Assembly (NCBI GenBank): GCA_029856125.1
Contig: JAHQWJ010000062.1
Coordinates: forward strand, 1 to 64,000
Length of the DNA stretch: 64,000 bases
Direction of reading: 5' to 3'
Source of the DNA: Promethearchaeia archaeon
Lineage (GTDB): Archaea; Asgardarchaeota; Lokiarchaeia; Sigyniarchaeales; SOKP01
Shown here: positions 1 to 64,000 of the stretch, one piece after another
Layout of the letters: each line of letters begins with the position of its first letter
Numbering within the stretch: position 1 is the stretch's first letter
Translations under genes and position numbers: made by a program
Notes under the pieces: model-generated
Told to the model about the DNA's origin: nothing
Database searches by the model: none
The model's input: only the letters and a program-made list of their open reading frames with translations

Positions 1-344
1 AATGGGAAAAACGAGACGATATTGAGATAGTTTTGACAATAGATAGCGAGGAGGAAGAGTGGACCCGAAAAGTAGGTTATGTTGCCGCTGTCGTTAAAGA
101 AGTCGCTCCATCTTCAGAAAATGCAGTAGCAATTATTTGCGGTCCACCTATTATGATTAAAACTGCTCAAAACGAGCTTGAAAAATTGAATTGGAAGGAC
201 GAACAGATTCTTAATTCTTTAGAAATGCGAATGAAATGCGGAATCGGGAAATGCGGAAGATGCAATATCGGTGATAAATTTGTGTGCATTGATGGACCAG
301 TTTTCTCCTTAGCAGAGTTAAAGAGAATGCCGAAAGAGCATTAA
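1..344 (+). CDS. FAD/NAD(P)-binding [2Fe-2S] electron-transfer subunit (sulfhydrogenase gamma / PyrK / AsrB family), 5'-partial
   Basis: Frame open from the window edge; motifs ICGPPIM, SLEMRMKCGIGKCGRC and CIDGPVF. Confidence 0.85.
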   Translation, partial: WEKRDDIEIVLTIDSEEEEWTRKVGYVAAVVKEVAPSSENAVAIICGPPIMIKTAQNELEKLNWKDEQILNSLEMRMKCGIGKCGRCNIGDKFVCIDGPVFSLAELKRMPKEH

Positions 345-383
345 CTTCTTAATATAAAAATTAACATCGATAAAAGGTTTCTT

Positions 384-1664
384 TTACTTTTTTTTTATTT
401 CGTAAGTTTCAGCTAAATGCGGTATTAAGTAATACACTACCAGCAGATAGAGAGGAATTAACGATAATTCAACAAATATTGAAATAATGAAAGGATAGTT
501 TGGACCGTAAAAATCCCAGACAACTCCTCCTAAAATTGGACCTATAACGCTTCCTAAAAACTGAAAGAACTCTCCAGACCCTAATATTTTTCCACGATTC
601 TTTAACGATATTCTACTTAACATATTTTGAAAAATTAGTCCAGAAGCAATCATTATAGTCATATCTATCAATAGAAGTAATGAAAAGACCCAAATATTTG
701 CCGAATTTATTAATAACCATGTGACTAGTGCTCCTAATGTGCTTGTAACTGTTATGCCTATAGCAGGGCGAAATTTATCAACAAGTTTTCCCAATTTTGG
801 AGCTAAAAGCGTTGCAACAATGCCCGCAGGTAAATATGCCCAGGTAACTAATTGAATGTTACTTTCTATAGTTTCAATCACATAAATATTTAAAAATGGT
901 TTTGCAATTGAACCGTTAATATTACTAAGAAATAAAACTGACATCAAAAAAATTGATCCTAATATTATAGGTCCAGCGAATTTGGCGCGTTTTTCCTTAT
1001 TTTCTTTAATAAGTGGATTAGTGAGGTTAACTGAGGGATCGTTAAATTTAATTGATTCGTCCACTTCTCGATTAAATTTAAAACCCGCATAAAAGTTAGC
1101 AATTCCAAATATTGGAATACTCGCGTATAAGAGAAAGGGATTACTAGTAAAAAAACCAAGTATCATTAAAAGAAGAAACCCTATAACCCCTCCAATCATT
1201 TGGCCTATGGCATTAGCAGAATTTCTCTTTCCATAGGCTTCAGAACGATTGTCTTTATTGGATTTTTCAGCTATTAAGGTATTAAATGGTACCCAAAAAA
1301 CACCCGCCATAAAGCCTAAAGAAAATGTTCCTATTCCTAACAATATGATAGAATTTAAAATTATAGCGGTATAGATTATGAAATAAGAAGTTCCTCTACC
1401 AATTGATCCTATTAATATTAGTTTCTTCCTTGACTTCACCCGATCAGTTAAAAATCCCGTAATTGTACCGCTAATGGTTCGACCTAATACTTGAATAGAA
1501 ACAATCAGACTTATTTGTATAGCAGTTGCTAACATATTATATCGAGCAATAATTGGGACTAAAAAGCCTATAAAAAAAAAGCCTAAGCTATTAAGAATAA
1601 CGATTTTTAACATACGATTAAAATCTGGTGTGAATCGATTCGAATCTATTTCTTTGTTTAACAT
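384..1664 (-). CDS. MFS transporter
   Basis: 426 aa, about 12 hydrophobic segments; MFS motif A-like GFLTDRVKSRK and GKLVDKFRP. Confidence 0.85.
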   Translation of the reverse strand: MLNKEIDSNRFTPDFNRMLKIVILNSLGFFFIGFLVPIIARYNMLATAIQISLIVSIQVLGRTISGTITGFLTDRVKSRKKLILIGSIGRGTSYFIIYTAIILNSIILLGIGTFSLGFMAGVFWVPFNTLIAEKSNKDNRSEAYGKRNSANAIGQMIGGVIGFLLLMILGFFTSNPFLLYASIPIFGIANFYAGFKFNREVDESIKFNDPSVNLTNPLIKENKEKRAKFAGPIILGSIFLMSVLFLSNINGSIAKPFLNIYVIETIESNIQLVTWAYLPAGIVATLLAPKLGKLVDKFRPAIGITVTSTLGALVTWLLINSANIWVFSLLLLIDMTIMIASGLIFQNMLSRISLKNRGKILGSGEFFQFLGSVIGPILGGVVWDFYGPNYPFIISIFVELSLIPLYLLVVYYLIPHLAETYEIKKK

Positions 1665-1791
1665 GGATCTTTGAAAAGTGCGTATTCTTGCATTCTGAAA
1701 TAATTTATCTAATTTATTTTTTAAGGTTTCTTATCATGCATTAAAATAGAATGAGTTGGTAATAAAAATAAGGATTTTTCAATATATTCAG

Positions 1792-2766
1792 CTAGATATC
1801 GAAAATATTACCTGAGCTGTATATTGTACCATCTAATTCCAGAAGAATTTGTCCTCCTGAAGCGATTTCTATAGCGTAGTTAATACCTTCTAATACTCTT
1901 TTCATCATAAATTCAAACGCCCGAAATAAATCTTCAAGTTGAGTCTTATTACTACCAGAATAAGCATTTGATATTGCGGGGATTAATACTGGAATAAAAT
2001 CTTGGTTTAGCATAAATTCTTCGGCATCAATCATGACTTCTTTTCCTTCAGAAAACGGATCAAATACATCAATTTGTGCGAACATTACTTTACACACAAA
2101 AATTGAAGCTTTAATTTCTCTCATTATAAACTTTATTCGATTAATATCGTCTAAATATTTCTTAAAAGTTATAGCGTTAACAATGTCTTCATTAGTTATT
2201 ATGTCCTTAAGATCTATTAATTTACTAACTCTGTTTGAAACTCTTTTAGAAGAAAGCATCAATTTAAGATTCATGTTATTCTTATTAGTATAGTCCTTAT
2301 AGAAGGAAGAAATAAACATGTGAGGTGCTAAATCCTCTTGTTCTTCCGGTATATTTAATTTAAAATCGTTATCTTTAAAAACATCCATAAAATGTTTGAT
2401 AAACAGAAATTTTAACTTTAATCTATGTAAAGCTAAATAAAGACAAACGCGCGTTTTCGTATAAGCCACAACGTTTCCCATTCTAAAACGATCGTGATGA
2501 TCTCTTGCATACATCACAATTGGTTTGAGTTTTTGAACAACGCCATCGATAAAATATCTAATTATATTTTCAAGAGGTTGGCATTCTAAAATTCGGAAAA
2601 TTTCAATGACTTTTTGACTTGAAGGTTGACTTTTTGGTATTTCTCTAATAAGATCGTAATTATAGTATTCTAAGAACAAGGAAGTTAATGCCTCCATCTC
2701 CAAAACTGTTCTACAAGGTATAAAGACCTTGTTAAGATCGTTTAAAATAATACTACTTTCAGGCAT
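1792..2766 (-). CDS. Hypothetical soluble protein (324 aa) downstream of lokiactin
   Basis: Long ORF with GTGA SD-like element upstream; no recognisable motif. Confidence 0.7.
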   Translation of the reverse strand: MPESSIILNDLNKVFIPCRTVLEMEALTSLFLEYYNYDLIREIPKSQPSSQKVIEIFRILECQPLENIIRYFIDGVVQKLKPIVMYARDHHDRFRMGNVVAYTKTRVCLYLALHRLKLKFLFIKHFMDVFKDNDFKLNIPEEQEDLAPHMFISSFYKDYTNKNNMNLKLMLSSKRVSNRVSKLIDLKDIITNEDIVNAITFKKYLDDINRIKFIMREIKASIFVCKVMFAQIDVFDPFSEGKEVMIDAEEFMLNQDFIPVLIPAISNAYSGSNKTQLEDLFRAFEFMMKRVLEGINYAIEIASGGQILLELDGTIYSSGNIFDI

Positions 2767-2904
2767 ATTATTATCACTTCGTTGTCGTCGCTTGAAAATC
2801 CTTTGGACTAAACCCTAAAATATCCTTAGAGATATTTTAAATTCAATAATTAAATCAAATTTATGATTATATTTTATTTAAAAGTTATTGTTTAAAACTA
2901 GTAG

Positions 2905-2965
2905 TAGAAATTAAAAAAAGAAAAATAAAAAAATTCAAAAAATTTAGGAATTTGCCCTAAAGGGC
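2905..2965 (-). terminator. Probable oligo-T terminator after lokiactin
   Basis: On the minus strand, a short GCCCT-TT-AGGGC inverted repeat immediately after the stop, followed by several T5-T7 runs. Confidence 0.5.
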
Positions 2966-4111
2966 TTAGAAACATCTGTGAATGACTTGTGGTCCCATTT
3001 CTTTATATTCCCTTCTAGTTACCCACATTCTGTGGAAGGTTTTCAAGGAACTTAAGATTGAGCCACCAATCCATACGGAATACATACGCTCTGGAGGCGC
3101 TATAATCTTTACATCAACTGATTCTGGAATCTGTTCTTTAATTTCTTTTGTTAATCTTTCTTTGATTCCAGGGAACATTGTTGAACCACCAGAAAGCACA
3201 ATATTACCATAAAGGTCTCTACGAAGGTCGACATCACATTCAGAAATAGCACCGACAATTACATCATCGAGAGGTTCTAATTCTTTCCCGATTACTGATG
3301 GATTGAAGAAGCATTCAGGTGCTAAAAATCGTTCGACACCTACATTTATAGTTTCTCCGTCAGGAAGCATGTAGCTTTTTTCCATTCCAGCGACTTTCTT
3401 TGAAAGCATCATCTCTTTCTCTGGATCGATTGCTACATAGCAGAGTTTTTCTTTGATATCTCTAACAATTTCCTTCTCTGCAGAGGTTGTAAAAGAGTAT
3501 CCTTTTTGTCGGAGTAATCTTTGTAGGTACGTTGTGATATCACGGCCAGCAAGATCGATTCTTTGGATTGCATGACTTAGAGCAAAGCCTTCGAAAATAG
3601 GTACTACGTGAGAAACACCATCCCCAATATCTATAACGCATCCGGTCGTTCGACCAGAAGCATATAGCGACAAAACTGCCTGCATTGCTACATAAAGGGC
3701 TGGAACGTTAAAGGTTTCAAACATAATCTCAGCCATTTTTTCTCGGTTTGGTCTAGGGTTTAATGGAGCTTCAGTTAATAGAACTGGGTGTTCGCTAGGA
3801 TCGATTCTCAAGTCTGTATAAAAAGTGTAATGCCAAATCTTTTCCATTGCGGTCCAATCTTCGATAATACCATGTTCTACTGGAAACATTAGCTTTAGAA
3901 CACCTTTCAATTGCATTGCTTCTTCTCCAATATAGTATTCACGAGTGTAATGCTCAACATCAGTCATTATCGATTCATATTTAGGATAGCCAATAAGAGT
4001 TGGAAATACAGAACGAGGTTGGTCTTCACCAGCGAAGCCATTCTTGGAAATTCCTGTCCCATTATCGACTACTAAGGCTTTCGCGTTTAAAAAACTTTCT
4101 TCTTCTGCCAT
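2966..4111 (-). CDS. Lokiactin (eukaryote-like actin)
   Basis: Actin signatures [58 protein letters not shown] and C-terminal HRCF. Confidence 0.97.
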
Positions 4112-4493
4112 AATATTCAGCTTTTAATTTATATTTACAAAACGGTTTTTAAATTTTTTAATAGTTTAGCCATATTATTTTTTTTAATAGGTATAATAAT
4201 ATCGATAAATTATAACAAATTCAAATTATCATAATAATAAATTTCGTATATATAAATTTTTTTTATTACAAAAAAAATGAGATATCTTAGAGTGTTTCTT
4301 TAGACAAATTAATTTTTTATCTATAAGATCGGACTAAATAAATGCCCATATTGATTTCTTTTTTATTTTTTTACATTAATTTGTGTAAACAAAATATTTA
4401 CTTTTGAGACTTCAAAAAACCATTTGTGTATACAGAATATCTTAATTAAAGGAAATAATGGAAAACCACGAATTTTCCGATCGATTTTAATCA

Positions 4494-5057
4494 TTAAGGA
4501 TTTTTATTTAGATAATCGTCTATCCAAAGTTCCATCAAAACTTCATCATAGTAAACCGAATCCATGTAAAATTGCTTTTTCCTTATTCCAATCGTTTTAA
4601 ACCCAATTTTTTTGTAAAGAAAGAGAGCTCTCTCATTATCTAAAAAACTGCTTAGAATTATTTTTTCTTTATTTGATCTTTTTGATTCGCGAATAGCTTT
4701 ATCGATTAAATTAAAGCCTATGCCTAAATCTCGGAAGTTTCTCTGAACAATTATGCCTAAGCTACCAACATGAGTAGCAGCATCCCATTCGAGATTTGAT
4801 ATCTCACATTGGCCTAAAATATTGTATGGACTTAACATAGTTGGATGAATGGCCACGATACATAGTTCTCTTTCTTTTTGAATATTATGGAACCACGATT
4901 GTTTTTCGAATTTTGATCTAACAGGAAATAACACCGGTAGATAGATTTTTTCATCAACAACTTCATTAAAATTATTCCAAATGCCATCAATATCAGATTC
5001 AATAACGTGTCTGATGAGAATTTTTTCTCCGTTCCTTAGCTTGACAACTTCTTTCAT
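4494..5057 (-). CDS. GNAT family N-acetyltransferase
   Basis: Acetyl-CoA motif A FRDLGIG and motif B NERALFLYKKIGF. Confidence 0.85.
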   Translation of the reverse strand: MKEVVKLRNGEKILIRHVIESDIDGIWNNFNEVVDEKIYLPVLFPVRSKFEKQSWFHNIQKERELCIVAIHPTMLSPYNILGQCEISNLEWDAATHVGSLGIIVQRNFRDLGIGFNLIDKAIRESKRSNKEKIILSSFLDNERALFLYKKIGFKTIGIRKKQFYMDSVYYDEVLMELWIDDYLNKNP

Positions 5058-5102
5058 TAATTAAATATAAATTTTTATAATTAAATTCCTTATCGTATTA
5101 TT

Positions 5103-5564
5103 ATGGAAAATAAAAACGAACGCGATAAGGTGAAAAAAGACTCAGATGATAAAAAAAAAATTCGAGGTTACATCGAACAAATGGCTCAGTCTAAGAAAAC
5201 TCCAGTTGCAAAAGACCTCGTCCAATTAAAACATGTCGAAGTAAAGAAACAAGAAATAAGTCCTGCGACACAAAACTTAGCAAACGCCCTTAAAGATCGA
5301 TATATAGAACAGGATCAGTTTGAGCGCCTTACAAATGATGAACTTACGGTGCTTGAATCTTTTACTAGTAAAAGAATGTTCTTAACGCGAATCGCGATTA
5401 TTGCTAATCAGAGTAGACTTCCTTTAGGTATTGAACCATTTAATAAAGCAGATTTGGAAAAAATTTTAGATACTTTAGTGTCGAAAGGTTATTTAGAAGT
5501 TGAACTGGTTGGAGGGAAAAATGTGTACATTTTAACAGAGAGGGGAAAATATAGGCTTCAATAG
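5103..5564 (+). CDS. Hypothetical protein with C-terminal winged-helix domain
   Basis: C-terminus LEKILDTLVSKGYLE...YILTERGK is typical of a wHTH recognition helix plus wing. Confidence 0.6.
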   Translation: MENKNERDKVKKDSDDKKKIRGYIEQMAQSKKTPVAKDLVQLKHVEVKKQEISPATQNLANALKDRYIEQDQFERLTNDELTVLESFTSKRMFLTRIAIIANQSRLPLGIEPFNKADLEKILDTLVSKGYLEVELVGGKNVYILTERGKYRLQ

Positions 5565-5574
5565 AACGTAACCC

Positions 5575-5877
5575 TTAATCTTTCTTAAGAATCAACTTAT
5601 TAATGGAAATATCTTGGTATTCTCCGCTTGGATATTGACGCCTTATAGTTAAAGGTAAGATTTTTGATTTTAATTCTAATAGTGCGATTTTAATTGGATC
5701 TATGACATTTTTGGGCTTGTTTATTAGGATAGGAGCCCCGAACGAGATTTGTAAAGCCCTAGCACCAGTAATTCGGGCTTTTTCATATCTTGTAAGAAAT
5801 ATTGAACCAACCTTAATCGTTTTTCGAACTTCTTTATATAACTTCCTCAATTCACGAGATTCTAAAAAAGAAGACAT
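5575..5877 (-). CDS. rpo6: DNA-directed RNA polymerase subunit Rpo6 (K)
   Basis: LTRYEKARITGARALQISFGAP ... LPLTIRR motif. Confidence 0.95.
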   Translation of the reverse strand: MSSFLESRELRKLYKEVRKTIKVGSIFLTRYEKARITGARALQISFGAPILINKPKNVIDPIKIALLELKSKILPLTIRRQYPSGEYQDISINKLILKKD

Positions 5878-5989
5878 AGCATAAACCTAAGAATTAGTAA
5901 CTGTCTTTTAAAATGTAGTTTAAAATAAAACTTTTTTGGTTTTCTTCCGATATCAATTAGAACGATTGTTTTTACATGGTTAGTAAGAG

Positions 5990-6155
5990 TGCGCAAGGGG
6001 GGAATTTTTCAGTTTAAAAGAATTTTTCAGACTTTTGAACCCCCGACCGTCGAGATTGACGCCATGAATTAGCGAAAATTTACACGGTGTGAGCGTTTAA
6101 CGCTTTCCAAAATAACGCATTAGAAAGTGTCGTTATACGTCTAAACCACTCGCGC
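5990..6155 (-). tRNA. tRNA-Val(CAC) with three non-canonical introns
   Basis: Acceptor GCGCGAG/CTTGCGC plus A73. Removing about 6128-6097, 6081-6050 and 6034-6005 restores the anticodon arm ACACG-CT-CAC-AC-CGTGT, a 5-nt variable loop and the T arm GGGGG-TTCAATT-CCCCC. Confidence 0.75.
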
Positions 6156-6300
6156 AGCCTATTGTGTATAAATATTATAGATTAATTATTAAAAAGGTAT
6201 TAATATAATTTAAGAGATTCTATAGACTCTGTAACTTTAATAAATTTCTAAGCTATATCTCTTTGAAGGAGTTTCGTTATGATATTTACTGGTGATTTGA

Positions 6301-8637
6301 GTATCAAATAAAGAAGACTTTATATCCCACCCGCTTTTAAAGGAAAACTTTGTTCTGAGGAGAGCATACCAAGAAAATATTTTTATAAATTGCCTTAATA
6401 CAAACTGTTTAGTTGTCATTCCGACGGGATTAGGAAAAACAATAATTGCTTTAATGTTAGCTATACACAGATTATCAGAAACGCCTAATTCTAAAATTAT
6501 CTTCTTAGCTCCAACCAAGCCACTTGTAAATCAACATTATAAATCTTTTTTAGATTTAACGGTTATTCCTGAGGATAACTTAAAAGTAATTACTGGAACC
6601 ACATCTCCAGAAAAAAGGAGAGAGATATGGAAGGATTTGGAAATTGCTTTTATGACACCACAGGTACTTCAAAATGATATTATATCCAATCAATACTCAT
6701 TAGAGAATGTAGCATTAATCATTTTTGATGAATGTCATCGGAGTGTAGGAGATTATGCATATTGTTTTATTGCTAAGAAGTATGTAGAAACCGCTAAGAA
6801 TTGTCAAGTTTTAGGGCTTACCGCAAGTCCAGGATCTACGGAAGAGAAGATTAACGAAATAAAAAAGAATTTATTCATTGACCGTGTCGAAATTAGAACA
6901 GAACAAGATTCAGATGTGAAACCTTACATCTATAAGGTCGATAAAGAATGGATAAAGGTTAAGCTTCCAAGTGAATTTATGGACATCAAAATAATAATAA
7001 CAGAGAAATTAAGAACAATTTATAAATGGTTAAAACAACAAGAATTACTAAATTCGTCAGATATCACTAAGGTTACTAGAAAAGATTTGCTTGCGTTAGA
7101 CAAAGTAATTAATGGAAGAATTTCATCTGCAAGAACAGATGAGGAGAAGTTTCAATTATTTAGTGCGAAAAAATCTATAGCAAATGCGATAAGATTATCA
7201 CATATGGATGAGCTTATTGAGACTCAAGGAGTAAGCGCATTAGATGATTACATGAGAAAAAATATTAAAAAGATAAAACAAAACACAGCAAATAAATCAC
7301 TAAAAGAACTTTTTGGAGATTCTGACATAAAGCGCGCTCTTAGGTTAATTGAAACTAGCAAACAAAAAGGTATTGTTCATCCCAAACTAGAAGAACTTGC
7401 GGGAGTTTTACATGATCAGATCATTGAAAATGAAGACTCGAGAATATTAGTATTTTGTCATTTTAGAGACTCAGTCAACAATATAGTCAAATTTATTGAA
7501 AGAGACGAGGTTATAAGGGCTCATAAATTCGTAGGACAAGCTAGTAAATCTCTAGATAAAGGTCTAACTCAAAAAAAACAAATACAACTACTTGAAGACT
7601 TCAAAGAAGGAATTTATAACACATTAATTGCTACAAGTGTTGGAGAAGAAGGTTTAGATATAGCAGAATGCGATTTAGTAATATTTTATGACATCGTACC
7701 AAGTGCTGTACGTTCTATTCAGCGTCGTGGAAGAACCGGGAGAAAAAAGGAAGGAAAGGTTTTGTTATTAATGGCTGAAGGTACTCGCGATGAAGGATAT
7801 TTTTGGGCTGAAAAAGCTAAGGAACGGGTTATGAATCAAAGCTTAAAAAAGATGAAAGATAATGATTCAAGTTTGAAAGCGGGGCAATCAAACCTTTTAA
7901 ATTTTATAAAAGAAGACGAAGACAGCAAGGATTCTAGTAATTTTAAAAATACATCAGATATATCGTCTATCCAGAAGATCGAAGGTGCTCAGGATTACAC
8001 AATTATTTGTGATAATAGAGAGACAGCCTCTGCTGTTGTTAGAGCATTATCCCTTATGGGAGTTAGTTTAGAACTAAAACAATTACCTGTTGCAGACTAT
8101 ATACTTTCAGAAAGAGTTGGGATTGAAAGAAAATCAGCACAAGATTTTAACGATTCCGTCAAAGATGGGAGATTATTTAACGAGCTATTTGAGTTAAAAA
8201 ACAATTTTGTCAGACCCATATTAATATTAGAAGGAGACCCTTTTATAAATTCAAATATTAACCAAAACGCACTCTACGGTGCGATTACATCAATAATTTT
8301 GAATTTAGGAATTACTATATATAAAACAGACAATCCGTCTGACTCAGCAATGTTTATTTATCAGCTTGCTAAGAAAGAACAATCAGACTCTAAAAAGGAA
8401 TTTAAATTAAGATTTGACAAGAAACCAATAGAAATTACTAGTTTATTAGAATACATCGTTGCAGGTATTCCGGGTATAAACGCTCTTAGAGCTAAAAACT
8501 TACTTATGGAATTAGAATCGCTTCAAAAGATTTTTAATGCAGACATTGGGGATTTAATGAGTGTTGAAAATATAGGAAAGAAAATTGCTCAAGAAATATA
8601 TAAGCTAAGTAGATTTAAATACCAAAATAACCCCTAA
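6301..8637 (+). CDS. hef: Hef/FANCM-like DEAH helicase fused to ERCC4/XPF nuclease and HhH
   Basis: ISHPLL, Q motif RAYQ and Walker A PTGLGKT lie in frame upstream of the ATG at 6454. Also DECH, LTASPG, QRRGRTGR, nuclease ERKS..DF, and a PIP-like QSNLLNF. Start codon uncertain (non-canonical). Confidence 0.92.
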   Translation, partial: VSNKEDFISHPLLKENFVLRRAYQENIFINCLNTNCLVVIPTGLGKTIIALMLAIHRLSETPNSKIIFLAPTKPLVNQHYKSFLDLTVIPEDNLKVITGTTSPEKRREIWKDLEIAFMTPQVLQNDIISNQYSLENVALIIFDECHRSVGDYAYCFIAKKYVETAKNCQVLGLTASPGSTEEKINEIKKNLFIDRVEIRTEQDSDVKPYIYKVDKEWIKVKLPSEFMDIKIIITEKLRTIYKWLKQQELLNSSDITKVTRKDLLALDKVINGRISSARTDEEKFQLFSAKKSIANAIRLSHMDELIETQGVSALDDYMRKNIKKIKQNTANKSLKELFGDSDIKRALRLIETSKQKGIVHPKLEELAGVLHDQIIENEDSRILVFCHFRDSVNNIVKFIERDEVIRAHKFVGQASKSLDKGLTQKKQIQLLEDFKEGIYNTLIATSVGEEGLDIAECDLVIFYDIVPSAVRSIQRRGRTGRKKEGKVLLLMAEGTRDEGYFWAEKAKERVMNQSLKKMKDNDSSLKAGQSNLLNFIKEDEDSKDSSNFKNTSDISSIQKIEGAQDYTIICDNRETASAVVRALSLMGVSLELKQLPVADYILSERVGIERKSAQDFNDSVKDGRLFNELFELKNNFVRPILILEGDPFINSNINQNALYGAITSIILNLGITIYKTDNPSDSAMFIYQLAKKEQSDSKKEFKLRFDKKPIEITSLLEYIVAGIPGINALRAKNLLMELESLQKIFNADIGDLMSVENIGKKIAQEIYKLSRFKYQNNP

Positions 8638-8655
8638 ATTGGGTATGCTTAGTAT

Positions 8656-9963
8656 TTAAGCTAAGTGTTTAATCTTTTTAACACCTTGACCTATTCTTTT
8701 TATGATCTCTTCGATTTCTTCCTCTTTTACGATTAATGGGGGCATCATTATGAGCGTATCCTTTTTGTTTCCGCAATAATTTTGTAGAACGCCTTCTTTT
8801 ATTATAGAAAGCATAGCCAATTGCCCGAATGTTTCGTTAGTAAACTCCATACCCCACATTAGGCCTCTCCCTCTTACTTCTTTTATTAGTTCAGAATTAT
8901 CATCGGCAATTTCTTCTAGACCACTACCAAATAATTTTCCCATTTCTTTTACATGGTTTAAAAACTCAGGGTCAGATTGTATATCTAACATCTCACAAGC
9001 AACCACACAACCTAAATCGGAACCACCTGTTGTAGAAATATGAATGAATGGGTCGTCTTTAAACACCGCTTTCTCAATAAATGGTTTATAACTGCAAGTA
9101 GAAATTGGATAAATTCCCCCACTCATACCTTTTCCTAAAACCATAAAATCAGGGATAACTTTTTCTTTTTCATAAAGACCGCCGTATATAGCCCAAAAAT
9201 GACCAGTACGTCCAAGTCCTACTTGAACTTCATCAATTATCATCATAGCTCCATGATCATTGCATAATTCTCGAACTTCTGAAAAATATCCTTCTTGAGC
9301 GATTAATACTCCCCCCGTTGCTGGAATTGTTTCCAGAATGACGCACGCAACATCTTCCGATATGGTTTTTTTCAAGGCATCACCATCACCAAAAGGAACT
9401 TGCTTAAAATCAGGGAGATTCCAAAGGAATTTTTCTTTAAAGGCAGTATCTCCAGTTGCTAAGGCAAAACCGGTATGGCCATGATACCCTCCAATTGCTG
9501 AGATGCATTTTTTCCGTTTCGTATACGCTCTTGAAAATTTAATAGCAGTATCAACTGCTTCACCACCACTAACTCCAAAGGTAGTCTTAGTAATTCCTGG
9601 TGGCATAAGCTCTGCTAATTTTTCTCCTAATATAGCTCTCCATTCTGATAATTGTAGGTGATCACCTATGTCTAATCCGCTATCTAAAGCGTCCTTAAGG
9701 ATTTGCACAATTTTTCGGTTACCATGACCTAAATTATATACACCTCCGCATGTGTGGCAATTGTAAAGTTCCATTGGTGGATCGGTGGGTTTTGGTCCTT
9801 CCAAGGTATTAATCTTAACACCCCACCTCGTACCAGGGATAACTCCAATACCTGCTCCTTTAAAAAAGCGAACTTTTGGTGAATTCACATGCTTTGCGTA
9901 TAATTTCAGTAGTTCTTTCTGTGACAAAGTTCCAAAAAACTTCTTATCTGAAACATTTTTCAT
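8656..9963 (-). CDS. Class III PLP aminotransferase (ornithine/putrescine-like)
   Basis: SGGEAVD, YHGHT, DEVQVGLGRTG, LGKG (PLP lysine) and EVRGRGLM. Confidence 0.9.
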   Translation of the reverse strand: MKNVSDKKFFGTLSQKELLKLYAKHVNSPKVRFFKGAGIGVIPGTRWGVKINTLEGPKPTDPPMELYNCHTCGGVYNLGHGNRKIVQILKDALDSGLDIGDHLQLSEWRAILGEKLAELMPPGITKTTFGVSGGEAVDTAIKFSRAYTKRKKCISAIGGYHGHTGFALATGDTAFKEKFLWNLPDFKQVPFGDGDALKKTISEDVACVILETIPATGGVLIAQEGYFSEVRELCNDHGAMMIIDEVQVGLGRTGHFWAIYGGLYEKEKVIPDFMVLGKGMSGGIYPISTCSYKPFIEKAVFKDDPFIHISTTGGSDLGCVVACEMLDIQSDPEFLNHVKEMGKLFGSGLEEIADDNSELIKEVRGRGLMWGMEFTNETFGQLAMLSIIKEGVLQNYCGNKKDTLIMMPPLIVKEEEIEEIIKRIGQGVKKIKHLA

Positions 9964-10169
9964 GATTTTACAGAATTTTTTTTTCCATTAAAATATTTAT
10001 AATATTTAATTTACGAATAAGAGAATTTTCCTTCTGTAAAAAATGACAGAGTTAATCTAAAAACAATTAGTGAATATTAATATCAAAAATTTTATGATTA
10101 AAGATTAATATTTTTATTTTAGTAGTAATATAATTAGAATGTTATTAAAAAAATATGATGTGATTTACC

Positions 10170-10760
10170 ATAATCAAATTCAAAGTAATCGTAGCTGGGG
10201 CTAAAAATGTCGGAAAAACGTCTCTCATAAGGCGATATGCAACAGGAAAATTTGATAAATCAACTCTATCAACGATTGGAGTAGATTTTGAAACAAAGAA
10301 AGTAGTAGTTGATGATACTGAGATTCTCTTAAATATTTGGGATTTCGCTGGAGAGAAAAAGTTTCGACTTCTACTTCCCTCATACGTATCGGGAGCTTCT
10401 GGTGCTTTAATGCTTTATGATATAACAAATAAAGATTCTTTAGAAGACCTTCATGATTGGGTAAAAACTATTAGTTCTGTTCCAAATTACCCTAAAACTA
10501 AGCTACTGATTGAGGCAAAAATTGACTTAGAAAACCAGAGAGAAGTATCTCATGATGACGCTAAAGCCTTATTTGACAAATACAAATTTCAAGGAGACAT
10601 CCATGGTGTTTCATCAAAGACGGGAGAAAATGTCGAAAATGTTTTTGAGACACTTGGAAGAGAGATTATCAAGAATTCTTTAAAAAAATGTACTAGTTGC
10701 GACAAGTTTTATCCTTTAGAGCTTAAGTATTGTCAATATTGTGGTCAGAAAACACGTTAA
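10170..10760 (+). CDS. Rab-like small GTPase with C-terminal zinc ribbon
   Basis: Frame extends upstream of the ORF-track start: G1 GAKNVGKT, G2 TIGVDF, G3 WDFAGE, G4 EAKID, G5 SSKTG; C-terminal CTSC..CQYC. Start probably ATA 10170. Confidence 0.9.
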   Translation: MIKFKVIVAGAKNVGKTSLIRRYATGKFDKSTLSTIGVDFETKKVVVDDTEILLNIWDFAGEKKFRLLLPSYVSGASGALMLYDITNKDSLEDLHDWVKTISSVPNYPKTKLLIEAKIDLENQREVSHDDAKALFDKYKFQGDIHGVSSKTGENVENVFETLGREIIKNSLKKCTSCDKFYPLELKYCQYCGQKTR

Positions 10761-10867
10761 TTCTGTTAATTGATTATATTCAAATATAAGGATTGTAGAA
10801 TCTATATCTTTTTAAAAAATAAAACGCTTATCAAAAATAATATTCTAAGAAATATAGGTAATTTAAC

Positions 10868-11938
10868 TTGAAATACGATTTAAATGATGACATCAACGAA
10901 ATCTTAAAGCGTTTAAAAGACGATGAAATTTCTTTTCATGGTAAAAAAATTTTAGTTACAGGAGGAGCGGGTTTCTTAGGTTCATGGGTTTGTGATGTAT
11001 TAGTTAAGCAAGGAGCCTATTGTATCTGTTTAGATAACCTTTCTTCAGGAAGATTTGAAAATATCTCACATTTAATGGATAAGGATAATTTTCGCTTTAT
11101 AAATCACGATATTTCTAAACCAGTATTTTTTGGGTTCACACATCATCCAAATGGAATGTGTATCGGCGATATTAAAAGAATCGACATTGTTATGCATATG
11201 GCAAGTAGAGCGTCTCCGTTTGAGTTTAGTAAATTTCCAATACCCATATTAAAAAGTAATACTTTAGGGACCATGAATGCTCTGGGAATTGCAAAAGCTC
11301 ATAATGCCATATTTTTTTATACGAGCACCTCTGAGGTTTATGGGAACCCTCCCGATGATGTTATCCCAACATCTGAAGAATATTTTGGGCATGTTAACCC
11401 TGTTGGCCCCAGAAGTTGCTACGACGAATCTAAGAGAGCCGGAGAAGCTTTTGTTAAAGCTTACGAGCTCCAACATGGTATTAAAACAAAAATAGTTCGA
11501 ATTTTTAATACTTCTGGTCCCAGGATCCGATCCGGTCCGGAATTTGGTAGAGTTATCCCTAACTTTATCCATCAAGCGTTAAAAAACGAAGAAATAACTA
11601 TTTTTGGTGATGGGTCACAAACAAGATCATTTATTTATGTTGTTGATGAGATTGAAGGACTCTTAAAAATTGTTTATAAAGACGAAGCGATTGGAGAGGT
11701 TATTAATTTAGGAAATAATAAAGAATACACTATCTTAGAATTGGCTAAAATTATCAAAGAATTATCCAATTCAGAATCAAAAATTACTTTTAAACCTCTA
11801 CCTATTGACGATCCAACAAGAAGATGTGCTGATTTAAAAAAAGCAAACAGAATCTTAAATTGGCAACCCTCGACTCCTCTGAAAGAGGGGTTATCGAAAA
11901 CTATAGCTTGGTTCAAAGATAATGTCAAAAATGGATAA
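10868..11938 (+). CDS. uxs: UDP-glucuronate decarboxylase (UDP-xylose synthase), extended SDR
   Basis: TGGAGFLG, ASRASP, STSEVYG, PRSCYDESKR, GDGSQTRSF and DDPTRR. Confidence 0.88.
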   Translation: MKYDLNDDINEILKRLKDDEISFHGKKILVTGGAGFLGSWVCDVLVKQGAYCICLDNLSSGRFENISHLMDKDNFRFINHDISKPVFFGFTHHPNGMCIGDIKRIDIVMHMASRASPFEFSKFPIPILKSNTLGTMNALGIAKAHNAIFFYTSTSEVYGNPPDDVIPTSEEYFGHVNPVGPRSCYDESKRAGEAFVKAYELQHGIKTKIVRIFNTSGPRIRSGPEFGRVIPNFIHQALKNEEITIFGDGSQTRSFIYVVDEIEGLLKIVYKDEAIGEVINLGNNKEYTILELAKIIKELSNSESKITFKPLPIDDPTRRCADLKKANRILNWQPSTPLKEGLSKTIAWFKDNVKNG

Positions 11939-12446
11939 TACAAAAAATCTTAATAGTTTAAAAAAAAATTATAAAGAATTTGATAAAATCCTAAAAATTC
12001 TCTTAATTATTGGTATAATCATTATATCTGGGTTCATAATTTACGTCTTTTTAACTCCGAAACCGGGTTATTGGTATCTCGGTATTTTGAATTCTGACAA
12101 AAAAGCAGAAAATTACCCTACAGAAGCTGCTGTTGATGCAAATATTACTTTTTATATTTCTGTTGGAAATTATTTAAATCGAGATTTTTCATTCCAAATA
12201 GAAATTTTAAAGGGAGATAACGATACGATACTAAGCTCATCACCTTCGTTAAACGCAATCTCCTTTGTAAATTCATCGACAATTACTTTACAACATAGAG
12301 CAGAATGGGTTTCAAGTGCATTTAATGTTTCTTTTTCAGAGCCGGGGGTTAACTTATCAATAATCGCAGAACTATGGGAAATCCCATCTGTAGGAGTTAG
12401 AAGATTTTATGATGTTGTATATATAAGATTAAATAGGACTTCCTAA
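11922..12446 (+). CDS. DUF1616-like membrane-anchored protein
   Basis: N-terminal TM helix, then LGILN...KAENYPT and a beta-rich domain; overlaps the uxs stop. Confidence 0.6.
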   Translation: MSKMDNTKNLNSLKKNYKEFDKILKILLIIGIIIISGFIIYVFLTPKPGYWYLGILNSDKKAENYPTEAAVDANITFYISVGNYLNRDFSFQIEILKGDNDTILSSSPSLNAISFVNSSTITLQHRAEWVSSAFNVSFSEPGVNLSIIAELWEIPSVGVRRFYDVVYIRLNRTS

Positions 12447-13819
12447 CTCTGGGCTCCTATTATTTGAACCTTATCAATTTTTACATAGGGTGCGGAGTAA
12501 GGTCCGTAAATCTTATATTCCTTTGATATGGAAGTTATATTTTCAAATAAATCTAATAGGTTTATACCGAACATGGTCTCATTTAAAGCGTGTTTTATTT
12601 CTCCATTTTGTATCAAATTACCTTGCGAAATCAAACCTGAAAAATCACCAGTTGCAATATTAGGAGAGTCTGCGGTTGAGTTTAACAAAATTCCTTCTTT
12701 CACATTTTGTATTAATTCATCTTTTAGTGTGATTCCAGGTTGAAAAACTAAATTCGATATTCCTATTGAAGGAATGGAGCTAAACGATCTTCTTGACGCA
12801 TTTCCAGTGCTTTCAACATTCTCCTTTCCGGCGGTATAACTGTTGTGCAACAATCCTGATTGCAGAAATTGTCCATGTTCGATAATATTTTTATTCCTAC
12901 AAGGAAAACCTTCGCCATCAAAAATATTAGAGCCAACTCTACCATTAATTAGGGCGTTATCATCTATATTTATCAAATCTGAACCGATCTTTTTACCTCT
13001 TTTGCCAACCAAAAAACTTCGTTTATATTGGTACGTCTCTGCATTTATTGCAGATGCAATTGGATTTAATATAAGATTTATTGTCCCCCTAGGAGAAAGG
13101 ATCACTTGCATTTTTTTTGTTTTGATCTTTTTTCTATGTAGATTTCTCTTAGCATTTTTTAGCGCTTCCTCTGCAGTTTTTGTTCCATCAATATCAACTA
13201 GCTTTCTTCTCATTTGAGATTCGTATCCATTTGAAACTTCTCCATTAATCGCATCTTTCACAATCATGTTTGACGATATATTAAAATAAGTCTCCTCTCC
13301 ACTTACCTCAACACCGTTCGAGTTGAAAACATAAGAAAGATTGCTATTAGCTGTAAAATCCCCAGATTGTGATATTGCTTGGTCATCTTCAGTACAAGTT
13401 TTTATCAAGTCTTTAACATATTCTATTGCATCTTCGATTGATAAGTTCTTTATGCTTCTGTCGTATAACCCTTCAACCACGGGGTAAGGTTTTAATTTTT
13501 CAGGCAAATTTTTAAAATCTGGATCCGGAGTTCCAACACGCATCATTTTGATGGCATTTTTAACAATTTTTTCTACAACATTTTTTTTTAATATGTTTGT
13601 AAATGCGAACCCAATGGACCCATTTTTTCGATATACTCTGATTGAAATTCCATGGTTTCCCCCAATTTCGCTATATTTTACCGAATTTTCCTCTACTTCG
13701 ATATTCAGATATTCACTTTTTCCGATAAAAACTTCAGCACATTTATAATTTGAATAATTTTTTTCTGCAATTTTAATAGCAAATTTAGCAAGCTCAAATA
13801 TGTCTATATCCTCATACAT
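12443..13819 (-). CDS. pmbA: PmbA/TldE family protein
   Basis: FDGEG, STGNASR and TGDFS motifs; lacks HExxxH; abuts tldD. Confidence 0.88.
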   Translation of the reverse strand: MYEDIDIFELAKFAIKIAEKNYSNYKCAEVFIGKSEYLNIEVEENSVKYSEIGGNHGISIRVYRKNGSIGFAFTNILKKNVVEKIVKNAIKMMRVGTPDPDFKNLPEKLKPYPVVEGLYDRSIKNLSIEDAIEYVKDLIKTCTEDDQAISQSGDFTANSNLSYVFNSNGVEVSGEETYFNISSNMIVKDAINGEVSNGYESQMRRKLVDIDGTKTAEEALKNAKRNLHRKKIKTKKMQVILSPRGTINLILNPIASAINAETYQYKRSFLVGKRGKKIGSDLINIDDNALINGRVGSNIFDGEGFPCRNKNIIEHGQFLQSGLLHNSYTAGKENVESTGNASRRSFSSIPSIGISNLVFQPGITLKDELIQNVKEGILLNSTADSPNIATGDFSGLISQGNLIQNGEIKHALNETMFGINLLDLFENITSISKEYKIYGPYSAPYVKIDKVQIIGAQS

Positions 13820-15271
13820 TTAATTTAAACCTCCCACCGTGATGTCATCAACTCTGATATATGGGCCACCATCGCAAACTCTAACGCTTTGACCTCCCTT
13901 TCCGCAAACACCGTCGCTGTAGCTAAATGATTTTTGATCACCTATCGCTGAAACCTTTTTTAGCACTTCGAGAATCATTCCCGACAACGCAACATCCCTC
14001 ATTAATTCCTTTCTTTCTCCATTTTCGATTTTATACGAGAACTTACACTTAAATTGAAAGTTTCCAGTAGTCGGATTAGTATAACCATACAAAAAATCTT
14101 CGCAAAGAATCCCATTTTTCGTGTCTTGTATTAATTCTTCAATATTCCAATCTTTTGGTTCAATGTAAGTGAACCCCATTCGTACTTGAGGTTTAGCGGA
14201 ACTAGATGAAGCTCTCCCGTGACCGTTTGGGGGTAAATTCATTCTTGAAGATGTTTCTAAATTATGCAAGTAGTTTTTTAGTATTCCATTTTCAATAATT
14301 GTTGTTTTTTGGGATGGAATTCCTTCGTCATCTATAAAGTAGCTCCCAAATAACTCATAAGGAAGCCCTAGTTTTTTACCTTGTCCCATTGAAGGATCAT
14401 CGATCACATTGATATCTGGTAAAGCTATTCTTTTTCCTATTTTTTCTTTCAAAATACTTTCTTTACTTAAAACCAAATCAGCCTCACAAGCATGTCCAAG
14501 GGCTTCGTGAATTAAGGTTCCGGCTAGTTTAGGATCAGCAATAATGGTAAATTGTCCACCTATCGGAGATTTCGCATCTAGTAATTTAATCGATTCTTGG
14601 GCAGTTTTTTCGCTTAATTTTTCTGCTTTTTCTGTTAATACTATCTCAAATCCACCTAAACCTCCTACAGAATTAATAGATCTCTGGGTTATTCCTGCTT
14701 TTCGGGAATATACCATATTTAGTAATCGCAAATACGAAAGTTTTTGTTTAATTTTACTACCAAATGAACTGATAAAGATGTAATTGCTAACGCCATCCAT
14801 ATAAATTGTTCGCGTATTTGTTACTAACTTAGAAGAACCTGCGGCAATTTTTTCATGAGATTTTACTAATTTTATTTTTTCTTCGATACTTACATCCGAT
14901 AAGGGTAGTTTGCTGTCAATTTTGAAGCTTCTCTCTAATGGATCCCTTTCGGTTATTTTAAACTCATTTTTTAATAAGGATCGTGTTAATTTCGCCAGCT
15001 TTATTGATTTTAAGAAGCTAGATCTAATACTGTCCTTGTTAAGATCCTTGAAAACACTAAAACCCCATCCTCCATTTATAAAAGCTCTTATTCCACAATT
15101 TGTCATCTCATAAGAAGAAATCTCCGTACTCCTTTGATCTGTGAAATCTAAAGTCGTTCCTTCACTAACCGTTGCTCTAATATCCCAATATTCAACTTTA
15201 TCCCCCGCCTCTCGTAATAAATCTGCTACGAAAGCATTGTTAAACAGGCTTAATTCGTTATCTGTCTCCAT
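13820..15271 (-). CDS. tldD: TldD family metalloprotease
   Basis: IHEALGHACEAD zinc motif, DDEG, NGHGRA, CGKGGQ..DGGP. Start set at ATG 15271. Confidence 0.92.
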   Translation of the reverse strand: METDNELSLFNNAFVADLLREAGDKVEYWDIRATVSEGTTLDFTDQRSTEISSYEMTNCGIRAFINGGWGFSVFKDLNKDSIRSSFLKSIKLAKLTRSLLKNEFKITERDPLERSFKIDSKLPLSDVSIEEKIKLVKSHEKIAAGSSKLVTNTRTIYMDGVSNYIFISSFGSKIKQKLSYLRLLNMVYSRKAGITQRSINSVGGLGGFEIVLTEKAEKLSEKTAQESIKLLDAKSPIGGQFTIIADPKLAGTLIHEALGHACEADLVLSKESILKEKIGKRIALPDINVIDDPSMGQGKKLGLPYELFGSYFIDDEGIPSQKTTIIENGILKNYLHNLETSSRMNLPPNGHGRASSSSAKPQVRMGFTYIEPKDWNIEELIQDTKNGILCEDFLYGYTNPTTGNFQFKCKFSYKIENGERKELMRDVALSGMILEVLKKVSAIGDQKSFSYSDGVCGKGGQSVRVCDGGPYIRVDDITVGGLN

Positions 15272-15381
15272 AAAACTCGTCAAATCACAATATAACAATT
15301 AAACTTCTTGATAAATAATAATAAGAGTCTTAGAAGAGTGAAGAATCGAGGTTTAAATAATTTTTTTCTTTATAGGATTTT

Positions 15382-15627
15382 TTAATTCAAATTTTTTTCA
15401 TAATCTAGAAATTTAAAAAGAGTCTCTTTTTCTCCTTTCATTTTTATTTTCTTGATAATTTTAATAGCGTCACTTAAAGTTACCGTTCTTACAATCTTAA
15501 ATGAGTTTTTAAACTGAAAAGATCGATTACACTTCCAACATTTTTTCGTTTTTATTATTTTATTGCTATAATACCATTCTCCGCAATGGTAACAACGATA
15601 AAAGTAGAATTTCTGAACATTACGCAT
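15382..15627 (-). CDS. Small zinc-ribbon protein (DUF1922-like)
   Basis: RCYHCG...KKCWKCN. Confidence 0.65.
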   Translation of the reverse strand: MRNVQKFYFYRCYHCGEWYYSNKIIKTKKCWKCNRSFQFKNSFKIVRTVTLSDAIKIIKKIKMKGEKETLFKFLDYEKNLN

Positions 15628-15793
15628 TATTGGGAAATAATATAATTCTGAGCATATATGTAAAATAAGGCTACAAGTTTTCTAACATACAATAAATATA
15701 TTTGATAGTTAATATATAGAATATATAAAAAAAAGTTAAATTTACCAGAGACGTTATTATTCCTAGAATGCATCTTAAAAAGTTGGGGTCGTT

Positions 15794-16456
15794 ATGAAGG
15801 AGATAACTGAGAAAGAATTAAAAAAGTTAAATATCGACGAATTAACGCACTTGTTTGTGGATAATATAAATGAACAAAATTTGAAATTAATTGAAGGTAT
15901 AGAATTTCTGGTCGAGGAAAAATTTGATGCTTTCACGAAAAATTTAAATTACGTAATAGAGACAAATACGGAAGTACAAATCAAGAAAGTTTTTGAAGGT
16001 AAAATCTTCAAATCTAAATTAATGTTCTCAAAAGCAGACAGGTTAAAACTATTCACTAAAATTAATGATATCAAAAATATTGGAGAATTTTTCGCCAATA
16101 AAATGCTTCTTTACAAAGTCGTATTTCCAGATAATGAATTTAAAACCCAACTCGTTAGCGTTTTAAAATCATTAAAATCGATATCTAATGGTTTAACTGA
16201 AGCGATAAAAGCTATAGGCTCGGATTTGAGTAAAGCTCATAATATTTGTGAAGATGTGAAAGAAGAAAGAAGAAAAATGAGAAAAGAAGAGTGGGAATTA
16301 CTAAACCGTTTGTATAATTATGACATGGATTACTTATCAAGAACTTTTCTTTACTTGAAAGAACTAATAGAAGATATTATGATGTTGGCTGACCATATTA
16401 AAAGTTTTTCTGAGTATATTCAATTTTTAGCAACAAAATACTTAATCTTTGATTAA
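15794..16456 (+). CDS. Divergent DUF47/PhoU-like phosphate transport regulator
   Basis: All-helical with a two-repeat pattern (ADRLKL..I.DI; ELIEDIMMLADHI); directly upstream of PiT. Confidence 0.6.
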   Translation: MKEITEKELKKLNIDELTHLFVDNINEQNLKLIEGIEFLVEEKFDAFTKNLNYVIETNTEVQIKKVFEGKIFKSKLMFSKADRLKLFTKINDIKNIGEFFANKMLLYKVVFPDNEFKTQLVSVLKSLKSISNGLTEAIKAIGSDLSKAHNICEDVKEERRKMRKEEWELLNRLYNYDMDYLSRTFLYLKELIEDIMMLADHIKSFSEYIQFLATKYLIFD

Positions 16457-16465
16457 AAAAACTGA

Positions 16466-17503
16466 TTGGCCATGGCAGTTGACATAATTTCGATTCTAGT
16501 AGTTGTTTTAATTGTCTTGGCAATCGCCCTCGCATTTTCTATAGGTGCAAATGATGAAACTCTATCCACTCTAGTTGGAGCTGGAGTTATTAAATTCAAA
16601 GTAGCCTTACTGATTGGTGGTTTAGCAGTTGGAGTAGGGATGTTCTCCTTTAGTTTTGCGTTTGTAGCAAAAACCGTTGGTGCTGATTTATTAGGTGAAG
16701 CGGTAACTTATACAGAATTTATGTTGTTAGCTGTGTTAATGAGTAGTATCTTGTGGTTAGTAATTGGAAGTTTCTCAGGAATTCCCTTAAGTAGCACACA
16801 TTCATTAGTAGGAAGTATATTTGGAGTTGTAGTTGTGTATGCATTAACACATGGAGATGTTAATCCTGAAACAGCGTTTAATTGGGTAAAATTAAATAAC
16901 GTAATTCTTGGTTGGTTCTTTTCTCCATTGTTTGGATTGATCATTACATTTGTACTTTTTAAATTACTTGCGAAAGCTTATCTATCCCGATTAAAAGGTT
17001 TAAATCAAATCGAAAAATCTGAGAAAAATTTCAAATGGTTATTATTAATTGCAGTGATTTTTGCTGAGATATGGGTGGGAGCAAATTCTGGTGAGGCGTT
17101 AGGTATACTTTATGGATTATTGGATGGAGGTAGTTTGAATTTGGAGCAATATTTATTCTTTGCATTTATTTGTGGTGTTTTTTCTTGTCTTGGGATATAT
17201 ATTGCAGCGCGGTATGTTGTTAGAAATCTGGCATCTCAAATGATGGATTCTCGACCTAGCGAAAGCCTCATTACACAAATAAGTTCTGCCCTGATTCTTA
17301 TGATTGCTACCCTATTAAGCTTACCTATTTCCCATAGTCACGTAATAGTATTTTGCATAATTGGAATGAGTGTGGCTCAAAGAAAAGAAGTTGATTACAA
17401 AGGCTTAGGAAAAATGGCTATATACTGGATTCTTACTTTTCCAGTTGCTGCAATTCTAGCAGGGTTGATTTATTTTGGATTTAATTTATTTGGATTAGTC
17501 TAA
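16466..17503 (+). CDS. PiT family inorganic phosphate transporter
   Basis: GAND, PLSSTHSLVG, GANS and PISHSH signature repeats; polytopic membrane protein. Confidence 0.88.
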   Translation: MAMAVDIISILVVVLIVLAIALAFSIGANDETLSTLVGAGVIKFKVALLIGGLAVGVGMFSFSFAFVAKTVGADLLGEAVTYTEFMLLAVLMSSILWLVIGSFSGIPLSSTHSLVGSIFGVVVVYALTHGDVNPETAFNWVKLNNVILGWFFSPLFGLIITFVLFKLLAKAYLSRLKGLNQIEKSEKNFKWLLLIAVIFAEIWVGANSGEALGILYGLLDGGSLNLEQYLFFAFICGVFSCLGIYIAARYVVRNLASQMMDSRPSESLITQISSALILMIATLLSLPISHSHVIVFCIIGMSVAQRKEVDYKGLGKMAIYWILTFPVAAILAGLIYFGFNLFGLV

Positions 17504-17572
17504 TAAACTATAAAAAATACTTAGTAATAGTAAAATATAGCACTAATAAAGAAAAGAAAAGATGTGATAAAA

Positions 17573-18256
17573 ATGGGTTCATTAATAGAATTTCTAAAAA
17601 GAGAAACGGCATTGAATGTTTTAGAAAAAACAATCAAACATGCTCAAATCGTTCAACAATGTGTAAGAGAATTAGAAGTTGGGCTTAAAGTATTGCTTAA
17701 GGAAGAGAATTTTGAAAAATCTCGCGAAAACTTTCACAAAGTTGATCTTTTAGAAGACGAAGCAGACAAGTTAAGAAGAGAAATATTGAAAGATGTTTCG
17801 AGAGGAGAATTAAATCCTAGTATAAGACAAAATTTATCACATCTTATAAAAAGATTAGATGATGTAGCAAATTGTAGCACGGGAGTTGCTCGTAGAATTA
17901 CTACCATTCCTATAAAATTTTGGGAGCAGAGTAGTGAAGAAACTTTAAAATTAATATTAGAAATAATTGAAACAACTGTAGAAGCGGTAAGCAATTTAGA
18001 TAAGCTTGTTAGTGATTTAGTGGGCGAAAGGAAAAGTGTGAAAGAATATGCCGAAAAGATTAATCAATTGGAACATGATGTAGACCTTTTAAATATCAAA
18101 CTAAGAGAAAACCTTCAAAAAACAGAGTATGATGTTAATTTCTTTACAATTTTCACTGTTGGCAATATTTTTGACATTTTGGAAGCAATATCCGATTCTA
18201 TTGAAGGCGTTGCAGACTATATTATAGTTCTCCTTACAAGTTCCCGCGTTCTCTAG
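17573..18256 (+). CDS. DUF47 (TIGR00153) phosphate transport regulator
   Basis: LEDEADKLRREI, LDDVAN, LEHDVD and LEAISDSIEGVAD repeats. Confidence 0.85.
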   Translation: MGSLIEFLKRETALNVLEKTIKHAQIVQQCVRELEVGLKVLLKEENFEKSRENFHKVDLLEDEADKLRREILKDVSRGELNPSIRQNLSHLIKRLDDVANCSTGVARRITTIPIKFWEQSSEETLKLILEIIETTVEAVSNLDKLVSDLVGERKSVKEYAEKINQLEHDVDLLNIKLRENLQKTEYDVNFFTIFTVGNIFDILEAISDSIEGVADYIIVLLTSSRVL

Positions 18257-18357
18257 AGTTGAATGTTTAACAAATATAGCTCAGTAAAATTTATTGATTC
18301 TTTAGTAAAATGAGTTAATTCTTTTAAAAAAAAGTGAAATATAAAAAATTTTAATGT

Positions 18358-19251
18358 TTAATTCTTTGATTCAAAATTAATACTAATATTGGCGAGAAGT
18401 TCTTTATATCTTGAACGCAAAGTTACTTCAGTGACTGAAATAACACGAGAGATGTCTTTTTGAGAGACTTTTACATTCCTTAACTTCGCTACAAGATATA
18501 TCGCACCAGCACATAATCCTTTAGGATCTTTTCCAGAAATAGAGGTTCTTACTATAAAGTTGTGAAGCATTTTCATAGCTTCTTTTTCCACCTCAATTCC
18601 TAAATTTAGATCAGCACAGTAACGCGGGATAAGAGTTACTGGGTTTATGTGGGATATTTTTAAATTTAACTCCCGAACTAATATCTTATAACACTTCTTT
18701 ACGATATTGTCGTTAATGGAAGCTTCTTCTAGTATTTCTTGAAGCGTTATAGGTACTTTTTCGTCTTTGCATGCGTAGTATGCGCAGGCTGCAACCATCC
18801 CATTTATCGATCTTCCTCGCAATAGTTGTCTTTTAAATACCTCTTTATATAATCTAACGGCAGATTTTTTTACTCTTTCGGGAAAATTTAGATTGCCCCC
18901 TATTCTTTTTAGTTCGGTAATGGCCATTAACATATTTCTCTTTTCCCAAGACAAATGCGTATTCCATTTAGCAGCTCTTCGTAAATCAGGATTTTTGATT
19001 TTGGTTCTATCGATAACAGTACTCAAACCTATATCTGGCATCAAGATAGACATAGGAGACCCTGTTCGCTCCTTTCTATCTTTTTCGTGTTTCGAATAAG
19101 CCCTTATTCCACTATGGGTAATATCCAATCCTCTCTCTCCAACAACTAGTCCACATTGTTTACAGACAGTTTCTCCTCTTTCTTGTATAATAAGAGTACT
19201 CCCCCCGCATTCGGGGCATAAATTTGATGTTACATCTAATTCAACAACCAT
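18358..19251 (-). CDS. tfb: Transcription initiation factor IIB (alternative paralog)
   Basis: Zn ribbon CPECG..CKQCG, RTGSP, two cyclin folds (LLRGRS, SGKDPKGLCAGAIY) and VTEVTLRSRYKEL. Confidence 0.95.
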   Translation of the reverse strand: MVVELDVTSNLCPECGGSTLIIQERGETVCKQCGLVVGERGLDITHSGIRAYSKHEKDRKERTGSPMSILMPDIGLSTVIDRTKIKNPDLRRAAKWNTHLSWEKRNMLMAITELKRIGGNLNFPERVKKSAVRLYKEVFKRQLLRGRSINGMVAACAYYACKDEKVPITLQEILEEASINDNIVKKCYKILVRELNLKISHINPVTLIPRYCADLNLGIEVEKEAMKMLHNFIVRTSISGKDPKGLCAGAIYLVAKLRNVKVSQKDISRVISVTEVTLRSRYKELLANISINFESKN

Positions 19252-19356
19252 ATTAAAATACCACTTTGCTTATAATTTAATAATTTTTTTTTGTCGTTCT
19301 TTTTTTTTTACTATTCTCGTTTTTCAAGAGAATAATAGGATAATTTTTTATTAATA

Positions 19357-19430
19357 CACACACAAACATTTTTTTTGAACACAATGTTTGAACACACATT
19401 ATAACAAACAATGATAAATTTGTATTTAAA
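19357..19430 (-). promoter_or_regulatory. tfb promoter region with operator-like repeat array
   Basis: TTTAAATA TATA-like element at 19423-19430 (minus); inverted repeat CAAACATT (19363-70) / AATGTTTG (19383-90); direct repeat TTTGAACACA (19374-83, 19387-96); CAAACAAT (19405-12). Confidence 0.45.
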
Positions 19431-19867
19431 TATTATGCTTTTGTAATACAAAATATATTTTTAGTAGTACATTTATTTTTTTTTTACCCTATTCTCCTAT
19501 GAAGAAAAGGAAATTAACTAATTTGAATATAAATATTTTTTTTTGAATTAATAATAGATATATCATAAGGGTATATATTTGGATTAAAAAAACTTCTCTT
19601 GAACCTTGGGAGGAATTATTTCCTTGATTCTGGTTCTTGATAATTCCGATATCTAAATATCGCACTAAATTTGCGACTTTGATCTTATTCGAGTTAAATT
19701 AACTAATTAATTATCGTGCTATCTTTTTACATAATTTTAAATAAAACTTTTACCACTAATTTTTTGAACTTTATTAACATTTTTTTAAAAGTATAATTTT
19801 CTTTTATGGTGAAAAACAGATATCGCTAGAACCGGAAAAATCAAATAATAAAGGAAATCCATCCACT

Positions 19868-20824
19868 ATGAATGACAATAATTCAAGAAGGGATAAATCA
19901 GAAGATAAACCTAATATGACCGAAGAGGAAATAGAAAACATTAATCTTGACGACGAAAAGATAAAGCGATACATGAAAAAGTACAAAGAAGAGAACGATA
20001 AATACGCAATTTGGAGAGGGGCGATAACAGAAGGTTTTAAAAAATGGTTAAAAGGCGAAAAAATCTATACGCGGGACAAGGAAAGAATATCTTTATATGT
20101 CGACGATAAGATTAAAGGAAATTGGCAAAAATTTATAAATAAAAACAAAGAATCGTTTCCTACTTTTTCAGAGTTAATAAGACAAAGTGTTAAGTCATTT
20201 ATGGAAGATTCGAGTAGAGTATCAAGTGAATTGTCTAAACTGAACCCGAGTACCCGATCTAACATCTCTCACGCCTTAAAGGAACCCCTAACGTCTATTA
20301 AAGGTTATTCTCAGTTACTTCTTGAAAGCGAAGAATACAATGATAAATTAAGTGAGCATGTTGAAGAAACAATAAAAAATATTTTCGATCAGAGTAATTT
20401 ATTAGAAAATATTATAAAGAATTTCTTAGACAATATTCAACCTGAAAGTACTCCCTACGATATTTTATTAATTGAAGACGATTTGCCAACTATCCGGTTA
20501 ATAACAAGCTATTTTGAAAGTAAGCATTATGTCTGTAAGGGAGTTATAAATGGGACAAAAGGCTTAGAGGAATTAAGAAGGGTGGTCCCAAAAGTTATAT
20601 TATTAGACATTATATTGCCTGATTTAAGCGGGTATGATATATGTCAGACTATAAAAACAGATAGTGCTTACAAAAAAATACCAGTTTACTTTCTAACAGC
20701 GATATCCGCATCAGAAATAAAAAAACGCTTAAATGAGACGCTAGCTGATGGATACATTCTTAAACCTTTTAACTTTTCTGATTTCAAAGTTATATTTGAA
20801 ATTTTAAATGGAAAAGTGAATTAA
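19868..20824 (+). CDS. RHH-like / HisKA / receiver-domain response regulator (paralog 1)
   Basis: RISLYV..W..F..TFSELIRQSV (RHH-like); SHALKEPLTSIKGYSQLL (HisKA); IEDD / LLDIILPD / LTA / KPF (receiver). May start at ATA 19820. Confidence 0.85.
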   Translation: MNDNNSRRDKSEDKPNMTEEEIENINLDDEKIKRYMKKYKEENDKYAIWRGAITEGFKKWLKGEKIYTRDKERISLYVDDKIKGNWQKFINKNKESFPTFSELIRQSVKSFMEDSSRVSSELSKLNPSTRSNISHALKEPLTSIKGYSQLLLESEEYNDKLSEHVEETIKNIFDQSNLLENIIKNFLDNIQPESTPYDILLIEDDLPTIRLITSYFESKHYVCKGVINGTKGLEELRRVVPKVILLDIILPDLSGYDICQTIKTDSAYKKIPVYFLTAISASEIKKRLNETLADGYILKPFNFSDFKVIFEILNGKVN

Positions 20825-21133
20825 TCTGAGTATATGTTAACTAAATGATCCCCATCAAGAGAAAGATAGTGATTTTTCTTTGAGTTTGTTAACTTTTAAA
20901 AAAAATAAGTTATAACTTAATTGGATTAAATTTATTTTTTGTGAAGAATTACTTTAAAGTATAGAATTAGTTTACAAAAAATAAAAATTTTTATAATAAG
21001 CAATATAATAATTTTAGATTTTTAAGGTTAAAATTACTCAGAAATAAATAAAATGAAATAGGTGTAAAAAATTCCTAACGAAAAAGAGAACGATAACAAT
21101 TCAAATGGTACGGAAAATCACACAAATCCAAAA

Positions 21134-22024
21134 ATGACTGACGAAGAAATAAATAATCTGGATTTGAATAGCGAACAAGCGAAGAAGTTAATGAGGGTGT
21201 ATGAAGAGACAACGGATAAATATGCTAATTGGCGTGGAAATATAACAGAAGGTTTTATGAAATGGCTTAAGGGAGAAAAAATATACGACAGAGAAAAAGA
21301 ACGCATTTCCTTGTATGTAGCAGACAAAACCAAAGAAGAGTGGAGCGAGTTTATTAAAACTCATAAAGATAAATATAACACCATTTCCAAACTTATACGA
21401 GAGAGTGTTAATTATTTTATTAAGCAAGATTCCACTTTAATCAATGAAGATCTGCATAAATTAGACAATCAGACTCTCACAAACATATCGCATGCTCTAA
21501 AGGAACCGTTAACATCAATCAAAGGATTTTCTCAACTATTGATTGAAAATTATCGTGATGAGATGGAAGAAAATGTTTTTAACACCATTCAAAATATATT
21601 TAATCAATCTTTGCTTTTAGAAAACAAAATTATCACCATTCTGGACAATATAAAAACAGAAACTTCTCAATACGACATATTGCTAATAGAAGATGACTTA
21701 GCTACTATTCGTTTATTAACAAGCTATTTTGAAAGCAAAGGCTTTTCCTGTAAGGGTGTAGTTAGTGGAACAAAAGGATTGGAAGAGCTAGCAAATAACC
21801 CACCTAAGTTGGTATTGCTTGATATTATTTTGCCCGATTATAGTGGATACGACATCTGCAAACGAATTAAAGCAAGTAAAGAGCTTCAAAACATTCCGAT
21901 TTATTTGTTAACTGCTATACCAGGTTCAGAAGTAGAAAAGAACCTCGAAGATAGTAATGCTGACGGTTATATTCTAAAACCATTTGACTTCTCTGATTTT
22001 GAAGTAATATTTCAATATTTATAG
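21134..22024 (+). CDS. RHH-like / HisKA / receiver-domain response regulator (paralog 2)
   Basis: Same motifs and domain order as 19868-20824, with long identical peptide blocks. May start at ATT 21071. Confidence 0.85.
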   Translation: MTDEEINNLDLNSEQAKKLMRVYEETTDKYANWRGNITEGFMKWLKGEKIYDREKERISLYVADKTKEEWSEFIKTHKDKYNTISKLIRESVNYFIKQDSTLINEDLHKLDNQTLTNISHALKEPLTSIKGFSQLLIENYRDEMEENVFNTIQNIFNQSLLLENKIITILDNIKTETSQYDILLIEDDLATIRLLTSYFESKGFSCKGVVSGTKGLEELANNPPKLVLLDIILPDYSGYDICKRIKASKELQNIPIYLLTAIPGSEVEKNLEDSNADGYILKPFDFSDFEVIFQYL

Positions 22025-22055
22025 AAATATATTAGCATTTTTTATTAAAAATAAG

Positions 22056-22129
22056 CGGGCTATGAGGGAATCGAACCCCCGACCTGCCGGTTAAGAGCCG
22101 GATGCGCTACCTGACTGCGCTAATAGCCC
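22056..22129 (-). tRNA. tRNA-Lys(CTT)
   Basis: GGGCTAT...GCGCAGTCAGGTAGCGC...CCGG-CT-CTT-AA-CCGG...GGGGGTTCGATTCCCTC-ATAGCCC-G. Confidence 0.93.
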
Positions 22130-22154
22130 ATTGAGTATTACTTGCCATTTAAAA

Positions 22155-22255
22155 CGCACCTGGAGGGATTTGAACCCCCGAGCGCTTACGCGCACTGGCT
22201 TACTTGATCGTATTGTCTACTCAAGGCCAGCGTCTTACCACTAGGCTACAGGTGC
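22155..22255 (-). tRNA. tRNA-Ser(TGA) with canonical 37/38 intron (22201-22219)
   Basis: Acceptor GCACCTG/CAGGTGC, CTGGC-CT-TGA-G[19 nt]A-GCCAG, long variable arm, G73; CTTG/CAAG BHB helix. Confidence 0.9.
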
Positions 22256-22503
22256 TCCAATTATTTTGATTCTACGCAGAATAATAATGGAACGATATTC
22301 CTAAGAATTATCTGCTTGATATTTTCAACCTATATCTGTAGATTTTTTATTTTTAATATTGTGATATAGATATTAAAATAGTTTATTTTTAATAAAATAA
22401 ATTTCTTTTTATTTTAATCTCGTAATTCCTAACCTTTAAGAGAACAGTAAAGAAAAAATATAAATTTTATGTTGCATTGACTCATAATTGAGATGATGTA
22501 AAA

Positions 22504-22986
22504 ATGAGTGGGGCAAAAAATTTTAGGTATTTGATACCAGATCGATTATTTAAAGAAATTACCCAGAAAGCCGCAGAGGTTCATCCAAACATCGAACACT
22601 ATTGGATTTTTGCTGATCGTAAAGAAAACTTTGGAATTGTTAATAAATTTATTGTTAATCCAGATTTAAGAAAATCAAAAACCCACGTCAAACCAAGAAG
22701 TTGGATGAGATATAAAAAGTCAAAAATTTATAACATGCGTAAGTTTAAACAGGAACTTAACGTAGATATCGTCTGGCAAGCACACACACATCCATCGGGA
22801 AACGATAAACTACACCCAATTGATAAGAGGATACTTAAATATCTTTCAAATGGGGTTATGATTATCATTATACCTCACATACCAGAAAAAGAGTTAGAGG
22901 GGCATATGGTGGGTTGGTATTACGATAAGCGCTATACAAAAAAACCGATGATTGAAAAGATGGTCTTTGAGATTATCCAAGAATGA
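22504..22986 (+). CDS. JAB/MPN (JAMM) domain protein
   Basis: N-terminal E in HPNIE and the motif WQAHTHPSGNDKLHPID. Confidence 0.75.
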   Translation: MSGAKNFRYLIPDRLFKEITQKAAEVHPNIEHYWIFADRKENFGIVNKFIVNPDLRKSKTHVKPRSWMRYKKSKIYNMRKFKQELNVDIVWQAHTHPSGNDKLHPIDKRILKYLSNGVMIIIIPHIPEKELEGHMVGWYYDKRYTKKPMIEKMVFEIIQE

Positions 22987-23133
22987 TTCTGAGCTCAGTT
23001 TATTTGGTTTTCTTTTTTAATTTTTTCTTTTTATTTTTTAAGGTTAAGTAAAGCTTTTATTGATACGTACTCTGAACATTATGAAAACGTACGGTTTTAA
23101 TTTCTACTAATTAAAGAATTAAAGGATGTAATT

Positions 23134-23518
23134 ATGGATGCAGAAGATCAAAATTTAGTCAAACCAGATGAAATTGAGATTAGAGATAAAAATTTCTTTC
23201 AAATAGCTACCTAAGTGATGGGATAATTGGTTTACTAAAGCTATTTCTACAATATCCAAATCTACTTATCACATTCTACTAACACAAATATTGTATTTTT
23301 CGGTTGTTTATTCAGTTTATGGAGATCATTACGGAGCAAGTATCTTCGGAATTAATACCTCATATAATTTAACCATTTATTTGTACTTAATCATAAATTG
23401 GGTGATATGTATTCCGTATGGAGTTTTATGGTATTACATCGAATTTAAGCTAAGAGAATATTACTTACTTCATAAAAAAAAAACCAAGATAGGAAGAATA
23501 ATCGGTTTAACAAAATAG
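23134..23518 (+). pseudogene. Probable degraded membrane-protein gene
   Basis: ATG 23134 after an AAGGA SD-like element gives MDAEDQN... ending at a stop near 23214; a hydrophobic 75-aa fragment follows in another frame (23291-23518). Confidence 0.35.
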
Positions 23519-23638
23519 AATCTTTATTTTTTTATATTTGCTTATTTTTAAAATGAACTGCTCATTCCAATGAAAAAGTATTAAAATTTTAAATTTTTAT
23601 ATACAAAATATACCACTTGAAGATTATATCAATATTAA

Positions 23639-23740
23639 GCAATCGTCGCTTAGCTTGGTAGAACGCTTAAGCGTGCTAAAAGCGCTGGATTGCTAATCCA
23701 GTGTCCAACGGACTCGAGGGTTCGAATCCCTCCGATTGCG
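23639..23740 (+). tRNA. tRNA-Ser(GCT) with D-arm intron (23662-23680)
   Basis: GCAATCG/CGATTGC-G; CTGGA-TT-GCT-AA-TCCAG; long variable arm. Removing 19 nt restores GCTTAGCTTGGTAGAGCG. Confidence 0.88.
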
Positions 23741-23763
23741 CTCTAATAATCTTCAAACAATAA

Positions 23764-23866
23764 GGGCCCATGGTCTAGTGGTTATGACGTCTCGCTTACA
23801 CCGAGAAGGTCGGGAGTTCGATTTTAAAGCGAAATTATCGCTTAAACGAAAACCTCCCTGGGCCCA
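23764..23866 (+). tRNA. tRNA-Val(TAC) with T-loop intron (23823-23852)
   Basis: GGGCCCA/TGGGCCC-A; TCTCG-CT-TAC-AC-CGAGA; BHB with TTCG/CGAA central helix. Splicing restores TTCGATC. Confidence 0.9.
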
Positions 23867-23870
23867 TTAT

Positions 23871-24665
23871 TTATAATTTCGATGTATATAATTTTTTAAT
23901 TCTTTCAGACCGAATTGCATTTAATTTGCAGTTTTTTAGATATTTTCCTATATCTGCAATAATTCCTGGAGCAGTGGTAGATTCTCTTAATATTACTATG
24001 TTTTCTAGAAATCCGAAGCGTTCTATTGAAGCAATGTCCCGATAATGTCCAGTTTTCACAAGTGCTTTTTTAAATTGACCTTTAGTTTCACCACTAACAA
24101 ACACCGCCTCGAGATTCTCTGAAATCAGTTTTTCGTAAAAATCTAACGTTTTTTGATCTAAAACGCCTTGGATTTGTTGTTTTTCTTTATTTATCGCAAC
24201 AATCTTCACATAAACAGGGAATTTATTAATAAAATCATAGGTTTTGATAATTTCTGTCAATGAAACAGTTTTTCCATTACACAATTGAGTTCTCAAATCA
24301 TGAAGGTTTAATAATACATCAATCTTAGGATTTACAATGGCACAGTCTACAAAAATTCCAAAACCTACTTTTCCTACATCCAATAAGACTCCTTTAAAGA
24401 CGTCGTTTGTATTAACATCTTCAAATTCATGTATAGCCCCAATCTTTTTCTTTAGTAGATTTAAAATGAATACTTCTTCGCCCCCTGAAATGAGAATTTC
24501 AAACCTATTATCAAACTTTCTTAATTTTTTAATACGGATTTTAGTGCCCGGAAAGCTCTGGCTTACTTCTTTTAAGTATTTAAGGTATCTAATCGAAATA
24601 TCTTTGACGTTGCCTTTTTTTGGGATATTATATATTTGATCGTATAAAACCAGTGATTTTACCAT
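23871..24665 (-). CDS. DUF2110 family protein (S1-like domain)
   Basis: G.L.DVGKVGFGIFVD and TTAPGIIADIGKYL motifs. Confidence 0.65.
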   Translation of the reverse strand: MVKSLVLYDQIYNIPKKGNVKDISIRYLKYLKEVSQSFPGTKIRIKKLRKFDNRFEILISGGEEVFILNLLKKKIGAIHEFEDVNTNDVFKGVLLDVGKVGFGIFVDCAIVNPKIDVLLNLHDLRTQLCNGKTVSLTEIIKTYDFINKFPVYVKIVAINKEKQQIQGVLDQKTLDFYEKLISENLEAVFVSGETKGQFKKALVKTGHYRDIASIERFGFLENIVILRESTTAPGIIADIGKYLKNCKLNAIRSERIKKLYTSKL

Positions 24666-24833
24666 AAAAATTCTCAAAAATTAGTGATATGAATAATATT
24701 ATAAAGAATTGCTTAAATCTAAAATTTCCCTTTTTCTCACATCACATCAAGATTTTCTTTCGTTCTAACAAAATTTATATTAGTGTGGTTTTATGATTCA
24801 TTAAACACAATAGTAGAGAATTATGGTGGAGAT

Positions 24834-25205
24834 ATGGAACTACAACGTTTTAAATATTTAGTAGACCAATTAAGGGAATATGACGGGATGGAAGAGATTT
24901 TCGTGTTGAGTCCTGAAGGTGAAATCCTTTTTAAATCTGAAGAATTCCAATTATCAAATGACGATGCAAAAGCGATCTTACAAGCGTGGAAAGAAAATGA
25001 ACAAGCTTTAATGTTCCAGAGTTATAGATATGCCATTTTAAAAAACGATGAGATACAACTAGCAGCAAAAAATATTGTTGGAGGAAAAGGCAATATAGTT
25101 GGGTCCATTACGAGAGAAGGAGACTACATCATAGCCCATACGCAAGATAAGGGCCTTATTGTGCTTGAATGGTCTATTTTTATCAATAAGGTTGCTTGGA
25201 GTTAG
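24834..25205 (+). CDS. Profilin-like protein
   Basis: 123 aa from the ATG after GGTGGAG; pattern VLSPEGEILFKS..F.L...I...W......F....Y.I.....QLAAKN..GKGNIVG...YIIAH resembles Asgard profilins. Confidence 0.7.
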   Translation: MELQRFKYLVDQLREYDGMEEIFVLSPEGEILFKSEEFQLSNDDAKAILQAWKENEQALMFQSYRYAILKNDEIQLAAKNIVGGKGNIVGSITREGDYIIAHTQDKGLIVLEWSIFINKVAWS

Positions 25206-25373
25206 CCGAGAAAACCCTTTTTTTTATATTTTAAAACCAATCTAATTTAAAAAATAATAAATGACGATCAAAATAGTTTAAATATTAATTAAATTTTATA
25301 AAAAAAAAACATTCTACAATATCTAATATAAATATTTTATAAAGTTTCAGAGAATGATACTAAAATTCCTTAA

Positions 25374-25396
25374 TAGATTAAATCGCGTTTAATCTA
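25374..25396. promoter_or_regulatory. Perfect 9-bp inverted repeat upstream of the cytochrome b-HdrC fusion gene
   Basis: TAGATTAAA-TCGCG-TTTAATCTA. Confidence 0.4.
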
Positions 25397-25461
25397 CGTA
25401 TAAATAAATCTCTGGAATGATCAAATTGATACTAAAAATAGAGTCGAAGGGATAAAGAAAG

Positions 25462-26655
25462 ATGGAAACTAAAGCTAATAAGATATATTTGATGTTTATA
25501 TATGCAATTTTCCCCATAATTGCTTCAATAATCTATTTAATTGAAGAACCGATACCCTATCTAGGATCCGATGATTTAATTCATAGAATTGGTAGTATAT
25601 TTGGGATTTTCGGTTTTATTTGGATGTGTTTTAACATCGTCATCATGACAAAAATTAGAGTCATAGAAACAAATTATAGCTTGGATTGGTTAAATAAATT
25701 TCACATGTGGACAGCGGTTATTGCAATAATACTTGGCTCTCTCCATTATCCATTAATGCGTATAGGAGGAGCCATTGATCCTACTCAATTACGTACTGGA
25801 AATTTTGGTTGGGCTTCTTTTGTTCTTCTGATGGTATTGGCAAAAATCTTCATGTCAAATAGCCTAGTGAAGTACAAAGCAATCGGAAAACTGAGATTGT
25901 CTGCATACATTATGAGATTTAAATATGGTACCAATAAAATCCTTCATAATGTTATGATGGTAGGATTGGCTCTCATTTTTTACCACTCGATAATATCGTT
26001 CACATCGATAAGTTCGTTGTACATGCTTGGCGTATACTACTTTTTCTTTGGCATTACGATTATCGGATGGTTTTATCACAAGGTGATTCGAAGGCTTCGA
26101 TCTACAAGTGACCCCTATGCGTATCGTAAAAACTCTTGGGACACTGTAAGCACGGAATGGGTCTCAGAAAAGAATAAAAAGTGGGCATTTCGTTCATTAA
26201 AGCAAAACCCTTCGCTCTATCCATGTTTGCAATGCGGAACGTGTACGTCTGAATGTCCTGTTTCCATTGTTACAGAGGGAAACTATAACCCAAGAAGGAA
26301 TATCTTAGCCACTCTTTTTGGGTATAGAGATTTGCTTTTAAATGGAGAAGATTTAGTAATCTGGGGTTGTACCGATTGTCATACATGTGAGGAAGTATGT
26401 CCTCAAGGTATTGAACTGACAGATTTATTTGCATCCTTGAAGAACCAGAGTATTGCTTTAGGTAAAGGGCCAGATTACATTATTGAACAAGCTAAAACAA
26501 TTTTTGACAATGCGAAAGCTATACCTTCTCAGCCAGCTATCGAACGTAGGCGCCAAGAATTTGGGTTACCAGCAGTTTCAGAACCAAATATTAGTGAAGT
26601 GCAAACTTTGCTAACTAACTTAGGAATTAAAGATAAATTTGAATTGAGAACTTAA
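25462..26655 (+). CDS. Ferric-reductase-like transmembrane (cytochrome b) domain fused to HdrC-like 2[4Fe-4S] domain
   Basis: About 6 TM helices with His pairs (FHMW..LHY; LHNV..YHS); C-terminal CLQCGTCTSECP, NPRR, WGCTDCHTCEEVCPQG and RRRQEFGLP. Confidence 0.8.
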   Translation: METKANKIYLMFIYAIFPIIASIIYLIEEPIPYLGSDDLIHRIGSIFGIFGFIWMCFNIVIMTKIRVIETNYSLDWLNKFHMWTAVIAIILGSLHYPLMRIGGAIDPTQLRTGNFGWASFVLLMVLAKIFMSNSLVKYKAIGKLRLSAYIMRFKYGTNKILHNVMMVGLALIFYHSIISFTSISSLYMLGVYYFFFGITIIGWFYHKVIRRLRSTSDPYAYRKNSWDTVSTEWVSEKNKKWAFRSLKQNPSLYPCLQCGTCTSECPVSIVTEGNYNPRRNILATLFGYRDLLLNGEDLVIWGCTDCHTCEEVCPQGIELTDLFASLKNQSIALGKGPDYIIEQAKTIFDNAKAIPSQPAIERRRQEFGLPAVSEPNISEVQTLLTNLGIKDKFELRT

Positions 26656-26900
26656 CTCCATAAATAGTAAGAAATAAAGGAATAAAGGTTCAATAAAATT
26701 AAATTACGATTTTAAAGATTGAGATTTCATATTTTTTTGTTGTTTTCTTTTAAGATTTTTATCTGGATTTTCAGATACAAATTACAATAAACGTTATAGT
26801 TTATTTAGTAAAAATATAAATTTTATTGATTATTTGATTATTAAAATAGTAAAAAAAATACGTAATAAAAATTAATTAAAAATTCTATTAGGAGAGATTC

Positions 26901-27623
26901 ATGTTCCAGCAAGCAGGAAGGGGCTATGATATGGCTATAACTCAGTTTTCCCCTGAGGGTCGTCTTTTTCAGGTTGAGTACGCCATAGAAGCTGTAAGAA
27001 GAGGGACAACATCTATTGTATGCAGAAATAGTAATTCTGTTGTATTTACAGTAGAGAAAAAGAGTTCCGAGCTTCAAGAAGTTATTGGCTCTGAGAAAAT
27101 TTTTAAAATTGACGACCATATTGGCGTGGCCATCGCTGGACTCACTGCTGACGCAAGAGTTTTAGTTGATAGAGCTCGCGTCCAAGCACAGGTTAATATT
27201 TTAAATTATGATGAGAAGATTTCTGTAAAAGATAGCACTTTAAACATTTGCGAATACCTCCAATTGTTTACCCAGAATGCGGGCGTAAGGCCTTTTGGAG
27301 TAAGTTTCCTTATAGCTGGAATCAATCCGGGTGAGGAAAAGAAGGCTGAACTCTATTTGACGGATCCCTCTGGCGCGAGTTGGGGATACCGGGCATTTGC
27401 AATTGGTTCGGGTGCAACGGATGCAAGAGCTTACCTTGAAGAAAATTATAAAGAAGATATAAGTGATGAGGACCTAAAGTTGTTACCTTTAAGGACCTTG
27501 AAGGAATTAATGGGTGAAAATTTAAGTAAGGATACTTGTGATGTAGCTTTCATTATGAAAGACGATTTAAAATTTAAGCTATTAAATGATCAAGAAAAGG
27601 AAGAATTATTAGCTAAAATATAA
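26901..27623 (+). CDS. psmA: Proteasome subunit alpha
   Basis: GYDMAITQFSPEGRLFQVEYA, EKIFKIDDHIG, RPFGVS and TDPSG. Confidence 0.97.
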   Translation: MFQQAGRGYDMAITQFSPEGRLFQVEYAIEAVRRGTTSIVCRNSNSVVFTVEKKSSELQEVIGSEKIFKIDDHIGVAIAGLTADARVLVDRARVQAQVNILNYDEKISVKDSTLNICEYLQLFTQNAGVRPFGVSFLIAGINPGEEKKAELYLTDPSGASWGYRAFAIGSGATDARAYLEENYKEDISDEDLKLLPLRTLKELMGENLSKDTCDVAFIMKDDLKFKLLNDQEKEELLAKI

Positions 27624-27740
27624 TCTTCTTACAATTATATCTGATTCAAGGTTATCTCAAATTAACGTTTATCTAATAATAGAAGGCAAAAAACATACAG
27701 AAACTATATATTTCCATAAAGCAAATAGAGATAAGTTTCA

Positions 27741-28532
27741 ATGATAGGCAGAGCGCGGATAGATTTAGGTGGTTTTATCATCGGACGCATTCAAAAAGAG
27801 GGTCGAACATTTGAAATGCTGTTAGCCCCAGATCAGGCTTGGGAAGCAAAAAAAATGATTCGAGAAGAAATCAATAAGCGCCTTTTAGAAGGAAAGGATA
27901 AATCTCGCGTTTCTGTTGACGAACTTCTAAAAAACCCTAAGATATCAATTGAATTAATTTTCGAAAGCTTCATTGTATTTGAGGATTTAAGGCGAGGAAA
28001 AAAAGCTACCGACGGTGATATGGAGGCTGTATTTAACACTTCAGAAGGGAGAATTATAGCGAGCCATATATTACTTGATGGGGAGATTCAATGGACTCGC
28101 TCTCAAAGAGATGAAGAGAAGGAGAAGAAATTAAAACAAATTATAACAATAATTACCAAAAATGCGATAAATCCTCAAAATAAGAAGCCACATCCTTATC
28201 AGAGAATCGAGAAAGCATTAGAAGAAGCTAACGTTAAAGTTGACTTGATGAGAAACGCAGAAGAACAGGTAGATGATGTTATAAAACAAATACGGGCAAT
28301 TATACCTATTCGGATGGAACAAGTGGAACTCGCGCTCAAAATACCTTCTGTATTTACCGCTAAAGGTTATAACATAGTAGCACAATTAGCACAAATTAAG
28401 AAAGAGGAGTGGCAATCGGATGGATCGTGGGTATCAGTTGTTAGTTTGCCAGCAGGGTTGCAGATGGAATTAGTAGATAAGTTAAATAAACTTACTCATG
28501 GAAGAGTTCAAACTAAAATTATGAAATCTTAA
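27741..28532 (+). CDS. Ribosome maturation protein SBDS/Sdo1
   Basis: FE..., ILLDGEIQ, INPQNKKPHP..RIEKALEEA, EEWQSDGSW; conserved position after psmA. Confidence 0.92.
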   Translation: MIGRARIDLGGFIIGRIQKEGRTFEMLLAPDQAWEAKKMIREEINKRLLEGKDKSRVSVDELLKNPKISIELIFESFIVFEDLRRGKKATDGDMEAVFNTSEGRIIASHILLDGEIQWTRSQRDEEKEKKLKQIITIITKNAINPQNKKPHPYQRIEKALEEANVKVDLMRNAEEQVDDVIKQIRAIIPIRMEQVELALKIPSVFTAKGYNIVAQLAQIKKEEWQSDGSWVSVVSLPAGLQMELVDKLNKLTHGRVQTKIMKS

Positions 28533-28624
28533 CTGATTAATTTTTGACTAATTTTTGTATAGATTTTTTTTTACTACATTGGTTAAGTAAAAGCATAAAT
28601 AATAAGAAAAAGTGAGTTTAAGAA

Positions 28625-29434
28625 ATGGAACACGAGAAAGATGAACCTATTGAAGAACCTACCACAGACAATTCTGAGGATGTAGATGTCGATGAGTTTG
28701 ATGACGAGGAAACTTCCCGCGATCTTGTTGTACCTGGAGAAATTTTAACAGAAGATACAAAAAATTATCTACCGGGACGTGGAACTATATTTAATAAAGA
28801 TAGATCTAAAATTATATCTCTAAATATTGGATTAAAACAAGTTAAGAGAAATTACATTAATGTAATTCCACTTAGAGGATTTTATACGCCCCGTCCAGGA
28901 GACAAAATAATTGCGTTAATTACTGATAAAAATCCTGTTAAATACATATGTGATATAAACGCGAAAGACAGAGGTATTTTAAAACCTAAAAACACTGTAG
29001 CAAGAGGAAAACCGAGAGGTTACAGAGGCGGAGCACCTGATCGTCAGGATAATTCTACGGAAAAGTATGACATCGGAGACATTTTAATAGTTAAAGTGCT
29101 TTCGGCAGATAGGTTAAACAAACCGGAATTAACAACTGTTGGTAAATATTTAGGCAAAAGAAGGGATGGATTAGTAATCACAATTGACACTCCAAAAATA
29201 CCCCGCATTATAGGCCGTAGTGGTTCAATGATTAAAATGTTAAAAAATCTAACTAAAAGTAATATATTTGTGACTCAAAATGGTCGTATTTGGTTAAAAG
29301 GCGAAGATTTGGCTCATGAAAGATTGTTAATAGATGCAATACGAAAAATAGAAAAAGAAGCCCATACTGTTGGGTTAACAGACCGAATGTCTGAATATAT
29401 TGAAAATGAAAAAAAGATAAGAGGTATGAATTAA
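28625..29434 (+). CDS. rrp4: Exosome RNA-binding subunit Rrp4
   Basis: VVPGE, VIPL.G.Y.P..GD, KH motif IPRIIGRSGSMI, QNGRIW and EAHTVGLT. Confidence 0.93.
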   Translation: MEHEKDEPIEEPTTDNSEDVDVDEFDDEETSRDLVVPGEILTEDTKNYLPGRGTIFNKDRSKIISLNIGLKQVKRNYINVIPLRGFYTPRPGDKIIALITDKNPVKYICDINAKDRGILKPKNTVARGKPRGYRGGAPDRQDNSTEKYDIGDILIVKVLSADRLNKPELTTVGKYLGKRRDGLVITIDTPKIPRIIGRSGSMIKMLKNLTKSNIFVTQNGRIWLKGEDLAHERLLIDAIRKIEKEAHTVGLTDRMSEYIENEKKIRGMN

Positions 29435-30196
29435 ATGCCGTTAATTATTAAAGATGAGTATCCGGAGAAGTTATTTCGTGAAGATGGTAAGAGGCTAGAC
29501 GGTCGAGATAAGAACGAGCTGAGACCTATTAAAATGGAGGTCGGAGTCTTAGAAAATGCTGACGGCTCAGCTTACTTAGAATGGGGTAATAACAAAATAT
29601 ATTGTGCCGTTTATGGACCTAGAGAAGTACATCCTCACCATTTAGCAAAACCGGACAGAGGAATCTTACGCGTATTTTATCGGATGGCAACTTTTTCGGT
29701 GTTTGAAAGAAAACGCCCTGCCCCTGGTCGCCGAGAAAAAGAAGTTTCAATGGTAATAAGTGATTGCTTGAAACCCGTTTTATTTTTAGAACTTTATCCT
29801 GGAACATCATTTGAGGTTTTTATCAACGTTCTAGATGCAGATGGTGGAACACGATGTGCGTGTACCACTGTTGCAGCATTAGCACTTGCAGATGCAGGCA
29901 TTCCTATGAGAAGTTTAGTAACAGCCGTTGCTATAGGTAAAATTGACGGAGAATTAATAACTGATCTATCAGGGATAGAAGATAAAGCTGGTGATGCAGA
30001 TTTACCTTGTGCTATGACATGGTTTAACGAAGAACTGTCATTACTTCAATTTGATGGTAAAATGGATTTAGAAGAATTTAGCCAAAGTTTAGCCCTTGCT
30101 AAAGAAGCACTCTCTAAAATCTATGAAATTCAGTTGGATGCGTTGAAAAAGAAATATATAGAAATTCAAGAAGAATATAGCGGAGGAGAGAAATAA
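29435..30196 (+). CDS. rrp41: Exosome exonuclease Rrp41
   Basis: RLDGR..ELRPI, ADGSAY, VYGPRE, DGGTR and LADAGIPM. Confidence 0.95.
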   Translation: MPLIIKDEYPEKLFREDGKRLDGRDKNELRPIKMEVGVLENADGSAYLEWGNNKIYCAVYGPREVHPHHLAKPDRGILRVFYRMATFSVFERKRPAPGRREKEVSMVISDCLKPVLFLELYPGTSFEVFINVLDADGGTRCACTTVAALALADAGIPMRSLVTAVAIGKIDGELITDLSGIEDKAGDADLPCAMTWFNEELSLLQFDGKMDLEEFSQSLALAKEALSKIYEIQLDALKKKYIEIQEEYSGGEK

Positions 30197-30198
30197 GA

Positions 30199-31017
30199 AT
30201 GATGAATATAAAGCGTGTAATATCGACTATAGAAAAGAATTATATTCTTTCTAATCTTAAAAAAGGAGAAAGAATAGATGGCAGAGACCTTTGGCAATAT
30301 AGAGACTGGAATATTAAAAGTAATGTAATCGCCTCAGCGGAGGGATCTGCTGAAGTTTCTTTAGGAAAAACAAAGGTGATCACTGGAGTGAAGTACGATG
30401 TAGGAACACCATTTCCAGATCTTCCCAACGAGGGAGTCTGTACATTTATGGCCGAACTATTACCTTTAGCATCTCCTTTGTTTGAAAGAGGACCTCCTAA
30501 CGAACAATCTATAGAATTAGCACGCGTTGTTGATAGGGGAATTCGCCATGCAGACTGTGTGCAAACGAAAAAGCTATGTATAAAGGAAAAGAAAGCAGTC
30601 TATATTATATTCGTAGATATTTATGTTATTAATTATTCAGGGAATTTAATTGATGCTGGTGGTATTAGTTCTTTAACTGCGTTAATTTCAAGTAAAATCC
30701 CGGAAGGAAAATGGGAGAACGACGAAGTTGTATGGACAGGAAAATATTTTACCGGAGATACACTTGTGAACGAATTACCTATAGTTTCAACATACGGAAA
30801 GATAGGAGATATTATTTTTTCAGATCCGAGTTTACCAGAAGAATTAGTATGCGATGGAAGAATTTCAATTTCGGTAACCGAAGATAAAATAACTTCTATT
30901 CAAAAAAGTGGATCCGCTACTTTTTCTATAGAAGAAGTTGAGATGTTAAGTAAAAAATCTATGGAGTTTGGCAAGAAAACCAGAAAAGATTTAAATCTCT
31001 GGCAATACAAGCTTTAA
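30199..31017 (+). CDS. rrp42: Exosome subunit Rrp42
   Basis: RIDGR, AEGSA, PFPD.P.EG, ELARVVDRGIR and QKSG. Confidence 0.95.
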   Translation: MMNIKRVISTIEKNYILSNLKKGERIDGRDLWQYRDWNIKSNVIASAEGSAEVSLGKTKVITGVKYDVGTPFPDLPNEGVCTFMAELLPLASPLFERGPPNEQSIELARVVDRGIRHADCVQTKKLCIKEKKAVYIIFVDIYVINYSGNLIDAGGISSLTALISSKIPEGKWENDEVVWTGKYFTGDTLVNELPIVSTYGKIGDIIFSDPSLPEELVCDGRISISVTEDKITSIQKSGSATFSIEEVEMLSKKSMEFGKKTRKDLNLWQYKL

Positions 31018-31097
31018 GACTAAGGCTTTTAGATAATTTAAATTTTTTTAAATTTTATTTTTAATTTATAGGAAACATAACCAATTCATATTTTAAT

Positions 31098-32072
31098 TTA
31101 AGTTAGTTTTCTTACTCTTCTCAGAGTTTCAAAAGTACCATATCCTCCTTTTATTCCATCGAGCTCGAATGTTCCAAAGGATTGAACTAAAATCGAGTGG
31201 TTTCCTTCACTATCCTGAAAATTAACAGGAATAATTGGCCCTACTTTCGCCTTAAGTATGTGGCGATCATTTTGAGCATCTATTAATTCTAACTCCGAAC
31301 TTACAGGGAAAACATTATCATCCTGAAACTTTTGGTTTAGTACTCGAAGTGTCTTCAGAGGAATATTTTTTCCATCTTTAAATAAAAAACCTCCAGTAGA
31401 AACTCGACCATCGTTTGTAATTATTGCTGCGGGATTAATAGCTAGATTTTCATTAAACCATACCACGTAATAAAACCAATCTCCAACTCCAGTCCAATCT
31501 CTCACGCCATATGTGTGATCTCTTTGCGCCATAACTTGTTTTAAAAGATATTCTTTGTTATTGAAATTTAATTTTCCTGAAACGACTCCTATTTGTTCCC
31601 AATGTTTATCTCCAGATTTTTTACCAATTTCCAGTGATTCGGGAGTCATAAATTCGCTGTATTCATATGGATCATTTATAGGTTCATAAGACAAGTCCAT
31701 ACTTACAGATTGAATATCCAAAATCAATTTTGGGTTTTCCTTTACTTTCGCTATGTCTAGAGAGTTCTTTACGAAAATCATTTTCCCATTAAATTTGTAT
31801 ATCCATTTTTCACTAGACTTCCAACCATGCTCCATACCCTTTACTTTAATATCGTTAGTGAAATTCTTTTGCTTAATTAGTTGATGATATCCTGCTGCAG
31901 ATCCATCGGGAAGAAAGAGAAAAAAGAAAGTCATTGCTTCTTGTTTATTAGGCTTGAAACCAATTCTAGACATGCCTCCCAATTTATCATGTTTACTATA
32001 AAAAACAAAATAATAACTCTCATTCCAGTTTGGATTATTTGTGATGTTTTCGTTATGTGTTATCTTTTCCAT
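31098..32072 (-). CDS. Hypothetical beta-rich protein (AttH/tocopherol-cyclase-like fold suspected)
   Basis: WNESYYF, HWEQ.G and RDHTYGVRDW motifs; co-oriented and 17 bp downstream of the PEP-utilising enzyme. Confidence 0.55.
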   Translation of the reverse strand: MEKITHNENITNNPNWNESYYFVFYSKHDKLGGMSRIGFKPNKQEAMTFFFLFLPDGSAAGYHQLIKQKNFTNDIKVKGMEHGWKSSEKWIYKFNGKMIFVKNSLDIAKVKENPKLILDIQSVSMDLSYEPINDPYEYSEFMTPESLEIGKKSGDKHWEQIGVVSGKLNFNNKEYLLKQVMAQRDHTYGVRDWTGVGDWFYYVVWFNENLAINPAAIITNDGRVSTGGFLFKDGKNIPLKTLRVLNQKFQDDNVFPVSSELELIDAQNDRHILKAKVGPIIPVNFQDSEGNHSILVQSFGTFELDGIKGGYGTFETLRRVRKLT

Positions 32073-32089
32073 TATATAGCACTACTCCG

Positions 32090-34810
32090 TTATTTTTCAA
32101 TGGTAATTATTCCATCATATCCATTGATCGTTACTATTTGATTATTGTTGAATAATTTGCACGCATTTGGAATATTAGTGACCGCGGGGATTCCATATTC
32201 TCGAGATACAACTGCTCCATGAGATAGAATTCCTCCTGTTTCAGTAATTAAACCTCCGATTTTTGAAAAGACAGGTGTCCATCCGGGATCTGTTCGAGGA
32301 ACAACAAGAATCTCGTTTATTTTTACGGTAGAGATTTGATCGATAGTATTAATGATATGAATTTTTCCAGTAAATAACCCTTGACTTGCTGGAATCCCTC
32401 GAAAGTTTTCACTATTTTTAGTAAATTTAAGCACATCATTATATTCGTGAGAGCCTAAAAGAAATTTTGGTGGAACCTCGTTCTCGTATTTAAGAAATTC
32501 ATCTTTTCTTTTATTAACTTCAGCTTTCAGCTTTAAAATTTCCTCATCTTTGTATTTATTATGTAATAAATTTTCAACTTCTTTTTTTTTAAGAAAGAAC
32601 ACATCCTCTTCCTCTTTTAGAAAACCCTCATTTTTCAATAATTTTCCTATCTTTAGATAAACGTTTCTGTTTCGAGTTATCCAACGATCCAAGATGAACC
32701 TCTGGTTTTCTCGAAAAATGATATAAACTCTGCTTATTTTTAGAATAATATTATAAATCTTCCATTTAATAAATCCAAAAGGTAGTGCCCGAATTTTACT
32801 TGCAACGATACTCTCTATTTTTTTACGATAATTTTGATTTGGTAATTTTTTCCTTTCTTGTTTGTGGTCCTCATCCATAATCAACGCTTTCAAAATGTTG
32901 AAAAGATGTACCATTGGTTTTTCTTTCCAACGCGGATAAAAGGGTTCCCTCGTGAATCCACGATCTCCGTGGTTCTTTAAAAATTTGTTTAGCTCAGTTA
33001 AAAAATGTTGAATTGAATCATCTTTGTGATTGATTAAAAGATTGTATATATCCTCCGATGAATTATCTTCGACTAGGGATTTGAGAACAGGTGTTTTTTG
33101 GATTATGCGAGCTATTAAATGAATTTCTTCGTTAGTTTCAGTTAGTTTGTGTCTTAACCCAGAGATTAAAATAGGATAATATCTATGCGTTGCTTCTTCG
33201 CCTAGAAAACGAGTAAGAAGGTATTGCGTTAACAAGTTCATCCCGATATTGTGAACAGGTATTCCATACCTAACCAATCGGAAGTGTGGAATCATTATAC
33301 GATCAAGTTGATCAATTAGAGATAGAAAATCGTCACGTTTTAATTCTTTTTCCGTCAATTTATCAAAATTATTACAAAAAGGTATGAAAGTTCCGGTTGT
33401 CCATTCTTCGTATTTTTTAGCTGTTTTAGTAATACTTCCATCAGGATCGTGAAACATTATTCGAAGTTCTGCGATTATACGACTTTTTGTGCGGAAATGT
33501 AGGTTTTTTATAGTCTCCTTACCGAAATGACCATAACCCGTTGGAAAATAGTTTAAAATATCCTCATTTCGCATTATTGATGGTATTTCATTTTCAACTT
33601 TTTGCCTTAGAACTTTTAAATTAAAATAAACATGGCCATTGTGAAGTTTTAGAAGTTTTTTATCCATACTTGTATAGCCCATTATGCTATTAAGTTCGAT
33701 ATTAACAATGTTTGTTAAATGACTACCTAGTAAGTCAAAAAAAAGAGGAGTAACAGGATCATTCCAATAATCGTCGCTATAACCTCGAGTCCAAAGCACA
33801 TCGTGGTCTTCTGTTTTATTTTCTAAGGTTGTTATAGGCCGAGTTTGAAGCAGCCATATTTGATCGTCTGAATTTATAGCCCATTCAATGTCTTGGGGCT
33901 TATTACCAAATAGATTTTCAACAGTCTCCCCAATTTTAGCAAGCTTAAAAATAATATCGTCTGAGAGTGAAGCTTCTGACCTCTTTTGTTCAGTCAGAAG
34001 AACAGAGTTAACACCACCACCCTTCTGGCGATCTTTGGGATATGTTGCATAAAGTTTATTGCCGATTTTCTTACTAATTATTTTAAATCGTTCCTTCCCT
34101 TTTTTAATTAAGTTTTGAATAATGTATTGATCGGGGTTAATTTGACCCGACACTAAGGATTCTCCTAATCCGAAATTTGATTCTATGAGGTATTCCGTAT
34201 AACTATTTGTTATCGGATTGGCTGTAAATAAAACACCTGAAGACTTTACTTCAATCATTTTCTGAATTAAAACTGCGATATTTACGCTACTGTGAGGGAT
34301 TTTATTTTTCTCTCTATAAGAAATTGCTCTTTCAGTCCAGAGTGATGCGTAACATTTTTTTATATTAAGTGTAATATTTTCAAGACCGATTATATTTAAA
34401 AATGTATCATATTGTCCCGCAAACGAACTTGCGGGTAAATCTTCAGCTGTAGCAGATGATCTAACTGCAAAACTAAAGTTATTGTATAAATTACGGTTGA
34501 TTGATAACTCTTTAATTAGTTCGTCAGGGAGTGGGCTTTCAAGGATTTTTCTTCTGATTAATTCTGATATTTCTACAATTGAGCTGTAGTTATTATATTT
34601 AATGGTTTCCAACGATTTTTGGATTAATTTATCGATCCCATTATGATTTAGAAATAATTTATAACCTGAAGTTTTGATTACATGCCCATCTGGTATGCTG
34701 TAATTATTTTTCAATAAAATATTAAGATTCAGAGCTTTGTTCCCAATACCGATTGCGTCCTCTTCTTTTACCTGAGTTATGTCTATAATAAAAGGATATT
34801 CTACTTTCAA
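32090..34810 (-). CDS. Rifampin phosphotransferase/PigC-like PEP-utilising enzyme (ATP-grasp + central domain + phosphohistidine swivel)
   Basis: GNKA, AVRSSATAED..SFAGQYDT, GLGESLVSG, QDIEWA, LQTRPIT; C-terminal TDPGWTP and GGILSHGAVVSREYGIPAV; no PEP/pyruvate TIM barrel. Confidence 0.85.
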   Translation of the reverse strand: MKVEYPFIIDITQVKEEDAIGIGNKALNLNILLKNNYSIPDGHVIKTSGYKLFLNHNGIDKLIQKSLETIKYNNYSSIVEISELIRRKILESPLPDELIKELSINRNLYNNFSFAVRSSATAEDLPASSFAGQYDTFLNIIGLENITLNIKKCYASLWTERAISYREKNKIPHSSVNIAVLIQKMIEVKSSGVLFTANPITNSYTEYLIESNFGLGESLVSGQINPDQYIIQNLIKKGKERFKIISKKIGNKLYATYPKDRQKGGGVNSVLLTEQKRSEASLSDDIIFKLAKIGETVENLFGNKPQDIEWAINSDDQIWLLQTRPITTLENKTEDHDVLWTRGYSDDYWNDPVTPLFFDLLGSHLTNIVNIELNSIMGYTSMDKKLLKLHNGHVYFNLKVLRQKVENEIPSIMRNEDILNYFPTGYGHFGKETIKNLHFRTKSRIIAELRIMFHDPDGSITKTAKKYEEWTTGTFIPFCNNFDKLTEKELKRDDFLSLIDQLDRIMIPHFRLVRYGIPVHNIGMNLLTQYLLTRFLGEEATHRYYPILISGLRHKLTETNEEIHLIARIIQKTPVLKSLVEDNSSEDIYNLLINHKDDSIQHFLTELNKFLKNHGDRGFTREPFYPRWKEKPMVHLFNILKALIMDEDHKQERKKLPNQNYRKKIESIVASKIRALPFGFIKWKIYNIILKISRVYIIFRENQRFILDRWITRNRNVYLKIGKLLKNEGFLKEEEDVFFLKKKEVENLLHNKYKDEEILKLKAEVNKRKDEFLKYENEVPPKFLLGSHEYNDVLKFTKNSENFRGIPASQGLFTGKIHIINTIDQISTVKINEILVVPRTDPGWTPVFSKIGGLITETGGILSHGAVVSREYGIPAVTNIPNACKLFNNNQIVTINGYDGIITIEK

Positions 34811-35022
34811 TTGAAACACCTAAAATTTTTGAAATTTCATTGAAAAATATTGATAATAAAAATGTTACTTTATCTTTGTTTAAAGCTTTTTTTAAAGTTT
34901 TATTCAGACAATGCGGTTAACAATTGATTTCAAGAAGAATTCTTCTCTCCTCATTAGAAAAATTTAAAGTTTATACTAGTTTTTATTTAAATACATTATT
35001 ATAAAAGAAACTAGTGAACGAT

Positions 35023-35313
35023 ATGGGTAAAACTAAAAAAACTGGGATATCGGCAACCTTTGGAGCGCGTTATGGTGCTAATGTAAGAAAGAAATGGCGC
35101 TTGGTAATGGAGAAGCAAAAAGGTGGTAATTTAAAATGCCCACGGTGCGAAACAAAAGGATCTATTAATAGAATCTCCACAGGTATATGGCATTGTAAAA
35201 AATGTAATGCTAAGTTTACTGGTGGTGCTTATGATACCCAAACTCCTCGTGGTGCTGAATCATTTAGAATAGCGAAGCGAAAGCAACGAGAGTTAGAAAC
35301 TATAGAAGAATAA
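35023..35313 (+). CDS. rpl37ae: 50S ribosomal protein L37Ae (eL43)
   Basis: FGARYG, CPRC..STGIWHCKKC..FTGGAY. Confidence 0.96.
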   Translation: MGKTKKTGISATFGARYGANVRKKWRLVMEKQKGGNLKCPRCETKGSINRISTGIWHCKKCNAKFTGGAYDTQTPRGAESFRIAKRKQRELETIEE

Positions 35314-35585
35314 TGAATAAAAATAACTTACTTATTATTAAATCTACCTTAGAGTTTCAATTTAAAACGCCTGAATTATGTAATTATTCTTATAACTCTA
35401 TTTTACCTGAATTTAAAGTTCAAAAATCAAAAAGATCCACTGTATCTTTAAAAAAAGAAGAAAAATCCTTAATCTTTTTAATAGAAAGTAGAGATATTAC
35501 CGCATTCAGAGCTTCAATTAATGAAATCATCAGTTTTGGTCGGATATTTGAAGGCGTTTTGAATATTGTAAATAACACGCAATAA
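35313..35585 (+). CDS. pcc1: KEOPS subunit Pcc1
   Basis: Y.SILPE..RS.V..IESRDITAFRASIN; superoperon position. Confidence 0.8.
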   Translation: MNKNNLLIIKSTLEFQFKTPELCNYSYNSILPEFKVQKSKRSTVSLKKEEKSLIFLIESRDITAFRASINEIISFGRIFEGVLNIVNNTQ

Positions 35586-35661
35586 GCCTAAGATTAAATT
35601 ATTCGTAAATTTCATATTCCACATTTCATTAGATATTATAAAACAAATGTTGTGATTTTCG

Positions 35662-36018
35662 TTGACGATTAATTTAGATCAATTAGATGAAGAAACAAAA
35701 AAAAAATTTCAAAATTTAACTCAGGTTGGGCAGACTTTAGAACTCCTAACACAACAGAAGATTCAAATTGATAGTTCTATCAGAGAAACAGAACTTGCAC
35801 TGGGAGAGTTAGAAAAAGCAAATCCCGATACAATAGTTTATAAGCAAATTGGGGGTATAATGGTTAGAAGCGAAAGAGATAAGCTACTGGCAGAAAAAAC
35901 ATCTGATAAAGAAACCTTAAATATGCGATCAACCACGCTTGCTCAAAAAATAGAACGAACAAAGAGCACTTTTGAAAATATGCAAAAATCTCTTCAAGCA
36001 GATCTTCAAAATCAATAA
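35662..36018 (+). CDS. pfdB: Prefoldin beta subunit
   Basis: Coiled coils flanking ALGELEK..VYKQIGGIMV; TTG start after GTGA. Confidence 0.9.
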   Translation: MTINLDQLDEETKKKFQNLTQVGQTLELLTQQKIQIDSSIRETELALGELEKANPDTIVYKQIGGIMVRSERDKLLAEKTSDKETLNMRSTTLAQKIERTKSTFENMQKSLQADLQNQ

Positions 36019-36033
36019 TTTAATGAAATATTC

Positions 36034-37029
36034 ATGCTTAATTCTAAAAAAGAGGTTTTTTTAAACTTCTTAAAAGGAAAAAATCTCTTAATTACCACCC
36101 ATGATTTAGCAGACCTTGATGGTTTTATCTCAGGAATTGCCTTAAAATACTGTTTTGAAACTCATTTCCCTAACCAAAGCATACAATTAACTTTTTCAGG
36201 GCTATCTAAGCATACAAAAAGTTTTATAAACAAATTTAGTACAAAATTTCCAAACTTTAGCTTTACCTATCAAGAGCATGTTGAATTATCAGACATCGAT
36301 GTTATCGTAATAGTTGACTCAAATAATCTAGATCAAATAAAGCTATTTAATAATTTAGATTTGAACATTCCTTTTGTCTTTATAGATCATCATTTAAATT
36401 TACAGAAAGATTATTCAGGTAATATTTCTTCACTTAATTTGATTTTTGAAAATTATTCTTCAACATCAGAGATAGTGTCATATTTATTTGATGATTGCAA
36501 TATAAAGCTTCCAATACCATACAAATATCTCCTTGTATCAGCAATATTGACCGATTCTGGGTTTCTCAAGTATGGAAATACCGGAACAATAAAAAATTTA
36601 AATAATATCTTACAGGATCAGTTAGAAATTCAGGATGTATTACCCCTACTAGAAAGAGAAGTAGACCTCTCAGAGAAAATTGCACGAATTAAAGCTCTTC
36701 AAAGAGTTAAGTTAATTCGAATTAACAATTGGTTAATAGGAATATCACATCTTAGTAGCTTTAGTGCTTCTGCTGCTTCAACCTTAACAAAAGTGGGTTT
36801 TGACATTGGAATTGTCGTATCTGAAGATAAATCTGATTACAGAATCACTACTCGAGCAAAAAAACAAGTTTGTCTAAAAACAGGTTTACATCTCGGGAAA
36901 ATTATTAGTAAAATAAATAATGTGAATGGTGGTGGACATGATGGCGCTGCTACTTTGAATGGTAAGAACGATGTAGAGGAAAGTCTCAATCAATTAATCA
37001 ATAAAATAAAAGAAACTTTAATTAATTAA
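36034..37029 (+). CDS. DHH/DHHA1 phosphoesterase
   Basis: H..ADLDG, IVD, IDHH, ILTDSG and GGGHDGAA. Confidence 0.9.
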   Translation: MLNSKKEVFLNFLKGKNLLITTHDLADLDGFISGIALKYCFETHFPNQSIQLTFSGLSKHTKSFINKFSTKFPNFSFTYQEHVELSDIDVIVIVDSNNLDQIKLFNNLDLNIPFVFIDHHLNLQKDYSGNISSLNLIFENYSSTSEIVSYLFDDCNIKLPIPYKYLLVSAILTDSGFLKYGNTGTIKNLNNILQDQLEIQDVLPLLEREVDLSEKIARIKALQRVKLIRINNWLIGISHLSSFSASAASTLTKVGFDIGIVVSEDKSDYRITTRAKKQVCLKTGLHLGKIISKINNVNGGGHDGAATLNGKNDVEESLNQLINKIKETLIN

Positions 37030-37070
37030 CTATCCTTATAAAGCAAAAAGAATTATAGATATCTCCTTTC

Positions 37071-37910
37071 ATGAGCTTAATTAAATTTAATAATTTTCAT
37101 TTTCGATATAAAGGAAACGATGAGTATGCGCTTAACAATATTAATTTGGAAATAGAATCAAATAGATTTATTTTATTAGCTGGGGAGACTGGATCGGGTA
37201 AAACTTCATTAATTAGATGTATGAATGGATTAATCCCCCAATTTTACGCAGGTTATTATAAAGGACAAGTAGAAATTTCAGGAAAAAACACAACTGAAAC
37301 AACAATATCTGAATTATCTAGTGAAGTTGGAATCGTATTCCAAAATCCTGAAAATCAACTAATTGCAATGAATGTAGAACATGAGATAGCTTTCGGTTTG
37401 GAAAATTTGGGAATTCCAAGGGAAGAAATAAAAGAAAAAATTAAGGAAGTTGTAGAGATAACTGAAATTGAAAGTATTATAGGTAAAGCCCCTTTCGAGA
37501 TAAGTGGTGGTGAACAACAACGAGTTGCAATCGCTTCAATTTTAGTATTAGAACCTATGGTTATCGTTTTGGACGAACCAACAGCAAATTTAGACCCGTT
37601 ATTTGCAAGAAAAATTTTAAACCTATTAAAAAAAATTCAAGTCGAAAAGAAGATGACTATCATAATTAGTGAACACCGAATGGATTTACTTCTCCCATTA
37701 GTAGACGACATAATTTTAATGAAAGAAAGTGAGATCATAGCTCATGATACTAAGGATAAAATCATAAATTCTAACACATTTGAGAATTTGAATATTAATA
37801 AGCCAAAAATATATTCAATTTTCAATGAATTAAAAAATAGAAATCAATTTCAACACGATATTCCAGTTTCTATTCAAGATGCCATAAGTTCATTAAAAAT
37901 GATTAAATAA
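37071..37910 (+). CDS. ecfA1: ECF transporter ATPase A1
   Basis: GETGSGKT, VFQNPENQ, ISGGEQQR and LDEPT. Confidence 0.9.
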   Translation: MSLIKFNNFHFRYKGNDEYALNNINLEIESNRFILLAGETGSGKTSLIRCMNGLIPQFYAGYYKGQVEISGKNTTETTISELSSEVGIVFQNPENQLIAMNVEHEIAFGLENLGIPREEIKEKIKEVVEITEIESIIGKAPFEISGGEQQRVAIASILVLEPMVIVLDEPTANLDPLFARKILNLLKKIQVEKKMTIIISEHRMDLLLPLVDDIILMKESEIIAHDTKDKIINSNTFENLNINKPKIYSIFNELKNRNQFQHDIPVSIQDAISSLKMIK

Positions 37911-37922
37911 CTCGAAATACTC

Positions 37923-38780
37923 ATGATGGATGAAAATTCGCACCCTTTAATAATGGTACACGATGTTGATTATGTGTATTCAAACGGAACAATTGCATTA
38001 AAGCAAGTTTCATTAAATATTAAGAAAGGCGAATTTATTGCAATAATGGGGCAAAATGGAGCGGGAAAAACGACATTGATTCGTACTTTTAATGGTTTAA
38101 TCCGACCAACAAAAGGAAGTATTTTTTTAGAAGGAGAAAATATTGAGTCAAAAACTATTGCTACAATATCTAAAAAAGTTGGAGTTATCTTCCAGAATCC
38201 TATGCATCAACTATTTTCTAATACATTAGAGGATGAAATTAAATTTTCCTTGAAAAATCTAAATTTAGATAAAGAAGAAATTCAAATTAAAGTCGATCAA
38301 ATACTAAAGGAATTTGATCTCGAAAAATATCGAAAAAGATCCCCATTTAACTTATCTGGTGGAGAATCAAAAAAATTAGCTACAGCTTCTATACTATGTC
38401 GAGACCCTGACATTCTAGTTTTTGACGAACCAACATTAGGTCAAGACGCAAAAGAGATTAATTTCTTCCTTGGATTAATAAAGAACGAGTTAGAAAGAGG
38501 AAAAACAATAATAATAGTCACTCATAACATAGAATTTACAGTAGAACATGTTCCAAGGACAATCTTGATGGGTAGGGGACAAATTATTGCGGATGGTCCA
38601 ACACAGAGTATTTTTACGAACGAGTTTTTAATATCAAAATCTTCATTAATTATGCCACAAATATATCTATTCAAAAAAGAACTTCAAAAAATAGGAATTA
38701 CTGTTCCTAAAGAAATTATTAGAGAAAGCGAAATAATTGATTTTTTGGATGCTTATTTGCAGAGCAAATCCACAATTTAA
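37923..38780 (+). CDS. ecfA2: ECF transporter ATPase A2
   Basis: GQNGAGKT, FQNP, LSGGE and FDEPT. Confidence 0.9.
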   Translation: MMDENSHPLIMVHDVDYVYSNGTIALKQVSLNIKKGEFIAIMGQNGAGKTTLIRTFNGLIRPTKGSIFLEGENIESKTIATISKKVGVIFQNPMHQLFSNTLEDEIKFSLKNLNLDKEEIQIKVDQILKEFDLEKYRKRSPFNLSGGESKKLATASILCRDPDILVFDEPTLGQDAKEINFFLGLIKNELERGKTIIIVTHNIEFTVEHVPRTILMGRGQIIADGPTQSIFTNEFLISKSSLIMPQIYLFKKELQKIGITVPKEIIRESEIIDFLDAYLQSKSTI

Positions 38781-38797
38781 AGGAGGAAAATTAATAA

Positions 38798-39574
38798 ATG
38801 TCTTTAGAATTTCTGAGCGCTTTCAAATTCTTGAAAAAAGAGACTTTTCTCCACAGTTTAGATCCAAGAACTAAATTATTACTTGCTATAACATATACGA
38901 TTAGTGCTCTATTATTTCAAGAAATAATCCCCTTATTACTAATTTTAATAACCCTACTCCCAGTAATAATTATTGGAAAGTTGTTTAAAAAATGGGTTAA
39001 GAGCGTCAAAGGAATGTCTTTCCTCTACGTTTTTATTATTGTTCTTAATACTCTATTTATTAATGAAAATGGATTATCGTTCGCCATTGCTATGATCTTA
39101 AGGATTTCTATAATGATTTCAGCATTCTCTTTGTTTTTTTTAACTGTGGACCCAAACGATTTAGCTCTTTCCCTAATTTCTATGAAAATCCCATACGAGT
39201 ATGCGTTTTCTTTCTCGTTAGCATTTAGGTTTGTTCCAACTATTGCTATAGAAACACAAAATATCATCGATGCTCAACAGAGTCGAGGATATGAAATGCA
39301 AAAAAAAGGGATTATAAATCAAATAAAAAACTTATTTCCTCTTTTAGTTCCTCTTATTGTTAGTTCAATAAAAAGAGCTTTTAACGTAGCAGAAGCCTTA
39401 GAATCACGATCTTTTGGTAATAAAAAAGATCGGACATTTTATTATACGATTAGTTATTCCTTAAAAGATTGGATATTTTCGCTATACTTGATTCTTTTGT
39501 TAGCTCTTTTAATATTTATTAGAATTAACTTCATGTTAATGCCATTATGGTTTAGGTGGAGTTTACCATTATGA
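38798..39574 (+). CDS. ecfT: ECF transporter transmembrane component T
   Basis: LDPRTKL, RFVPT, AQQSRG and EALESRSF. Confidence 0.9.
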   Translation: MSLEFLSAFKFLKKETFLHSLDPRTKLLLAITYTISALLFQEIIPLLLILITLLPVIIIGKLFKKWVKSVKGMSFLYVFIIVLNTLFINENGLSFAIAMILRISIMISAFSLFFLTVDPNDLALSLISMKIPYEYAFSFSLAFRFVPTIAIETQNIIDAQQSRGYEMQKKGIINQIKNLFPLLVPLIVSSIKRAFNVAEALESRSFGNKKDRTFYYTISYSLKDWIFSLYLILLLALLIFIRINFMLMPLWFRWSLPL

Positions 39575-40227
39575 ATACCTATTCTATTGCGAATTCAAAT
39601 GGTGTTTCTAATTATTACATTGGAATTAACCAGATTGAGATTGATCCCAAAGAAGTTCAAATAAACAAATTAGTAGAATTAATTGAAATTATTCAAAGTC
39701 ATTATGAAGATACCCTTTTACAATTCTTCAACGATAGATATATTCTAAACCCAGAACATATATTGCATGCTTGTCATTTCGTCCAAAAAGCCTTCTATAC
39801 TAAAAATAACATTTCAAATAAAAAGAATCTTGAATTTCTTCTATACTTAGCTGCTAAGAGACAAATTAAGCTAAGTCTCGAATTTTTTGGGGTAAACGAT
39901 TATAATTTACAAGATAAAAGAATAAGTTTTTGTATTATCTCTCAAAAGGATAATATTCAGCAAGTGAATATCGAAATTAATAGCTATTTACATTCTCAAG
40001 ATATAGACTTAAATTTAGGAAATTTATCTATTGATAAGTTTAAAAACGTCAAAAAGTATTTTGAGTTTTCTGATACCCAGATTTTAACCGTCTTAAAGGC
40101 TTACGGATATAAAAACGACGTATTAGATATAAGTTCCAAAAATTTAGAAAGCTTGTATGGAGCATTGAATGACTTAATTTGTGAAAAAATGGTTTTACTA
40201 AGTTTAGAAAAAAGGAGATCTATTTAG
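39571..40227 (+). CDS. cgi121: KEOPS subunit Cgi121
   Basis: QFFN..I...HI.HA...AF...NIS....LEFLLYLAAKRQIK. Confidence 0.8.
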   Translation: MNTYSIANSNGVSNYYIGINQIEIDPKEVQINKLVELIEIIQSHYEDTLLQFFNDRYILNPEHILHACHFVQKAFYTKNNISNKKNLEFLLYLAAKRQIKLSLEFFGVNDYNLQDKRISFCIISQKDNIQQVNIEINSYLHSQDIDLNLGNLSIDKFKNVKKYFEFSDTQILTVLKAYGYKNDVLDISSKNLESLYGALNDLICEKMVLLSLEKRRSI

Positions 40228-40754
40228 AACTTATTGTACTTATTATTGATAACAAAGATATCATCGGGAGTTAGAAACGATATCCCACTAACCTTTCCTA
40301 GAAGTTCGATCTTTATAATTTTATCTGGATTATCCAAATCTACTCTATTAGTAATTATTTTTGCCACTGATTCAATAATGACATCTCGTTCTATAATCTC
40401 ATTTTTTCTACGTTTTAATTCGATCTTAAAAGAATCTTCTTTGTTTAAATAAAGAGGATAATATTTTTCTACAAAATCCTTTATTACATTTAGTTTTGTT
40501 TCACACACGTAATCAATAGGGACAATTTTCAGGATGAATTGAAAAAAACTAGAATCTTTTTCTAGGATTTCTTTAATCTTTCGTATCACTTCTTTAGTAT
40601 CAAGGTTGGTTGCAGCGGTTATTAATCCAGGATATTTGATCCCTTGAATAATAGGGTATGTATCGCCACACATTAACAGAGTAAACCAAATTTCTGCTTT
40701 TGCATTCGCTTCGTTAAATCTCGAAGTTGAGACTAATAAATTAAAGTTATTCAA
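40224..40754 (-). CDS. THUMP domain protein (Tan1-like)
   Basis: KIVPID, SFKIELKRR and VDLDNPDKIIKIE. Confidence 0.85.
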   Translation of the reverse strand: MNNFNLLVSTSRFNEANAKAEIWFTLLMCGDTYPIIQGIKYPGLITAATNLDTKEVIRKIKEILEKDSSFFQFILKIVPIDYVCETKLNVIKDFVEKYYPLYLNKEDSFKIELKRRKNEIIERDVIIESVAKIITNRVDLDNPDKIIKIELLGKVSGISFLTPDDIFVINNKYNKF

Positions 40755-40770
40755 TATTTACTCCAAATAG

Positions 40771-41439
40771 TTAATTTTTATTTAATTTAATAAAAACTTC
40801 AATTTCCTCTTCTGTTACGACCCCAGTTCGCAATAGCTTTAACTCTTCCAAAGTACAATCAACAATTGTCGTGGGAACTTTCGTTTTGGTTTTTCCCCCA
40901 TCAAGTATTAGATCTATTGGTGTTAAAAATTTTTTCGCTACTTCGTTTCCACTTATCGATGGAGGTTCTCCAGAATAGTTAGCTGAAGTTCCTATTATTC
41001 CCCCAAAATATCCTTTTATTTTTAATTTTTTTAAAATAGTTAGAACGATCTCGTTTTCTGGTACGCGAATACCAATCGTATTTCTACCAGCCGTAACTTC
41101 TGGAGGAATAATATTAGGTTCCTTCTTATTTAAAATTAAGGTCAATTGACCAGGCCAGAAGTGTTCAGCTAATTTATAACCTATTTTGTTAAATTCCGCA
41201 ACTTTTTCTGCTTCTTCAATATCTGCAACTAATAGTAATAATCCCTTTGAACGATCTCGATACTTGATATCGTAAATCTTTTCAATAGCAATTAGATTTG
41301 TTGGATCACATCCAAGCCCGTATACACTATTAGTAGGGAAAGCAATTAATTTACCCTCAATAATGTTCTCCACTGCAGTTTCGAAAACAAATTCTAAATC
41401 TTGAATTTTTTTTCCTTTAAGTTTTATTAAAAAACCCAT
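40771..41439 (-). CDS. sua5: L-threonylcarbamoyladenylate synthase (TsaC/Sua5 YrdC domain)
   Basis: AFPTNSVYGLG, K.R, FWPG.LT, GIRVP, TSAN.SG and PTTIVD. Confidence 0.92.
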   Translation of the reverse strand: MGFLIKLKGKKIQDLEFVFETAVENIIEGKLIAFPTNSVYGLGCDPTNLIAIEKIYDIKYRDRSKGLLLLVADIEEAEKVAEFNKIGYKLAEHFWPGQLTLILNKKEPNIIPPEVTAGRNTIGIRVPENEIVLTILKKLKIKGYFGGIIGTSANYSGEPPSISGNEVAKKFLTPIDLILDGGKTKTKVPTTIVDCTLEELKLLRTGVVTEEEIEVFIKLNKN

Positions 41440-41484
41440 TTGGATTCATTTGGATTATTTATTTATTAAATAATAAAAAATGTT

Positions 41485-42423
41485 TCACTGATGATTTTCT
41501 TGGCAGAATAATTCATCAGCGAGATTAGCCCACTGAAGATCGAGTCTTTCTTGAAGTTCAATTAACTCTTTTTCAGATAATTTTGAAAATCGTTTCTGTC
41601 TTGATAAGTAATCGATTAGTGGAGCTCTTTTTGAAGGATCTAATAGTGGTTTGCTTTTTTTTGATAAAGTTAAAACACCATTTTCGATTTCATATAAAAT
41701 CCACGAACCTGTTTTAACTGCTAAACGAGGAATTTCAATAGCATCTTCGGAAGCAATGCCCCATCCAGGAGGACAAGAAGCCAAAATGTGAATGTATTTA
41801 CATCCTTCAATTGATTTTGCTTTTTTAAATTTCTCATAAATATCGAGAGGTTCGCTTACAGAACAAGTGGCAACATAAGGGATATCATGTGCTGCCATTA
41901 TCCGGGGTAGATTTTTCTTAAATCGTTCTTTTCCTAATGTGGTTGTAGTTGTTATTGCTCCATGTGGTGTGCTAGATGATCGTTGAATTCCTGTATTCAT
42001 GTACGCTTCGTTATCGTAACAACAATAAATAAAATCAGAATTCCTTTCAGCAGCTCCACTCAAACCTTGAATGCCAATGTCTGTCGTGCCTCCATCTCCA
42101 GCAAAAACTAAAGTCGTCATTTTCTCCCATACTTTACCGGGAAATCGATAATTCTTTGCTTTGAAGGCAGCAGACATCCCAGTTGCAGCCGCTGCCGCCG
42201 CTGCAAATGCCATGTTTGTAAATGGGAAATTTGGTGCAGCTTTGGGCCATAACCCTACTACTACATTTAAACAACTAGCTGGTGATATTAATGCTGTATT
42301 GTGGCCCAATGCTTTCATTGCCCATCGTAGGGCAATTTCGAGACCACATCCAGCACAACATGAATTTCCTGGAAGAAAAAATTCTTCTTGACAAGATTCT
42401 AATGCTTCTTTTAATTTTACCAT
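41485..42423 (-). CDS. porB: 2-oxoacid (pyruvate):ferredoxin oxidoreductase beta subunit
   Basis: CAGCG, TPP motif GDGGT.DIG..., DNEAYMNTGIQRS and CPPGW. Confidence 0.9.
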   Translation of the reverse strand: MVKLKEALESCQEEFFLPGNSCCAGCGLEIALRWAMKALGHNTALISPASCLNVVVGLWPKAAPNFPFTNMAFAAAAAAATGMSAAFKAKNYRFPGKVWEKMTTLVFAGDGGTTDIGIQGLSGAAERNSDFIYCCYDNEAYMNTGIQRSSSTPHGAITTTTTLGKERFKKNLPRIMAAHDIPYVATCSVSEPLDIYEKFKKAKSIEGCKYIHILASCPPGWGIASEDAIEIPRLAVKTGSWILYEIENGVLTLSKKSKPLLDPSKRAPLIDYLSRQKRFSKLSEKELIELQERLDLQWANLADELFCQENHQ

Positions 42424-42426
42424 TAT

Positions 42427-43683
42427 CTATTCCACCTCTAATAATCCGTCCCAAAAAGTGCCATAAAGCATATCTTTTGGGAACTCTCCGGTTTCGTTTA
42501 GTTTTATTAACATTTTTAATTGAACTTTTTGTTGTTCCAAAGTAACTTCTCTTCCGCCTAAACCGTTTATCATTGGCAATATTCTAGCGGTACCCTTAAC
42601 TCCATGTAAAGCGGTTTTTACCTCGCAACTCACGGGTCCTCCCGTTGGACTTCCAAACGCCGTTGCTCTATCAACTACTCCAAGAAGTGGCACTTTTTTA
42701 GCAATTTCAATAATATCTTCAACTGGAAAAGGTCTTAAATGCCTTAATTTAACCATACCAACGTTATATCCTTCTTCTCTCAAATCATCAACCGCTTGTT
42801 CCATTTGTAGAGCTAAGTCCCCATAAATTACCATCCCTACATCTGCCCCTTTCATTTTATATTCTTGAACTAAACCATTTCCGTAATTTCTACCGAAAGT
42901 CTTTTCAAAATCTTTTGCTACGCTTTTAATTTTCTCTTTAGCTCTAACCATGGCATCGTGAATCTTCATTCTGAACTCGTAATAGAATCCCGATGGCATG
43001 ATGAGATTCCCAAACATTAGAGGTCTTTCTGGATCAAACCATATATGAGGCCATCCTTTTTCGTCTGGCAAAGGTGGTAAAAATGAATCAACTAAATCTT
43101 GATCTTCAATTATTACAGGTTTAGATGTGTGAGATAATATAAATCCTCCGTAGGCGACGAATTTAGGCAATAAAACTTCGTAATCTTCACATATTTTATA
43201 GGACATTAAAATTTCGTCGTAAATCTCTTGATGAGTCGCACAAAACGCAGTCATCCATCCAGTGTCCCGACAACTAATAACATCTGTAAAATCAGCCCAT
43301 ATATTCCATGGTGGTGCAGCCCCTCTCGATGCAATAGTGGTGACAATTGGTAATCTGGACCCACTAGCCCAATGAAGCATCTCGAACATGTAAAAAAGGC
43401 CTTGTCCTGCCGTTGCTGTAAAAGTTCGAGTTCCAGCTTTACTTGCTGCAATAACTGAAGCCATTACAGAATGTTCAGATTCTACTTTTATATACTGAGT
43501 TCCTGGCATTAATCCATTATCAGCAAATTCAGAAAGTTTTTCTACTACTGTTGTTTGAGGCGTAATTGGATAAGCGCTTATAACTTGAACTCTGGCAGAC
43601 TTAGCGGCGTAAGCTGCTGAAATGTTTCCTTTTATTACTATCGTTTCTTTTTCTTGAACAAAATCATTTGTGGCTTCAACCAT
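42427..43683 (-). CDS. porA: 2-oxoacid (pyruvate):ferredoxin oxidoreductase alpha subunit
   Basis: GN..AA, AYPITPQT, VESEHS, RPFP and GLGGR. True start ATG 43683. Confidence 0.9.
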   Translation of the reverse strand: MVEATNDFVQEKETIVIKGNISAAYAAKSARVQVISAYPITPQTTVVEKLSEFADNGLMPGTQYIKVESEHSVMASVIAASKAGTRTFTATAGQGLFYMFEMLHWASGSRLPIVTTIASRGAAPPWNIWADFTDVISCRDTGWMTAFCATHQEIYDEILMSYKICEDYEVLLPKFVAYGGFILSHTSKPVIIEDQDLVDSFLPPLPDEKGWPHIWFDPERPLMFGNLIMPSGFYYEFRMKIHDAMVRAKEKIKSVAKDFEKTFGRNYGNGLVQEYKMKGADVGMVIYGDLALQMEQAVDDLREEGYNVGMVKLRHLRPFPVEDIIEIAKKVPLLGVVDRATAFGSPTGGPVSCEVKTALHGVKGTARILPMINGLGGREVTLEQQKVQLKMLIKLNETGEFPKDMLYGTFWDGLLEVE

Positions 43684-43684
43684 C

Positions 43685-44026
43685 TTATATATCACTCTCT
43701 CTAACCATTTCAATATTTTTAGTAGGACATTCTTTTGCGCAAATTCCACAACCTTTACAATATAATAAATCAATTTCAAAATGTCCATCTTCTTTCTTTT
43801 CAATAACACCTTCGGGACAATACATCCAACAAATTCCGCATTTATTACAGTTTTCTTGATCTATTATAGGTCTAAATGTTCTCCAATCACCGGTCGCTCC
43901 CATGTTTCCTTCAATAGGTAGGGAAATAGGAATTGGAGGCAACTCTTTCCAATTTTTATATTCTTGAACTTTAGGGCGTTCTTTTTTAGATTTATTAATT
44001 TTTTTCCATTTTTCAGATTCAGACAT
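43685..44026 (-). CDS. porD: 2-oxoacid:ferredoxin oxidoreductase delta subunit
   Basis: [21 protein letters not shown] and [13 protein letters not shown]. Confidence 0.92.
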
Positions 44027-44028
44027 AA

Positions 44029-44604
44029 TTATACCTCCCTTACAGAATTATAAGCGTCTTTTGTAACTATCATGTTTTTTTCTAACTTATTTTCTCCAAA
44101 TTCTTTTTTAAGAACTTTTTCCATAATCTTAAGGTCGTAATACCCAGTAATTTTACCAAAAGCCCCTAACATAGGAATATTTAGAATTGGTCCACTAGAA
44201 TGCATGAATCCTCTATTTATACAAATCCCAGTTGCATCTACTAGATGGGTCTTTAGGTTCTTTGGAAATAAACTTAAATCGATCGATTTAGCGCTGTTAA
44301 TTAAAAGCGTAACTCCTTCTCTAATCGTTTCTTTCACTTTTGGAATAGCTAACAAAGAAGTATCAAAAATCATTATGTAATCAGGATTGACTACACTATC
44401 GTAAGTTTTTATAGGTTTATTCCTTGAAATTTTAGTGAATGCTTGAATTGGAGCACCTCTTCGCTCAGCACCTATAATGGGGATCGCAATAGCGTCTTTA
44501 AACCCCTCTTCATAAGCAAATTTAGCTAAAAGTTGGCTCGCAGTGATAGCAGTTTGACCTCCTCGACCATGAAAGGTAATTTCTATTATTCCATTATCAG
44601 TCAA
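44029..44604 (-). CDS. porC: 2-oxoacid:ferredoxin oxidoreductase gamma subunit
   Basis: [19 protein letters not shown] and N.PMLGA. Confidence 0.92.
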
Positions 44605-44844
44605 TTTTTTCCATCCTTATATTTATTCAATCTTATAAATTTGATAATAATAAAAGCCATAAAACAGTAATATAGTTATTTTTTTGGAAAACTTATAAAA
44701 TTATCTTAAATAGAACTACTAAAGTAAAGTAACTAGCAATAAATTAAAAATTTCTGGATAAAATTTATAAGGTAGACACTGAAATTGATGAAAATTAATA
44801 ATAACCTTAACTTATTTTCCTAAAATGTAGATTAGTGATTAATT

Positions 44845-45414
44845 TTGTCAGAAAAATCAAAGAATGAGGAAGTAGAATATTCATTCAAATGCCCTTCATG
44901 TGATAAAGGTAAAATAAAAATTCTTAAAACTACTTATGATGTGCCTGACGGAGATAAAATGTTACTTATTAAATTCGAATGTAACATTTGTAATTTTACT
45001 AATAATGATGTAATTCCTTTAACTACCAACAATACTCCCGGAATTATGACTTTAAGCGTTTCAAATGAAAAAGATTTAAAATCAAAAATCTATCGTTCCC
45101 CTGTTGGAAAATTAGAAATTCCAGAGTTGGAATTATTCGTTGTGCCTGGTCCAAACGCCGATTTTTACTACACAAATGTTGAAGGGATATTATTTAGGTT
45201 TGAGAATGCCGTTTTAATTTATCGTAAAAATCTCGAAAAAGACGATGATGAAATAGAAGATATTGATAAAATCTTACACGATCTACGTAAGGCAATGAAG
45301 GGAGATTTTAAATTTACTTTAATAATAACTGACACAGGAGGCGGAAGTTATATCATTCCTGAAGATGAATCAAAATACTCGTTTCAAAAATTCGAACAGA
45401 AAGAATTAAATTAA
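44845..45414 (+). CDS. ZPR1 zinc-finger domain protein
   Basis: CPSC..CNIC, IPELEL.V.PG, TNVEGIL and D..G.SYI. Confidence 0.88.
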   Translation: MSEKSKNEEVEYSFKCPSCDKGKIKILKTTYDVPDGDKMLLIKFECNICNFTNNDVIPLTTNNTPGIMTLSVSNEKDLKSKIYRSPVGKLEIPELELFVVPGPNADFYYTNVEGILFRFENAVLIYRKNLEKDDDEIEDIDKILHDLRKAMKGDFKFTLIITDTGGGSYIIPEDESKYSFQKFEQKELN

Positions 45415-45480
45415 AAGTAATCAGTGTAATTATCATAATTTCTAAATAGTAATATATTTTTTAAAATTAGATTATAATAA

Positions 45481-46641
45481 GTGCGAAATCAATTGACAAT
45501 TAAAAAAATTGGAATCCTCACAGGTGGTGGCGATTGTCCGGGTTTAAACTCAGTCATTTACGGAATTATGCTAAAAGCTTATGACGCAGGTGTAGAATGC
45601 GTTGGAATTCTAAAAGGTTGGAAGGGTCTTATAGAAAATCTAACTATCCCACTTAAAATAGCAGAACATGATGACTTACACACTATTGGAGGGACTATTT
45701 TATATACAAGCAGAACCAATCCATTTAAAGGAGCGGAGTCTAAAGAAGAAGTTGCTAAAGGTTTGGTAAATAAATTAGATGAAATGGGTATTGACGCTTT
45801 AATTGCGATTGGAGGGGATGATACTTTAAGCGTTGCGGATGCTATGTGTAAATACGCAAAAGCAAATGTAATCGGATGCCCCAAAACGATTGACAATGAC
45901 TTGTTTGGGACTCATTACACGTTCGGGTTTTGGAGTTCGACGCAATTAGCCTCTAACGCAATGGACAATCTCACTACAACAGCTCGATCGCATCAACGGG
46001 TTTTTGTAGTTGAAATAATGGGGAGAGATGCAGGATTTCTCACTATGTATAGTGGAATTTCTGCTGGTGCTGATATTATATTAATCCCCGAAACACCATT
46101 TGATTTAGAATTGGACATTATTGATGTGCTTAAAAAGAGGGCAAATGCAGGATATAAATATCATATCATAGCAACTTCTGAAGGCGCTTATCCAAAGTTG
46201 GAATCACTTAATCGAGATTTTAAAACGATTTCAAAAGAAACCATTGATAAATTGCCTAAAGACACTTACGGTAATCCTCTCCTCGCGAAATTAAATATAT
46301 CTAAGATAATTGTTGATGAATTAAACTTAAGAGAAGATCTTAAATCAGAATTTCAGAAAAACGGTGTTGATTTTGAATGTAGAAGCGTCGTTCTTGGTCA
46401 TACTATGAGAGCCGGAACTCCTAATTGTTATGATCGAATATTAGGATTGAGGTTTGGTTTAGCTGCGATGAAACTAGTTTTAAACAAAGACTTTGGTTAT
46501 ATGGTTTCGCTCCAAGGAACTAAAATAGAGAAGGTTCCCTTAGCTGAAGGTGTTAAAAAGAAGTATTTAACATTTGATAATGATAAAATGGAATTAAGAG
46601 ACTTGTTGGTAAAAATTCGATATCTTTCTAAGCAAAAATAG
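45481..46641 (+). CDS. pfkA: PfkA-family 6-phosphofructokinase, probably PPi-dependent
   Basis: TGGGDCPGLN, GGTIL.TSR, GGDDT, PKTIDND, EIMGR and LGHT.R; start probably TTG 45493. Confidence 0.9.
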   Translation: MRNQLTIKKIGILTGGGDCPGLNSVIYGIMLKAYDAGVECVGILKGWKGLIENLTIPLKIAEHDDLHTIGGTILYTSRTNPFKGAESKEEVAKGLVNKLDEMGIDALIAIGGDDTLSVADAMCKYAKANVIGCPKTIDNDLFGTHYTFGFWSSTQLASNAMDNLTTTARSHQRVFVVEIMGRDAGFLTMYSGISAGADIILIPETPFDLELDIIDVLKKRANAGYKYHIIATSEGAYPKLESLNRDFKTISKETIDKLPKDTYGNPLLAKLNISKIIVDELNLREDLKSEFQKNGVDFECRSVVLGHTMRAGTPNCYDRILGLRFGLAAMKLVLNKDFGYMVSLQGTKIEKVPLAEGVKKKYLTFDNDKMELRDLLVKIRYLSKQK

Positions 46642-46769
46642 CACAATAATGTGCTACTACTAAGTTTACTTAGAATATAATTGTGGAATGAAATAATCAT
46701 AAATTCTTCCGTTCTATATGAAATAGGTTATATACATGGCTATCATTTTAGAATCATACTTGCATTTAA

Positions 46770-47555
46770 ATGAAAAAGAAAATGACAGCTTCTATTGTAA
46801 TTGAGGGAAAAATCTCTGTAAATGCAGTTTTGCACTCAAAATATCGTAAGGTTCTGACTTTATTTTATGATGTTACCAAGCTAGAGAGGAAAAGGAATAT
46901 TAAACAAGCAAAATCTCTCAAGCAAATACTGGAATCAGTAAAATCCAAGGAAATCAAGGTTGAAGTAGTGGATAAAAAGTGGTTTGATAAACATGCAAAG
47001 GGGAAGACTCATGGAGGAATTGCTGCTATTGTAAGTGAAAGAATCTACCAAAAAATGCCTGAACTCTTGAATTCAAAACTCAGCACTATTTTTTTTTTAG
47101 ATGGAATTGAAGACCCTTATAATCTTGGTTACACAATACGGTCATTATATGCTGCAGGAATAGATGGAATCGTTATGAAACAGAGAAATTGGCTTGATGT
47201 GGAAGCAATAATTATTAAATCTTCCGCAGGCACCTCAGAATTAATGCCGATAGCATTAGTTGAAGATCTAGAAACAGCAGCTAACTTCTTCAAATCTAAT
47301 AATTACACCATTGCTTGTGCTAGTAAAGATAAAGGAAAGTCAATATATCAAAGTAGTCTGAGCCCTCCGATATTTATAGTAATTGGGGGTGAAAAAAGAG
47401 GCATTAATCGTACTTTTTTAGATAAAGCAGATTTACGGTTTACTATTCCTTATAAGCGGGAATTTGCCGGATCTCTCCCGCTTAATTCAGCAGCAATTAT
47501 AATTGGATTTGAAATTCTTAGACAACACGATTATTCTCACAAGGAAGTCTTCTAA
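46770..47555 (+). CDS. TrmH/SpoU family RNA 2'-O-methyltransferase
   Basis: HGGI, LDGIEDPYNLG..IRS, KSSAG, IGGE..G and IP....SL. Confidence 0.88.
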   Translation: MKKKMTASIVIEGKISVNAVLHSKYRKVLTLFYDVTKLERKRNIKQAKSLKQILESVKSKEIKVEVVDKKWFDKHAKGKTHGGIAAIVSERIYQKMPELLNSKLSTIFFLDGIEDPYNLGYTIRSLYAAGIDGIVMKQRNWLDVEAIIIKSSAGTSELMPIALVEDLETAANFFKSNNYTIACASKDKGKSIYQSSLSPPIFIVIGGEKRGINRTFLDKADLRFTIPYKREFAGSLPLNSAAIIIGFEILRQHDYSHKEVF

Positions 47556-47584
47556 TCATTTTAAAAAATAACTTTAATTTCTAC

Positions 47585-48829
47585 TTAGCCATAATGCTTC
47601 TCTTCTTCCTGTTCAGCATCAATTGCGTCTTTTTCTACATCTCGATCGAGCCACTTTTCGCTTAGTAATTCTTTATAGTATTCATGTTGAATAATTAAAT
47701 TCATTATTTCCGTAGTTCCAGTCCATATTTCTCCAAGTCTTGAATCTCGAAGTATTCTTTCAATAGGATAAACGGTTGTATAACCAATTCCCCCCATTAC
47801 TTGCATTGCGCTATTGATAACCTTCCAGCAAGCTTTAGTAGAAAATTTTTTTGATTCAGAAACTAATCTTCTTTGTAAAGCGGATGGCGCACCTGCATCA
47901 ATGGTTCTTGCTGTATTCAAAACTAATGACCTCGCTGCATCTAAAAGCGTAATGCTATCGGCTATTTTAAAATTCACAGCTTGAAAGTTTTTTATTATCT
48001 GCCCAAAAGCTTTTCTCTTAGTTGAATATTTAGTAGCAATATGAAGACATGTCCTTGCTGATCCTAGTGAGCCCGATGCGGTTGTAAGACGTTCAGGGAC
48101 CATCATTTGATAAAAGATTATACCTCCCTTCCCTTCCCCCATAATGACATTTTCTTTAGGAACATGAACATCTTCAAATTTGAGTCTTCCAGCACCACCA
48201 CCTCTAGTTCCTAAAAGACCATATAAATATTCAGTTTCAACACCTTTACTACGATCTACAATAAAAAGAGTTAGAGATGACCGAGGATCAGCTTTAGGAT
48301 CTAAATTGGTTTTAGCATAAACTAGAAAGAAATCAGCTCCCTCAGCACCTACAACAAAACGCTTCTCCCCGTTTATTATATAATAATCCCCATCTTCAAC
48401 AGCCGTGCAAGTTGACCCAAAGAAATCAGAACCCCCTCTTGGTTCTGTTAAAGCCTCTGCTGTATATTTCTTACCTTCACACATTGGTTTTAGGTACTTT
48501 AACTTTTGATCGTCAGAACCAAACAAATTCATAGCTTCTCCAGTAATTATAGGAAGAGAATATAAACATGGTAGAGCGCTCCCTAATACACCTACTTCTT
48601 CAAGAGCTACAACCTCACATTCCCAATTTAATCCTCGACCACCAAATTCTTTAGGAAACCTTAAACCTATAAGATTTTTTTTACCAAGCTTCTGTAAAAA
48701 CTCCGTCGGATAGTTAATTTCTTCTTTATCCATTTTTTTAATTAAGGAGGGAGGAACATCGTCTCTCACGAATGCACGTACCTCTTCTTTAATTTTCTTG
48801 GCATCTTCACTTATTAAATAATCAAACAT
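47585..48829 (-). CDS. Acyl-CoA dehydrogenase
   Basis: [35 protein letters not shown] and IWTGTTEI. Confidence 0.93.
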
Positions 48830-49054
48830 TTTTGATTCTCGCTTTATATTTTATAATACTCAATAAAAATAATAGACAGTTTAAAATTTATTAGTTTCCA
48901 ACAATTTTTAAAAAAAATAAGAAATCCATATTTAGTAATACAGAGAGCAATATCGTGGTAATATGAAGGTATATGGTAAAGTACGTGAAAGTTCAGTTTC
49001 ACGAACTTGAACAACAAATAAATAAAATTAGATTTCTATTTTATAATTTGAAAA

Positions 49055-50206
49055 TTAATGCTCAATTTCGAATATAATCTTAAGATATTCGTATTTGGAA
49101 TTAAGTAATTTCAGGATATTTTTCGCAAGTATTCTTAGGTTTTGTGCGTGTAATGGTTTCTCTTCTGCTTGTTCATTGTAAAAATCACGAATCATCTTTC
49201 TTGTTTCATCTACTCCGTTAGCGTCGTAAAATTTATCCCAATGAATAGAGATTTTACATAGCGATTTTATCTTCTCGTCCGTATATTTAGATTTGTCTAA
49301 AAGAAGGTTTTTATATTTTTTTATAGCTTCGCCAACTTTTTCAAGGTGGTCCGCAATAGTTAAAGAATAACGGCAAATGCTTATTAGATTCGATGTAGAT
49401 CTAGTATTTCGCGTATTAGCTGCCTGTTCAAAAGAATTCCAGGTATCTAACCATTCATCCTTGTGAATACCATCAATACCATTGTTCACCATTGCTACAT
49501 TAATAATATCGCTTAAATCTACATCGTGTCCTCTTTTAATTTTTTTATCAAAAATTTCTTTTAAACTTGAACCTTCGAGATTGCTACCTGCTCCAAAATC
49601 AAGTAGCTGATTAAGATTATTTGCTGCAAACAATGTTTCACGCCTTTTTTCTTTAGTTTCAAACTTCTCCCATTCTACAGATTTTTCCCATTCTCCAGTT
49701 TCTTTGTTTTTTAAAAAACTGCACTCTTTTAAGGAAGAATCTAATAGGTTCGTCTGAAACATCCAGAAGTCTATATCGTCAGTAAATCTCTTTCTTCTCC
49801 AATCTCTAGTCGTATATTTACCTAAATAGAGTTTTAGTGTCCCTCTTACTGACGAGAATTTACCCTTTTTTAACACTTCGCGAGCTTCTTGACAGTAATG
49901 ATGATTAGGGTCTAGGGAACATAGTTCTATTTTTTTCAAAATGTTTCTTGCTTCTTTAGCAATTATATCACAAGGGATACTACCATCAGAAGGGTATGCT
50001 CTAGACCCACCCTCTATAAAGTTTTCGAACAGCTTGAAATCGGTTTCTGGAATTGTATACCATGGATTAGAAAATTTAACTTTGCTAAAAACATAGTGAA
50101 TAAAGCCTTCCCCGTCTTTTCTAGTTTTTTCGATAATTTGTGAGACATCCCTAAGGTTATCACCTTTCTCTATTACATCTGATTTACTGTCCCAAATTCC
50201 ATTCAT
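49055..50206 (-). CDS. Hypothetical protein, possible AbiEii-like nucleotidyltransferase
   Basis: RGT..LY....R.T.DIDF and K..R...VD..DI resemble pol-beta/AbiEii motifs. Confidence 0.5.
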   Translation of the reverse strand: MNGIWDSKSDVIEKGDNLRDVSQIIEKTRKDGEGFIHYVFSKVKFSNPWYTIPETDFKLFENFIEGGSRAYPSDGSIPCDIIAKEARNILKKIELCSLDPNHHYCQEAREVLKKGKFSSVRGTLKLYLGKYTTRDWRRKRFTDDIDFWMFQTNLLDSSLKECSFLKNKETGEWEKSVEWEKFETKEKRRETLFAANNLNQLLDFGAGSNLEGSSLKEIFDKKIKRGHDVDLSDIINVAMVNNGIDGIHKDEWLDTWNSFEQAANTRNTRSTSNLISICRYSLTIADHLEKVGEAIKKYKNLLLDKSKYTDEKIKSLCKISIHWDKFYDANGVDETRKMIRDFYNEQAEEKPLHAQNLRILAKNILKLLNSKYEYLKIIFEIEH

Positions 50207-50338
50207 TTATTAATCCCGACAATTAACTAATATGACTATAGCCGTTATGCTTCTTAAATCTTATTTTTATAATTTAAATCATTAAGTATCTTAGAAATAA
50301 AAAAGTTAAAAGGATAGTATATATTAAACTTAAAGATT

Positions 50339-51016
50339 ATGTACAAATTCTTTTCAGTTTTCACATATACGCCATGGGATAATCTTAACACAGAAGTTTT
50401 ATCTGAAGTTAAACTTTTATCTCTGAAAAGTGTAATCAAAACTTTTCCTGTAGTTGAACCAGGATTTTTTGATGATTTACGTTCAAACATGTATAATTTT
50501 AACCATTATTCCTGGGTGGAATGTATTAAAAGAATCGTTGGACCTGATAACGAGGATTACGACATAAAACCATGGATTTTTATTTGGGGGATGGACCATG
50601 AAAGGAGAATGTTCCAATTTCTCATTCAAAAAGTCGATGAAGAATCAAAAGATTCGCAAGCTGTATTAGTAGCTCTAGCCCCTCCAGAATTAGCTAAGTT
50701 ATTTGAGGAATATAAAGAAGGAGCTATTTTGCGAACATTATCATTACTAAACACCCCGAAAAAATTGAAATTCTTAATAGTCTTAGCTCCAAAAGGAAAA
50801 TCCATTGCGGAAGAACAACAATTGCTACGGATAAATAAACAGGATTTAGAGAAATTGAAATTCGTTAATACTTTAAAGCATATGCCTAATATTAAAGGAC
50901 AATGGTTCCCAACATATGATGTGAAGTGTCCAATTTGTAATGGCCCACTTACACAAGTTTATGCTCCTGAAGTAGGGTTAAAGTGCAAAACATGTGGGTT
51001 TAAAAAAGTAAAATAA
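50339..51016 (+). CDS. Hypothetical protein with C-terminal zinc ribbon
   Basis: 225 aa; CPICNG...CKTCGF at the C-terminus. Confidence 0.65.
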   Translation: MYKFFSVFTYTPWDNLNTEVLSEVKLLSLKSVIKTFPVVEPGFFDDLRSNMYNFNHYSWVECIKRIVGPDNEDYDIKPWIFIWGMDHERRMFQFLIQKVDEESKDSQAVLVALAPPELAKLFEEYKEGAILRTLSLLNTPKKLKFLIVLAPKGKSIAEEQQLLRINKQDLEKLKFVNTLKHMPNIKGQWFPTYDVKCPICNGPLTQVYAPEVGLKCKTCGFKKVK

Positions 51017-51108
51017 ATTTTTCATAGAACAATTAATAATAATTTTTAATTCATACTACAATCTATAACATATCAATTAACATAAAAATAAAAAGAGAAT
51101 TATTAACT

Positions 51109-52647
51109 ATGTTTGTTGCAGCACTCGACCTTGGAACCACAGGATGTAGAACTTTTATTTTTGATCTATCTGGTTCAATAATATCAAGTGCCTACCAAGA
51201 GTGGGAGAGTTTTTACCCAGTTCCTTCTTATGTGGAGCAGGATGCTAATTTGTGGTGGGAATCACTAAAGAAAACTATCGAAATAGCTATTAAAAAAAGC
51301 GGAATCGATAAATCTGAAATTGTAAGTCTTTCTGTTACTAATCAGCGCGAAACAATTGTTCCTGTAGATCGAGAAGGAAACCCTTTACACAATGCGTTAG
51401 TATGGCAAGATCGAAGAACTACTAACCAGGTTGAGTTCATTAAGAAAAAAATAGGAGAAGATAAAATATATAATGCAACAGGGTTAACAATTGATCCCTA
51501 TTTTTCAGCGACAAAAATTTTGTGGTTCAAAGATGAAAAACCAGATATATATCAAAAAACTCATAAATTCTTACTTGTTTCTGATTACATTCTTTATAAA
51601 TTAACAGGACAATTTTATACAGACCACTCTAACGCTTCAAGGACAATGCTTTTTGACATTAACAAATTAAATTATTCAGATGAGATCGCCTCTGAACTTG
51701 AAATTGACTTGGATAAGATGCCGGAACCAGTAGAAAGTGGAATCGATATAGGCGAAATCATAACTGAGGATATATTATTTGACAAAAAAACTTTGGTAAT
51801 AACCGGAGCGGGGGATCAGCAATCGGCAGCACTGGGAGTAGGAGTTGTTTCTCCCGGAAACATTAAAGTCACGACTGGAACTGGAAGTTTTATACTAGCC
51901 TATTTAGAACGACCTAACCTTGATCCAAAAAAGCGTGTGTTATGCAGTTGCCATGCAATTCCCGGAGCATGGGTTCAAGAAGCCAGCATTTTTACTTCTG
52001 GAGCCTTTTTAAGATGGTTTAGGGACGAACTTGGGTCAGAAGAGTGTCAACAGGCTGAAGAACAAAACCAAGATCCATACATTATTTTAACTGAAGAAGC
52101 TGAAAAGTCGCCCATTGGATCTAACGCATTAATAGCCATTCCGTATTTGGTTGGTGCTGGAGCACCTCATTGGAACCCGTATGCACGAGGATTAATCTAT
52201 GGTTTATCATTAGGTCATAAAAGAAGAGATATTATACGTTCTATTATGGAGGGAGTGGCATTTGAAATAAGAAAGAATGTTGAAATCTTTAGAGAGTTAG
52301 GAATCGCTCCGAAAGAATTGAAGTTAACGGGGGGTGGCTCTCGCTCAGATTTTTGGAATCAAATCTACTCTGATGTTATAGGGATAACTTGTGTAAGAAA
52401 TGTAATTGAAGAAGCAACCTCGTTAGGAGCAGCAATTTTAGCGGCTGCAGGTGCCGGATTGTTTCCTGATGTTGTAAAAGCTGCTGAGAATATTTGTAAG
52501 GTGGATAAGAAATGGACTCCCAACGTAAATCATCAGAAGGTTTATAATAAGGTTTACAAAATGTCAAACAATTTATATTCTTATTTAAATGAAAAAAGTT
52601 TCTTTAAAACATTCGTCGAAACGCTCCAAAATAAAGAAACCAATTAA
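51109..52647 (+). CDS. FGGY carbohydrate kinase (xylulokinase/glycerol kinase-like)
   Basis: DLGTT, TNQRET, WQDRR, SNASRT, GAGDQ and GGGSRS. Confidence 0.9.
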   Translation: MFVAALDLGTTGCRTFIFDLSGSIISSAYQEWESFYPVPSYVEQDANLWWESLKKTIEIAIKKSGIDKSEIVSLSVTNQRETIVPVDREGNPLHNALVWQDRRTTNQVEFIKKKIGEDKIYNATGLTIDPYFSATKILWFKDEKPDIYQKTHKFLLVSDYILYKLTGQFYTDHSNASRTMLFDINKLNYSDEIASELEIDLDKMPEPVESGIDIGEIITEDILFDKKTLVITGAGDQQSAALGVGVVSPGNIKVTTGTGSFILAYLERPNLDPKKRVLCSCHAIPGAWVQEASIFTSGAFLRWFRDELGSEECQQAEEQNQDPYIILTEEAEKSPIGSNALIAIPYLVGAGAPHWNPYARGLIYGLSLGHKRRDIIRSIMEGVAFEIRKNVEIFRELGIAPKELKLTGGGSRSDFWNQIYSDVIGITCVRNVIEEATSLGAAILAAAGAGLFPDVVKAAENICKVDKKWTPNVNHQKVYNKVYKMSNNLYSYLNEKSFFKTFVETLQNKETN

Positions 52648-52739
52648 TGCATTCACTTCATAGGTCTTTACTTTAGATTTAAGTTAAAATACTCAATTTT
52701 ATATATTTAGAATGTTATAAATTTTTTAAATAAAATAGA

Positions 52740-53348
52740 TTGGTGGAAAAAATGGAAGAATCATATTCAAATTCTAACGAAATTTATCCTTCAAACCAAA
52801 GAGTAGTAGGAGATATGTTTTATATTTTTATCGTTATTTCTTGCTTAATTTGCATTACTGGAGGTATCTGGTCATTATTTGATTTTATCATGCCAACAGG
52901 GAAGTTAGAATCTTTCTTGGGATTAACATTAGGATACCAAATCGCAATCATTGCTGGAATTTTAGCAGTGTTGTTTTTTCTGTTAATATTTTTCTTCGGA
53001 TTATTCAAAAAAGGAAGAAGATGGGTGTTACACTTCATTTTCAAAGTGAGAGAAATTGAAGAAAAGTATAAAAATCGCGTAGATGTTAAAATTGCAGCTG
53101 GGGGCTTGTTAATAAGCATAATGGTAATTATTATAGGTATTGTGATAGCTATGATTCAAGAGATTTTGATTGCTCCTAGCCAAAGTTCGCCTTTTTCTTT
53201 GTTTTTAGCCTCGTTTTCAGCAGGTAATTGGATTTTATTCACGGGAATTTCGCTCTTTGCGATTTTAGCAGTCACCTTATTTATGATCTACTTTTGGAAA
53301 AATGGATACTATGTAATATTAAGAGTAATGGGAAAATTGGAGAAATAG
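52740..53348 (+). CDS. 4-TM membrane protein with internal duplication
   Basis: Two helical-hairpin units, each ending F/W-K-x-G...V/I-L. Confidence 0.7.
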   Translation: MVEKMEESYSNSNEIYPSNQRVVGDMFYIFIVISCLICITGGIWSLFDFIMPTGKLESFLGLTLGYQIAIIAGILAVLFFLLIFFFGLFKKGRRWVLHFIFKVREIEEKYKNRVDVKIAAGGLLISIMVIIIGIVIAMIQEILIAPSQSSPFSLFLASFSAGNWILFTGISLFAILAVTLFMIYFWKNGYYVILRVMGKLEK

Positions 53349-53458
53349 TGCCTAAATTTTATTTCATCCATTTTTTTTTATCTAATTTACTTTCTTTTTA
53401 AATCAGTAAATTCTGTCTCTTATCTATATTTATTAATATTTTTACTTATCTAAATTCA

Positions 53459-54985
53459 ATGTCTCTAAAGCTTGGTATAGTGTTTAACTTTCTTCAATTA
53501 CCTGACGTTTCAAAATATCCATTTGTAATAAATAAACGAACTGACGGAACTTTTGTTAAAAAAGGTTTATTTGTGTCTACAAAATCAATTGAAGGATATT
53601 TAATCGGCATAGTTGAGAAAATCGTGTTGTTAAACGAATATTTTTCCGATGCTTTAACAATTAAGGCTTATAATAACGAAAATAATCCAAACATTCTCAA
53701 AGGTTTATTTCCGAGTGATGATTTTGAATATGCAATAGCAATTGTTAGGAATTTAGGAATTATAGATTTCAAGGAATCTAGTGAATCTGAGATAAAAGCG
53801 ATTAAAAGAATGATGTATCCTGCAAGTCCGGGTAAGAAAGTATATTTGGTTGACGATGAAATTCTTAAGAGTTTTATAGGGCTTAACCAAAAGCAAGGGT
53901 TGAATTTGGGTAAAGTTAAGGTATCAAATATTGATGCGTATATTAATATGGATCGATTATTAAACAAACACTTTGCTATTCTCTCGATTTCAGGAGGTGG
54001 CAAAAGTTACCTTACATCAATTATTATTGAAGAGCTACTAACACGAGAAAAAACTTCTGGGACTCCTGCAATTGTAATGATTGATGTCCATGGAGAATAC
54101 AAGTACCTAAATAGTGTTACTAAAATAAAAAATAAGGTTAAGGTTATTGACACTTCGTATTTTCAAATCTCTGTCCCTAAATTGAACGCGTATGCTTTTA
54201 AAAAATATCAGGAGCAAATTTCTAATGTTCAGATAAGAGAATTATCTAAATATATTAAAAAATTAAGAAAAAGGGAAGATTTAAAGAACAAATTTACTCT
54301 TGATACCATTATAGAATTAATAGAAAAAGAAGAAGAGGGCGGCAAAAGCACCAAACAAGCTTTAATCGGATGGTTATCTGAGTTAGAACGGCTAAATCTT
54401 TTTGGACCACAAGAAAATCCTGTTATGAAAAATGTCCTCAATCAGGGTGAAATTTCTATTTTTAACCTTCAAAATGAAGTATCAATTCGTAAAAAACAAA
54501 TTATTGTTGATTATATATGTAATCAACTATTTTATTTAAGAAGAAAGAAAGAAATTCCTCCATTTCTGTTAATAATTGAAGAAGCACACCAATTCTGTCC
54601 CGAAGCGGCTCATTCTAAAGCATTATCAAAATATATTATTGAAACTATCGCTAGAGAAGGGAGGAAATTTATGGCTTGCTTATGTTTGATAAGCCAGCGA
54701 CCTAAAAAATTAAGTACGACCGCTTTATCTCAAACAAATTCAAAGTTAATTCTAAACATTAAAAATCCCTACGATTTAAAACATTTGATGGATAGCTCAG
54801 AAGCAATTACTAAAGACTACGCGGAAATGATCTCGAGTTTAGGCGTAGGTGAAATGTTATTGATGGGAAATGCTGTAAATTATCCTATTTTTGTAGATAT
54901 ACGAGAAAGAAAATTTAAATCTCCAACTGAACACACATCTTTAGCTCAAGAATGCATTAACTGGAAAAAAGTCCACTCAATTTAA
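53459..54985 (+). CDS. herA: HerA/DUF87-like ATPase
   Basis: KHFAILSISGGGKSY, IDVHGEY, IIEEAH.F.P, IAREGRKF, SQRP and SQ.N. Confidence 0.85.
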   Translation: MSLKLGIVFNFLQLPDVSKYPFVINKRTDGTFVKKGLFVSTKSIEGYLIGIVEKIVLLNEYFSDALTIKAYNNENNPNILKGLFPSDDFEYAIAIVRNLGIIDFKESSESEIKAIKRMMYPASPGKKVYLVDDEILKSFIGLNQKQGLNLGKVKVSNIDAYINMDRLLNKHFAILSISGGGKSYLTSIIIEELLTREKTSGTPAIVMIDVHGEYKYLNSVTKIKNKVKVIDTSYFQISVPKLNAYAFKKYQEQISNVQIRELSKYIKKLRKREDLKNKFTLDTIIELIEKEEEGGKSTKQALIGWLSELERLNLFGPQENPVMKNVLNQGEISIFNLQNEVSIRKKQIIVDYICNQLFYLRRKKEIPPFLLIIEEAHQFCPEAAHSKALSKYIIETIAREGRKFMACLCLISQRPKKLSTTALSQTNSKLILNIKNPYDLKHLMDSSEAITKDYAEMISSLGVGEMLLMGNAVNYPIFVDIRERKFKSPTEHTSLAQECINWKKVHSI

Positions 54986-55249
54986 CTCTTCCATTATTTC
55001 ACTTCTAATGTGTTGATTTCTTTTGTTCAGTACAATCATTTTTTTTGTTTTTGAAACCCTAAATACATTAATTATACTTCTACTTTCCAGCTTCATTAGG
55101 AGTTCTTCTAACATAAGTGTTTGAATAAATGAGAATTCCTTCTTTAATAATTCCTCTAAACGTTTATCTAAAATTTCGCCTTTATTTTTTATCAAAATAT
55201 CTATTAAAGAATTTACGATAGGTTTTTGATTCCATCTGTGACTTTCTAT
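54977..55249 (-). CDS. Small conserved-type winged-helix-like protein downstream of cdc48
   Basis: About 90 aa open frame from ATA 55249 after GGTG; LLMKLE.R.II.V pattern. Confidence 0.55.
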   Translation of the reverse strand: MESHRWNQKPIVNSLIDILIKNKGEILDKRLEELLKKEFSFIQTLMLEELLMKLESRSIINVFRVSKTKKMIVLNKRNQHIRSEIMEELN

Positions 55250-55334
55250 AATAATACACCTTTTACTAAATTTAAATTAGATTTTATTCGGTACAAAATA
55301 TATAATAATATCCTGCAAATTAATTTTTGGAATA

Positions 55335-57560
55335 TTATACAACCATCTGATCTTCTTTTGATTGTTGAATAATTCTACTTTTTAATTTTGCTCCAAAATC
55401 TTCGTACCACTTAATTATTTCTGGTGTAATACTCGGGTAAACCGACTCTGTTGCCGCTTTAAAGTGTTCCTCAGAAATTTTCCTTGCTCTCAAATTTTCT
55501 CTTAAAGCAATCATGCCAGCTTCACGACATAAAGTTTCTACATCTGCTCCAGAGAACCCATCTAGCTGCTTATTTAATCCATTTAAATCAATATTAGCTG
55601 CTAAAGGCATGCCTTTGGTAAAAATTTTTAATATTTTCTCTCTTTCATCTTCATCTGGAGCGGGAACGAGTAGTATCCTATCAATTCTTCCGGGTCTTAT
55701 TAAAGCAGGGTCTAAAATGTCGGGACGGTTTGTGGCAGCAATCACTATTATATCTTTTTTTACTTCTAATCCATCCAACTCAGTTAAAAATTGCGAGAGA
55801 ACTTTTTCTGAAACTCCTGAATCGGTAGTGTGTCTACCTCTACTTGGAGCTATCGAATCAAATTCATCAAAAAAAATAATACAGGGTGCTGCCATTTTAG
55901 CTTTTCGGAATACTTCACGAATTGCTTTTTCGCTTTCTCCAACATATTTTGATAACAATTCAGGTCCTTTAATTGATATAAAATTTGCTTTACTTTCGTT
56001 TGCTACTGCCCGAGCTAAAAGTGTCTTTCCACATCCAGGGGGGCCATAAAGTAAGATTCCTCTCGGAGGATTTATTCCCATTCGCTCGAATATTTTAGGA
56101 TGAGATAAAGGCCAGTCAACAGATTCTATCAACTTTTGCTTTAAATCTTCCAATCCACCTATCTGATCCCAGGTAACATTTGGTATCTCAACAAACACTT
56201 CTCTTATCCCAGATGGCATTACTTCTTTTAAAGCTTCCTCAAAATCAGTTTTGGTAACCTCTATTTGCTCAAGCAATTCTGGATCTATTATTTCTGAATC
56301 CAAATCAATCTGTGGGAGATATCTTCTAAGTGCTGCCATTGCTGCTTCTCGACATACAGCCATAATATCAGCCCCTACAAATCCATGAGTAATATTAGCA
56401 AATTCTTTTAAGGAAATTTTTTTGTCGAGAGGCATACTTCTCGTGTGAATTAGAAAAACTTCTCTTCTCCCTTTCTCGTTTGGAACTTTTATTTCAATTT
56501 CGCGATCGAATCTACCTGGGCGCCTTAATGCAGGATCCAAACTATTGGGACGATTTGTTGCACCGATTACTATTACTCGGCCCCTACTATGCAATCCATC
56601 CATTAATGCTAGTAATTGAGCTACAACTCTTCGTTCAACTTCTCCAGTAACGGTTTCTCTTTTAGGAGCAATAGCATCAATTTCATCAATAAAAATGATT
56701 GATGGACTTTTTTCTTCAGCCTCAATGAATATTTTACGCAGTTTTTTTTCTGACTCACCATAAAACTTGCTCATTATTTCTGGTCCATTAATTGAAATAA
56801 AATAGGCTTCGCTTTCGTTTGCTACGGCTTTAGCCAATAGTGTTTTACCACACCCTGGAGGACCTCTTAATAAAACTCCTTTTGGAGGGTCAATACCCAA
56901 ATGCTTAAATATTGAAGGGTGCCTTAATGGGAGTTCAACCATCTCTCTAACTCTTTGTATTTCACGATCTAAACCTCCAACCTCTTCATATGTAACATAG
57001 TCTGCCCCCCGCTCTTCATCTTCAGTAATGTTTTCACTTATATGAAGAACTGTCTCTGGTTTAATAGTACAAATTCCACTAGGTCTCATGCTTATGACCT
57101 TAAAAGTAATTTCTCGGCTGATGCCAATTGATATAAATATAAAATCATCAATAGCAACGGGATAGTTACTTAATTTTCGTTTAACGAAGGTTTCAAACCT
57201 TGGGTTCGATTTTATTTTAACACTAATTGGTGCTAGAACGATATTTTGAGCGGAATGAGTTATTACTTTTCTGATTTGAATCGTATCGTCTATGCTCGTT
57301 CCGATATTCTTTTTCAATCTAGAGTCAATGCGGATGATCCCTAAACCACTATCTTGAGGATAACTGGGCCAAGCTATTCCAGCACTCTCCTTCTTTCCAA
57401 CTAGGGCGATTACATCTCCAGTTTTTATATCTAACTTTTCCATGGTTTCCTGATCAATTCTAGCGATATTTCGACCAATATCCCTTTTTTTTGCTTCCTG
57501 TACTCTTAAAGATACTTTAAGATTATCCTTGCCATTTGAGTCGTTTTCTTTTAGTGACAT
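55335..57560 (-). CDS. cdc48: CDC48/VAT AAA+ ATPase
   Basis: N-domain plus two AAA modules (GPPGCGKT twice, [23 protein letters not shown]). Confidence 0.96.
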
Positions 57561-57647
57561 ATTAAGTCCTTTAATATTATTTTGAATATATACTAAAAAT
57601 ATAAAAGAATAATTTTGTAAAAATTTTTGCTTTTTTTAAGGTAATTT

Positions 57648-58703
57648 TTAATCTTTTTTGAAAAAACTATCTAATGAAACTTGAGTTTTGGAAGAAGTTT
57701 GTTTTTTTAAGCGTTCAATCGCGTTTTCTACCCTTTGCTTTGAGAAATTATGTTGCTCAATCAGAAGTTCTTCGACTTTTTCGTATTTACTTTTTTCCCA
57801 GATTATCTTTGGATAGTCTTTTTTTATATCTGGGTATAAAAATATCTCTTTTATTTGTTCAATAGTACTTTTTTCAATCTGAATTTCTATATTTCCAACT
57901 TTGATATTATTATTTATGATATTATCTAATGAACCGAATTTTCTAATAAGTTCGAGAGCTTTATGCTGTCCAATGCCTTTAATACCTGGATAGAAATCAG
58001 TTCCTATTAATATCCCCATTTCTATTAACTGTTCACGAGTTATGTTTAAATTTTCAAGAAATTTTGATAGGGAGATGTACTCAATATCAAGTGTAACGGT
58101 TGTGTTTCTAAGTTTTTTACTCCGGCTCACAGCAAAATTTCGTATTAGCCTTTCTCCACCAAAAAGTAATGTGTCGTAGTCTTGAGAAGCACATGCCCAA
58201 GCATCACCTTTTTCGACTAAAAAAGCAGATTGAGCTTCACCTTCAGAAGTAGCATCAACGATGGGTATTCCAAGATATTTTAATAATTTTTTACTCTCCT
58301 CTATCATGTTAGTATCCAATTTAGAAGTCATCTGGGCATATTTTTTAGCTTCTCCAAAATCTCCATCCTCTTGTGCTTTGATCATTTTGTTTTCTGCTGC
58401 TACTTTGATTTTTCTTCTTTCTAATATAGTCTCCTTCTTTAATTCAGAAGGAATTCCATCAAACACATAAATAGGCTTTATACCATGCTCTAAAAAATTA
58501 ATAGTTCTATAGAATAATCCAGATAGATGGGAAGTTATATTTCCATTGTAATCTTTTAATGGGGTTCCATCTCTTTGTCTAATAATTGCTAAAAACTGGT
58601 ATATCGTGTTAAAGGCATCGATAGCGATTTGTTTATTTAATAAATTATCAAAAGTTATAGTTCTCCTTACTTCTTTTACTAGTTCGTTTATTTTAGTGCC
58701 CAT
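57648..58703 (-). CDS. fen: Flap endonuclease 1
   Basis: IDAFN..YQFL..IRQ.DG, EGEAQ, SQDYD.LLFG, GTDF..G and PIP box QVSLDSFF. Confidence 0.96.
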   Translation of the reverse strand: MGTKINELVKEVRRTITFDNLLNKQIAIDAFNTIYQFLAIIRQRDGTPLKDYNGNITSHLSGLFYRTINFLEHGIKPIYVFDGIPSELKKETILERRKIKVAAENKMIKAQEDGDFGEAKKYAQMTSKLDTNMIEESKKLLKYLGIPIVDATSEGEAQSAFLVEKGDAWACASQDYDTLLFGGERLIRNFAVSRSKKLRNTTVTLDIEYISLSKFLENLNITREQLIEMGILIGTDFYPGIKGIGQHKALELIRKFGSLDNIINNNIKVGNIEIQIEKSTIEQIKEIFLYPDIKKDYPKIIWEKSKYEKVEELLIEQHNFSKQRVENAIERLKKQTSSKTQVSLDSFFKKD

Positions 58704-58761
58704 GGTTTATCTTTAATTTTATATCCAATAATTATCTAAGTTTTATTGTATATATTTTACA

Positions 58762-59316
58762 CTATAATTTTTCCTTTTTCAGTAGACGCTTCTTAAGATG
58801 CAATCCACACCTTTCACATTTTTTGTTTAAATCTTCTGGTTTTTGCAGGGTTTTGCAATAAGGGCAATAAACTTCGAAGTACATTTTCTCCTCTATTCCT
58901 TTTTTATATAAAGGTTTGAATCTAATTTTTAACATAGTACATAAATTTTCCATGGAATAATCATTAGTGTAAAGAATAATATCTTCCGGGTATGTGTCCA
59001 TTAATTCTAATACTAAACCCATTAAACTAACATCGTTCTTAGATAAAACCTTCGTAGTACCAGTTGATTTGGATTTTTCCTCAACTATATTTGAATATTT
59101 ATCCTGACTTTTCTTAACGACTAGTTTTCCCGTCTCAATTGCAAATTCTATTCTTCGTAAAATATTTCTGTTTCGATCGATGTATTTTGGTACTTTTAAT
59201 TCATCCACAATCTCAGGTGTTGTGAAAATTTTTTCTGGAAAGTAATTAAAATCTAAACCAGTTAAAAATATATTTGTATCAAAAACTAGAATTGATTTCT
59301 TCTTCTGGGCTGTCGT
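58762..59316 (-). CDS. nob1: Nob1 PIN-domain endonuclease with zinc ribbon
   Basis: VFDTN and TTPEIVDE lie in frame upstream of or across the ORF-track start; LS.ND, TNDYSMEN, CPYC..CERCG. Start non-canonical (ACG 59316 or ATT 59292). Confidence 0.85.
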   Translation of the reverse strand, partial: TTAQKKKSILVFDTNIFLTGLDFNYFPEKIFTTPEIVDELKVPKYIDRNRNILRRIEFAIETGKLVVKKSQDKYSNIVEEKSKSTGTTKVLSKNDVSLMGLVLELMDTYPEDIILYTNDYSMENLCTMLKIRFKPLYKKGIEEKMYFEVYCPYCKTLQKPEDLNKKCERCGLHLKKRLLKKEKL

Positions 59317-60205
59317 CTAACGGCACCTTTATAGTTCCAATTATCTTTTTCCTTAATCTTCGAATATAATTATCACTAATACTTTTAGAAAGACGAATAA
59401 AACTTGTATGGGAATTTGCTTTGCGAATTCTAATTATTGATTTTGGTTGAACATCTTTCAAAGTTTTTTGACCATCAATAATAATCTTAGCGCTTAATCT
59501 TGGTCTTAAAAGTTGGATTTCAACTTCGCTTTCTATTGGTAATACAATTGGCTTCAAACCTGATCGAGCAAAACTGTTTAACGGTGTAATTTGCATTATA
59601 TCCATCGTCGATTTTACAATCGCACCACCTGCGCTAAGGTTATATGCTGTAGAACCAACAGAAGTAGATACAATAATTCCATCTAAATAACTACGATTGA
59701 GATAACAACCGTTTATTTTTATCGATGCCAAAAGAACTTTTGAACTCTTTGATGAGATGATTAAAATTTCGTTTAGAGCGTTGCTCAATCGAATTTCTTC
59801 AGAATCCTTTAGTATAAAAGCAGTTAATTTTGAGCATTTTTCAATTAAATAATCACCTTTTAAAACACGGTTTATATCGTTAAAAACATTCCTTTCATTT
59901 GTTTCATCTAGGAATCCTAGAGATCCAATATTAACGCCTAGTAGGGGGGGGGCGTTCCGCGGTGGCAAACCACCTGCTACTCTTAATATGGTTCCATCTC
60001 CCCCTACAGAGATTAAAAATTTTGTGTTATCTTTCGTCATTTCCTTTAAATCTTTTCCACTATGTGGAAAGATTTTTGGTGCGATTCTAGTCTCCATTTG
60101 AACGATTTCGCCCTTTTTTACTAAATATTCGAAGATCTTTTTTGTTAAGCTAATCGCTCTCTCTGAGTCCATTCTACAAGCTAAAGAAATTGGTTTTTTT
60201 TCCAT
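59279..60205 (-). CDS. nadK: NAD(+) kinase
   Basis: GGDGTIL, GVNIGSLGFL, LNE and DG.IVST..GSTAYNLSAGG. Confidence 0.94.
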   Translation of the reverse strand: MEKKPISLACRMDSERAISLTKKIFEYLVKKGEIVQMETRIAPKIFPHSGKDLKEMTKDNTKFLISVGGDGTILRVAGGLPPRNAPPLLGVNIGSLGFLDETNERNVFNDINRVLKGDYLIEKCSKLTAFILKDSEEIRLSNALNEILIISSKSSKVLLASIKINGCYLNRSYLDGIIVSTSVGSTAYNLSAGGAIVKSTMDIMQITPLNSFARSGLKPIVLPIESEVEIQLLRPRLSAKIIIDGQKTLKDVQPKSIIRIRKANSHTSFIRLSKSISDNYIRRLRKKIIGTIKVPLDDSPEEEINSSF

Positions 60206-60290
60206 ATCACTCAGATTTTTTAGTAGATTTTCTTTTTAATACAAAAAATTAATATTAAAATATATTAAATGAAAAAAAGCTTTATGAATT

Positions 60291-60719
60291 CTAATTTATT
60301 ATAATTCTAGTAACTAAGGTTTTACCCGCTAACTTCCAATACTCTAACTGTGCTAATGACATCTTTCCGGGATCCTGTTGCAATTCTTTTAACTTTTTCT
60401 TTAATTCTTCCTCTACAGGCCAATTTACATCCATAGATTCATAGCTTTCAAGATCCATTATATTAATTGAGGTATCTTCAATAAAACTAATCTGAGCAGT
60501 GCCTTTGATTATCTCGGGAATGTCGCACATATGACCAGAGGGTATCGTGAGAGATCTCTTATTATTATCGAATACTCCGACGCATACAACACGAACTTTT
60601 GCATGTCCGTGTTTTCCTGACTTACTCCTTTCAGTTGCTTTAATTTGGCAGGGTTCATCATCAACCATGATGTATTGTCCAGTTTTTAACTTTTGAATTT
60701 CTGTTCTACGAATTGACAT
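60291..60719 (-). CDS. eif5a: Translation factor aIF5A
   Basis: Hypusination motif SKSGKHGHAK and MDLESYE; start ATG 60719. Confidence 0.95.
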   Translation of the reverse strand: MSIRRTEIQKLKTGQYIMVDDEPCQIKATERSKSGKHGHAKVRVVCVGVFDNNKRSLTIPSGHMCDIPEIIKGTAQISFIEDTSINIMDLESYESMDVNWPVEEELKKKLKELQQDPGKMSLAQLEYWKLAGKTLVTRIIIN

Positions 60720-60944
60720 TTTAAACTCATTTATTTTCATACTTTATTTTATATAATATTATCTAACTTTCACAGAAAAAAAAATTTCGCTTTTTATGAG
60801 AATTTTCAAAAATATATTCTATTTCTTATAGATTTTCTTAGAATATTACCTTTTCTTAGTTACTGCAATGGATTTTTAAAGCATTAAAAATATTAGTTTT
60901 TATTTATTTTAATTACTAAAACATAAAGCAATTTCATTTATACT

Positions 60945-62321
60945 ATGGTGTTTAATAAGTTAGGGAAAGATTTAGAATCGATAATGCGAAAATTACGAGG
61001 TTTGCCAAAAATCGATAAAGATGCGATTAACATGGTAATACAGTCGTTACAAAGAAGTCTTTTGGAATCAGATGTGAAAGTAGAATTAGTCTTCCAGATG
61101 ACTGAAAATATCAAAAAAGAAGCAATGAATACTGATTTAAAACGAGCGAGAAGGAAAGACTTCATAATTAAGCTCGTTCATGATGAGTTAGTGAAAACAA
61201 TCGGAGGGACATCTGCCCCTATAAGAATAAAACCTGGAAAAAGTAATGTTATTCTACTTGTTGGAATTCAAGGTTCAGGTAAAACTACTTCTATCGGTAA
61301 GTTAGCGCGATTTTATAAGAATAAGGGATACAAAGTAGCTGCAGTTACTACTGATACATGGCGTCCTGGGGCTTACGAACAATTAGTACAGTTAACAGAC
61401 CAAATTGGAGTTAAATGTTATGGTAATCCTAATGAAAAAAATGCTATCAAACTTGCAGTTAGAGAAACGAAAAAAGCAATAAATGACGAGCATGACATAA
61501 TAATTGTAGATACTGCTGGCCGACATAAAGAAGAAAAAGAATTAATGAGAGAGATGGAAAAAATCGAATCAAGTTTAAAACCTAACGAAGTTATCTTAGT
61601 AATAGATGGAACTTTAGGGCAACAAGCTTATTCACAAGCAGAAGAATTTGCGAAATCTACAAATATTGGGAGTATAATCGTTACCAAACTAGATGGGACA
61701 GCTAAAGGAGGTGGAGCACTTTCTGCTTGTGCTGCCACTAATCAATCCATAAGGTTCATTGGAGTAGGTGAAAAATTAGAAGATTTCGAAGAATTTAATC
61801 CAACAACTTTTGTAGGTTCTCTACTAGGCGTTCCAGATATAGAAGGTTTGGTCAAAAAGGTACAAGAAGCTGAAATCGATGCTGATCCTGATTTGGTTAA
61901 AAGAATGATGAAAGGAAAATTCACTCTCGACGATCTTTATTATCAATTGAAATCTATTAAAAAAGTTGGTAAAATGAAAAATATCTTAGCAATGATGGGA
62001 GGAGGTAATATTCCCGAGGCGTTAACTGATGATGCTGAAAAAAATTTAGAGAAGTGGGAAGTTGTTTTAAATTCTCTGACCCAAGCAGAAAAGGAAGATC
62101 CGAAAATTATTAAAAAAACACGAAAAAGAAGAATTGCTATTGGGAGTGGCACTGATTACACTACAATAAATAGAATGCTTGATCAATATAATCAAATGAA
62201 AAAATTCATGAAAAAAGCTCTTCAAATGCAGAAAAAAGGAAAAGGAATGCCTGGTATCCCGGGGATGGGAAAAGCAGGAGCCCAATTCATGAATAAGTTA
62301 GGAAAAGACAATAAATTCTAA
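60945..62321 (+). CDS. srp54: Signal recognition particle protein SRP54
   Basis: GIQGSGKTT, DTWRPGA, DTAGR, TKLDGTAKGGGA and Met-rich M domain with RRIA.GSG. Confidence 0.96.
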   Translation: MVFNKLGKDLESIMRKLRGLPKIDKDAINMVIQSLQRSLLESDVKVELVFQMTENIKKEAMNTDLKRARRKDFIIKLVHDELVKTIGGTSAPIRIKPGKSNVILLVGIQGSGKTTSIGKLARFYKNKGYKVAAVTTDTWRPGAYEQLVQLTDQIGVKCYGNPNEKNAIKLAVRETKKAINDEHDIIIVDTAGRHKEEKELMREMEKIESSLKPNEVILVIDGTLGQQAYSQAEEFAKSTNIGSIIVTKLDGTAKGGGALSACAATNQSIRFIGVGEKLEDFEEFNPTTFVGSLLGVPDIEGLVKKVQEAEIDADPDLVKRMMKGKFTLDDLYYQLKSIKKVGKMKNILAMMGGGNIPEALTDDAEKNLEKWEVVLNSLTQAEKEDPKIIKKTRKRRIAIGSGTDYTTINRMLDQYNQMKKFMKKALQMQKKGKGMPGIPGMGKAGAQFMNKLGKDNKF

Positions 62322-62336
62322 GTATAGTATTCAGAT

Positions 62337-62981
62337 TTGATAAATTTGGATTTCTTAATATTTGTGGAAAGCGTTTCTAAATATACTAAAGGCGATATTG
62401 ATGAAGGAAAAACTCCCTTCGATGTATATACGCTATGCGCTATTATAAGAGAATCTTTTTGTATCTCTTATACAATAAGAAAAGATAATAATTTTTACTT
62501 ATATAATGAAACAGATCACCTTTTTATAAAGATTGAAGGTAAGTCTGTGAGATATTTAGGTTCTGATGAGAGATCCCAAGCTTTACTTTTATTGAGAGCT
62601 TTTATGAAAATAGAAAACAATGAAAATTATAACGATAGAGAATGGATTAAGTCAACTCCAGGGATATTTGTTAAAAAGTTGCCTAGCTCAGAACTTATTT
62701 TGGAAAATATTAATGGTAACTTCAGTAATACTAGGATATTTATTACTGATATTTCAAAAGAAATTTTTAAACAAAATGTTAGGTATGGAAAGAACATTGA
62801 TGAAAATAGCTCATATTGCTATCTTTTTTCATTCTCTCAAGAATCAATCACTTTTCTTAAGTTTTTACAAAAAGTTAATGAAGAGTGTAGTTTAAAAAAT
62901 ATTGATCTTTCAAAAATAAGAGGAATTGAAAATAAAATCTTATATATAAACTTCTTATATGATCACAGAATTACAGAATAA
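62337..62981 (+). CDS. Divergent TrmY-like SPOUT methyltransferase homolog
   Basis: LC..I...F.IS..IR.D, RYL.SDERS and STPGIFV match the N-terminal part of TrmY; the C-terminal knot motif is not recognisable. Confidence 0.55.
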   Translation: MINLDFLIFVESVSKYTKGDIDEGKTPFDVYTLCAIIRESFCISYTIRKDNNFYLYNETDHLFIKIEGKSVRYLGSDERSQALLLLRAFMKIENNENYNDREWIKSTPGIFVKKLPSSELILENINGNFSNTRIFITDISKEIFKQNVRYGKNIDENSSYCYLFSFSQESITFLKFLQKVNEECSLKNIDLSKIRGIENKILYINFLYDHRITE

Positions 62982-62994
62982 CTGATAAGGAACG

Positions 62995-64000
62995 ATGATC
63001 TTAAAAAATGGGCTCATATATAGTGACGGTTTGCTTCGTAATGGCGCTATTTTAATTCTTGAGGGTGTAATTAGATCAGTTATATACGATATAACCGAGG
63101 AGTCTTTGCAATCAATAAGGAATGAAAACACAGACGGAATAGAAATTGATTGTGAGAAGAGAACGGTTATACCAGGGATAATTGATATTCATTCCCACTT
63201 AAGGGATATGGAACAGAGCGAAAAAGAAACATTTTTAACAGGAACTTTAGCAGCAGCGTTCTCTGGAATAACAACTGTTTTCACTATGCCTAATACAAAA
63301 CCCCCAGCTATAAGTGCAAACCAGGTTAAAAGATGGATGAAAAAAGCACGCAATAATATATATGTAGATGTAGGGTTTATAGCGGGGATTCCAAGGGATT
63401 TTGATTTCGAAGAAATAATTTCTATTATTGACTTAGGTGTTATAGGCTTTAAAATTTACCCCTTAAATTCTTTAAGCGGTATCGATTGGACAGAGCACTT
63501 AAATATTCAAAAACTTCTTAGTATATCCTCAAAATTCCACCTTCCAATTTTTATTCATCCCGATTGGCCTTTGAACGCCGAAGAAAGAGGAAATATATTT
63601 CAAAAAGATATAGAAGAAAAATTACCGCTTTTAAAACTGCATAATAAATTATACCCAACATACATGGAAGCTAAATATGTGAATTTTATTCTTGAAAACT
63701 ATTATAAAGTTGTTGTGGATTTAGATTTAATCCCTGAAGATTATCCTATTATCCATTTCTGTCATATTAGTTGCCAGGATAGCTACTCCTTGATTAAAAA
63801 AGCGTTACATACGAATAAATCCTTAAGAATTACATTTGAGATAACACCACACCATCTTTTATTAGCTAATTCTATTCAGATTGAAAATCCTAATTATGCT
63901 AAAGTCCTCCCACCTTTAAGAAACGAAAAGCACGCATCTTATCTATTTCAAGAGTTTAAACGAGGTAGTATAAAACTATTGGGCACGGATCATGCACCAC
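62995..64000 (+). CDS. pyrC: Dihydroorotase (amidohydrolase), 3'-partial
   Basis: Not in the ORF track. ATG 62995; PGIIDIHSHLRD, MPNTKPP, HFCHIS, EITPHHL, KVLPPLR and GTDHAP at the window edge. Confidence 0.88.
   Translation, partial: MILKNGLIYSDGLLRNGAILILEGVIRSVIYDITEESLQSIRNENTDGIEIDCEKRTVIPGIIDIHSHLRDMEQSEKETFLTGTLAAAFSGITTVFTMPNTKPPAISANQVKRWMKKARNNIYVDVGFIAGIPRDFDFEEIISIIDLGVIGFKIYPLNSLSGIDWTEHLNIQKLLSISSKFHLPIFIHPDWPLNAEERGNIFQKDIEEKLPLLKLHNKLYPTYMEAKYVNFILENYYKVVVDLDLIPEDYPIIHFCHISCQDSYSLIKKALHTNKSLRITFEITPHHLLLANSIQIENPNYAKVLPPLRNEKHASYLFQEFKRGSIKLLGTDHAP

Follow-up and report, generated by a model that had tools for sequence, protein, structure and literature searches.

In bacteria, initiation at AUU or AUA directed by the Shine-Dalgarno (SD) sequence is known from infC, which encodes the autoregulated factor IF3, and in S. 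aureus from infC, cvfC1, ccpN and citZ (PMC4705826; PMC13009471). Archaeal initiation can likewise be SD-led and is proofread by aIF1, with AUG, GUG and UUG as the known starts (PMC6237735; PMC7531240), and the aIF1 of S. solfataricus rejects AUU in vitro (PMC4705826). Reporter assays in E. coli detected initiation from all 64 codons, those outside the near-cognate set at 0.01-1% of AUG (10.1101/063800), and ribosome profiling of Haloferax has yielded putative near-cognate sites (PMC7261190). The starts AUU, AUA, AUC, GUG and GUA of Paramecium mitochondria are an annotation convention (PMC6505448), and TTA is listed as a start in NCBI table 4. Our literature searches, whose coverage lay outside subscription journals, found no report of such a trait in Asgard archaea. 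Here we describe a Lokiarchaeal genome and genus in which ATT, ATA, ATC or ACG starts behind a ribosome-binding site very probably make up several per cent of genes (we estimate a near-cognate share of roughly 2-8% in this genome), and in which hef, encoding a DNA-repair helicase, and Pop5 are very probably among a few genes that start at GTA, GTC or GTT, codons mismatched to ATG at positions 1 and 3.

The window, a stretch of 64,000 nucleotides, derives from a metagenome assembly (6% contamination) of an uncultured Loki-type Asgard archaeon. Six genes in it had been predicted to start at non-canonical codons, and each of these codons is present together with its upstream motif:

6291..6296, + strand: GGTGAT, the SD motif of hef, complementary to the 16S 3' end and retained by 78 of 90 orthologues
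6301..8637, + strand: Hef/FANCM-type helicase-nuclease of 778 codons (Pfam DEAD, Helicase_C, ERCC4), start GTA proposed from the orthologue column
10160..10164, + strand: SD-like GTGAT of the Rab gene, containing an in-frame TGA (10161-10163)
10170..10760, + strand: Rab/Ras-family small GTPase (Pfam Ras from residue 5), predicted start ATA
19808..20824, + strand: GGTGA (19808-19812) and a response-regulator/HisKA gene that probably starts at ATA 19820, with ATG 19868 as the rival
21060..22024, + strand: AGGTG (21060-21064), an in-frame TAA and a paralogous response-regulator gene, predicted start ATT 21071
54977..55261, - strand: AGGTG (55261-55257) and a conserved gene of 90 codons, start ATA 55249 predicted from the orthologue column
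58762..59328, - strand: AGGTG (59328-59324), an in-frame TAG and nob1 (PIN domain and zinc ribbon; Pfam PIN_6), predicted start ACG 59316

The gap between the GGTG or GTGA motif and the codon is 5, 6, 7, 7, 6 and 7 nt at hef, Rab, nob1, 19820, 21071 and 55249, respectively, so that the like geometry claimed for the last three sites is indeed present. Measured from the first G of GGTG(A), a motif found at all six sites and complementary to the 16S 3' end of this genome (GGAUCACCUCCU), the codons lie at 10-12 nt, which matches the canonical spacing (a peak at 10-11 for TTG and GTG starts, 9-14 for ATG). Pfam positions also bear out the claim that essential motifs of Hef, Rab and Nob1 precede any ATG, GTG or TTG. 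The DEAD domain begins at residue 22 of Hef and the first such codon, ATG 6454, lies 51 codons in, past the Walker A motif; in the Rab gene it lies 80 codons in, and in nob1 36 codons in, with PIN_6 beginning at residue 10. Public gene calls begin Hef at ATG 6454, giving a 727-aa protein that lacks Walker A. The anticipated systematic N-terminal mis-annotation is thus real for Hef, and non-canonical starts in the genus would lead gene finders to shorten these proteins. The description of the codons as near-cognate holds for Rab, nob1, 19820, 21071 and 55249, where, as in most cases genome-wide, there is one mismatch; it does not extend to GTA at hef, which like the GTC and GTT codons of hef and pop5 has two and is the more unusual part.

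At Rab, nob1, 21071 and 55249, orthologues have ATG in place of the non-canonical codon; the evidence is weaker at 19820. The Rab ATA has an in-frame stop two codons before it, and among 74 orthologues the start column holds ATG in 50 and ATA or ATT in 17, the latter spread over about five separate parts of the tree. An SD is present in 17/17 ATH orthologues versus 4/50 ATG orthologues, and this association of weak codons with the SD argues against leaderless initiation (a sigma-70 promoter scan was uninformative for archaea). At nob1, TAG directly precedes the ACG, and the final 38 nt of the gene upstream (59279-60235) contain that codon; ACG occurs in 7 of 30 loci, those of this genome's clade, and in the other 22 readable loci ATG occupies this position or one close by. 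The ATT at 21071 has an in-frame stop one codon before it and is ATG in G010 (L324), and the downstream ATG is not conserved. The column of the 55249 gene, whose family had no match in a Pfam search, shows ATC behind an in-frame TGA in six relatives of the genus and ATG in MK-D1. Relatives keep ATA or ATC at the position of 19820, directly after TAA in six, and the downstream ATG is absent in L324; that ATG, 16 codons in, is favoured by the mixture model described below.

A census was made of 48 strong-SD genes genome-wide with no ATG, GTG or TTG within 12 codons. ATT, ATA or ATC stands at SD spacing in 30 of them (4.4 expected, p about 1e-19) and GTA, GTC or GTT in 7 (1.8 expected, p 0.002), compared with 2 against 1.5 for control motifs. 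The excess in the census amounts to at least about 55 cases, and a mixture model gives about 8% of genes; including five near-cognate codons raised its fit by 41 log units for this genome and by 18 for G061. No genome-wide gain in the model came from GTA, GTC, GTT and TTA as a class (+2.7; control codons +3.9), so two-mismatch codons would account for at most about 1% of genes. An automatic orthologue screen for forced non-canonical starts returned 36/628, a rough upper figure only because it includes two SelD-like genes with an in-frame TGA and conserved non-coding leaders. Together, the orthologue columns and the census support the original prediction of relaxed, SD-positioned start selection. 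Also in its favour, the proportion of canonical starts with an SD climbs from 23% for ATG through 40% for TTG to 53% for GTG. The TTG starts noted as frequent are real (for example 10868, 35662, 44604 and 44845), but at 9% genome-wide, similar to MK-D1, TTG is not special; the THUMP gene listed among them was not identified. A 0.4-Mb sample of cultured P. syntrophicum MK-D1 gave no such start signal, and MK-D1 seems a poor test organism for relaxed starts.

The explanation that we favour, with a probability of about 0.7, is SD-anchored initiation with a loose codon-anticodon check that admits one or, in a few genes, two mismatches. The SD, its spacing, the closing stops, the exchange with ATG, GTG or TTG at the same codon and the co-occurrence of weak codons with the SD are all directly visible in the sequence. 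A GGUGA-type SD would pair with the 16S tail and anchor the 30S subunit, setting the one in-frame triplet at the stated distance in the P site. There, a loose pairing check of the normal Met-tRNAi (CAU), combined with a strong SD, would allow one-mismatch starts (AUU, AUA, AUC, ACG, CUG). In a few genes two mismatches may be tolerated, a G:U or U:U pair at position 1 and an unpaired position 3 with the central U kept, which would give GUA, GUC, GUU and perhaps UUA. Ribosomes would start at these weak codons with Met, and weak starts might give low output and tune expression, while aIF1 may set the stringency by negative feedback, like IF3 and eIF1.

Were only single-mismatch starts in use, Hef would begin at the GTG within its SD if that is open and at ATA (+7) if a stop closes it, and the other GTN or TTA genes would use an adjoining ATT or ATC. 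This is an unlikely reading that nevertheless has some support, as the two-mismatch class lacks a genome-wide signal, ATH occupies position -1 in 4/9 GTH or TTH candidates, and every one of the 78 SD-bearing Hef orthologues has the SD-GTG in frame, 64 of them with it open, while five others have ATG in its place. Three candidates, C32:10064 (GTT), scpA (GTT) and eS28 (TTA), are ambiguous, with ATT or ATC one codon upstream, and were rejected as clear two-mismatch starts. In this genome, however, the SD-GTG (6292-6294) is closed by TGA 6298-6300 directly before GTA, and such stops are not depleted: they directly precede the codon in 14/78 SD-bearing orthologues (18%), with seven changes on the tree. 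All 78 carry a D-T-N codon (GTA, GTC, GTT, ATA, ATT, TTA or TTT) and none a canonical one. Downstream there are no stops, F/Y is invariant at +6, and the stretch from stop to +7 shows synonymous changes; in L087 the first single-mismatch codon lies only past the conserved S-H-P-L motif. The SD has decayed in the single GTG-start orthologue, and the 11 others without it have ATG 1-3 codons upstream; SD loss and canonical start were not significantly associated in an independent-pairs test that, with two independent pairs, was underpowered.

Pop5, an RNase P protein, also argues against single mismatches only. Behind an in-frame TGA its start column holds ATG, GTG, ATA and ATC, and GTC in five genomes including this one; in G000, G003, G027 and G031 the stretch from the stop to the conserved R-H-R-Y motif contains no single-mismatch codon. 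The C112:44497 family has GTC or GTT after TGA in three genomes and ATG in a paralogue, and the column of a RagA-like GTPase contains ATG, TTG, CTG, ACG, ATT, ATA, GTT and TTA.

The same start sites could have another cause. f5C is a C34 modification of mitochondrial tRNA-Met, and if C34 of the initiator anticodon were modified, position 3 would be freed without weak aIF1 proofreading. Third-position variants do prevail (ATH, then GTH), the GTH/ATH ratio roughly tracking GTG/ATG, but ACG and CTG starts, which would gain nothing, also occur, and the tRNA gene is canonical (CAU, A1-U72, three G-C pairs); we regard this as doubtful, marginally more so than the single-mismatch reading. The 16S P-site motifs are also canonical. 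The proposed inspection of aIF1 and aIF2 for substitutions affecting fidelity turned up no clear defect: aIF1, aIF1A, aIF2 alpha/beta/gamma and KsgA have open frames, none missing or clearly broken, and the aIF1 basic loop is kept (R-K-W-G-K, compared with R-R-F-G-K in the aIF1 of PDB 4mo0). With all components present, KsgA loss and, more generally, a fidelity-mutant state lacking aIF1, KsgA or the 3GC pairs were rejected. Also rejected as the cause were G-G-V/G-G-A for G-G-T in aIF1 of this subclade, since the trait extends across the genus to members that retain G-G-T, and the loop 1 Y-to-W change, which is common to the MK-D1 family. No molecular cause was found among the factors, tRNAi and 16S motifs inspected. 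The aIF1 gene itself is predicted to start at ATT behind stops in the genus, mostly at ATG, TTG or GTG in the MK-D1 family, and probably at ATA in three class-level genomes.

Recoding, by stop read-through from an upstream GTG, frameshifting from an out-of-frame ATG or TTG, or mRNA editing, appears very improbable. The genome does read some TGA through, as in the SelD-like genes, and out-of-frame ATG or TTG overlaps some spacers; however, position -1 of Hef has no one fixed stop, TGA, TAA and TAG alternating with sense codons, at C112:44497 the out-of-frame ATG shows no conservation, and ATT, ATC, GTT and GTC are not repairable by A-to-I or C-to-U editing. Assembly errors or pseudogenes, conceivable given the contamination of the assembly, are largely refuted because the same codons recur in 6-8 independently assembled species, in intact frames 70-95% identical, and affect single-copy housekeeping genes (aIF1, Pop5, Nob1, eS28, uS4).

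On balance it seems probable, then, that this free-living archaeal genus natively initiates conserved single-copy genes at two-mismatch codons (GUA, GUC, GUU, UUA, perhaps UUU), with the start set almost wholly by SD position and the central U, stringency acting through an AUU-initiated aIF1, and Hef under genus-wide selection for a weak start. If so, the start codons used naturally by a cellular organism would go beyond those with a single mismatch, and would do so in the archaeal group nearest to the eukaryotes, which themselves have the strictest start selection known. The genus and the MK-D1 family offer a natural comparison for fidelity determinants in aIF1, aIF2 and the 30S subunit. Asgard proteins used in studies of eukaryogenesis, among them small GTPases, Hef/FANCM, Nob1, Pop5 and ribosomal proteins, would be truncated or missed in public data.

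With infC-type starts the Lokiarchaeal genus shares a weak codon that a strong SD positions and that is either conserved across species or replaced by a canonical one in orthologues, together with a fidelity factor whose own gene has a weak predicted start (ATT for aIF1). It differs in its ACG and two-mismatch codons and its archaeal aIF1/aIF2 machinery, and in extent: four sites were found in S. aureus, whereas the sequence points to at least 50-60 genes here. The anti-SD, canonical tRNAi, aIF1, aIF1A and aIF2 are those of known archaeal initiation; reviews, on the basis of MK-D1, describe the SD as rare in Lokiarchaea, whereas this genus uses it and would need it for weak starts. Mitochondrial start lists match in their codons, GUA and UUA among them, except that GUC and GUU are absent, but they belong to organelle genomes without this SD dependence, whereas the Lokiarchaeon is a cell with a full set of initiation factors. 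The low efficiency in E. coli of codons outside the near-cognate set counts against two-mismatch starts. The E. coli and Haloferax data show that ribosomes are able to use such codons at a low level, as background or alternative sites, whereas in the Lokiarchaeon conserved single-copy genes appear to have no other start.

The 16S rRNA of this 3.69 Mb assembly (G+C 32.7%; the window is C63:1-64000) ends in GGAUCACCUCCU, and GGUGA(U) is therefore the core Shine-Dalgarno (SD) motif. The original prediction had paired such motifs with six non-canonical start codons, and all six pairs are present where predicted, each codon standing 10-12 nt beyond its motif's first G:

6301, GTA, hef
10170, ATA, Rab GTPase
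19820 (+), ATA, response-regulator/HisKA family
21071, ATT, response-regulator/HisKA family
55249, ATA
59316, ACG, nob1

The proposed starts of hef, Rab and nob1 each follow an in-frame stop by 0-2 codons, and the first ATG, GTG or TTG comes only 51, 80 and 36 codons in, respectively. By then the Walker A motif of Hef, the P-loop of Rab and the first PIN aspartate of Nob1 have been passed. The N-terminal mis-annotation anticipated from this is evident in the public Hef call (727 aa), which begins at that internal ATG. The TTG starts are likewise real but, at 9% genome-wide, their supposedly unusual frequency is ordinary, since Promethearchaeum syntrophicum MK-D1 has the same proportion and Bacillus subtilis has 13% (PMC4705826).

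A strong SD motif marks the 5' end of 167 genes across the genome, with a canonical codon in reach in 99 and none within 12 codons in 48. Among these 48, offset 10-12 is occupied in frame by ATT, ATA or ATC in 30 (4.4 expected), GTA, GTC or GTT in seven (1.8 expected, p 0.002), ACG in two and CTG in one; control motifs gave no excess. Admitting weaker motifs raises the excess to about 55 genes, which sets the minimum at 2%. A mixture model of start-codon use, which leaves 10% as unassigned noise, estimates ATT at 4.2%, ATA 2.9%, ATC 0.7%, ACG 0.6% and CTG 0.3%, and near-cognate codons improve its fit by 41 log units here and by 18 in a second genus-level genome (G061, 1.2 Mb). SD frequency rises from ATG (23%) through TTG (40%) to GTG (53%). 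In 317 genes of MK-D1 the ATT/ATA/ATC estimate is 0%, with such a codon at one of 28 SD sites, suggesting, from this small sample, that the trait is unevenly spread within the class.

Automatic screens for missing start codons can be misled by two tandem SelD-like genes (C24:2822 and C24:1320, - strand), in which an in-frame TGA, probably selenocysteine, sits within a G-stop-x-C-K-L motif that G061 also has. An ORF on C42 near 8936 (- strand), in a conserved stretch of which G061 has two in-frame TGA codons and the source genome CGA, CGA, may be recoded or simply a shadow frame.

Aligned start columns of orthologues agree with the census, and together these sequence comparisons point to relaxed start-codon choice in the source lineage, as predicted; we put the probability that the single-mismatch starts are real at about 0.9. 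Rab orthologues start with ATG (50), ATA/ATT (17) or TTG (4), and the SD motif accompanies 17 of 17 ATA/ATT starts versus 4 of 50 ATG starts; these are sequence counts rather than independent events. The ATA/ATT rows occupy about five parts of the tree, and one near-identical sister pair differs in both start codon and SD. In nob1, ACG immediately follows a TAG in the source clade, and other genus members have ATG there or close by. One close relative has ATG at exactly the 21071 codon; at 55249, six relatives have ATC 3' of an in-frame TGA and MK-D1 has ATG. At 19820 the mixture model favoured a downstream ATG. That ATG is unconserved, relatives keep GGTGA followed by ATA or ATC, six have TAA immediately 5', and ATA is the probable start.

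Further genes of this kind were noted. The genes at 19820-22024 (+) are tandem paralogues, with other family copies also devoid of canonical starts (C32:10064). A uS4-like gene (C82:28861, +) has an ATC start and an A/V-ATPase subunit D-like gene (C135:53245, +) has no canonical start, both named by sequence resemblance.

The proposed hef start differs from ATG at two positions. GGTG(A/G)T stands at a fixed distance in 78 of 90 distinct orthologues, and the codon at offset 10 in these is GTA (33), ATA (15), GTC (12), TTA (8), GTT (7), TTT (2) or ATT (1), never ATG, GTG or TTG, though GTG makes up 12% of valine codons in the source genome. The obvious rival, that translation begins at the GTG within the SD motif, draws on the fact that this GTG shares the Hef reading frame. 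However, 14 sequences have a stop as the intervening codon (TGA 7, TAA 6, TAG 1), stop and sense alternating at least seven times on the tree, whereas no orthologue has a stop 3' of the proposed start and residue +6 is invariably F or Y. A later single-mismatch codon is also less likely: stop-bearing clades show synonymous changes 5' of the next one, and orthologous locus L087 has none 5' of the conserved S-H-P-L motif. Initiation at the offset-10 codon is the more probable reading. In the sole orthologue with GTG at the start codon the SD has decayed, and in 11 with ATG nearby it is lost; with just two independent pairs on well-supported branches, this association is only suggestive. The genus-wide absence of a canonical codon after a strong SD would fit selection for low Hef levels.

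Other features of the window and of hef loci were observed:

~5985-6160 (-), upstream of hef, non-coding and of higher G+C, its 5' end resembling a tRNA; neither ARAGORN nor Rfam recognised it, and it may be a tRNA with an intron or some other RNA
22056-22255 (-) and 23639-23741 (+), three tRNA genes, introns predicted in two
L065 (DATKTW010000106.1), Lokiarchaeia hef locus, 91% identical, on a contig filed under Candidatus Nanopelagicaceae and probably mis-binned
L072, hef locus of genome G031, 5' end nearly identical to the source clade but protein just 80% identical; possibly recombination or a chimeric assembly

In the Hef tree, several records bearing the names Hodarchaeota, Thorarchaeota or Odinarchaeota likewise fall within the source genus.

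Taken with Hef, other families make GUA, GUC and GUU starts likely, if less secure than single-mismatch ones. In Pop5 (C84:60762) a TGA inside the SD precedes an aligned start codon in 19 genomes (ATG 2, GTG 4, ATA 5, ATC 3, GTC 5), and in four of the GTC genomes no single-mismatch alternative was found. One column of a RagA-like GTPase holds ATG, TTG, CTG, ACG, ATT, ATA, GTT (three genomes, 3' of a stop) or TTA (source genome); the ACG among them shows conservation of the codon rather than of the amino acid. In a fourth family, three genomes carry GTC/GTT 3' of TGA and a paralogue carries ATG. Three further candidates, eS28 among them, are ambiguous, and in the mixture model two-mismatch starts are too rare to register genome-wide. 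The entire eS28 frame (C12:49487, -) lacks ATG, GTG and TTG; a TTA aligns with relatives' TTG/GTG/ATG, with ATC at -1 and ATA at +3 as alternatives.

The initiation machinery looks conventional. The anticodon of the initiator tRNA is CAU and its A1-U72 and three G-C pairs are in place, the 16S P-site motifs are intact, and aIF1, aIF1A, aIF2 alpha/beta/gamma and KsgA are encoded; no substitution accounting for the trait was found. In aIF1 (C84:118611-118961, +) the zinc-binding cysteines precede any canonical codon and the start is ATT across the genus, versus mostly ATG/TTG/GTG in the MK-D1 family, a parallel to IF3, which starts at AUU, and to eIF1, whose start context is poor (PMC4705826). 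The source subclade has a basic C-terminal extension and G-G-V (G-G-A in G007) versus G-G-T, invariant elsewhere, and several genus members encode a second aIF1 paralogue.

In the mechanism we envisage, SD pairing would set which triplet occupies the P site, and mismatch penalties at codon positions 1 and 3 would each be tolerated, occasionally both, given a strong SD and a paired central U. Output from such starts is probably low: AUU/AUA starts give ~10% of AUG output in Staphylococcus aureus (PMC13009471) and other codons 0.01-1% in Escherichia coli (10.1101/063800). Our search of the openly accessible literature found no paper on such starts in Asgard archaea, and GUA is otherwise listed as a start for Paramecium mitochondria (PMC6505448). 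SD-directed initiation of the infC type works alike; the scale differs here, and the proposed Hef and Pop5 starts carry two mismatches rather than one.

Follow-up and report, generated by a model that had tools for sequence, protein, structure and literature searches.

The window analysed here, a stretch of 64,000 nucleotides, carries three genes between positions 18358 and 22024. The tfb gene (18358–19251, minus strand) encodes a TFB paralog of 297 residues, with a Cys4 zinc ribbon and two cyclin/TFIIB repeats. Divergent from it on the plus strand lie RRa (19868–20824; 318 residues) and RRb (21134–22024; 296 residues), whose products are 61% identical over 298 residues and share one domain order: an N-terminal module (N-module), a predicted ribbon-helix-helix (RHH) segment, a DHp/HisKA domain, and a receiver domain (REC). 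In RRa, these are encoded by positions 19949–20074, approximately 20072–20236, 20258–20431, and 20462–20785, respectively; in RRb, they correspond to residues 12–53, 53–108, 112–171 (including His120), and 182–293 (including Asp230 and Lys282). The AlphaFold2 model of RRb places the receiver directly after the DHp, with no domain between them. The Pfam matches and the identity between the two copies bear out the original prediction, which had described these three open reading frames and the paralogous architecture.

No HATPase_c match was found by Pfam in RRa or RRb, or across the whole contig (C63), and the pair is, therefore, regarded as orphan regulators. The earlier description of the proteins as devoid of both HATPase and sensor domains holds for the former; the sensor-less label is not warranted, given an N-module of about 40 residues without known function. 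A fold search with the full-length model returned receiver domains only (TMq ≤ 0.38), which means that no solved protein spans the whole architecture. The genome encodes 11 receiver domains in all, three of them in proteins of the RHH-DHp-REC design, through which its two-component systems are thus likely to exert much of their control of transcription. In the third paralog, the RHH is present and the N-module is missing. So far, the family is almost confined to a single Lokiarchaeial family; genomes with a single copy also occur.

The aromatic motif of the N-module reads KYAIWRGAITEGFKKWLKGEKIY and KYANWRGNITEGFMKWLKGEKIY in the two copies. The module also occurs on the C-terminal tail of RNA polymerase A' and on an ABC ATPase; small GTPases of other genomes carry it as well. 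A polymerase-specific module is ruled out by its presence on the ABC ATPase, membrane proteins, and GTPases. Residues 1–54 gave no usable match in a language-model atlas search.

The tfb product matches the Pfam TFIIB profile twice (2.6e-40) and Zn_Ribbon_TF at 5.9e-9, contains a CPEC...CKQC motif, and matches the Pyrococcus TFB core (1d3u) at 6.9e-38. The genome has seven TFB paralogs, and the one closest to this TFB is 61% identical. Against solved TFB/TFIIB structures, this TFB scores below the paralog at C84:133744 (134 versus 185 bits for 1d3u). It is thus less canonical than another paralog of the same genome, in line with its designation as an alternative TFB.

Domain structure and predicted dimerization of the regulators

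In silico, residues 53–108 of RRb form a ribbon-helix-helix fold. The AlphaFold2 model (pLDDT 89–92; 91.7 for RRb) shows an extended segment (residues 55–62) followed by two helices (residues 64–76 and 84–104), and the best matches in Foldseek, VIA, and Atlas, covering three structure libraries, are nearly all RHH domains. The matches extend over 44–51 residues and include ParD2 (Z 5.9), NikR (Z 5.5, rmsd 1.1 Å), and PutA (Z 5.1, rmsd 0.9 Å), statistics that are individually weak for a domain of 50 residues (Foldseek E > 1, Z < 6). A profile of the N-terminal family compared to the PDB retrieved the RHH proteins 2k9i (E 0.026) and 2kel (E 0.043) as best hits, with RHH chains at E values of 0.026–1.8. 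RRb itself has no match to the Pfam RHH profiles at E up to 1; among 59 relatives, RHH_1 is matched by seven, RHH_3 by four, and CopG_antitoxin by one (1e-6). Arg57, Tyr61, and Ser85 are nearly invariant in the family representatives and position 59 is conserved as Ser/Thr; going by RHH structures, these residues would form the outer side of the ribbon strand and the first part of the second helix. Profile searches, model, and fold searches agree with the RHH assignment made originally from the sequence.

A homodimer model of RRb reached an ipSAE of 0.51 (0.39, 0.51, and 0.51 in three runs) compared to 0.00 for the best control. Contacts agree to at least 85% between runs, and the pLDDT of the partner chain is at least 74. 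Of 30 solved homodimers, 20 reach the score mark, as does one of 23 monomers; RHH and DHp dimers are common among solved structures, so that the score may reflect such structures already known to the predictor. The interface comprises residues 54–99 and 118–170, that is, the RHH and the DHp, with residues 54–64 paired between both chains. In this model, the RHH and the directly following DHp hairpin form one symmetric dimer interface, which agrees with the dimerizing role proposed earlier for the HisKA segment. No confident inter-chain contact between receiver and DHp was present in the dimer model.

Both receivers score well above the curated cut-off of Response_reg (PF00072; 67.1 bits for RRa and 68.6 for RRb, versus 30.2), and both display an acidic pocket (EDD), an acceptor Asp within LLDIILP, the Thr within LTA, and KPF. 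In RRb, the EDD motif, Asp230, Thr260, and Lys282 are all present, and Asp230 is found in 33 of 33 representatives and Lys282 in 31 of 33. The receiver thus carries every residue required for phosphorylation on Asp.

The HisKA assignment is likewise above its curated cut-off (PF00512; 45.4 bits for RRa and 31.0 for RRb, versus 26.9). The H-box reads SHALKEPLT in both copies, confirming the altered box with a retained His that had been noted initially. In HisKA domains, the kinase and phosphatase motif has an acidic H+1 position and T/N at H+4; here, H+1 is Ala and H+4 is Glu. Within the tfb-linked clade, every ortholog of the upstream and of the downstream copy has ISH[AT]LKEPLT unchanged, with overall identities of 57–97%. 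A Spo0B/ChpT-type protein would have a phosphorylatable His in every member; across the family, 32 of 51 representatives retain the His and the remaining 19 have Y, F, E, R, N, or another residue at this position, which suggests that, family-wide, the DHp serves primarily as a scaffold. A His that is dispensable everywhere is ruled out by its invariance in the tfb-linked orthologs, where this strict conservation suggests that it does more than a pure scaffold needs.

Gene neighbourhood and elements between tfb and RRa

Of 20 related loci, 16 have a tfb gene divergent from and adjacent to the regulators. These loci represent five genera (g1, g2, g5, g6, and g7), although the genomes are kin and the 16 loci are not independent. 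The linkage expected at the outset is, in this sense, conserved. The genes on the other side of tfb are conserved in only two loci. On the other flank of the pair, orf160, DUF2110, and a profilin-like gene are syntenic too, and the adjacency of tfb and the pair may be plain synteny; orf160 has no Pfam match and no meaningful sequence match in the PDB. The upstream and downstream regulators fall into separate clades in a quick tree (SH-aLRT 97 and 87), so both copies have been retained since before the split of these genera. In genus g8, the pair lies about 10 kb from tfb. Genus g4 has a pair without a tfb neighbour, and its best match to this TFB is only 58% identical. In family f3, homologs of the regulators at 49% identity are not located on a tfb contig.

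The spacer contains a palindromic TATA-like element, TATTTAAATA (19423–19432, assigned to the minus strand), which is the proposed tfb promoter and would give a leader of about 150 nt. The corresponding pattern, [TC]AT[AT]TAAAT, occurs in all 17 aligned spacers, at 118–171 nt from the tfb start and at 416–2932 nt from the RRa start, and in genus g8 it is held at 158 nt from tfb. As the element is palindromic, its presumed direction towards tfb derives from the conserved flank. A candidate operator at the predicted start of tfb transcription consists of two direct TTTGAACACA repeats (19374–19396) whose starts are 13 nt apart. The word TTTGAACAC has 28 copies in 3.69 Mb, about seven of them intergenic, with two at 19374–19396, and most orthologous spacers have related motifs of a T-tract plus ACAC in this position. 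A TTATAAC half-palindrome (19399–19405) lies between the repeats and the TATA-like element, which in most loci is flanked by words of the GTTATAA/TTATAAC type. Only one of the 440 TATTTAAAT sites of the genome, the one described here, has the full combination of TATA-like element, ACAC motif, and TTATAAC. The genome has no cluster of at least three ACAC-type motifs within 150 nt.

On the RRa side, TTTAAATA followed by TTTTACCAC and TTTTTTGAAC (19736–19769, plus strand) is a weak candidate for an RRa promoter with similar downstream motifs. The RRa-proximal part of the long spacer, including these positions, is conserved among close relatives only. The RRa–RRb spacer has no element conserved across loci. 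The pair of genus g4 has its own upstream module, composed of TATTTAAATA, GTTATAA, and GTGTGTAAAA.

Proposed mechanism and alternatives

We propose that RRa and RRb are orphan, phosphorylation-controlled RHH regulators in which the DHp is mainly a dimer scaffold and which probably act on the tfb promoter, a reading to which we assign a probability of about 0.55. Both the regulation of tfb and the phosphotransfer are inferred steps. The DHp would act mainly as a constitutive dimer scaffold that holds the RHH pair, and one of about seven unlinked histidine kinases would phosphorylate the receiver Asp, altering the binding of the dimer, or of dimers of dimers, to DNA. The likeliest target would be the shared upstream region, above all the promoter of the non-canonical tfb gene that diverges from the pair. 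Archaeal repressors typically block the recruitment of the polymerase from just downstream of the TATA element, and the conserved repeats, just downstream of the TATA-like element, would occupy this typical blocking position. In the tfb-linked clade, the invariant His may contribute an additional His-Asp transfer, although the model works without it.

A reading in which the regulators bind DNA but do not target tfb, with the adjacency as inherited gene order and with autoregulation or distant genes as their role, appears somewhat unlikely. The upstream module of the tfb-less g4 pair, the synteny of the genes on the other flank, and the f3 homologs off any tfb contig all agree with such a role; yet no close ortholog of this TFB exists in g4 either, the other flank of tfb is not conserved, and the distance of the TATA-like element is kept to tfb and not to RRa, the element staying with tfb in g8 despite the displacement of the pair. 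It is doubtful that the pair is a phosphorelay node, relaying phosphate rather than only receiving it, with the DHp His as a Spo0B/ChpT-type site that exchanges phosphate with its own or the partner's receiver Asp. The invariant H-box of the tfb-linked clade would be explained, and phosphoacceptor or phosphatase roles have been raised for kinase-less HisKA proteins (Galperin et al. 2018, PMC5847659). Nevertheless, 19 of 51 representatives have another residue in place of the His, in contrast to the invariant receiver Asp, Glu at H+4 is not the T/N of the phosphatase motif, and, as a weak point, the dimer model shows no confident receiver–DHp contact between chains.

The retention of both copies as separate clades across genera, together with predicted interface segments that are alike in both paralogs, would be consistent with an obligate RRa:RRb heterodimer as the functional unit, which would explain the long tandem retention. 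We consider this quite unlikely, since the homodimer model already passes and a third paralog and single-copy genomes exist. An RHH that does not bind DNA and only binds protein or shapes the dimer, like the N-termini of some antitoxins, with output through the N-module, is very improbable: Arg57, Ser/Thr59, Tyr61, and Ser85 are conserved and the third paralog retains the RHH without the N-module, even if the latter is a promiscuous terminal tag (RNA polymerase A', ABC ATPase, small GTPases).

With its place beside a divergent tfb gene kept across at least five genera, the pair is a good candidate for the signal-controlled switching of a basal transcription factor. It bears on how Asgard archaea, the closest archaeal relatives of eukaryotes, couple sensing to transcription. 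Through the conserved link to an alternative TFB, the possible regulated exchange of general transcription factors can be tested in a concrete case, and the defined promoter fragment, with its rare conserved repeats, is a ready substrate for binding assays. A broader and speculative possibility, which we regard as unlikely on present evidence, is that two-component signalling in Lokiarchaeia is wired into basal transcription, with the RHH-DHp-REC pair switching an alternative TFB in a manner comparable to sigma-factor switching, and with the N-module as a lineage-specific docking tag to polymerase or GTPase signalling.

Comparison with known systems

The RHH-HisKA-REC order was listed in a 2018 census for Lokiarchaeial GC14_75, in a single sentence, with four copies counted in one genome and further ones in metagenomes (Galperin et al. 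2018, J Bacteriol 200:e00681-17, PMC5847659), so the proposal of a new signalling system was overstated. The GC14_75 proteins have the same domain order and belong to the same lineage as RRa/RRb; the census makes no mention for them of the N-module, tfb linkage, cis-elements, a structure model, or His variability. New here are the support for the RHH, the dimer model, the tfb linkage, the cis-elements, the His pattern, and the spread of the N-module. DNA-binding outputs are rare among archaeal response regulators (Galperin et al. 2018, PMC5847659).

The receivers of RRa/RRb are closest in sequence to those of MtrA, RpaA, and DivK. A receiver-controlled DNA-binding design, as predicted for RRa/RRb, is found in the bacterial regulators OmpR/PhoB and NarL and in the archaeal HTH-REC proteins LtrR and FilR1. 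Unlike these, RRa/RRb have as putative output an N-terminal RHH instead of an HTH, a DHp four-helix-bundle dimerizer between output and receiver, and no cognate kinase gene nearby. Spo0B/ChpT and the archaeal proteins with HisKA and no HATPase resemble RRa/RRb in that their DHp hairpin contains a His and is not accompanied by a functional kinase domain. By contrast, they lack a DNA-binding domain and have PAS/GAF sensors or a CA domain that is degenerate, and the His of the RRa/RRb family, compared to Spo0B/ChpT, is not conserved family-wide. NikR-like RHH regulators resemble RRa/RRb in that an N-terminal RHH dimer is held and controlled by a C-terminal oligomerizing or sensing domain; the control module of NikR is a metal-binding ACT-like domain, whereas in RRa/RRb it would be a DHp and a phospho-receiver.

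Domain organization of the regulator pair

The window is of Lokiarchaeial (Promethearchaeota) origin, to judge by the source names of near-identical proteins, a G+C content of about 31% and the presence of a profilin-like ORF. The three predicted open reading frames are real on the sequence. The tfb gene (18358–19251, minus strand, 297 residues) encodes a full TFB, in which Pfam detects the zinc ribbon and both TFIIB repeats, and is divergent from the tandem regulators RRa (19868–20824, plus strand, 318 residues) and RRb (21134–22024, plus strand, 296 residues). The regulators are 61% identical, and both match HisKA and Response_reg above the Pfam cut-offs. The aromatic motif, the H-box SHALKEPLT and the catalytic residues of the receiver are present in both, as first described, and the Pfam search gives no HATPase_c match in either protein, in agreement with the predicted absence of this domain.

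Pfam has no dedicated family for the first 110 residues (RRb numbering). Among 1.84 billion cluster representatives searched, only 91 relatives of the N-terminal region were found at E ≤0.001, and their profile, compared with solved proteins, ranks ribbon-helix-helix (RHH) proteins first, with pRN1 ORF56 (E 0.026) and SvtR (E 0.043) followed by ArtA and ParD-type antitoxins. Several family members touch Pfam RHH_1, RHH_3, RHH_5 or CopG_antitoxin. The AlphaFold2 models are confident (pLDDT 91.7 at full length, 89.4 for the N-terminus), and display an extended segment (residues 55–62) followed by helices 64–76 and 84–104. Almost only RHH domains were returned for residues 53–108 by Foldseek, an exhaustive VIA search and the ESM Atlas, including ParD2 (Z 5.9), TacA1 (Z 5.8), NikR (Z 5.5, rmsd 1.1 Å) and PutA (Z 5.1, rmsd 0.9 Å). 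The individual scores of these modelled folds are modest for a domain this small, and the agreement across methods is strong: profile search, models and the three structure searches all point to the RHH that was originally predicted. Arg57, Tyr61 and Ser85 are nearly invariant among family representatives and, by analogy with RHH structures, would occupy the face of the strand turned towards DNA and the beginning of helix 2.

A short, less confident linker connects the RHH to the two DHp helices of the model (residues 112–139 and 146–171), and the receiver begins at residue 182. The homodimer model beats its controls (ipSAE 0.51 against 0.00 for the best control), with at least 85% of contacts in agreement between runs and a partner pLDDT of at least 74. 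In the benchmark, 20 of 30 solved homodimers passed this test, as did 1 of 23 monomers. Because RHH and DHp dimers are both well represented in the PDB, the result shows likeness rather than proof. The modelled interface is formed by the RHH (54–99) and both DHp helices (118–170), with the receiver and the N-terminal module (N-module) outside it. Of the roles proposed for HisKA, that of a dimerization hub gains support from the inclusion of the DHp in this interface.

The kinase and phosphatase motif of HisKA domains has an acidic residue at H+1 and T/N at H+4. Both are missing from the H-box, in line with the prediction. As no ATPase domain is present, autokinase activity of RRa and RRb is excluded, and canonical phosphatase activity is unlikely. 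The H-box His is kept in 32 of 51 family representatives, while the receiver Asp is invariant; the motif ISH[AT]LKEPLT is unchanged in every ortholog of the tfb-linked pair. We conclude that the scaffold role of the DHp is general across the family; the tfb-linked clade may in addition use a His-dependent step.

Linkage to tfb and the intergenic spacer

Of the 20 loci fetched from eight related genera, 16, spanning five genera, have tfb upstream of the pair in divergent orientation, which bears out the predicted linkage; these genomes are kin, and the locus counts are not independent trials. Among the other loci, one is cut by a contig end, two from genus g4 have no tfb, and in g8 a tfb ortholog (71% identical) shares a contig with the pair at a distance of about 10 kb. 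No close ortholog of this TFB was found in g4, where the best match reaches 58%. On its far side, tfb has conserved neighbours in only two of the 20 loci; tfb thus stays with the pair, and not with its other neighbours. The host genome encodes seven TFB paralogs. Because this TFB scores clearly lower than the paralog C84:133744 against solved TFB/TFIIB proteins, with 1d3u (134 versus 185 bits) and human TFIIB (123 versus 159 bits), and has a shorter B-linker region, the label "alternative TFB" appears reasonable.

The spacer between tfb and RRa measures 616 nt in the window and 538–3050 nt in other loci. An alignment of 17 spacers contains one invariant block, TATTTAAAT (19423–19431), located 118–171 nt from the tfb start in all 17 and 416–2932 nt from RRa. 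Its conserved flank is A-rich upstream on the minus strand, which, given the archaeal BRE, would fit a promoter directed towards tfb. A leadered mRNA would be consistent with the SD-like GGTG/AGGGT words that precede the start of tfb. TTATAAC-type half-palindromes and motifs combining a T-tract with ACAC lie between TATTTAAAT and tfb, the latter represented in the window by two copies of TTTGAACACA, 13 nt apart (19374–19396). The 3.69-Mb genome contains 28 occurrences of TTTGAACAC, of which about seven fall outside long ORFs and two are here. Of the 440 TATTTAAAT sites, this is the sole one at which the TATA-like element is accompanied by both an ACAC motif and TTATAAC. In g8 this module remains with tfb, and a similar one precedes the g4 pair, which lacks a neighbouring tfb. 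These features fit a dedicated candidate operator at the tfb start site, possibly with autoregulation.

A phosphate-transport pair, a PiT-like membrane protein followed by a PhoU_div (DUF47) gene (16466–18256), flanks tfb only in the closest relatives. Directly downstream of RRb are a tRNA-Lys(CTT) (22055–22129, minus strand) and a second tRNA (22155–22255, minus strand) that probably contains an intron, as it was found by Rfam only (47 bits, 101 nt). Weak tRNA-like Rfam matches at 23639–23820 (plus strand; 31.8 and 22 bits) were not called by ARAGORN. A 160-residue ORF (22504–22986), with no Pfam or PDB sequence match, is syntenic with the pair in 16 of 20 loci, mostly on the same strand; its HTHPSG...HPID stretch resembles a JAMM/MPN metal site. 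Most related loci also conserve a divergent pair (23871–25205) made up of a DUF2110 gene and the profilin-like ORF, whose Pfam Profilin match (E 0.0033) is below the cut-off.

Distribution of the family and of the N-module

A sample of 151 genomes from the class contained 127 with the N-terminal region, nearly all of them in one family (f1, 121/126; f3, 3/3; f2, 2/13; none in four other families). Upstream and downstream copies separate in a quick maximum-likelihood tree (SH-aLRT 97 and 87), and the tandem duplication is therefore older than the split of g1, g2, g5, g6, g7 and g8; the g4 pair branches outside. A third paralog in the host genome (L003:1476–2226, contig C32) has the order RHH-DHp-REC without the N-module. 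Its open frame lacks an in-frame start codon upstream of residue 55, and a GTG at L003:1476 is displaced from the frame by one base, whereas a relative begins MKIISKNEK; the anomaly reflects an atypical start, a frameshift or a misassembly.

Residues 12–53 are modelled as helix, hairpin and helix. Profile searches of the host genome located this N-module at the C-terminal tail of RNA polymerase subunit A' (E 5.8e-9), as about 30 residues after Pfam Rpb1 domains 1–5 (C138:57331–57420; L057:2884–2973), and at the N-terminus of an ABC-transporter ATPase (E 1.3e-10; C126:290709–290804). Further copies lie close to the termini of two proteins that belong to no Pfam family (C148:4409–4486 and C42:33607–33681). 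In other genomes the module is fused to Ras/Arf GTPases, gelsolin and a receiver that lacks both RHH and DHp. The N-module thus has the character of a promiscuous tag at protein termini, and probably mediates contacts with other proteins.

Comparison with known systems

The host genome encodes 11 receiver domains, three of them in the RRa/RRb family, and seven proteins that combine HisKA with HATPase_c; none of the seven is on the contig of the window, and the regulators are thus orphans. The feature is real, and the regulatory hypothesis, in which the pair acts on tfb, is plausible. The system is a variant of a catalogued architecture, and the suggested label of a new signalling system goes too far: a single sentence in Galperin et al. 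2018 (PMC5847659) already lists the RHH-HisKA-REC order for Lokiarchaeum GC14_75. A phrase search of the literature found the architecture in no other paper, and these proteins are not covered in a 2023 paper on Asgard kinases. Beyond the record of Galperin et al., the present analysis backs the RHH and the dimer structurally and adds the tfb linkage with its phylogenetic extent, the conserved putative promoter module, the shared N-module, and the split behaviour of the His, which is invariant in the tfb-linked clade and variable in the family.
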